IMG/VR virus record: IMGVR_UViG_3300016478_000046
Location: 1 to 28,869 of that record
Origin: a virus
Lineage: Duplodnaviria > Caudoviricetes
Strand: one strand, 5' to 3'
DNA: 28,869 nucleotides
In this document: positions 1 through 28,869 of the stretch, one piece after another
Position numbering within the stretch: position 1 is the first letter of the stretch
Layout: every line of letters starts with the position of its first letter
Position numbers and translations under genes: made by a program
Notes under the pieces: model-generated
The model's database searches: none
The model's input: only the letters and a program-made list of their open reading frames with translations
Told to the model about the DNA's origin: nothing

Positions 1-211
1 CACCATCACCTGTCATATAAATAACAGTATCACCTTGTAATAACTCAGGAGGGGACATTACGCCACAAGCTGCATTCCAATCTGTCCACTCTTTAAACTT
101 ATCGTCCTCTACCTCTTGTTTCTTGTTAAGATGTTCAATCACCTCAATAATTTCGCTTGGTGTACCCTCTAATACCGCTTCAACGCTGTTTATTGTCAAT
201 GTTAGTTTCAT
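1..211 (-). CDS. hypothetical protein, runs off the window edge (MKLTLTINSVEAVLEGTPSEII...WTDWNAACGVMSPPELL)
   Basis: Read manually: ATG at 211 preceded by AGGAG SD; frame stays open to position 1; not in the ORF track. Confidence 0.75.
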   Translation of the reverse strand, partial: MKLTLTINSVEAVLEGTPSEIIEVIEHLNKKQEVEDDKFKEWTDWNAACGVMSPPELLQGDTVIYMTGDG

Positions 212-734
212 ATTGTTTACTCCTACCAGTTTTAGTTTTAGCTATCTCTTTGTCAGATAGTCCTAATGAAAGTAATATATCTGTTTGTTCTCTTTCTGTC
301 AAGGACTTAAACGCAATTATTTTCTTTTTATGTTCTGCTTCTTCGAATGTACAGCCTATGCGGTCTGCATAAGATTTTATCTTATGACATGATTTGCAGA
401 GGATTTGCATATTGTCTGTAGAGCATAACAAATCAAACAACCACAATCCAACAGATTCAGGCGTTTTACCAATACTCCCTGCCTCTGTTATATGGTCAAT
501 TTCGAGGTTAGAAGCTGCAAAGTAATTCAGGCACTTCTGGCATTGACCAACACTCTTAACCCTCTTGTTGGTTATATTATGGTGTAGTTGTACAGGCTCT
601 AGTTTGGATTTTTTGAAATCATTTTTAAGAGGCCAGTTTGCCCACACCCGTCTTAGCTGTCCTCGAAGCCACGACAATGCTTCTGATTCTGTTTTCCATA
701 TTGAGCCTTGCCATTGGAGTTGTTTAGGTTTCAT
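180..734 (-). CDS. HNH-fold endonuclease (Zn-binding, conserved phage nuclease)
   Basis: CQKC...LEIDH...NMQILCKSCHKIKS motif. Confidence 0.8.
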   Translation of the reverse strand: MKPKQLQWQGSIWKTESEALSWLRGQLRRVWANWPLKNDFKKSKLEPVQLHHNITNKRVKSVGQCQKCLNYFAASNLEIDHITEAGSIGKTPESVGLWLFDLLCSTDNMQILCKSCHKIKSYADRIGCTFEEAEHKKKIIAFKSLTEREQTDILLSLGLSDKEIAKTKTGRSKQYETNIDNKQR

Positions 735-1236
735 GTTTCACCATACAATTACCAACATCTTTGAACACATCAACAAACAGGTCTTTGTTGTTTCCCTTGT
801 AGCAGAAAACCTGTCCTTGTAACGAATTTCCAAGATTCCCAAACTCATCTAAAAACCTAACACGTTTATGTGTAAAACAAATAACATCAGAAACGCTGAT
901 TAGGTCAGCGAACCACGCTGTTTCTGTAGCATTGTTTGTCAGAGTAATAAAACTCGTAACATTACCTTTTTCAACATCAAGTTTTAATTTACGACAAAAC
1001 TCTTTAATCAAAGGGGAACTGTACGGAGGATTCATCCATATATTACCAAACCATTCTTTACTCAAACCGTCATCATATTTTGTGTAGAACTTTGATGCTT
1101 TTACATTCTCTTGTGCAACAATACTAGAACATGGGTCTAAATCTATTTGGCCTAAAATTTGTCTAGCTTTGTCTAAAAACAACAAAGGAGTGTACCATTC
1201 ATTATTACCGCTATTATGTGCAACGTGCGCTACCAT
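724..1236 (-). CDS. phage DNA N6-adenine methyltransferase (Dam, PF05869-like)
   Basis: NEWYTP, IDLDPCS and catalytic WMNPPYS motifs; AGGAG SD. Confidence 0.9.
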   Translation of the reverse strand: MVAHVAHNSGNNEWYTPLLFLDKARQILGQIDLDPCSSIVAQENVKASKFYTKYDDGLSKEWFGNIWMNPPYSSPLIKEFCRKLKLDVEKGNVTSFITLTNNATETAWFADLISVSDVICFTHKRVRFLDEFGNLGNSLQGQVFCYKGNNKDLFVDVFKDVGNCMVKHET

Positions 1237-1259
1237 TACTTTCTCCTAATACTTGTCAT

Positions 1260-1279
1260 AAAAAGGGGCGTTAAGCCCC
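1260..1279 (-). terminator. rho-independent terminator after nrdA
   Basis: Minus strand GGGGC-TTAAC-GCCCC-TTTTT. Confidence 0.8.
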
Positions 1280-1288
1280 CATAATCAA

Positions 1289-3046
1289 TTAACCAACACA
1301 AGTTTCGCAAACATCTTCACGTTTGACAAACTCAGCACCTCGCATTGAATAAACATAATACAAGGTCAATATCCCTTCATCATTAAATGCTTGCTTGTGT
1401 ATTTCACCAATATATTCCTCACTATCATTAGACGTAAAATATAAATTGATAGATTGTGCTTGGTCAATAGCTGATACACCATCAATCTTAATCCGTTGTC
1501 TTTGTGAGGCCAAACGTAGTATCCACTCGGCAGGTATTTCAAAAGCTGTACGGAATACACGTTTCTCAAAGTCTGATAACCAAGAAACATTCTTCACAGT
1601 TTTCTCTTTGGTTATCTTCTTAATTTCTTCATCATTGTAAACGCCTCTTTCTTTCATAATGTTTAGCAAAACTTTGTTAATACGGAAGAACTCGCCACCT
1701 GCACTCTGTTTAGTGAAAGCCATTGCCACATCATAACCAACACCTTCCGATTGACCACCAGACAACTCTGCTGTAGATTTAGTAGGAGGCATCATCAAAC
1801 GTGTTGCGTTGCGAATACCAAGCCCTTTACAACCGATAGGTTCACCAAGCACTTCCGCTAACCACTTTGTTGTCTCAATACTGTCTTTACCTAAACGTGT
1901 GAACACTTCATTGTTCAGGTACATTGCTTCTAAACTATCAACAGGTATCATCTCTTGCTGTAACAAAGTATGCCACGCTAATACACCACTGCCCAATGCA
2001 CGAAACTCGTTAGTAAAACGATAAATCTTCGACATTGCGCGTCTATCGTATTCTGTCATCTCGTCAATGGTCTGTAGGTATTCTGTAACATTACAATCAG
2101 ACATGATTTGTCCGATATGCACAATATGTTCAGGCCATTGTCTATACACCTCTAAATTATAGTTCAAAATGACACAAGAATATGTATAATCTTTGTTAGC
2201 AGGCAGACAACACTCTTGGCACAAATTTGATGCTTCAAATTGCAAACCAGCGCGTTTAAATGCTTCTGCTAAATGACGTTGACATTTATCTTTGAATGTG
2301 TAATAGCCTTTACCACGAGGTAACTTCACACCTAAAGACTTATTAAACTTTGATATAGCTTCTTTGTCACCATCGTTTAACTTCTTGACAAAACCATCTT
2401 TGATTAACCACCCAACATTGTTTGATTCAGGGTGTTTGTACAAGTTCTCAACCACTTTGTCAAAATCACCATGCTCAATATCTAAACTATAAGCCAAAGA
2501 ACCACGTCTACTGCCTTGTGTAACCTCGTTCATGGTTGTCATAAAATCACGAATGATTGGTAACACACCTAAGCTGTGACCTCCTCGTTTTAATGGTGTA
2601 CCCTCAGAAGGCCAATGGTCAATCGAATAACTAACACCGTGACTATGTTTTGTAAGGATTGCTGCTTCCGTAATGGCATCATATCTTTCAAACAAGTTGT
2701 CACCAACATACCCACCACTACAACTAACGGTTGTACCACGTTTGCGTAATCCTCCATTTGCTAACATTGGAGTAGAGGGTGAGATATACCCATCCCATAA
2801 GGCAAAGAAAAAAGCGTCTGCCCAAGTCTTTCCTTTAGTATAGGTATCTTTCTCCCACCAATCAGGATAAACGTGTGGTGCGTGTTTAGCCATTGTATAA
2901 GCAAGTGTTTTGTATCGCTGTAAAGGCGTTTCGTTGTTATAAGAATATTTCTCGTAAAACAACTGTAAACCTGCTGTTGTGTACCAAGACGGTGCTTCTC
3001 CAATACGTTGTAACTCTTTTCGTAATTTTGAATAATTCAAAGACAT
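1289..3046 (-). CDS. nrdA: class I ribonucleotide reductase alpha subunit, no ATP cone
   Basis: SPSTP, VSCSG, SNLCQE (NxCxE), PTKST, LYY and C-terminal CETC; start reassigned to ATG 3046 (MSLNYSK), just after the nrdB stop. Confidence 0.95.
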   Translation of the reverse strand: MSLNYSKLRKELQRIGEAPSWYTTAGLQLFYEKYSYNNETPLQRYKTLAYTMAKHAPHVYPDWWEKDTYTKGKTWADAFFFALWDGYISPSTPMLANGGLRKRGTTVSCSGGYVGDNLFERYDAITEAAILTKHSHGVSYSIDHWPSEGTPLKRGGHSLGVLPIIRDFMTTMNEVTQGSRRGSLAYSLDIEHGDFDKVVENLYKHPESNNVGWLIKDGFVKKLNDGDKEAISKFNKSLGVKLPRGKGYYTFKDKCQRHLAEAFKRAGLQFEASNLCQECCLPANKDYTYSCVILNYNLEVYRQWPEHIVHIGQIMSDCNVTEYLQTIDEMTEYDRRAMSKIYRFTNEFRALGSGVLAWHTLLQQEMIPVDSLEAMYLNNEVFTRLGKDSIETTKWLAEVLGEPIGCKGLGIRNATRLMMPPTKSTAELSGGQSEGVGYDVAMAFTKQSAGGEFFRINKVLLNIMKERGVYNDEEIKKITKEKTVKNVSWLSDFEKRVFRTAFEIPAEWILRLASQRQRIKIDGVSAIDQAQSINLYFTSNDSEEYIGEIHKQAFNDEGILTLYYVYSMRGAEFVKREDVCETCVG

Positions 3047-3047
3047 A

Positions 3048-4043
3048 TCACTTCTCCCAACATTTGCCAAAATCAGACTCAACCCAACCACTCTCGTATT
3101 CACCACCAACACCTGCTGTAAAGAAGTCTGGCATTTTATAAGAGTAGGTATTCTTTTCAAACCAATCAATGATAGTACAAGTACCAACAACAAATTCATG
3201 CGGTAATTGAATACGCTCTAAGTACACATTCAAACGGTATTTAACAAACTCTTTAAATTCTTGTTTGCTAACACCATTGATGACATCTTCTATCATCGCA
3301 TTATCAATAATACGACACTCATGCTCGTAAACGTGGTGTACTGCTTCTCGTATTTTTGTATAACGCTCTGTATCATCAACCAATGGTTTACCTAATTCAC
3401 TATAGTAGGTGTTGATAATCTCAGCACCTCCTCTACTGTGTAAATCCTCATCAATCACGGATTGATTGGTTGTTCTAACAATAACAGGTATCAAACTATT
3501 ACCGTTAGATTGATAAGACTTCAACAAAGCAAACAAAGAGAACAACAATGCACCTTCTGCCATCCCGAAGATAGCTGTTGCTAACACCTTATCTTTACCT
3601 TTTAACACTTTATTCAACCAATCAACACGAGCTTTTAACTCTTTATCATCGTATAAAGCCAAGTAGTCAGATGTTTTATCCTTACCCAACACCTTGTTGA
3701 TTTTGTTGTATGCTCTTGCGTGTATGGCTAATTCTGTCATAGAGAACACACTTGCCATACACTCAACCTCTGGACGTGGGAATGTTTTAACAACAACCTC
3801 ACGCCAAAACTCACCACCAACAAACAACTCATACTTCAAGAAGATATTTAAGATATACTCAACCATGTGTCGTTGAGCAGGTGTTAGTTTGTACAGTAAA
3901 TGTTGTTTATCTAACTCAACCTCCATCTCAGTAGCAAACCACAAATTATCCTCTAACTGTTCATCTGCTAATTCGTAGAAACGAGGGTAAAATTCCTCAT
4001 AACTGTCTGTTGGTGTACAAATACGCACTGTTTCCATCTTCAA
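3048..4043 (-). CDS. nrdB: class I ribonucleotide reductase beta subunit
   Basis: Ferritin-like ligands: YELFVG, ELAIHARAY, AEGALLFSLF, DEDLH; C-terminal DFF...Y; adjacent to nrdA. Confidence 0.93.
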   Translation of the reverse strand: MKMETVRICTPTDSYEEFYPRFYELADEQLEDNLWFATEMEVELDKQHLLYKLTPAQRHMVEYILNIFLKYELFVGGEFWREVVVKTFPRPEVECMASVFSMTELAIHARAYNKINKVLGKDKTSDYLALYDDKELKARVDWLNKVLKGKDKVLATAIFGMAEGALLFSLFALLKSYQSNGNSLIPVIVRTTNQSVIDEDLHSRGGAEIINTYYSELGKPLVDDTERYTKIREAVHHVYEHECRIIDNAMIEDVINGVSKQEFKEFVKYRLNVYLERIQLPHEFVVGTCTIIDWFEKNTYSYKMPDFFTAGVGGEYESGWVESDFGKCWEK

Positions 4044-4360
4044 CCACCCTTACTCATATTAGCGACTTCTTTAATCATACTCAAATCTCCTTTACTAAGC
4101 AATCTAGCTTCAAAACTAGCATATCCACTCGTTACCCATTCCCTATCAAATCGTTCACTACCAAGATAATAAACCCCATTCACTTTAAGTCCTGTCGCTG
4201 TTGTATGCTCACACTCAACAGCTTCAATCCCTTTCTTTATATCCACTCCAAGCTGCCATAAGGCAGCCTCTAATTGTGTTTTATCGTTTGTATTAACCCC
4301 GTAATGAATCAAATCATATTGGCTAATGTTACGAGGCAGTTGTATTTTTTTAGTGTTCAC
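4040..4360 (-). CDS. hypothetical protein
   Basis: 106-aa ORF, GTG start with GAGG SD; stop overlaps the nrdB start (ATGA). Confidence 0.8.
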   Translation of the reverse strand: MNTKKIQLPRNISQYDLIHYGVNTNDKTQLEAALWQLGVDIKKGIEAVECEHTTATGLKVNGVYYLGSERFDREWVTSGYASFEARLLSKGDLSMIKEVANMSKGG

Positions 4361-4931
4361 TTTTATTATCCTCAGTCTCTAAACCTGTTTCATCAATCTC
4401 TTGTGTATAATCGAATGATGTACAATTATTATTTGGAATCAATGCACGGTGTTGTAAAGCAAATTCTTTCTGTAACTCAAGATATTTAGCATCAACAACT
4501 TTCTTAGCTAACTCTTTAGTATCATACATTCCCAAATAATATCTAACGCCAGCAACGTTGACTAACGCTTTCCACCTACCTCTGTCTAAGTAAACACCTT
4601 TGATACCAGATTGACTTCCTTTGTTACCATTACAATTCCATCTGTTTGTCTTTTTACACGATGCTCTTAGATTTTCAATTCTGTTATTCATTGTATTACC
4701 GTCTATGTGGTCGACCAAGTCTGGAAGAATATTGTTAAACATAAGAAACACAATCCTGTGCAACATATATGACCTACCATCAATCTTCAATCTGCGGTAT
4801 ATGTCTTTCTTACAAACATGGTCAAAACCAACAATAGAATTTTTCTTGCAACCACCAGAAGATGATTTTCTGTACAACACACCATCTTCGTATATAAATA
4901 ATTCGTGACATCTTTCAAATAAACTAGTCAT
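4350..4931 (-). CDS. free-standing HNH homing endonuclease with C-terminal AP2 domain
   Basis: LHRIVF...VDHIDGNTMNNRIENLR (HNH_3 type) plus GIKGVY..GRWKA...YLGMYDT..A (AP2); ATG 4931 has GGAG SD and overlaps the thyX end. Confidence 0.9.
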   Translation of the reverse strand: MTSLFERCHELFIYEDGVLYRKSSSGGCKKNSIVGFDHVCKKDIYRRLKIDGRSYMLHRIVFLMFNNILPDLVDHIDGNTMNNRIENLRASCKKTNRWNCNGNKGSQSGIKGVYLDRGRWKALVNVAGVRYYLGMYDTKELAKKVVDAKYLELQKEFALQHRALIPNNNCTSFDYTQEIDETGLETEDNKSEH

Positions 4932-5586
4932 TTTTGACTCCAAACTCATTCTCAGGAAAGAACGCACTCATTGTAATCGGTGCTACTTTACGTAATTCTT
5001 CTAACACTTGTTGTGCTAACACACGATGTTCTTTCTGTGTTGTTGGGTCTAAACGCTGTTTTAAATAGAATATCCAACTGCGTAATGTCCCGTTCATATA
5101 CATCCGACTGTTTGTCAAGCCTTCGGGTAAGATAGCTCTCGCTTGTTCTTTGGCAATCCCTTTCTCTAAAGCATCTTCGTAAAGCTCATAACACACGCTT
5201 TGTATATCAGATTGTGCTTTGTACCACCAATCTTTTAATTCAACATCATCTGTCTCTAGGCTGTTCTGTCTGTTCTTTGTATCTTGTAAGCGTGTCTCTC
5301 GTATTTCAGCTTTGTCTAGTAAAGACATATCTTGGTATCTTCCACTGAACTCTTGAAAACTAAAGCTACGGTGACGCAACACTTGACGACCAATATCTCG
5401 TGTTGTATTAAGCTCCAAACAAACATTTGCCATCTCAAAAGGAGATACATGACCATGTGTCATGCAATAGCGTAACAAACCCTCTACTTTTTCATTTGCT
5501 TGATTAGCAGGATTTGATACTCGTGTAATATACCCCAATACTTTGTCAATTTCATGTGTTGCCCATACGATTTTAACACTACTCAT
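4924..5586 (-). CDS. thyX: flavin-dependent thymidylate synthase
   Basis: GHVSPFE and RHRSFSFQEFSGRY (RHRx7S) signature; ARAILP, TQKEHR. Confidence 0.97.
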   Translation of the reverse strand: MSSVKIVWATHEIDKVLGYITRVSNPANQANEKVEGLLRYCMTHGHVSPFEMANVCLELNTTRDIGRQVLRHRSFSFQEFSGRYQDMSLLDKAEIRETRLQDTKNRQNSLETDDVELKDWWYKAQSDIQSVCYELYEDALEKGIAKEQARAILPEGLTNSRMYMNGTLRSWIFYLKQRLDPTTQKEHRVLAQQVLEELRKVAPITMSAFFPENEFGVKND

Positions 5587-5597
5587 TATTCACTCTC

Positions 5598-5948
5598 TCA
5601 CTTATCTGCTCGTAATTGTGCTGACTTATCCGAATACTGCAACCCTTCGTAACGCTTAGACAGTTTTACAATGTTTGCATCAATAGTCTCTTGTCTAGTA
5701 ATACCAAGCCCTTGTCGCAACCCCTCCATATAAAACTCTAAATCACCTAATTCTTCAATTACATTCTCTAGGTCTAATGGTTTTCGATAAATTACAGCCT
5801 TTTTAACAGCATCAAGCAATTCACCTGCTTCACCGCTCACACCTACTGTCATGTGTAACAAGTTTGCATCTTCTGCCGTCAACTCGTTAGCAATAACTTC
5901 ACCTTTCTTAGCTAAAGCTGCTACCATATCACTATAAACAATACTCAT
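5598..5948 (-). CDS. MazG-like nucleotide pyrophosphohydrolase
   Basis: GEAGELLDAVKK...EELGDL...NIVKL.KRY acidic metal-binding motifs. Confidence 0.9.
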   Translation of the reverse strand: MSIVYSDMVAALAKKGEVIANELTAEDANLLHMTVGVSGEAGELLDAVKKAVIYRKPLDLENVIEELGDLEFYMEGLRQGLGITRQETIDANIVKLSKRYEGLQYSDKSAQLRADK

Positions 5949-5979
5949 TTTGTTTCCTCTATTTAATTTAGATATTTAA

Positions 5980-6291
5980 TTAAAATGGTTCGTATTCTTT
6001 AATACACGAAACCACTTCGCTATTTGCTGCTAAAGCCTCTATTGATGTAGAGGCAAATTCTAACCATATCTTATCGAAGTATAATCCATTGGGGAACTCA
6101 TCCACTTCAACAACAATCCCGTTGTCCGAGATATATTTTACTCTAAATGTCGTACCTTTGTCAACAGGTACTCCGTTTACATTTAATCCGTAAAGACACA
6201 ACGGAATATTGTGTTTGGTTTTTGTAGGCAATTTTAAGTGTTTTATGTTAGCAAATGCTACACGGTCTCCGATCTCAATTTCACTGAACAT
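5980..6291 (-). CDS. hypothetical protein (SH3-like IGDRV N-terminus)
   Basis: ATG 6291 with GGAGGTGA SD; TAATG overlap with the upstream gene. Confidence 0.75.
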   Translation of the reverse strand: MFSEIEIGDRVAFANIKHLKLPTKTKHNIPLCLYGLNVNGVPVDKGTTFRVKYISDNGIVVEVDEFPNGLYFDKIWLEFASTSIEALAANSEVVSCIKEYEPF

Positions 6292-6880
6292 TATTTCACC
6301 TCCCATTTCATCATTGCATTAAATAACCTTGAATCTATTTCTGATTGCCATTTTAGAGCTAATTGTTTACAAAGTGCTTCTTTAAGTGGTTTGTACACAT
6401 TAAAGGCTTCTTCTGCTGTGTTGAACAAACCTAAGTATTGTCGCTTACCGTTTACAGCGCAAGATGCCATAAACTTACTACTGTGTTTATGAAAACAAAC
6501 ACCTAAATGGTATTCCCCTCTAGCGTTACCATGCTCGTTGAAAAACGAGTTTATCTCTCGCGGCACAAAAACGCAAGTGGTTTCAGAATATATCTTATTG
6601 TCAACAATCAACAAATCCTTATCTAATTGCCAACTTCTTCCTTTTTCATCAACCTTTCCAAAACCAATCTGTTTTTGACACCAGTCATAGAAGAATGTGT
6701 AATTAAGAAAGTTATCAGATACAGAACAACCTTTGTAGGTTGGTTGATGTGTTTGATACTTTTCACTAAAACAGCGTCTTAACATACCATTCCACAAATC
6801 GTATTCTTTAACATTTTTACCATCAACATAAGTAGGTCTTGTTTTATCGTTAAAACAACACCCCATACTAATTTACTCAT
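6291..6880 (-). pseudogene. HNH-like (DKD)/AP2 endonuclease, copy 1, with a 1-nt deletion in codon 9
   Basis: ATGAGTAAATTAGT start at 6880 is identical to copies 2 and 3; GGT GTT G-T TTT AAC lacks one G relative to copy 3; the remainder is intact (ORF 6291..6866). Confidence 0.85.
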
Positions 6881-6920
6881 CTCTAACTCCAAATATTACC
6901 AACACATCTTTAATGTACAA

Positions 6921-6951
6921 TGTATGTGTTGTATCCCGTACAACACATACA
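6921..6951. repeat. perfect 13-bp inverted repeat (hairpin)
   Basis: TGTATGTGTTGTA-TCCCG-TACAACACATACA. Confidence 0.9.
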
Positions 6952-6996
6952 AATCTACTTACAGCACGATTGTTACTTTCTTTGGCATGGTATCAC

Positions 6997-7572
6997 CTAC
7001 ACCCTTAAAGAACAAACAAGACCATCAAAACACCATTCACCAATATCTGTATCTTTCGGCAATAACATACGAGCAGTTTCTTTTTTGCTAGAATGCTCTA
7101 TACACCAATGCCCTGTATTTTTCTTACAACCTAAATCTTTAGCCACCTTAACAAACTTATACAACAGTTCTAAGTCATAAGAGTTAGCATTTCCGTCAGG
7201 CGTTACATTAGACCACAACAAACGATAAAAGTCAGGGTATTTCGCATCACAAGCCGTAAACCGTATGTCATTAACTGTATAGCTAATTACTCTGTCGTCT
7301 CTTGTTTTATCAAAACTAAATGCAAGTGTGCTTGTTTTATACAGTGTACACAAATTAACAACATCTGCTTGTTCTATAATTAAGCTAAAATTAGGTAGAT
7401 TTATGTTTTTATACAATCTACCAAAAACATGGCCATCTGTTGCCACAAGATTAAGCTCATTATCTTTACAAATAATAGCAACACCTTGAAGGTATGTTCT
7501 TACATCTTTCTTTGCTGAAAGATTTGATAAAGCCTTTAAAAAGGCTGTTTTAATTTCAAACTCAATACTCAT
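6997..7572 (-). CDS. DNA polymerase III beta-clamp-like protein (short phage version)
   Basis: DVRTYLQGV, LVATDGH and YPDFYRL resemble the DnaN central domain. Confidence 0.8.
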   Translation of the reverse strand: MSIEFEIKTAFLKALSNLSAKKDVRTYLQGVAIICKDNELNLVATDGHVFGRLYKNINLPNFSLIIEQADVVNLCTLYKTSTLAFSFDKTRDDRVISYTVNDIRFTACDAKYPDFYRLLWSNVTPDGNANSYDLELLYKFVKVAKDLGCKKNTGHWCIEHSSKKETARMLLPKDTDIGEWCFDGLVCSLRV

Positions 7573-7754
7573 CTCATCACTCCTAATATAACCAACATAT
7601 CTCTAATATACACATGAAATGTTGTTGTTCGTACAACACCTGTCCGTTTATATAATTCCTCAGCTATTTGCCAAACAGTGCCTGTCTCCCACTCTAAGTG
7701 TTTCAAAGCAATATCCATTGTTTGAATACACTCTTGTTTAGTCATTTTAATCAC
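7569..7754 (-). CDS. small hypothetical protein
   Basis: Overlaps both neighbours by 4 nt; GAGG SD. Confidence 0.65.
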   Translation of the reverse strand: MIKMTKQECIQTMDIALKHLEWETGTVWQIAEELYKRTGVVRTTTFHVYIRDMLVILGVMR

Positions 7755-7972
7755 CTCTTGTTAGATTTTGAAAGATATTCTGTCTGCATAGACAACATCT
7801 TTTGGTATGCTTCTTTGTTTATTGGCAAACCATAAGCGTCATGACTCACCATGTGGTAGTGATAGCCACAAAAATAACCACTAATACCAAAGTAATTATT
7901 CAAATGCCAATGTTGGCTATCATGCTTACAATCGTTATTGTTTATACAGCAATAGCGCATAAAACACCTCAT
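7751..7972 (-). CDS. small Cys/His-rich hypothetical protein (start may be the ATG of MRYCC)
   Basis: First ORF after a promoter; GAGGTG SD precedes the second Met. Confidence 0.65.
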   Translation of the reverse strand: MRCFMRYCCINNNDCKHDSQHWHLNNYFGISGYFCGYHYHMVSHDAYGLPINKEAYQKMLSMQTEYLSKSNKR

Positions 7973-7996
7973 CAGCTTTGTTAAACAATGTAATAG

Positions 7997-8025
7997 ATTT
8001 TATCAGACCTCTTACATTGCGTCAA
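7997..8025 (-). promoter_or_regulatory. sigma70-type promoter
   Basis: TTGACG-17bp-TAAAAT; CAATGTAA/TTACATTG inverted repeat (7986-8019) flanks the -10. Confidence 0.75.
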
Positions 8026-8031
8026 TAGGTT

Positions 8032-8937
8032 TTATAAAGATTCTTCTCGATATAGTGGTTTTGCCAACAAGTTTTTCGGAAGTTGTTTACCAAAATCAGC
8101 ACCCATCTTGTCGTAGGCACAAGCAAATTCTCGCACATTACACACCTTGACGATTAGCTTTTCTGTAATGTCATAGACAACATATTTGTCATTCTCAAGT
8201 GTGATACAGCGTAAAACTGGCTCACCATTTCTACCATCCATTTTGAATTTACTATAGATAGGGTGTTTGTTTAGTCGGTGAATCATCTTCATTAGACTAG
8301 CCTGTTTTGAGCTTTCCAGATATACTCTATCCCTGTCCTCGTACCCATTAAGGTACACAATATTGTGTCCACGATAGCTTAAATCCCTGTACATTGCAAA
8401 ATCTGGATTAGTCTCCAATAAACACTTATAAACCTCATCTTTCAGTTTAATTCTACTAGGATGAACACCTGATACCCTCTCATAAACAGAGTTTTTAACA
8501 TCAAAAGTTTTGTCACCAAATGGACAACCAACTTGTGTTAGTAACAATCTTGTGTCAGAGGTAAACCGCAGACCATTTATCTTACAACTCAAACCTAATT
8601 TTTCACCTATTGCCACCAACTCATCAAGGAAAGGCGCAACAAATGTTCTTCTACCACTATTACCTCTTAGGTTGGCAACAGGTTGGTATCTCATTATGTA
8701 TGCACTTTCTTTTTTCAAAGCATCTTGTTCAGAGAGTGGTCTTTCTTGTATAACGACTTCTACATTCTCGTCTCCGAGCATTGCGCCTCTGTAGTATATT
8801 TCGTTTAATAGTTTATTTTGACTAACTCCGCTTCTTGCGTGTTCAAACCTATCGTTTTTACCACAGCCGATGTACACAATAATACCTCTATACTTAACAA
8901 AATATACATAGTGTTTCTTTTCTTCTTCTGTTTTCAT
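8032..8937 (-). CDS. GIY-YIG domain protein
   Basis: YVY...VYIGCG..DRFEH...ESAYI..YQP.AN pattern at the N-terminus; AGGAG SD. Confidence 0.75.
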   Translation of the reverse strand: MKTEEEKKHYVYFVKYRGIIVYIGCGKNDRFEHARSGVSQNKLLNEIYYRGAMLGDENVEVVIQERPLSEQDALKKESAYIMRYQPVANLRGNSGRRTFVAPFLDELVAIGEKLGLSCKINGLRFTSDTRLLLTQVGCPFGDKTFDVKNSVYERVSGVHPSRIKLKDEVYKCLLETNPDFAMYRDLSYRGHNIVYLNGYEDRDRVYLESSKQASLMKMIHRLNKHPIYSKFKMDGRNGEPVLRCITLENDKYVVYDITEKLIVKVCNVREFACAYDKMGADFGKQLPKNLLAKPLYREESL

Positions 8938-8968
8938 ACTCTATCTCCTGAAATTAAAATAAGTCAAA

Positions 8969-10216
8969 TTATTCGTCACTATTCAACCACTCAATAAACA
9001 AGTTTCTCATACGTTTACTCAAGAAGTAAATAGTAATTGGTTTACCATTGCGTACAGCACTTCTAAATACCCATTGCACAAGCTCTGCTGTTGCATAAGC
9101 ATCTCTGTCAATATCAAACCCGTAATCCTTTAAATAAACCTCAACAGGCATAGTGGGATAACGGTTATAAGCATGACACAGTACGTTTTTGTGTGCAAAG
9201 TCGTTAGTAGCTCTAGCAGAACTATAAATCCAACAAGTGTTAGGTGTTGACTTACCTTTAATTGTGGAGGGATAGTCTCTGATTCTAGCATTAACAGCAC
9301 CATTGGCTTTACAAACAAATGATTTAGGTGTTGTAAACATAAATACTTCTGCACCTTCCGATTGGTCTCCACACCACCTAATAGCATTTACAATTACTTT
9401 CTTATCATCTTGAGTAGCATTCTTATACCAAGAATAACTAAGTGCTAGTCTATCTAATTGCTTCAAATCCCTGTGTTCACCAACAGTAATAAGTTTTCTA
9501 AGACCATCTTTTACTTGAAGGTTACAAGGTTTAAAACCATCATACTTAACACGTTTTATATCTTTTAGTGCTAAATACCCATCAAGAATAGAGCCATCAA
9601 ACATATAAGTACACAGTATTACTCTTTCTGCTGCTGTAACTAAACCAATAGGTAAATGAATAGTTAAAAGCTCTTGTTTTCGTTTTGATGAGAACAACAC
9701 ACCAATGTCGCATAGCTGTTTTAGTTTAAGAAACACACTTTCTTTCTTGTGTTTCAACTTATCAAGGTCATCGTCAACCCATTTAACAGCACCTAAATTA
9801 TCTTCATCAGATACAATCATTCCTTTAATGAAAGCCATTTCTATATCACCCATCCTTACACCAATATCACTATCAACTAAATTGACTTCCTCGTCAATGA
9901 TTAGTATATATTTGTTTAACTCGACTTGTTTGAGATGTTCCTTTGTCATCTTACGAAACAAGGAGTGCGTACAAGAAATGTTTTTACCATTAGTTAATAA
10001 TTCTAATAGATTGTCACTTTTAGTTGCGTCATCTGTCACCTCTGGTTGATGAAAGACTGATGTCTTGATTGTATTAGGTACTCTTTCGTGTACCTCAGTT
10101 AGTAAAGGTGTTACATAAATGTATTTTTGTTGTGGATTGTTATTAATGTAGTTAAAGATGTGTGAACTCTTTCCGCTACCACAAATAGCATCTAATACTT
10201 CTACTGTATCTGTCAT
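8969..10216 (-). CDS. SF2 helicase-like / putative origin-binding protein
   Basis: Walker A DAICGSGKS, YVTP, THSLF, Walker B IIDEE, ELVQWVFRSAVR. Confidence 0.8.
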   Translation of the reverse strand: MTDTVEVLDAICGSGKSSHIFNYINNNPQQKYIYVTPLLTEVHERVPNTIKTSVFHQPEVTDDATKSDNLLELLTNGKNISCTHSLFRKMTKEHLKQVELNKYILIIDEEVNLVDSDIGVRMGDIEMAFIKGMIVSDEDNLGAVKWVDDDLDKLKHKKESVFLKLKQLCDIGVLFSSKRKQELLTIHLPIGLVTAAERVILCTYMFDGSILDGYLALKDIKRVKYDGFKPCNLQVKDGLRKLITVGEHRDLKQLDRLALSYSWYKNATQDDKKVIVNAIRWCGDQSEGAEVFMFTTPKSFVCKANGAVNARIRDYPSTIKGKSTPNTCWIYSSARATNDFAHKNVLCHAYNRYPTMPVEVYLKDYGFDIDRDAYATAELVQWVFRSAVRNGKPITIYFLSKRMRNLFIEWLNSDE

Positions 10217-10249
10217 ATTGTCACCTGTTGTTTGTTAATTTAAGAACAT

Positions 10250-10277
10250 ATAATACCATACTTTAGGCATTTTACAA
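10250..10277 (-). promoter_or_regulatory. sigma70-type promoter (leftward)
   Basis: TTGTAA-16bp-TATTAT with extended TG. Confidence 0.6.
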
Positions 10278-10299
10278 GTAATTCTTATGGGAATTATAA

Positions 10300-10630
10300 A
10301 TATAACGGAATCGCTTGTAAGTGGTTGTTTTTATTGAAGAAAAATCGAATTTTGGCGCAAATAACGCCTAACAATACCTAAAACAACCTAATTTAAACAC
10401 TAATTGTATTCTATCAACACCTAATCACTTGTGTATAAGATACAAGAAATCAAAGAAAATAGCACACCTAAGAACAACTAAAATATGTGTTTTTATACAA
10501 GAAATAAAGGAAAAGTAGCAACTTTTACAATTTTCCCTAATAGAGAGTAGCACACCAAAAAATAGCACACATAGCCATTACTTTATCCATTTGTACCCAT
10601 TTCTTGTTCTTTTAGATAATGTATTGTCTT
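10300..10630. repeat. repeat-rich non-coding region, candidate replication origin
   Basis: CCTAA at 10367/10377/10387/10420; ATACAAGAAAT at 10440 and 10495; TAGCACAC at 10460/10548/10563; located where gene orientation diverges. Confidence 0.55.
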
Positions 10631-10663
10631 TCCAACAAAACAAATAATTATTTATGTATTGTG

Positions 10664-10692
10664 TTGACAAAGATAAAACAATCAATTAAGAT
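10664..10692 (+). promoter_or_regulatory. sigma70-type promoter (rightward)
   Basis: TTGACA-17bp-TAAGAT. Confidence 0.85.
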
Positions 10693-10739
10693 ATGTCTCA
10701 GGCAGGTACATTGTGTTGTTTTATTAAGAGGTAAAAGAA

Positions 10740-11159
10740 ATGTCCATACCTAATCATATTGGTGTTAATAAAGCCAAGCTAAAAGAAAAAAACATCACAA
10801 ACAACATGACTGATGTTGAATTTGATGCTTATTGTGCTAAATCTTACCTAAGTAAGATGCAATCTTGTCAACAAAGAGGTATAGAGTTTAAACTTAATTT
10901 CACTTCTTTTAAGAACTTGATGAGAGCTAAGAAGTGTTATTATACAGGTGTAACACTTACTAGAGGTGGTGGACAAGAAAACAATCCTAATTACTTAACA
11001 ATAGATAGAATTGATAATAAACTTCCGTACCAGAAAGGTAATGTTGTTGCTTGCTGTACCAAAGCTAACCAATTAAAAGCATTGGTTGAGAATAGCGGTA
11101 TGACAATGAAACAAGCATTTAATGTGTTTAAGAAAACTGTAGAAAGAGGTGTATTGTGA
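10740..11159 (+). CDS. HNH-like protein resembling the T4 Srd family
   Basis: RGIEFKL...CYYTG...TIDRIDN...Y..GNVVACC..ANQLK. Confidence 0.7.
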   Translation: MSIPNHIGVNKAKLKEKNITNNMTDVEFDAYCAKSYLSKMQSCQQRGIEFKLNFTSFKNLMRAKKCYYTGVTLTRGGGQENNPNYLTIDRIDNKLPYQKGNVVACCTKANQLKALVENSGMTMKQAFNVFKKTVERGVL

Positions 11160-11347
11160 ATCTATCCCTTAACTACGTACGTGGTGCTAACAATACAATC
11201 AGTGTAGTTGACAAACAAAACGTGTATTTGTGCAGTATCGTTATAAATCACTTTGGCATGATAGCATTTGAGCAAGAACGTGTTTTGACAATCATTGAAC
11301 AGCAAGAGATACGTCATGTTTGTCAAAGATTACAACAAGTGGTATAG
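11156..11347 (+). CDS. small hypothetical protein
   Basis: GTG start overlapping the upstream stop; GAGG SD. Confidence 0.7.
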   Translation: MNLSLNYVRGANNTISVVDKQNVYLCSIVINHFGMIAFEQERVLTIIEQQEIRHVCQRLQQVV

Positions 11348-11355
11348 GTGATAAA

Positions 11356-11952
11356 ATGAGTAAATTAGTTTACGGTGTTGCCGTTAACGATAAAACAAGA
11401 CCTGCTAAGGTTGATGGTAAAATGGTTAAAGAATACAAACTGTGGGAAAGTATGTTAAGACGCTGTTTTAGTGAAAAGTATCAAACACACCAACCAACCT
11501 ATAAAGACTGTAATGTTTCTGATAACTTCTTAAGCTACAGTTGCTTCTATGATTGGTGTCATAAACAAACAGGTTTTGGTAAGGTTGATGAAAAAGGACG
11601 TTGTTGGCAATTGGATAAGGATTTGTTATTCATCGGTAACAAAACATATTCCGAAACAGCTTGTGTTTTTGTGCCACAAGAGATAAACTCGTTTTTTACT
11701 GACAGAGGAAACAACAGAGGTGAATACCCTGTAGGTGTTGGTTTTTACAAACGATACGGTAAGTTTGTGGCACATTGTAATGTAAACGGTAAACGACAAC
11801 ATCTAGGTTACTTTAACACACCACAAGAAGCCTTTGCTGTTTATAAAACATTTAAAGAAAACCTGTGCAAACAATTAGCTTTAAAATGGCAACCTGAAAT
11901 TGACGAAAGACTATTTAATGCAATGATGAATTGGGAGATAAACCATGACTAG
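11356..11952 (+). CDS. HNH-like (DKD)/AP2 endonuclease, copy 2
   Basis: MLRRC...PTY..C.VSDNF...WQLDKD...CVFVP.EIN; GV.F.K...HLGYF..PQEA; start at ATG 11356 by alignment with the other copies and AGGTGA SD. Confidence 0.88.
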   Translation: MSKLVYGVAVNDKTRPAKVDGKMVKEYKLWESMLRRCFSEKYQTHQPTYKDCNVSDNFLSYSCFYDWCHKQTGFGKVDEKGRCWQLDKDLLFIGNKTYSETACVFVPQEINSFFTDRGNNRGEYPVGVGFYKRYGKFVAHCNVNGKRQHLGYFNTPQEAFAVYKTFKENLCKQLALKWQPEIDERLFNAMMNWEINHD

Positions 11953-12967
11953 ACTGTGTTATGATTTCGACACCGTGAAGTATGCCGTTGGGTTCTCATC
12001 AGAGAACAGATATATAATTGCAACAAACAAAATCACAGGTAACTCTTTAACATTAAAGAACAGAACAGCTTTGAAAGAACATCTTGAGGCTTTTAACGCT
12101 AATCGTGAATCACCATTGTTGGCGTCAGAGTTTGACATACAAGACATACAAGAGGCGATGAGTGCTGATGTTGTTTCTAAGATACTAAATACCACAATTA
12201 CCAATATCATGAAGCATTTAGGAGCAAAAGATATATATGGGTATATCGGTCAAGGTAAGGTGTTTAGACATGACATCGCTAAAATACGACCATACAAAGG
12301 TGGTAGAAGTTCTTTAAAGCCTGTCAATCTTCCCTTGATTGAAGAAATGCTGTTAGAACGCTTTAATGCTAAGATTGCTACAGACAATTTAGAAGCAGAT
12401 GATTTCTTGTCTATTGATAGCTATACTGCATGGAAAGATTGGTCTAAAACTAAGCATCAAAAAGATAGGTTGATTGTTGTGACAGAAGATAAAGATGCTT
12501 TGCAATGCGGTGGTAGTCATTTGTTCAATCCAACAAAGATGACATTACCATTCACAATTAAGAATGAGCTTGGTGAAGTGAGTTTAAGAGATGACACAAA
12601 GGCTAAAACTATCACTGGGTGGGGACGTAAGTTTCTTTACAGCCAGCTATTGTTAGGCGATAGTGTTGATAATTACTCCCCTACTGCTTTGGTATATAAA
12701 GATAATCCTCATAAAAGGTTCGGTGATGTTGTTTGCTTTAATTTATTAAATAAATTAAATACAGATGAAGAGTGTTTAAAAGCTATTGTTGAGCAGTACA
12801 AGAAATGGTATGCTACGCCTGTCACATTCACAAGCCATGATGGGAATGAATACACCTACACATGGTTAGACGCAGCTAACGAAATTTGGACTTTAGCTCG
12901 AATGAAACGATTTGTAGGTGATGATGTGACGTTTGGCGAAGTGTTAAATAAGTTTGGTATTATTTGA
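11945..12967 (+). CDS. 5'-3' exonuclease (T7 gp6/FEN-like)
   Basis: YDFD, FR....YKG.R, EADD, DKD and GDSVDN acidic motifs. Confidence 0.88.
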   Translation: MTRLCYDFDTVKYAVGFSSENRYIIATNKITGNSLTLKNRTALKEHLEAFNANRESPLLASEFDIQDIQEAMSADVVSKILNTTITNIMKHLGAKDIYGYIGQGKVFRHDIAKIRPYKGGRSSLKPVNLPLIEEMLLERFNAKIATDNLEADDFLSIDSYTAWKDWSKTKHQKDRLIVVTEDKDALQCGGSHLFNPTKMTLPFTIKNELGEVSLRDDTKAKTITGWGRKFLYSQLLLGDSVDNYSPTALVYKDNPHKRFGDVVCFNLLNKLNTDEECLKAIVEQYKKWYATPVTFTSHDGNEYTYTWLDAANEIWTLARMKRFVGDDVTFGEVLNKFGII

Positions 12968-12975
12968 GGTGAATT

Positions 12976-13191
12976 ATGAAAAAGTATTATGTTGCAGAGG
13001 TGTTAGATTGGAACAATGGCACTGTTCGCAGGATAAGTCCAATCTTTGATAGCTATGAAAAGGCTATGGAGTGGGACGCGCCAGATGAATATTCTGATGA
13101 ATGTTTGGTAACTGTTTCTCTACAAGACACCGACATTGTAGAACAAGACACACAGAGTATGTGGGTGTCTGTTAAGGACTGGAGAAAATAA
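12976..13191 (+). CDS. small acidic hypothetical protein
   Basis: GAGGTGA SD; operon context. Confidence 0.7.
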   Translation: MKKYYVAEVLDWNNGTVRRISPIFDSYEKAMEWDAPDEYSDECLVTVSLQDTDIVEQDTQSMWVSVKDWRK

Positions 13192-13494
13192 ATGAAAACA
13201 CATACAATTTATCGTAAACCAAATTCTAATGACTTTGGGAGTCAACCTACATTTGTCGATAATGACATAAGTGTTGTTGGCCTTATTGAAGTAACAATGC
13301 AACAACATAAGAACAGGTGTGGTTTATTCGTTGGTAGTAAAGATGTGATGTATTACCGTGAGTTTAGAGCAGTTGACAACAGTTTTAAGCACATTGAGCG
13401 TTGTGAAGATTGGTTTGAGAACATTGCTTTGAGTTGGGAAGATGTTACGATTTCTTCATTAGAAGCCTGTGATTTTAAACGTGTAGATGCTTGA
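13192..13494 (+). CDS. hypothetical protein
   Basis: GGAG SD; abuts the upstream stop. Confidence 0.7.
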   Translation: MKTHTIYRKPNSNDFGSQPTFVDNDISVVGLIEVTMQQHKNRCGLFVGSKDVMYYREFRAVDNSFKHIERCEDWFENIALSWEDVTISSLEACDFKRVDA

Positions 13495-13519
13495 CAATAA
13501 CATTCCTTTCAATTATGAT
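13491..13519 (+). promoter_or_regulatory. sigma70-type promoter upstream of denV
   Basis: TTGACA-17bp-TATGAT. Confidence 0.85.
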
Positions 13520-13552
13520 TCTCTCATTCTAAACAAGTGAGAGAATATCAAT

Positions 13553-13951
13553 ATGACTCGCATTAACACTGTTCCTATTCAAGAACTAACAAATCAACAT
13601 TTATTAGCTGAATATAAAGAGATTGTGCGGCCATTCTCTTTGGTGCGTAATGCACAAGCTAAAGGTGTCAACAAATATAATCTCCATTCTAAATACAAAG
13701 TACCAAGTGAATATACATTGGGTACAGGCCATGTCTTGTTCTTTTATAACAAGCTATCCTATCTTCTAAAGCGTTATAATGCTCTGCAACAAGAGCTTAT
13801 TGTACGAGGCTATAACATCAATCCTGTAGCAGATAAAGACCTTACTGACGGTATTAGAAGCGAATGGTTTGGTGATTATGAGCCTACACAAGATGCTTTA
13901 GCTATCAATCGTGAACGTATTGCTAAAAGATTAAGTGGAGATAAAACATGA
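13553..13951 (+). CDS. denV: pyrimidine dimer DNA glycosylase / endonuclease V
   Basis: MTRIN...L..QHLLAEY.EI.R...LGTGHV.FFY.KL, as in T4 endonuclease V (catalytic Thr2 and Glu). Confidence 0.95.
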   Translation: MTRINTVPIQELTNQHLLAEYKEIVRPFSLVRNAQAKGVNKYNLHSKYKVPSEYTLGTGHVLFFYNKLSYLLKRYNALQQELIVRGYNINPVADKDLTDGIRSEWFGDYEPTQDALAINRERIAKRLSGDKT

Positions 13952-14193
13952 GTAGTTTTGAACAAAGAATTAACAAAATAAGTAAGATAATACAAACAGA
14001 GACAGATGGTGAGTATGCTCTACAACCTTTGGCAAACAATTTTGTTAGGTTATTTTATAAAGGAACAAGTGTTCTTGATTTTTGTGTTAGTGGTAAAACA
14101 GAGAGACGTGTATATGATGATGTCAACACACTTGTAAAGTTCTCCCTTTTAAAACTAATTGTAGATGTAGAATCTACGTTAAATAATTGTTGA
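13948..14193 (+). CDS. hypothetical protein
   Basis: ATGA overlap; GGAG SD. Confidence 0.7.
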   Translation: MSSFEQRINKISKIIQTETDGEYALQPLANNFVRLFYKGTSVLDFCVSGKTERRVYDDVNTLVKFSLLKLIVDVESTLNNC

Positions 14194-14218
14194 CAACACA
14201 ATTTCTTGTGTGTAAGAT
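14190..14218 (+). promoter_or_regulatory. sigma70-type promoter
   Basis: TTGACA-17bp-TAAGAT. Confidence 0.85.
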
Positions 14219-14250
14219 TAGCAGCATACAAAGTAAAGAGAGGTGAAATT

Positions 14251-14370
14251 ATGAAAAATCTTCGTAACCAATTATTCCTCTGCGAGAAAGACCTTGTTGT
14301 AGACAATAAAACATTTAAACAGGGTGAGTGTTACGCTAGCGCATCCACTTGTAAGAAAATATCAGTATGA
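14251..14370 (+). CDS. 39-aa ORF (MKNLRNQLFLCEKD...), possibly the 5' half of a frameshifted gene
   Basis: Strong GAGGTGA SD right after a promoter; read manually. Confidence 0.65.
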   Translation: MKNLRNQLFLCEKDLVVDNKTFKQGECYASASTCKKISV

Positions 14371-14585
14371 TGATGAATGGCGAATTTGTATCTGTACACG
14401 GTGCAGACCTTATTCTCCACTTCAAGATGGTAAACAGTCCTATTGTACTAGATTGTTTGTTGAAATCTATCAAAGGAATGAAGAAGAACACACATCTTGA
14501 GTGTGTAACAAATGAGTTTGTGATTGACAGCTTGTTAAGAGATGCAAAAGTTTACATGAATGCTTTTAAAACGGTGGCAATATGA
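14367..14585 (+). CDS. hypothetical protein, possibly the 3' half of a frameshifted gene
   Basis: ATGA overlap; no SD of its own. Confidence 0.6.
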   Translation: MMMNGEFVSVHGADLILHFKMVNSPIVLDCLLKSIKGMKKNTHLECVTNEFVIDSLLRDAKVYMNAFKTVAI

Positions 14586-14806
14586 AAACATTTGACATCT
14601 ACTTGACACAATACGGTGTTACTGTTAGTGTGGGTGTACACAGTCCTAATGCTGTTATCACTCCTTACGATATCTCTATAGAGAGTGTTAGTAAACACGG
14701 TAAAGAGGTGAAGCGTACATGGTGGGAATCTATTAATGAGAATGTCTTGTACGATGTTCTCACTAAAGAAGTTAATGATTTGATGTATAATTTGAGAGGT
14801 AATTGA
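14582..14806 (+). CDS. hypothetical protein
   Basis: ATGA overlap; GGTGG SD. Confidence 0.7.
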   Translation: MKTFDIYLTQYGVTVSVGVHSPNAVITPYDISIESVSKHGKEVKRTWWESINENVLYDVLTKEVNDLMYNLRGN

Positions 14807-14807
14807 T

Positions 14808-14999
14808 ATGTTAGCTGTTTCTGTTGTTTTAGCAATTATGTTGTCTGTAATTGCGTTTGTAATGTTCTTTAAAGATTTATACAAGATGTTTAAAGAACCT
14901 AGTTTTAAAACATTCAAAGATATTTGTTTTAGTGCTGTTGTGTTTGTGTTCTGTACGTTTTATGCTAATGTTTCTTTGTTGCTGCAAGAGGTGGTGTGA
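14808..14999 (+). CDS. small membrane protein (2 TM)
   Basis: Two hydrophobic stretches; GAGGT SD. Confidence 0.7.
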   Translation: MLAVSVVLAIMLSVIAFVMFFKDLYKMFKEPSFKTFKDICFSAVVFVFCTFYANVSLLLQEVV

Positions 15000-15232
15000 T
15001 GTACACAGAATCATGCCATTCATGTGGTAAAGATGGACTTAAACGAGAGAATGGTAGTTTGTATGAGTTTAATGGTTGGTTACATTGTTGCGGAACAACT
15101 CCAGCTAATCGTAGAGTAAACTACTATAGTAGTACACAATTATCAACAAACTATGATTTTGATAACAGTATTGAGTTTTTAGATTTAAGTAGAGAGACAC
15201 AACATGATTACACAACACATTACAATGACTAA
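14999..15232 (+). CDS. small protein with CxxC...HCC (possible Zn finger)
   Basis: CHSC and LHCC; GAGGTGG SD; start is ATG 14999 or GTG 14996. Confidence 0.65.
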   Translation: MYTESCHSCGKDGLKRENGSLYEFNGWLHCCGTTPANRRVNYYSSTQLSTNYDFDNSIEFLDLSRETQHDYTTHYND

Positions 15233-15452
15233 TTTAAAGATTGATAAATCTTCTTGTAAATATACAGCAAAGCTATTGCACACTAAAAGTATTTTTGGTA
15301 GAGTATATAGCACAAACAATGTGCTTGTAAGTGGTTTTGCTACAGCAAGTGACGTTAAAGTGAATGATACAGATGGTGTCATTAGTGACAAACCTATCTG
15401 TCGTCAACAAGTGTTAAAGGCTGTTAAAGAACAGTATAAGTGCTTCATTTAG
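15204..15452 (+). CDS. hypothetical protein (start 15204 or 15225)
   Basis: Operon context. Confidence 0.6.
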   Translation: MITQHITMTNLKIDKSSCKYTAKLLHTKSIFGRVYSTNNVLVSGFATASDVKVNDTDGVISDKPICRQQVLKAVKEQYKCFI

Positions 15453-15481
15453 TGTTTATGTTTATTTAGAGGTGAATTAAA

Positions 15482-16129
15482 ATGGCTATTTATGAAAATA
15501 AGTTCGAGATTGGTGATAAGGTTGTTGTCACAAACAAAATGCATTGTTTTGACATTTGGCTAGATATGGCTTCTGTAATGGAAGTTAAAAACTTTTCAAA
15601 TGCTTGGCCTGATGAAAGAGAAGTCCACAAGGTTATCTCTTACACACTGCAGCCTAAAACAAACCAATTCATTTATCATGTAAAAAACTGTGTTACAGAA
15701 CAAGGTTATCTGATGCTAGAAGAAGGTCTTGAGCTTTACAATGGACAGGATAAAGAAAAAGTGGAACAATCGCCAAAACAACAATACAAACAACGGGCTA
15801 AATGGGTGATGAATACAGGTAGTAAACCTGATTTACCTGATGGTACATTAGTAAAGGCAGTTTTCGATGAAGGTGGTGTTATTGCGGAGGTTGACAAATT
15901 ACGTTGGTCTATTGCTGACCACATATGGCAAACAAACATAGTTAAATGGAAATTAGCAGACGATTGGAATAAGGTAGTTAATGGACAAGCTCCTGATATT
16001 GATGGCGATACATTGGTTGATATTAAATGGGTTGATGGAGAAATTCACAAAGACTATCACATGAGAACTGTTGTAGGGTGGCCTGATGTCAAAAAGTGGC
16101 GTTATGCTAAAGAGAAGAAAGCTAAATAG
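15482..16129 (+). CDS. hypothetical protein: SH3-like N-terminus plus two W-rich repeats
   Basis: KFEIGDKV; repeats W...G..PD....LV....G...VKW(K/R); GAGGTGA SD. Confidence 0.8.
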   Translation: MAIYENKFEIGDKVVVTNKMHCFDIWLDMASVMEVKNFSNAWPDEREVHKVISYTLQPKTNQFIYHVKNCVTEQGYLMLEEGLELYNGQDKEKVEQSPKQQYKQRAKWVMNTGSKPDLPDGTLVKAVFDEGGVIAEVDKLRWSIADHIWQTNIVKWKLADDWNKVVNGQAPDIDGDTLVDIKWVDGEIHKDYHMRTVVGWPDVKKWRYAKEKKAK

Positions 16130-16139
16130 CTGTAAAATG

Positions 16140-16168
16140 TTGACAAACAGACAAGGATGTTATTTAAT
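16140..16168 (+). promoter_or_regulatory. probable sigma70-type promoter for the primase-helicase
   Basis: TTGACA-17bp-TTTAAT (imperfect -10). Confidence 0.5.
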
Positions 16169-16196
16169 TTATTTAAATAATTTAATGAGGTGAATG

Positions 16197-17978
16197 ATGA
16201 GTAACGAGAACGGTTTGTTCGTAAAACATACAAATTGTCCTGCTTGCGGAAGCAAAGACAATTTAGCTTTATATGTACACGAAACAGAAAATGGAGACAT
16301 ATACAGTGCCTATTGTTTTGGTGGGGATTGTGGCTCTAGTTTTAAGCACGAACAATTACTAGAGGAAGGTATTGTCAAAAAAGAAGATGTTGTGGATAAA
16401 GAAAGCATCAAGAAGAAACAACGTCAGAAAATCACCAAAGAAGAACAACGTGCATTGTTTGCTAAAACAAGCTATTCTGGTATTAACCAGAACGATGCCA
16501 CAATGTATAGAAACTTAAAAGACGAATATCTTGAGTTTTACAGACATCGTTTTGAGAGAGATGCAAAAGGAAACATTGTATGTGTTTATTATCCTGAAAC
16601 AGAAGATGGCGAATTGCAAGGGTATAAAACTCGTGTACTGCCTAAGATTTTTGGATTAAAGAACATTGGTAAAACAGGATTGTCAAATGATTTATCAGGT
16701 CAGCACTTGTTTACCAAAGGTAAGAATTTACTTATTGTTGGTGGAGAGGAGGATAAGGTAGCTGCTTATCAGATGTTGCGGGAGTATCAGAAATCAAGAG
16801 ATAAAGATGATTACGATGCTGTTGCTGTGGTATCACCTACTTGCGGAGAAGGTAGTGCTGCAAAACAAGTAGCTGCACAATATGACTTCTGTGACAACTT
16901 TGAAAACATCATTGTTATGATGGATAATGACAAAGCAGGTCATGTTGCATCAAAAGAGATTGCGGCTGTATTACCTAAAGAAAAAGTTAGAATTGCTTTT
17001 ACATCTCTGAAAGACCCTTGTGAAATGTTAAAGCAAGGTAAGGATAAGCAATTTATCGCAAATTTCTATGATGCTAAGCCTCTTGTTAGCACAGGTATCA
17101 AGACATCTAAAGATGCTGATGCTGAAATGGAGATTGAGTTAAGTAGACCAAAGATTCCTTTGCCTCCTTTCATGAACAAGTTACAAGAGTTGATGTGTGG
17201 TGGCATTCCGTTAGGGTATATCATCAATCTTGGCGCACAGACAGGAGGGGGCAAAACTTCGATTGTCAACGAAATGATATATTATTGGATTTTCAATAGC
17301 CCTCACAAAATCGGAGTTGTATCTTTAGAACTTACTGCAGGTCAATATGCCATTGCTATGTTAAGTCGGCATATAGGTAAGAAGATTCAGTTGATACAAG
17401 ACCCAAAAGAAGCCATTGCGTTTGTTCAGCAAGATTGGGTAAAAGCTAAACGCAAAGAACTGATGGAGAACGAGTATGGTGAAGAACGATATACTATACT
17501 AGATGAACGAGATGGTAGTTTAGAGTCTGTTAAGTTACAGATTAACAAGTTAATCAAAAAACACGATTGCAAGTTGATTGTATTAGACCCTGTAAATGAC
17601 TTGTTTGAAGGAAGTAACTTAGAGCAGCAAACAGACTTTATTAAATACCTGAAACTAATCATCAAAGATGGTATTTCTGTGCTTAACATTTGCCATTTGA
17701 CAAAAGGCAAGACAGAAACAGACAAAGAAGGAAACCGCAAGGTAAGGAAGCTAACAGAAGATGATTTTGCTGGTGTTTCAAATTTGGTCAAGTCGGCAGG
17801 TTGTAATATCTTTGCTACTCGTGACAAATACGCTGAGGATGAATACGAGAGAAATACAACGCTCGTTGAAGTGCCGAAATGTAGATGGACAGGTAAAACA
17901 GGTTATGGTGGTGAATGGTTTTATGAAATTGAAACGCATACGATGTATGACAAAGATGACTATTTTATGAAACATTGA
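16197..17978 (+). CDS. DNA primase-helicase (T7 gp4-like)
   Basis: Zn finger CPAC..CF..DC; TOPRIM GEED/DNDKAG/KDPCE; Walker A GAQTGGGKT, SLE, LDP, HL, KCR; start 16194 or 16197. Confidence 0.95.
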   Translation: MSNENGLFVKHTNCPACGSKDNLALYVHETENGDIYSAYCFGGDCGSSFKHEQLLEEGIVKKEDVVDKESIKKKQRQKITKEEQRALFAKTSYSGINQNDATMYRNLKDEYLEFYRHRFERDAKGNIVCVYYPETEDGELQGYKTRVLPKIFGLKNIGKTGLSNDLSGQHLFTKGKNLLIVGGEEDKVAAYQMLREYQKSRDKDDYDAVAVVSPTCGEGSAAKQVAAQYDFCDNFENIIVMMDNDKAGHVASKEIAAVLPKEKVRIAFTSLKDPCEMLKQGKDKQFIANFYDAKPLVSTGIKTSKDADAEMEIELSRPKIPLPPFMNKLQELMCGGIPLGYIINLGAQTGGGKTSIVNEMIYYWIFNSPHKIGVVSLELTAGQYAIAMLSRHIGKKIQLIQDPKEAIAFVQQDWVKAKRKELMENEYGEERYTILDERDGSLESVKLQINKLIKKHDCKLIVLDPVNDLFEGSNLEQQTDFIKYLKLIIKDGISVLNICHLTKGKTETDKEGNRKVRKLTEDDFAGVSNLVKSAGCNIFATRDKYAEDEYERNTTLVEVPKCRWTGKTGYGGEWFYEIETHTMYDKDDYFMKH

Positions 17979-18003
17979 CATTAGACGGAATGTATTGTAC
18001 AAT
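17975..18003 (+). promoter_or_regulatory. sigma70-type promoter
   Basis: TTGACA-17bp-TACAAT. Confidence 0.88.
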
Positions 18004-18010
18004 ACATTCC
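17987..18010. repeat. perfect 24-bp palindrome over the -10 box
   Basis: GGAATGTATTGT|ACAATACATTCC. Confidence 0.92.
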
Positions 18011-18030
18011 TGTTTGTTATGAGGTGAATT

Positions 18031-18624
18031 ATGAGTAAATTAGTTTATGGTGTTGGTTTTAACGATAGAAGCAGACCTGTTTTTGTAAATGGTAAACGCG
18101 TCAAAGAATACGCTTTGTGGTATAGCATGCTAGAAAGATGTTTTAGTGAGAAGTATAAAATATGTTATCCAACCTACAAAGGTTGTAATGTTTCTGATAA
18201 CTTTTTGTACTACAGCTACTTCTACGATTGGTGTCATAACCAAATAGGTTTTGGTAAGGTTGATGAAAAAGGACGTTGTTGGCAATTGGATAAGGATTTG
18301 TTATTCATCGGTAACAAAACATATTCTGAAACAGCTTGTGTTTTTGTGCCGCACGAGATAAATTCGTTTTTTACTGATTGTGGTGCTAAAAGAGGTGAAC
18401 ACCCTTTGGGTGTTCATTTTCACAAGGAGAGTGGTAAGTTTAAGGTACAATGTGCTGTAGACGGTAAACCAAAACATTTAGGTTACTTCACCACACCTGA
18501 AGAAGCCTTTACCGTTTACAAACCATTTAAAGAAGCATTGTGTAAACAATTAGCTCTGAAATGGCAATCAGAAATTGACACACGATTATTTAATACAATG
18601 ATGAATTGGGCAGTCAAAGAATGA
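18031..18624 (+). CDS. HNH-like (DKD)/AP2 endonuclease, copy 3
   Basis: Colinear with copies 1, 2 and 4; GAGGTGA SD. Confidence 0.88.
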   Translation: MSKLVYGVGFNDRSRPVFVNGKRVKEYALWYSMLERCFSEKYKICYPTYKGCNVSDNFLYYSYFYDWCHNQIGFGKVDEKGRCWQLDKDLLFIGNKTYSETACVFVPHEINSFFTDCGAKRGEHPLGVHFHKESGKFKVQCAVDGKPKHLGYFTTPEEAFTVYKPFKEALCKQLALKWQSEIDTRLFNTMMNWAVKE

Positions 18625-20741
18625 AAAAATATATCTACGATATTGAATCCTACCCGAATATATTCACGTTCTCTTATGTTTCTGATGACAACAACGAAAA
18701 GCAGACATTTGAGATTTCATTCAGAAAGAACGAAGTGGTTGAATTGTTTGCTTTTCTTGATGATTGTCACAACAAGCGTTGTTTTCTTATTGGCTTTAAC
18801 AATGTTGGGTTCGATTATCCTGTGCTGCACAAGCTAATTAAGATGAGAAATAACATTCCCAAGAATGGTGTTACTATTGCCAAAAAGATGTATCAATATA
18901 CACAAGAACAGATTGAATCTTTTAATGGTGAGTTTCCAAACACAGTAAAGGAATCAGAAAGATATATTCAGCAGATTGACTTATTCAAAATACATCATTT
19001 TGACAACAAAGCTAGGTCAACAAGTTTGAAAATGTTAGAGTTTAATATGCGTTCTAATAACATTGAGGACTTACCTTTCAGTGTTGGCAAAGAGCTTACT
19101 TCTGACGAATGTGATGTGTTAATCAAATACAACGAACACGATGTACAGATGACAAGAGCTTTCTATCTAAAATCATTAGATATGATTAGCTTTCGTGAGA
19201 AGCTAACAGAAAAGTATTGTCGTAACTTCTTAAACCACAATGACACAAAGATTGGTAAAGACTACTTCATTATGAAGTTAGAGGAATCAGGTGTCAAAGT
19301 GTATAAAGAAGATGATAAAGGTAGACGAGTGATGAATCAAACAAAACGCTCGTGCATTGATATTGGTAAATGCTTGTTTGACTATTATGACTTTGAATTA
19401 CCAGCTTTTGTTGCTATCAAAGAATGGTTTGCTAAACAGAAGATACAAGAGACAAAAGGTGTATTCACGGATATTGAAGAACACTTACTTGGTGATGTTG
19501 CCAAGTATGCCGAGATGTCAATTAGTAAGAAGAAGTTTAAGACAGAGCCTACTACTTCTGAAATTGAGCAATTCAAGAAAGAACACCCTCTTGGGTGGAT
19601 TGACAAGGTAGAGCTTAAAGCTAAAAAGAAAGGCGAAACACAATACAGTTATTGGGGCTGTTGGAAAGTAGCAGAAACACTAAATGTTGTTGTTAATGGT
19701 TTCAGATATGATTTTGGTGTTGGTGGTATTCACGGTAGTATTAGCAACAAGATAGCTCACAGCAATAAGAGATACATTCTTGTTGATGCGGACGTTTCAT
19801 CATACTATCCTAATATGGCTATCTCTAACAATGTTTATCCTGAACATTTAGGTACTAGATTCTGTTCTATCTACAAAGATATGTACGAACAACGTAAGTC
19901 TTATGACAAGAAGTCTGCTGAAAATGCAATGCTTAAACTAGCTTTGAATGGTGTGTATGGTGATAGTAACAACAAGTTTAGTCCGTTCTATGACCCTGCA
20001 TACACAATGAAAATCACAATCAATGGTCAATTATCTTTGTGTATGCTTGCTGAAAAGCTATTGTCTATCGAAGGATTACTCGTTGTACAGATTAACACAG
20101 ACGGTATCACTGTTGCATTACCTCGTAATAAACGAGAGCAATATGATAAGATTTGTGCAGATTGGCAATCTACTGTTAAATTGCAGCTAGAGTTTGCTGA
20201 ATACGAGAAGATGTTTATTCGTGATGTGAACAATTACATTGCCTTGTATTCCAATGGTAAGACAAAAAACAAGGGTTGTTATGAATATGGTAAAGAAGAT
20301 GATGGTACACCAAACCATTTGAAATTAGGGTGGTCTAAGAATCATTCGTCTTTAGTGATTCCGATGGCTGCTGAGGCTTATATGCTACATGGTAAAGATG
20401 TCAGAGAGTTTGTTACGTCACACAACAACATCTATGATTTTATGCTTCGTACTAAAGTACCTCGTAATAGCAGATTAGTCATTGTTGATGGTAACGGTAT
20501 TGATGTTCCACAACAGAACATTTGTCGTTATTATCCTTGTAAATCAGGTGGTAAACTGGTTAAGATCATGCCACCTTTACAAGAAGGAGGAGATGAACGT
20601 AGATTGTCTATTGATAGTCAATGGAATGTTACCACTTGTAATGACATTAACGACTTCAAAGGTGATATTGACTATGATTATTATGTTGAAGAAGCAAATA
20701 AATTAATCATAACTGTTGACACATCAAACAAAACAGTTTAA
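18621..20741 (+). CDS. family B DNA polymerase with 3'-5' exonuclease
   Basis: ExoI YDIE, ExoII FN..FD, ExoIII YN.HDV; DVSSYYPN, KLALNGVYG, NTDG; start reassigned to ATG 18621. Confidence 0.93.
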   Translation: MKKYIYDIESYPNIFTFSYVSDDNNEKQTFEISFRKNEVVELFAFLDDCHNKRCFLIGFNNVGFDYPVLHKLIKMRNNIPKNGVTIAKKMYQYTQEQIESFNGEFPNTVKESERYIQQIDLFKIHHFDNKARSTSLKMLEFNMRSNNIEDLPFSVGKELTSDECDVLIKYNEHDVQMTRAFYLKSLDMISFREKLTEKYCRNFLNHNDTKIGKDYFIMKLEESGVKVYKEDDKGRRVMNQTKRSCIDIGKCLFDYYDFELPAFVAIKEWFAKQKIQETKGVFTDIEEHLLGDVAKYAEMSISKKKFKTEPTTSEIEQFKKEHPLGWIDKVELKAKKKGETQYSYWGCWKVAETLNVVVNGFRYDFGVGGIHGSISNKIAHSNKRYILVDADVSSYYPNMAISNNVYPEHLGTRFCSIYKDMYEQRKSYDKKSAENAMLKLALNGVYGDSNNKFSPFYDPAYTMKITINGQLSLCMLAEKLLSIEGLLVVQINTDGITVALPRNKREQYDKICADWQSTVKLQLEFAEYEKMFIRDVNNYIALYSNGKTKNKGCYEYGKEDDGTPNHLKLGWSKNHSSLVIPMAAEAYMLHGKDVREFVTSHNNIYDFMLRTKVPRNSRLVIVDGNGIDVPQQNICRYYPCKSGGKLVKIMPPLQEGGDERRLSIDSQWNVTTCNDINDFKGDIDYDYYVEEANKLIITVDTSNKTV

Positions 20742-20744
20742 ACT
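20716..20744 (+). promoter_or_regulatory. sigma70-type promoter within the polymerase 3' end
   Basis: TTGACA-17bp-TAAACT. Confidence 0.75.
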
Positions 20745-20796
20745 ACTACGCATGGACAAGCAACAATGTTTGTCCTAATTTGACAAGAGGTGAAAT

Positions 20797-21024
20797 ATGG
20801 TTATGATTGATATTAGAGCAGGTGACACTGCAAAGATTGACAGCATCCAATTTGCGGATGATTCTGCCTCAGCTAGTTTTGTAACTTTAAACAGTTATAG
20901 GCCAAGCGAGGTATGTTTGTATGATTTTGATGAATGTGGTGTTAGTAATATCTTTATCAGCGACATTCCAAACCTAATCAAAGCATTAGAGAAAGCGTAT
21001 GAATTATGGGGAGAAAAGAAATGA
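20797..21024 (+). CDS. hypothetical protein
   Basis: GAGGTGA SD; C-terminal DIPNLIKALEKA helix. Confidence 0.75.
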   Translation: MVMIDIRAGDTAKIDSIQFADDSASASFVTLNSYRPSEVCLYDFDECGVSNIFISDIPNLIKALEKAYELWGEKK

Positions 21025-21170
21025 GCATTAACTACGATTGCGAGTTATACCAAAAACTGTTCAAAGACATTACAAGGAAACGTGCTTATCAAGGTGCTAA
21101 AAGAGTGTTTAAGCGTAGGCAGAAAGAGCGTAATAAATGGAAAAGGTATAACACGAATACATTAAATTAA
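21021..21170 (+). CDS. 49-aa highly basic protein
   Basis: GGGAG SD; ATGA overlap; read manually (MSINYDCELYQKLFKDITRKRAYQGAKRVFKRRQKER...). Confidence 0.65.
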   Translation: MSINYDCELYQKLFKDITRKRAYQGAKRVFKRRQKERNKWKRYNTNTLN

Positions 21171-21184
21171 TTTAATTAAATGTC

Positions 21185-21212
21185 TTGACAACACAGAAAC
21201 CTGTGGTACAAT
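21185..21212 (+). promoter_or_regulatory. sigma70-type promoter for SSB
   Basis: TTGACA-16bp-TACAAT with extended TG. Confidence 0.85.
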
Positions 21213-21282
21213 ATATCCACAACGTACACATTGTTTAGCCGACATTGTGTATTATCTCAACGTCTAATTAGGAGACAACGTA

Positions 21283-21864
21283 ATGGCTAAATATACCCAA
21301 GAGACTATTACTGGTACTTTATTGTATGTTTGTATTCAACAACCAACTAAGAAGTATGAGAGTGACGAGACTGAATGGAAAGTGTCTTTAGTAATTGACA
21401 AGAAACAAGCTAAAGAGTGGAACAAGCGTTTTAGCAAACAAAAAGCTAAAGAAATTGACAACGCTGAGTTTGAGAACGTCTATAAGATTACACCGCCTGT
21501 AGATGGTCAAGATGAACAATACGTGATTAAGATTAGTCAAAATACGCATACATCTGATGGTAAAGAAATGTATCAACCAAAAGTGTACCAAGACATAGGA
21601 GCAAACAACGTTGTGGAGATTACAAACACCAAACTGGTTGGTAATGGCAGTCTTGGTTCTGTGAGTTATACTGTTGTTGAAAACAAGTTTGGTACTTTTG
21701 CGAAGTTAAATGCGCTATTGGTTACTGATTTGATTGAGTACCAGAAAACAGGGTCAAACCCGTTTGGGAAGCACGTGGTTACAGGTACAGTGGTTAATAA
21801 AGAAGCTGTTGCTGTTAAGCAAGATGCCGTGATTGATGAAGATGACGACTCACTTCCTTTTTGA
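21283..21864 (+). CDS. single-stranded DNA-binding protein (T7 gp2.5-like)
   Basis: VGNGS.G...L.A..V.DLIEY core; acidic tail DEDDDSLPF; replication context. Confidence 0.85.
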   Translation: MAKYTQETITGTLLYVCIQQPTKKYESDETEWKVSLVIDKKQAKEWNKRFSKQKAKEIDNAEFENVYKITPPVDGQDEQYVIKISQNTHTSDGKEMYQPKVYQDIGANNVVEITNTKLVGNGSLGSVSYTVVENKFGTFAKLNALLVTDLIEYQKTGSNPFGKHVVTGTVVNKEAVAVKQDAVIDEDDDSLPF

Positions 21865-21907
21865 TAATTAACGAAAAGCACAAGGACGTGCTTACAAGAG
21901 GTGAATT

Positions 21908-22507
21908 ATGAAAGAATTAGTGTGGGGTGCAGGTTTTAATGATGGGAGTAAACCATCATACGATGGCAAGAAGATTCTTAAAGAATACAGTTTGTGGCAA
22001 GATATGTTAAGACGATGCTTTAGTGAAAAGCATCAAACACTTTACCCAACTTACAAAGGTTGTAATGTTTCTGATAACTTTTTGCACTATTCATTCTTTT
22101 ATGACTGGTGTCAAGAGCAAATAGGTTTTGGTAACATTGATGAAAAAGGACGTAGTTGGTGTTTAGATAAGGACTTGTTATTCGTTGGTAACAAAACATA
22201 TTCTGAAACAGCTTGTGTTTTTGTACCATCACAGATAAACGTGTTTTTCACTGATAGTGGAGCTAAAAGAGGTGAATACCCTGTAGGTGTTTATTTTAAC
22301 AAAGAGAGTGGTAGGTTTATGGCATATTGCAACGTAAACAGCAAACGACAACACTTAGGGTACTTCAACACATCACAGGAAGCCTTTGCTGCATATAAAC
22401 AATTTAAAGAAGCATTGTGTAAGCAATTAGCTTTAAAATGGCAACACGAAATTGATTCAAGACTATTTAACGCAATGATGAATTGGAGTGTAAGTTATGA
22501 AAATTGA
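21908..22507 (+). CDS. HNH-like (DKD)/AP2 endonuclease, copy 4
   Basis: Colinear with copies 1-3; GAGGTGA SD. Confidence 0.88.
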   Translation: MKELVWGAGFNDGSKPSYDGKKILKEYSLWQDMLRRCFSEKHQTLYPTYKGCNVSDNFLHYSFFYDWCQEQIGFGNIDEKGRSWCLDKDLLFVGNKTYSETACVFVPSQINVFFTDSGAKRGEYPVGVYFNKESGRFMAYCNVNSKRQHLGYFNTSQEAFAAYKQFKEALCKQLALKWQHEIDSRLFNAMMNWSVSYEN

Positions 22508-22721
22508 ACAAACAGAGATAACAAAGGTGTGTACAAATCCACCGAACAACAAAGAACCTCCTAGTTTTCCATTTCGATTTGGCGTAACAACAGCTTTGTA
22601 CTTAGCTTTGTTTATAGTACCAATGAAGTATGGGTTCGGATTAGATGTGGTGAATGTAGCAGGGATTCTTATTCCTACTGTATTGTTTGGATTGATTTTT
22701 GGGAGAGCAGTGACAAAATGA
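22497..22721 (+). CDS. small membrane protein (2 TM)
   Basis: Two hydrophobic segments; GGAG SD. Confidence 0.7.
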   Translation: MKIEQTEITKVCTNPPNNKEPPSFPFRFGVTTALYLALFIVPMKYGFGLDVVNVAGILIPTVLFGLIFGRAVTK

Positions 22722-23020
22722 GTATTCAGTATAAAGCAGCTATGGTTGTTGGTGCAACATGGAGCAGTATTCCACTTGACGATGAGTCATTCGATAACAT
22801 TAAACAACTCGTTGATGATGGTGAGTTTGACGACTTTCCTCCTTGTTATGATGGAGGTCGAGAGGGTGTGTTTGGTTATGAATTAGAGATAACACCAGAT
22901 TATTACTATTCTGAGATTAACACAGTTGGTTTTAATGAAAAAGTTAATGCTCTAAAACAGCAATTTTTAGAAATGACAGGATTTGAAGCTAAAGTCTATT
23001 TAACTCCAGTTGGCTATTAG
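22718..23020 (+). CDS. acidic hypothetical protein
   Basis: ATGA overlap. Confidence 0.75.
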   Translation: MSIQYKAAMVVGATWSSIPLDDESFDNIKQLVDDGEFDDFPPCYDGGREGVFGYELEITPDYYYSEINTVGFNEKVNALKQQFLEMTGFEAKVYLTPVGY

Positions 23021-23030
23021 GAGGTATAAG

Positions 23031-23222
23031 ATGAACAACACAGAGCAATTTGTCAATTATATGATTGAGCAACACGGTCAAGAAGTGGTTGACCAAGCAC
23101 ACGAGATTGTAGAGAGCTTTTCTAAGCAAGTGGAAGAAAATGGTTTAGCTGGTGTAATTGCAGCAAATATCTTTTTTCAAGCAATGTTAGAAGAATTGGA
23201 CAATTTAGGAGATGAAGAATGA
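23031..23222 (+). CDS. small acidic helical protein
   Basis: ATG 23031 with AGGAGG SD. Confidence 0.75.
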   Translation: MNNTEQFVNYMIEQHGQEVVDQAHEIVESFSKQVEENGLAGVIAANIFFQAMLEELDNLGDEE

Positions 23223-23521
23223 CAGAACAGAAGCGTGGTCGTGGGCGGCCTGAGAACAACGACAATGAAGTGCTAACCGCTATTCTTAATGATGAGGATA
23301 AACGTAAAGAGTTTGCTGAGGCAATATCTAACTTAGTGTATCATAAGCGAAAGATTGAGGCTGATGTGTTGCTACACAAAGACGATGTGTCTGCTGTGTC
23401 TGAGAAGTTTGGTTTGAGTAAGGGATTGCTGAACAAGAAAGTGACAGCTATTGTGAAAGAGAAAGAGATTGAGGAAGCTGATAAGGCTCTTACTTTGCAT
23501 GAATTGTTGACGGAGGTGTGA
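23219..23521 (+). CDS. DNA-binding protein: AT-hook plus T4 DsbA-like helical domain
   Basis: KRGRGRP; KDDV..VSEKFGLSK..LNK. Confidence 0.65.
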   Translation: MTEQKRGRGRPENNDNEVLTAILNDEDKRKEFAEAISNLVYHKRKIEADVLLHKDDVSAVSEKFGLSKGLLNKKVTAIVKEKEIEEADKALTLHELLTEV

Positions 23522-23522
23522 G

Positions 23523-23693
23523 GTGGGTTTATTTACTATTGTTTTTGCCATTCTTTTAACTTTAAAGTTATTAGGTTTGATTACTTATTCTTGGTGGATT
23601 GTTTTTAGTCCTTTGATTATTGGTTTTGTGGTGACGTTTGTTGTCATATTCCTCGCTTTACTTAACAAAGAAAAGCGTGGTTATAAACGGTGA
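23523..23693 (+). CDS. 56-aa membrane protein (LKL.G.I.xSWW.V..P phage family)
   Basis: GTG start, GGAGGT SD; MGLFTIVFAILLTLKLLGLITYSWWIVFSPLII...; read manually. Confidence 0.8.
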   Translation: MGLFTIVFAILLTLKLLGLITYSWWIVFSPLIIGFVVTFVVIFLALLNKEKRGYKR

Positions 23694-23698
23694 CACTC

Positions 23699-23722
23699 AA
23701 AAAGCCCTCTGTTAAAGAGGGC
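23699..23722 (-). terminator. rho-independent terminator between convergent operons
   Basis: Minus strand GCCCTCT-TTAAC-AGAGGGC-TTTTT. Confidence 0.8.
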
Positions 23723-23737
23723 AAAGGCATTGTTGTT

Positions 23738-24112
23738 TTATTTATTGTTGTTATTTGTTGATAAGATTTGCTCATGTTTATTCAACATATCAATCTTATC
23801 ATTATAAATGTACAAACCAAGTCCCATGATTGTTGACACAAAAACAACACCACTAAGCACAATAGCTCTGTACGTTGCTAGTGTTTTCAATACATCTAAC
23901 TTAGTAGTTGAGTAATCAGCTTTCAATACTTTGAAATCTGTCTCAAAATTGTTTGCCCTTTCCTCATAAGCTAAGAACTTACCAAGAATAGTTGTCTGGT
24001 TTTGTAATAACAACGCTACATCATCTAACTTCTTGCCTGTGGCATCCATTTTGGTATCTAGTACACCAACACTCACTTCGAGTTTAGTAAGTCTTTCATC
24101 ACTTGTTGACAT
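23738..24112 (-). CDS. coiled-coil protein with C-terminal TM (holin/antiholin-like)
   Basis: ERLTKLEV coiled coil, single TM, lysis cassette position. Confidence 0.65.
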   Translation of the reverse strand: MSTSDERLTKLEVSVGVLDTKMDATGKKLDDVALLLQNQTTILGKFLAYEERANNFETDFKVLKADYSTTKLDVLKTLATYRAIVLSGVVFVSTIMGLGLYIYNDKIDMLNKHEQILSTNNNNK

Positions 24113-24365
24113 CGTTATCCCTCTTACCTACATAGCCTACTACACCGCCTGTAATCATCATACCAATAATGACATACAAAGTATCAAGCAAAGCAGTATA
24201 AACATTAAGATAGTGAAATGTGGGGACATTTAAGCTAAGTCCTATTAAAACACCCAACACTACCAAGACAACAGCACAAGCAGACATCAAACCCAAGAAG
24301 TGTCCTAAACGCTTTGTACTAGGCTCTCCCTTATTACTAAGAGCAGCTTTAATCCATTCTAACAT
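24099..24365 (-). CDS. putative holin (2 TM)
   Basis: GEPSTKR followed by two TM helices and a charged tail; adjacent to the endolysin. Confidence 0.65.
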   Translation of the reverse strand: MLEWIKAALSNKGEPSTKRLGHFLGLMSACAVVLVVLGVLIGLSLNVPTFHYLNVYTALLDTLYVIIGMMITGGVVGYVGKRDNDVNK

Positions 24366-24973
24366 TTGAAAATCCTTTTACATTTCTCAAGAAGCTCTGC
24401 TCTTTGTGTCAAACCGTTACTACCGCCATTGATAGCTTTGGTAACAGCCAACACATCATCTTTGTCAGCTAAAGCGTTTATCTTGTGTTTATTCCAGTAC
24501 CAACACCCCACCATGACAGCATAGAAAGGTTCTTCTAATAATTCAGGGTGTCTAATTGCTTCAACACCTGTTTCTAGTGTGAATTGGTAATAATTGGCTT
24601 TGAATGTCAGGTGACACAACCCTCTACCTCGATAAAGGAATCCATCTCCACTGTTCTCATCACCATTACCAAACCTATTAGCATACACACGATTAGCGAT
24701 AGCTTGTGGTTTACCTGCATAAGTAGTGGCAATTAGTTTGTTTGGAAAGTATTTAGGAAAAACAGTCATCAATCTTTCAGCAGATGTATAATTGGTGTTC
24801 TCTACAAACTTGGTAAAACCCACTGTCTCGTGTAAATATTGGCTAAAGAAATGAGATAAACGTAAAGGAGTATTAATGCTATATTTGGGGAGCAATTGAT
24901 TGAGAACAACAACCAATTCCTTACTTATCTTGCAATTTGGGGCTATCTGTTTTAGTTGTTGTTCTGTTATCAT
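24359..24973 (-). CDS. endolysin, glycoside hydrolase family 19
   Basis: HF.SQ..HET, YANR.GNG...GDG..YRGRG..LT...NY, TKAINGG.NGL. Confidence 0.93.
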   Translation of the reverse strand: MITEQQLKQIAPNCKISKELVVVLNQLLPKYSINTPLRLSHFFSQYLHETVGFTKFVENTNYTSAERLMTVFPKYFPNKLIATTYAGKPQAIANRVYANRFGNGDENSGDGFLYRGRGLCHLTFKANYYQFTLETGVEAIRHPELLEEPFYAVMVGCWYWNKHKINALADKDDVLAVTKAINGGSNGLTQRAELLEKCKRIFKC

Positions 24974-24974
24974 G

Positions 24975-26045
24975 TTACACCTTTATGATATAGTACATTG
25001 CAATGTTTCTTGGTCGAGTCTCACTCCCACCTGATGATGTTGTGTTATTAGTAGTTGGTGTTACGTCATTGCCACCACCAATTCCTAAATTTCCTAATGT
25101 ACCAGACATGGTAGCGGCTGAGTGTGTGTGTGATTCAAAAGAGTCATCTTGCCAAGAACCTATTGAGCGAGATGTATCTACACCTCTACCGTTATCAAAA
25201 CCTCTGATAAACTCCCCTCTCAAATCAGGTAGTGTGAAAGTGGTAGAGCCGTCCCCTACACCGTACAATGTACCTATGACAGAGAACAGTGCATTGTAAG
25301 TTGTTCTACTAACATTTGTGCCATTACACTCCAACCAACCAGAGGGAACGAGTGTTCCTGCGTAGGCTGTCACAGAGCCAACAGGTGTGGTTACAGCTAT
25401 TGTATTATCAAATTGGTCTTTACTGACAGCGTGAGTTGATAAGAAAGCGTTAGCTACATGAAACACGTTTAAGGTATTTCCGTATTTCTCAGCTTTAGTG
25501 TCTAATTGACTTTTGTTGACAGCTTCGTTACCAGTTGTACCATTCGCTACACTAAATAATTGAGTGGCATCACCGTTCTTTTGAGCAGCCTCAGTTTTAG
25601 AATAAACATCTAAGTTTGTTCTAGCTGTTGCAGTATTTGTAAGACCTGCTAAAGTGCTGTAATTGGTGATGTGAGTGTTAAGGTTTGTTTGTACTGTAGC
25701 AGCACTACCTTTGTCATCAAACGCAATAGCCCAATAAGCTGTCTCTGTCAAAGGGTCTTTGTTTGTCCCTGTTTGAATAGCTTTATAGACAACACCGTTG
25801 CGTTGTACATAAGAAGCATGACTGTTAGAGGTGTATTGATATTGTGTTGTGTTATCCCACTCAGGAATACCCATCTGTAAAGAGTAGGCAATAGCTGTAT
25901 CTTGTCTGTTTTGAAGCCAATTCATGTACTCATAATTTGGTTTTTCAACAATATGTCCTGCTTGTATTTTAGCACTATTTGGTGCTACAATGTTACCAGC
26001 ACTAGCCCATTGTTCTGAGTAGTCTGGTTTTGTATATTTTGCCAT
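24975..26045 (-). CDS. tail fibre protein with tail collar domain
   Basis: PVGS...P.GWL.CNG..VSRTTY..LF...TF.LPDLRGEFIRG; ETRPRNIA C-terminus. Confidence 0.92.
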   Translation of the reverse strand: MAKYTKPDYSEQWASAGNIVAPNSAKIQAGHIVEKPNYEYMNWLQNRQDTAIAYSLQMGIPEWDNTTQYQYTSNSHASYVQRNGVVYKAIQTGTNKDPLTETAYWAIAFDDKGSAATVQTNLNTHITNYSTLAGLTNTATARTNLDVYSKTEAAQKNGDATQLFSVANGTTGNEAVNKSQLDTKAEKYGNTLNVFHVANAFLSTHAVSKDQFDNTIAVTTPVGSVTAYAGTLVPSGWLECNGTNVSRTTYNALFSVIGTLYGVGDGSTTFTLPDLRGEFIRGFDNGRGVDTSRSIGSWQDDSFESHTHSAATMSGTLGNLGIGGGNDVTPTTNNTTSSGGSETRPRNIAMYYIIKV

Positions 26046-26164
26046 GTTTCACCTAGTCTTGTACTTTTAAAGTGTGCATTATAAATCACCTTTGTCACAC
26101 TTTCTTGTACTGTGGTAATTGATTAACTGTAAGCACTGTGCTGACGTAACTCCGTTTTTGGCAT

Positions 26165-26195
26165 AATAAACGCCTATCTTAATAAAGAGATAGGC
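26165..26195 (-). terminator. probable rho-independent terminator
   Basis: GCCTATCT/AGATAGGC stem (26172-26195) followed by GTTTATT on the minus strand. Confidence 0.6.
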
Positions 26196-26232
26196 ATAGT
26201 TTACGCTGTTTGCAGAGTGGTTTTAGGCGAGG

Positions 26233-26346
26233 TTACTTAGCACGAGGCCAAATCTGGCCAACACTGACCACGGTTTCCCAAATTAAGATATTAGATGACG
26301 CAATAGCCTCATCAAACGAAATACTCATGTCTTGAAGTAAAAACAT
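26233..26346 (-). CDS. 37-aa ORF (MFLLQDMSISFDEAIASSNILIWETVVSVGQIWPRAK)
   Basis: AAGGGTGA SD directly after the upstream stop; read manually. Confidence 0.6.
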   Translation of the reverse strand: MFLLQDMSISFDEAIASSNILIWETVVSVGQIWPRAK

Positions 26347-26355
26347 AGATCACCC

Positions 26356-27225
26356 TTAATAATAAGCGATCGCTAAACAACAATACTGTTGTCTACCCAC
26401 GTCAGAATATGAACCACCTGTAACACCAAGCGTTAGATAATTGACACCCCCAACACTAATAGTTTGAAGCATTCCTGCATCTGCATACGCATATGACAAA
26501 ATACTACGCGGTTTCCATTTTTGACGCGCGGGGTTAACGACTTCTGCATTAAACAGCATTGTGCTTGTACCGTTGTTTAACGTTGTGGTTTGTCCAATCT
26601 CATAACCTGTATTGATCGCACAACGATTGATTGTGTTTGTTTGACCTGTACTGTAATTACTTGCTTCAGACCTATTTCCATCTGACGTAGCACTACCACC
26701 TGCAAAGCGGTAACAAAACGTGCCTGTTGTTGTGGGATTTCCACCAGCATCACGACTGCGCTCTAGTGAAAATTTTAACATTGGCGAATAAGCAGCGTTC
26801 CACGCTGGAAACAGCGCAAAATTTAGCATTGAACCATCGCCACTGCTGACGTAGCTGACATAATCATTTGTTATATCAAAACCTCCGCTGGATGTAGACA
26901 GAGCAGCGTGTAAAACACCTGTAATGTTTCCAGCACCATCCGTGCCTTTACCAACTGTTGTTTTAAACACAACGAGTGTACTGTTACCACCGTATTCTAA
27001 TTTTAAAAATATTGGTGCAGTCGCTTGCAGGGTGTCATTAAATCTAAAAATCTCATAACCACGAACCATTGTGCCATTGACAACTGTATTCCAGTCTATT
27101 TGCCCAGTGTCACTTGTTTTCACAAGTCCAACAGCTTGAATAGCAGCAGATAATTTGCTGCCCCAGTCCCTAAGAAGTGCGTCTGTTGAAGATGCAGCTT
27201 TAGCTGTAAAAGATGCAACAGCCAT
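26356..27225 (-). CDS. putative tail-associated structural protein
   Basis: G/S/T-rich beta-type sequence within the tail module. Confidence 0.65.
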   Translation of the reverse strand: MAVASFTAKAASSTDALLRDWGSKLSAAIQAVGLVKTSDTGQIDWNTVVNGTMVRGYEIFRFNDTLQATAPIFLKLEYGGNSTLVVFKTTVGKGTDGAGNITGVLHAALSTSSGGFDITNDYVSYVSSGDGSMLNFALFPAWNAAYSPMLKFSLERSRDAGGNPTTTGTFCYRFAGGSATSDGNRSEASNYSTGQTNTINRCAINTGYEIGQTTTLNNGTSTMLFNAEVVNPARQKWKPRSILSYAYADAGMLQTISVGGVNYLTLGVTGGSYSDVGRQQYCCLAIAYY

Positions 27226-27228
27226 AAT

Positions 27229-27939
27229 TTAAGCTCCTGTTTTGACGTGATTTAACGTCACGGTAATTGTTTGTGTTGCACCACTTAAATTGGTGATGCT
27301 GTAAGGAATCGCGGCGGTATCGGCAAAACCATCGACCAATGGTGATAAATCTGCACTTAATAAATCAGCAGTAGAGATAAATTCAAACATCAAGCCGTGA
27401 TTACCTTGTGGGTCTGTACCAATCGAGCGTGTTAAATCCGCATCACGTTTTGCTGTCGATGTGTATAAACGCACGCGGCATGGGTGGTTAGTGGTTATTT
27501 GCAATAACTGATAGCGTGGGGAAATACTGACTGTACCACTTACACTCGTATTGGTAACAATAGAGCCTGATGTAAAAGTTACACCCTCACGAATGTATGA
27601 ACCTACTAACAAAGAGTAACTACCACCCTCGAACTTATAATGTTTGTTAGTATCTTCGTCATAAACAATACAACCCTCTGGTAAAGTGTAGAATGTCCAA
27701 ACATCTTCTACACGAACTGCTAGTTTGTTGTTTTGTCCTGCAAAAGCACCACTACCTGATGCAACAATGTAACGTGTTCCGTTTGTTGATACAGAAGGTG
27801 TTGCGGCAAAATCTAAAACTGTAATGTTAATATTAGCACCCAACTTAATTAAGTTAGAGTCCATACCAACATTCCAGTCATCTTCACCTAATGCCCAACC
27901 GTAATTTAAACCTGATACGGGGTCTTGCTTGGCTGCCAT
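27229..27939 (-). CDS. DUF2793-like tail-associated protein
   Basis: GLNYGW..GE..W..GMD.NL...P....G.RYIVA.G.GAFAG...LA....W.F...P.G. Confidence 0.75.
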   Translation of the reverse strand: MAAKQDPVSGLNYGWALGEDDWNVGMDSNLIKLGANINITVLDFAATPSVSTNGTRYIVASGSGAFAGQNNKLAVRVEDVWTFYTLPEGCIVYDEDTNKHYKFEGGSYSLLVGSYIREGVTFTSGSIVTNTSVSGTVSISPRYQLLQITTNHPCRVRLYTSTAKRDADLTRSIGTDPQGNHGLMFEFISTADLLSADLSPLVDGFADTAAIPYSITNLSGATQTITVTLNHVKTGA

Positions 27940-27943
27940 TTTA

Positions 27944-28579
27944 TTATCCTTGTATTAAATCGTATGATACGCAAATCGGAAGAGGGATAATGCTACCAAT
28001 GCTACTAAGCCCTCGTAAAAAGTATTCTTGTAACGGTGTTAATGTACCGTAATATGTGATGACGACATGAGCAGGTTGTACTTCATTTATCTCTGTGTCT
28101 GTTCTTTGTAAGATATAGTTAACAGCATCCATCACACCTTGAGGAGATGTGTTTGATATGTTAGCGGCAATCCTAGCTCTTAGAATAAATCTGTAGTCAT
28201 CATCATTTAATAGATAATCTTCACCCTCTTTATCCGACACAGACTTCCACACACCACCAATACTGGGGTTAGCTAATGTCCCAAATGTCTTAGCATTTGT
28301 TGCACCGTCAAAACCAAAGAAAGGGAACAATGTGAAGTCTATTAACAAACGAGGTTGACCAACAATAGCACCAATAATGTCTAATTGTGCGCCAACAGCG
28401 TTATCTAAATCTCTTAACTGTGTTAAATCTTTAAATAGGTTTTGAAGCTCTTGTAGCTCGTCCATGACAATTGTGATATAATTATCAAAGATAGGGTGAG
28501 TAGAATACTCAAATTGTTGTGTATATCTACCTCTAGCCTCTGCTGTTAAATCTTTTGTTTCAAAAGGTATGAGAGCCAT
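27944..28579 (-). CDS. baseplate wedge protein (DUF2612-like)
   Basis: LDNAVGAQLDIIGAIVGQPR, FFGF, L.DDDYR..LRARI..N. Confidence 0.85.
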   Translation of the reverse strand: MALIPFETKDLTAEARGRYTQQFEYSTHPIFDNYITIVMDELQELQNLFKDLTQLRDLDNAVGAQLDIIGAIVGQPRLLIDFTLFPFFGFDGATNAKTFGTLANPSIGGVWKSVSDKEGEDYLLNDDDYRFILRARIAANISNTSPQGVMDAVNYILQRTDTEINEVQPAHVVITYYGTLTPLQEYFLRGLSSIGSIIPLPICVSYDLIQG

Positions 28580-28588
28580 AAATCCTCC

Positions 28589-28869
28589 TTAAACAAAAGA
28601 GATAACGATATTACTACGAGATAGATTAGCAATGTTATTAAATGGAACAACAATGTTGATTGTTCCGCTTGGAGCTGGAGATGTGCCGATTGTTAACGAA
28701 GTAACATAGAAACCACCTGTTGCACTATTGATTGGTGTGTACAACCGACTATATAATACATCTTCTCCAATACCTAGTGTGCTAATATGTGTCAACAAAG
28801 CATCTTCGATAAGCGTTACACCATCACTAGGGAATGTACCGTCTTTAACAATAGTTATACTGATATAAA
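28589..28869 (-). CDS. baseplate J-like protein, C-terminal part (runs off the window)
   Basis: Frame open to the window end; L.IGEDV.YSRLY.PIN...V.SL.IG motif; upstream of the DUF2612-like gene. Confidence 0.8.
   Translation of the reverse strand, partial: YISITIVKDGTFPSDGVTLIEDALLTHISTLGIGEDVLYSRLYTPINSATGGFYVTSLTIGTSPAPSGTINIVVPFNNIANLSRSNIVISFV

Follow-up and report, generated by a model that had tools for sequence, protein, structure and literature searches.

Introduction

The locus examined here raises the question of how the same gene has come to stand at four gene junctions of one viral DNA stretch (28,869 nucleotides, referred to as the window), and why each copy ends within a few nucleotides of the next start codon. 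The spread of homing endonuclease genes (HEGs) to new sites and the change of their specificity are usually inferred from few divergent copies. The subclade described here offers hundreds of close copies along with alleles that are filled, empty, or replaced, which makes two questions testable: whether a C-terminal Tyr-to-Trp change creating a Shine-Dalgarno (SD) sequence widened the range of tolerated sites, and whether recombination between copies reprogrammes the specificity of the AP2 domain.

Judging from the sequences compared below, the four genes represent a Trp-ending subclade of the IPA-HNH family that occupies at least 12 gene junctions, for which homing is the likely mode of spread and an exchange of bodies between copies is likely as well, a reading held with moderate confidence. 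Within this known family, the subclade stands out by an end that often encodes a predicted SD and by a body independent of the site. An earlier note on this DNA had described a mobile cassette running from ATG to TGG; the present analysis goes beyond it in that the family has already been described (IPA-HNH) and in that the bodies of the cassettes are not sorted by site.

Four Copies of the Cassette in the Window

A search of its own genome recovers exactly four copies, at 6291-6880 (minus strand; copy 1, site A), 11356-11952 (plus; copy 2, site B), 18031-18624 (plus; copy 3, site C), and 21908-22507 (plus; copy 4, site D). These are the positions given earlier, and the alignment is free of indels except in copy 1, where codon 9 has lost 1 nt. 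Identity to copy 3 is 70-75% for the other three. Because copy 1 carries this deletion, it is the internal ATG at 6866 that is in frame, from which a 191-aa product without the first 5 residues is possible; its site is also filled in L057 and L065. The adjoining genes encode an exonuclease, a primase/helicase, a DNA polymerase, and an SSB, in agreement with the replication-gene neighborhood noted before: copy 2 overlaps the exonuclease ATG at 11945, copy 3 lies between the primase/helicase upstream and the DNA polymerase (ATG 18621) downstream, and copy 4 follows the SSB gene and overlaps an ATG at 22497.

The Trp codons lie at 6305-6303, 11932-34, 18607-09, and 22484-86 in copies 1 to 4, and the next ATG follows after 11, 10, 11, and 10 nt, respectively, which bears out the reported distance of 10-11 nt. 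The 3' junction of copy 3, consisting of the Trp codon, an 11-nt spacer, and the polymerase ATG (18607..18623, plus), thus has equivalents at 6305-6289, 11932-11947, and 22484-22499. As a TGG is found 8-11 nt upstream of only 4 of 34 other starts in the window, the spacing of the copies is beyond chance. Homology had been said to extend from the ATG to the Trp; its 5' end is indeed the start codon, while its 3' end runs two codons further, as W-x-[V/I], position +2 being V or I in 105 of 109 matched proteins out of 120 examined. From the gene overlaps, translational coupling to the downstream gene is predicted.

Neither terminal repeats common to the ends of the four loci nor a target-site duplication in the window was found, no transposase was matched in Pfam, PHROG, or NCBIfam, and an Rfam search of the window returned neither an RNA element nor an intron, consistent with the earlier note. 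Two marks of an insertion sequence or transposon, terminal inverted repeats and a transposase of a known family, are absent from what was searched, and an intron or RNA element was ruled out on the Rfam result. The upstream elements are not the same from copy to copy, and the repeat is the coding sequence. Palindromes overlapping promoters lie 5' of some copies; immediately 5' of copy 3, a sigma70-type promoter match (11/12) with a 24-bp palindrome or terminator-like stem covering the -10 box (17975..18010, plus) belongs to the flank, outside the cassette, and a perfect 13-bp hairpin 5' of copy 1 (6921..6951, unstranded) lies in a flank common to relatives. A prokaryotic genome scan matched one MAG contig only and indicated no host.

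Family Assignment and Predicted Active Site

Sequence comparison assigns the four genes to the described IPA-HNH family, whose members are predicted to be free-standing homing endonucleases. Copy 3, for which AF2 models were used, is 35% identical to ICP1 gp209 (186 aa, E 6e-36); a match to ICP1 gp59 has 28% identity over 195 aa (E 1e-18). The PHROG assignment is phrog_953, with PHROG HNH families at E<1e-65. Pfam HNH gave no match for the cassette proteins, in keeping with an HNH-related N-terminal domain that has diverged beyond the reach of HNH_3, and Pfam AP2 matched three of the four copies under the curated cut-off. The AP2-like DNA-binding domain, at about residues 123-177 of copy 3 (18397..18561, plus), has hypervariable beta-sheet positions and is matched in structure to 2gcc (Z 6.0, rmsd 2.0, 56 aligned). 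In tblastn searches of isolate phage records, the family was matched at 2298 places in 1532 of 50,697 records, all below 60% identity. A literature search turned up no biochemical study of the IPA-HNH family.

The predicted nuclease motif of copy 3, D87-K88-D89...N95..Y98...N111 (18289..18363, plus), carries Lys where HNH has His. K88, D89, N95, Y98, and N111 are invariant in 120/120 proteins and position 87 is D or E, and the canonical HNH_3/I-HmuI-like catalytic His after the metal-binding Asp is absent. Nuclease fold matches are weak (Foldseek E 1.2) and include PacI, colicin DNases, TagI, and McrA; PacI aligned to the N-terminal domain with Z 5.2, rmsd 3.5, 87 aligned residues, and 15% identity when 59 chains were re-aligned, and with Z 3.9 in a wide search with the full model. 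Sequence searches of the PDB returned nothing for the nuclease domain and weak matches only for AP2, profile comparison with other HNH genes of the window aligned the AP2 part or nothing, and ESM Atlas matches were all below 0.9. A hypothesis of an active site with Lys and Tyr instead of His may be offered for a family matched in 1,532 of 50,697 isolate phage records.

The missing His and the weak fold match, together with the promoter-overlapping palindromes 5' of some copies, would also suit catalytically dead or domesticated DNA-binding proteins, either passive dispersed repeats or regulators or anti-competitor factors. This is considered very unlikely, since D/E87 and the five invariant residues are kept in 120/120 proteins, and since selfish turnover accords with the frameshifts in copy 1 and in the site E copy of L030 and with the patchy distribution. 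The dN/dS ratio is 0.24-0.36 in 11 pairs.

Occupied, Empty, and Replaced Sites in Relatives

Across relatives, the cassette is found at at least 12 gene junctions, labelled A-L, at which empty and replaced alleles show that the gene is mobile and not a set of old paralogues; the repeated recent mobility proposed earlier is thereby upheld. Clean filled/empty pairs are limited to sites F and H, one of them with a flank of 14 nt. Site H (5560..5610, minus), between a MazG-like gene and a thyX-like start at 5586, is empty in the window and filled in L058, where the 3' flank is the one of 14 nt. At site F (7560..7600, minus; start of a 191-aa gene at 7572), L060 and the closest relative (L134) have the cassette, and L065 is cleanly empty. 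Most alternative alleles are another gene in place of the cassette, as at sites B, D, E, and G. Site G (724..1260, minus) holds a 170-aa gene after ribonucleotide reductase, where L055, L056, and L065 have the cassette, and site E (23523..23693, plus) holds a 56-aa ORF where the closest relative has a cassette, both starting GTG GGT. In the same relative, site D has an unrelated 124-aa gene from the same SD and ATG, and the exonuclease is likewise preceded by a copy (site B), with different genes upstream. The exonuclease scan returned this relative and six homologues of about 30% identity, nothing else, and no relative emerged from a viral scan based on the 103-aa gene.

That old, stable paralogues have been fixed at the four positions is exceedingly improbable and largely refuted by the filled/empty pairs. 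A distant family member does occupy the primase-polymerase slot of TaPaz and L034, but in a relative with a 97% identical polymerase another gene stands at site D and the cassette is present at E and F, and dS between sites (0.45-0.72) is no larger than between strains. Among more distant loci, a homologue stands upstream in 1 of 20 polymerase and 0 of 6 exonuclease loci.

The 3' End and the Downstream Start

Of 30 close copies, 17 have a start codon 8-11 nt past the Trp codon; in the other 13, the next start is 22-41 nt away or a terminator follows, so the spacing is not universal and the claim that the cassette always lands in a translation-initiation region does not hold. The next start follows at 8, 10, or 11 nt in 20/38 Trp-ending and 0/26 Tyr-ending copies, a difference for which the Fisher p of 3e-6 is inflated because copies from the same site do not count as independent; by a hand count per downstream gene, a short-spaced copy stands at 10 of 15 neighbors. 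The Tyr-ending clade has a fixed six-residue tail followed by its own stop in 24/26 copies, which the Trp-ending subclade lacks.

The W-[E/S]-V codons, reading TGGGAGGT or TGGAGTGT, give most of the predicted SD pairing of the next gene, which is -7.6 kcal/mol with the Trp codon and -2.6 kcal/mol with a Tyr codon substituted (n=17). The proposal that the Trp codon begins the downstream SD thus finds support, with weak pairing (-3 to -5 kcal/mol) for copy 3 and three other short-spaced copies. Codon bias after the Trp (GAG versus GAA) is 7 versus 3 in short-spaced and 2 versus 4 in long-spaced copies; because these counts are too few, selection on the SD via GAG is unsupported.

Breakpoints at Start Codons

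In 4/4 runs, loose ends pile up at 18030-18031, which places the 5' boundary at the start codon as described earlier, and many different flanks join at 18030-18031 and 18609-18610. Homology ends within 15 nt of a start codon in 25 of 52 cases (background 6%). Start-codon breakpoints are not special to the cassette, however; ordinary optional genes have them too, at 19 of 42 non-cassette breakpoints. The cassette and the resident gene have 5-7 nt from the start codon in common in 6 of 8 comparisons, spacers at the junctions differ between filled and empty alleles, and the 3' breakpoint of copy 4 against the closest relative lies 58 nt inside the next gene, a further departure from invariable insertion at initiation regions. 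Joints that skip one of the four window copies were absent from the 15 listed of 89 and from another listing of 9, although such joints may exist beyond these listings.

These data bear on the alternative that the protein itself directs an ATG-to-TGG unit to SD/start regions, perhaps with a tyrosine forming a covalent intermediate. The sharp boundary at the ATG and the clean insertions at F and H suit such targeting, as do the empty F site, whose sequence GAATTGGGAG resembles the cassette end, and site D of L059, which has an SD-ATG motif on each side (14/15 nt), although a 13-nt core of this motif also stands at three window starts; Tyr98 is invariant, the fold weakly resembles that of PacI, and the Tyr of PacI-type enzymes may be the nucleophile (PMC5714182). 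Dedicated targeting is nevertheless judged distinctly unlikely, given that the spacing is absent in 13/30 copies, non-nuclease genes show the same breakpoints, alternative alleles are mostly replacements, the junction spacers differ, and neither terminal repeats nor a transposase family is present.

Probable Exchange of Cassette Bodies between Sites

Over nt 49-528, identity is 0.774 for same-site and 0.782 for different-site pairs (p=0.90, 21 copies), whereas over nt 529-579 it is 0.875 and 0.813 (p=2e-4, 21 copies). The site-independence of the body holds with three copy sets and two labelings; when all 28 copies are included, identity over the whole cassette shows a slight link to the site (p about 0.01), an effect that is gone without one near-identical pair. 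The AP2 stretch (nt 367-480) is no more alike within sites (0.758) than between them (0.762), so the slot does not predict the specificity residues, and site-specific AP2 alleles were rejected on this ground. L063 and L064 have 5' flanks 99% identical and cassettes 76% identical, and L030 and L054 show 93% for the flank and 78% for the cassette. A PHI-type test gave p=0.008, with an incompatibility signal that is flat beyond about 25 nt and could be partly homoplasy. In L060, the left flank is that of site F and the right flank that of site A, the arrangement expected from a crossover between copies; short metagenomic contigs in a repeat family may include mis-assembled chimeras. Since bodies are site-independent and both ends track their neighbors, recombination between copies likely swaps the bodies.

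A rapid radiation without exchange, in which diverse homing variants repeatedly overwrote the same slots via conserved ends, should be weighed against this. Same-site cassettes have dS of 0.53 and 0.69, within the range of orthologous flank genes (0.27-0.92), and such a radiation into many slots could also yield the star-like cassette tree; the best 120 clusters, the query aside, are all 74-80% identical to copy 3. An interchange of HEGs at fixed slots has been described (PMC10448857), and the primase-polymerase slot carries different HEG classes in TaPaz and B9. Against it stand the intragenic recombination signal and the joined flanks of L060, and it is regarded as unlikely.

Proposed Mechanism

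For the favored combination of homing and body exchange, four steps may be envisaged. From knowledge of the family, the protein would cut or nick alleles that lack the cassette in another phage infecting the same cell, and repair by recombination would then copy the cassette into the same slot. Short-homology recombination at start codons or SD motifs, a route that other optional genes of the phage appear to use, could produce new slots, of which only non-disruptive junctions would survive. The cassette end is predicted to bring an SD for a start 8-11 nt on, and with such a portable SD more junctions would tolerate the cassette. Finally, recombination across sites is likely among copies that are about 78% alike, whereby the middle, including the base-reading face of AP2, would be exchanged, the first and last ~50 nt would stay with their neighbors, and flanking gene modules would be reassorted.

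A bolder version, rather improbable at present, is a self-diversifying selfish gene with a His-less tyrosine-based nuclease, a coding 3' end acting as a portable SD, and copies that swap DNA-recognition faces; in its extreme form, a covalent tyrosine intermediate inserts the gene at translation-initiation regions. If true, this would mean non-polar entry into almost any operon, new specificities, and reassorted phage modules.

Comparison with Known Systems

The closest known system is that of the IPA-HNH HEGs (ICP1 gp59, gp115-116, gp209), to which the cassette is homologous over nearly its full length, with the LDKD motif and an atypical N-terminal HNH-like domain joined to a C-terminal AP2 domain in both. 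The study of these HEGs places them near polymerase, RNR, terminase, and capsid genes and reports recombination between HEGs, demonstrated for T5orf172 (Barth, Dunham and Seed 2023, PMC10448857); the words "ribosome", "overlap", and "microhomology" have no matches in its main text. The cassette subclade differs in being present in many copies of 70-80% identity (4 within 29 kb), in having no fixed stop, in often encoding the predicted SD of the next gene, and in a body that does not track sites.

Like the T-even seg/mob endonucleases (PMC2988022), the cassette is free-standing, optional, outside introns and inteins, and beside essential genes. In the T-even case it is the upstream gene that is overlapped, which is taken to limit endonuclease expression, and translational coupling has been suggested (PMC2988022), whereas the cassette overlaps the downstream gene and provides its predicted SD. 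The I-HmuI-like HNH genes of Skunavirus (PMC12724721) and the HNH-AP2 genes of Xp10/OP1/Xop411 (PMC2248197) are also multi-copy, variable in number and place, and accompanied by degenerate copies, but these enzymes keep the catalytic His that the cassette lacks. In Skunavirus, 11 positions are known, with 14 of 15 clusters at one location each and several clusters at four locations (PMC12724721), unlike the cassette bodies, which are not sorted by location.

The PeSL cassettes of RB49/phi1 (PMC2839356) are likewise dispersed repeats at which recombination shuffles neighboring gene modules; being non-coding promoter/terminator units, they work alike without including the 590-bp protein-coding cassette as a member. 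PacI (His-Me finger group 20; PDB 3ldy/3m7k), the best match of the N-terminal nuclease domain, likewise lacks the catalytic His and has a conserved loop Tyr, of which Tyr98 is at most a putative counterpart, but it is a restriction enzyme without AP2, and the match is middling (Z and identity as given above).

The Cassette and Its Predicted Nuclease

The four copies of the IPA-HNH cassette in the window, at 6291-6880 (minus strand; copy 1, site A), 11356-11952 (copy 2, site B), 18031-18624 (copy 3, site C) and 21908-22507 (copy 4, site D), lie where the earlier note had placed them and align without gaps, except for a single deleted base in copy 1. Protein identity to copy 3 is 70-75% for copies 1, 2 and 4. 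The short spacing reported between the Trp codon and the next ATG was likewise borne out (11, 10, 11 and 10 nt in copies 1-4), compared with a TGG 8-11 nt upstream of 4 of 34 other window starts. Homology does not end at this Trp, as had been thought; conservation extends to W-x-[V/I].

The window is a virus record, 31% complete, and its polymerase finds its top matches among phage records, at 54-62% identity, in Caudoviricetes sp. MW202701, Limnohabitans phage DC31 and Curvibacter phage P26059A. Runs containing the window are for the most part from freshwater or wastewater. At 10200-10750, where transcription diverges, the GC skew changes sign, marking a candidate origin or terminal region.

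The cassette protein is assigned to phrog_953 'HNH endonuclease' (PHROGs) and matches gp209 (35%, E 6e-36) and gp59 (28%) of ICP1, the founders of the IPA-HNH class in Barth et al. (PMC10448857). Its N-terminal domain has a confident predicted fold (pLDDT 94), of which the best structural match, a weak one, is PacI (Foldseek E 1.2; Z 5.2, rmsd 3.5, 87 residues). The C-terminal domain is AP2-like, and of the seven columns aligned to the AtERF1 base contacts, five rank in the top 30 of 193 columns for variability (p about 0.001). A Lys stands where HNH enzymes have the catalytic His, and K88, D89, N95, Y98 and N111 are invariant in 120/120 relatives; since a loop Tyr replaces the His in PacI-type enzymes (PMC5714182), Tyr98 is a candidate catalytic residue by analogy.

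Mobility among Gene Junctions

The cassette is a real, mobile and highly expanded subclade of the described IPA-HNH family. In the closest relative (L030/L134/L007, polymerase 97% identical), cassettes occupy sites B and C, the beginning of one lies at A, and two slots filled by other genes in the window (23523, site E; 7572, site F) also hold cassettes, while copy 4 is replaced by an unrelated 124-aa gene with the same SD and ATG. Twelve sites were labelled among 28 full copies from viral and metagenome loci, with junctions at capsid, terminase, RNR, thyX and ligase genes included. Apparently clean insertions at start codons were found at site F (L134 versus L065) and at site H, the thyX-like start at 5586 (L058 versus the window, with a 3' flank of only 14 nt), and the alternative alleles at sites B, D, E and G (after RNR) are replacements. 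The repeated mobility proposed earlier is upheld by these sites, and such filled, empty and replaced alleles in relatives reject old stable paralogues.

Contigs mapped on copy 3 diverge from the window at 18030-18031 and 18609-18610 in 4/4 runs; the flanks beyond show low agreement (0.53-0.64 where several contigs were pooled), and the pooled 3' flank has an ATG 10 nt past the Trp codon in two runs. Run X5 has contigs in which a cassette ends ahead of window gene 13192 and one begins behind the exonuclease. An upstream homologue was present in 1 of 20 more distant polymerase loci. The primase-polymerase slot holds a member of the Tyr-ending clade of the family in TaPaz and a different putative homing endonuclease gene (HEG) in Acinetobacter phage B9 (L171:1764-2834), unannotated, of 356 aa with repeated Cys/His modules, which from its sequence looks like a T5orf172-type HEG.

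Several flanking features were also recorded. Just 5' of copy 3, 17975-18010 strongly matches a sigma70-type promoter whose -10 box is covered by a 24-bp palindrome; in the closest relative this position is taken by another stem, also with TACAAT inside. Upstream of copy 1 are a perfect 13-bp hairpin (6921-6951) and a leftover (6957-6983, minus strand) from a gene of 105 aa; L007 and L065 keep this gene whole, and in the window it was apparently lost by deletion between short ATCG homologies.

Cassette Bodies and Ends

In a core set of 21 copies, from which a near-duplicate, the hybrid L060 and all copies at capsid or terminase sites were left out, same-site and different-site identities were 0.774 and 0.782 for the body (nt 49-528; p 0.90), and 0.875 and 0.813 for the final 51 nt (p 2e-4). 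When copy set and labeling were varied, the 3' end went with the 3' neighbour every time (p 5e-4). The 5' end went with its own 5' neighbour (p 0.001-0.02), and the body was linked to neither side (p 0.09-0.73). By these alignments, cassette bodies are site-independent, with ends that track the neighbours. Against exchange of bodies between copies, same-site dS lies inside the range of flank genes, and rapid radiation of the copies would likewise produce a star tree. A PHI-type test on the cassettes gave p 0.008. Cassettes are only 76-83% alike in pairs whose 5' flanks are 93-99% identical, and L060 joins the left flank of site F to the right flank of site A; such flank/cassette mosaics could also stem from chimeras among the short contigs of a repeat family.

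The 3' End as a Predicted SD

A start codon lies 8, 10 or 11 nt past the Trp in 17/30 distinct copies of the close Trp clade, in 3/8 more distant Trp copies and in 0/26 of the Tyr-ending clade, where exactly six further residues and the gene's own stop follow in 24/26. The Tyr clade may represent the ancestral state, judged from its wider spread rather than from a tree rooted on it. The claim that the cassette always lands in a translation-initiation region (TIR) fails, as 13/30 close copies either face a terminator or have the next start 22-41 nt away. The copies are non-independent in these counts; recounted by hand, 10 of 15 downstream neighbours have at least one short-spaced copy.

With an assumed anti-SD sequence, predicted pairing averages -7.6 kcal/mol over the 17 short-spaced copies, falls to -2.6 kcal/mol with a Tyr codon replacing TGG, and is -6.4 kcal/mol for 34 other window starts; it is weak in 4/17. 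The W-[E/S]-V codons would therefore also act as the SD at many of the sites, though not at every one. Gene overlap as such is ordinary in the window, where 12/32 non-cassette gene pairs overlap or abut. At L067:2670-2745, a tandem duplication of about 40 nt repeats the junction from the end of the cassette across the SD into the next gene's opening codons.

Start Codons as Breakpoints

Comparison of the window with 13 close loci gave 52 homology ends, some of them mere alignment drop-offs, of which 25 have a start codon no more than 15 nt away, against a background of 6%. These 25 include 19 of the 42 ends away from cassettes. The optional genes at 22718-23020 and 10740-11159, among others, are gained or lost start codon to start codon. 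In 6/8 comparisons, made post hoc, the first 5-7 nt from the start codon are identical between cassette and resident gene, which suggests short-homology crossover behind these breakpoints. The TIR pattern would then reflect a general route of recombination plus survival, in which the built-in SD may enlarge the number of tolerated sites.

Three optional genes are nuclease-like by family match or motif: 4350-4967 (canonical HNH_3-AP2), 10740-11159 (139 aa, phrog_3118, missing in the closest relative) and 8032-8937 (301 aa, no family match, GIY-YIG-like by eye, skipped in an X5 contig). Additionally, the primase/helicase (16194-17978) has another allele in the closest relative (L030:7622-9346), switching exactly at the ATG, and in L054 a different gene, polymerase-like from its first codons, follows the site C cassette.

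Comparison with Known Systems

In the open-access literature searched, which excludes most subscription papers, we came across no HEG that forms a downstream SD with its last codons, and no case of HEG bodies being exchanged between anchored ends; the coding 3' end that often forms the next gene's predicted SD and the site-independence of the bodies both appear to be undescribed features. Cleavage, homing, translational coupling and active TIR targeting by the cassette are putative. In earlier work, HEGs gather beside essential genes, replace each other in fixed slots and recombine among themselves (PMC10448857), free-standing HEGs of T4 overlap upstream genes (PMC2988022), HNH-AP2 genes occur in multiple copies in Xanthomonas phages (PMC2248197), and repeats drive module shuffling in PeSLs (PMC2839356). 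Unlike the site-independent cassette bodies described here, 14/15 Skunavirus HNH clusters each occupy one location (PMC12724721).
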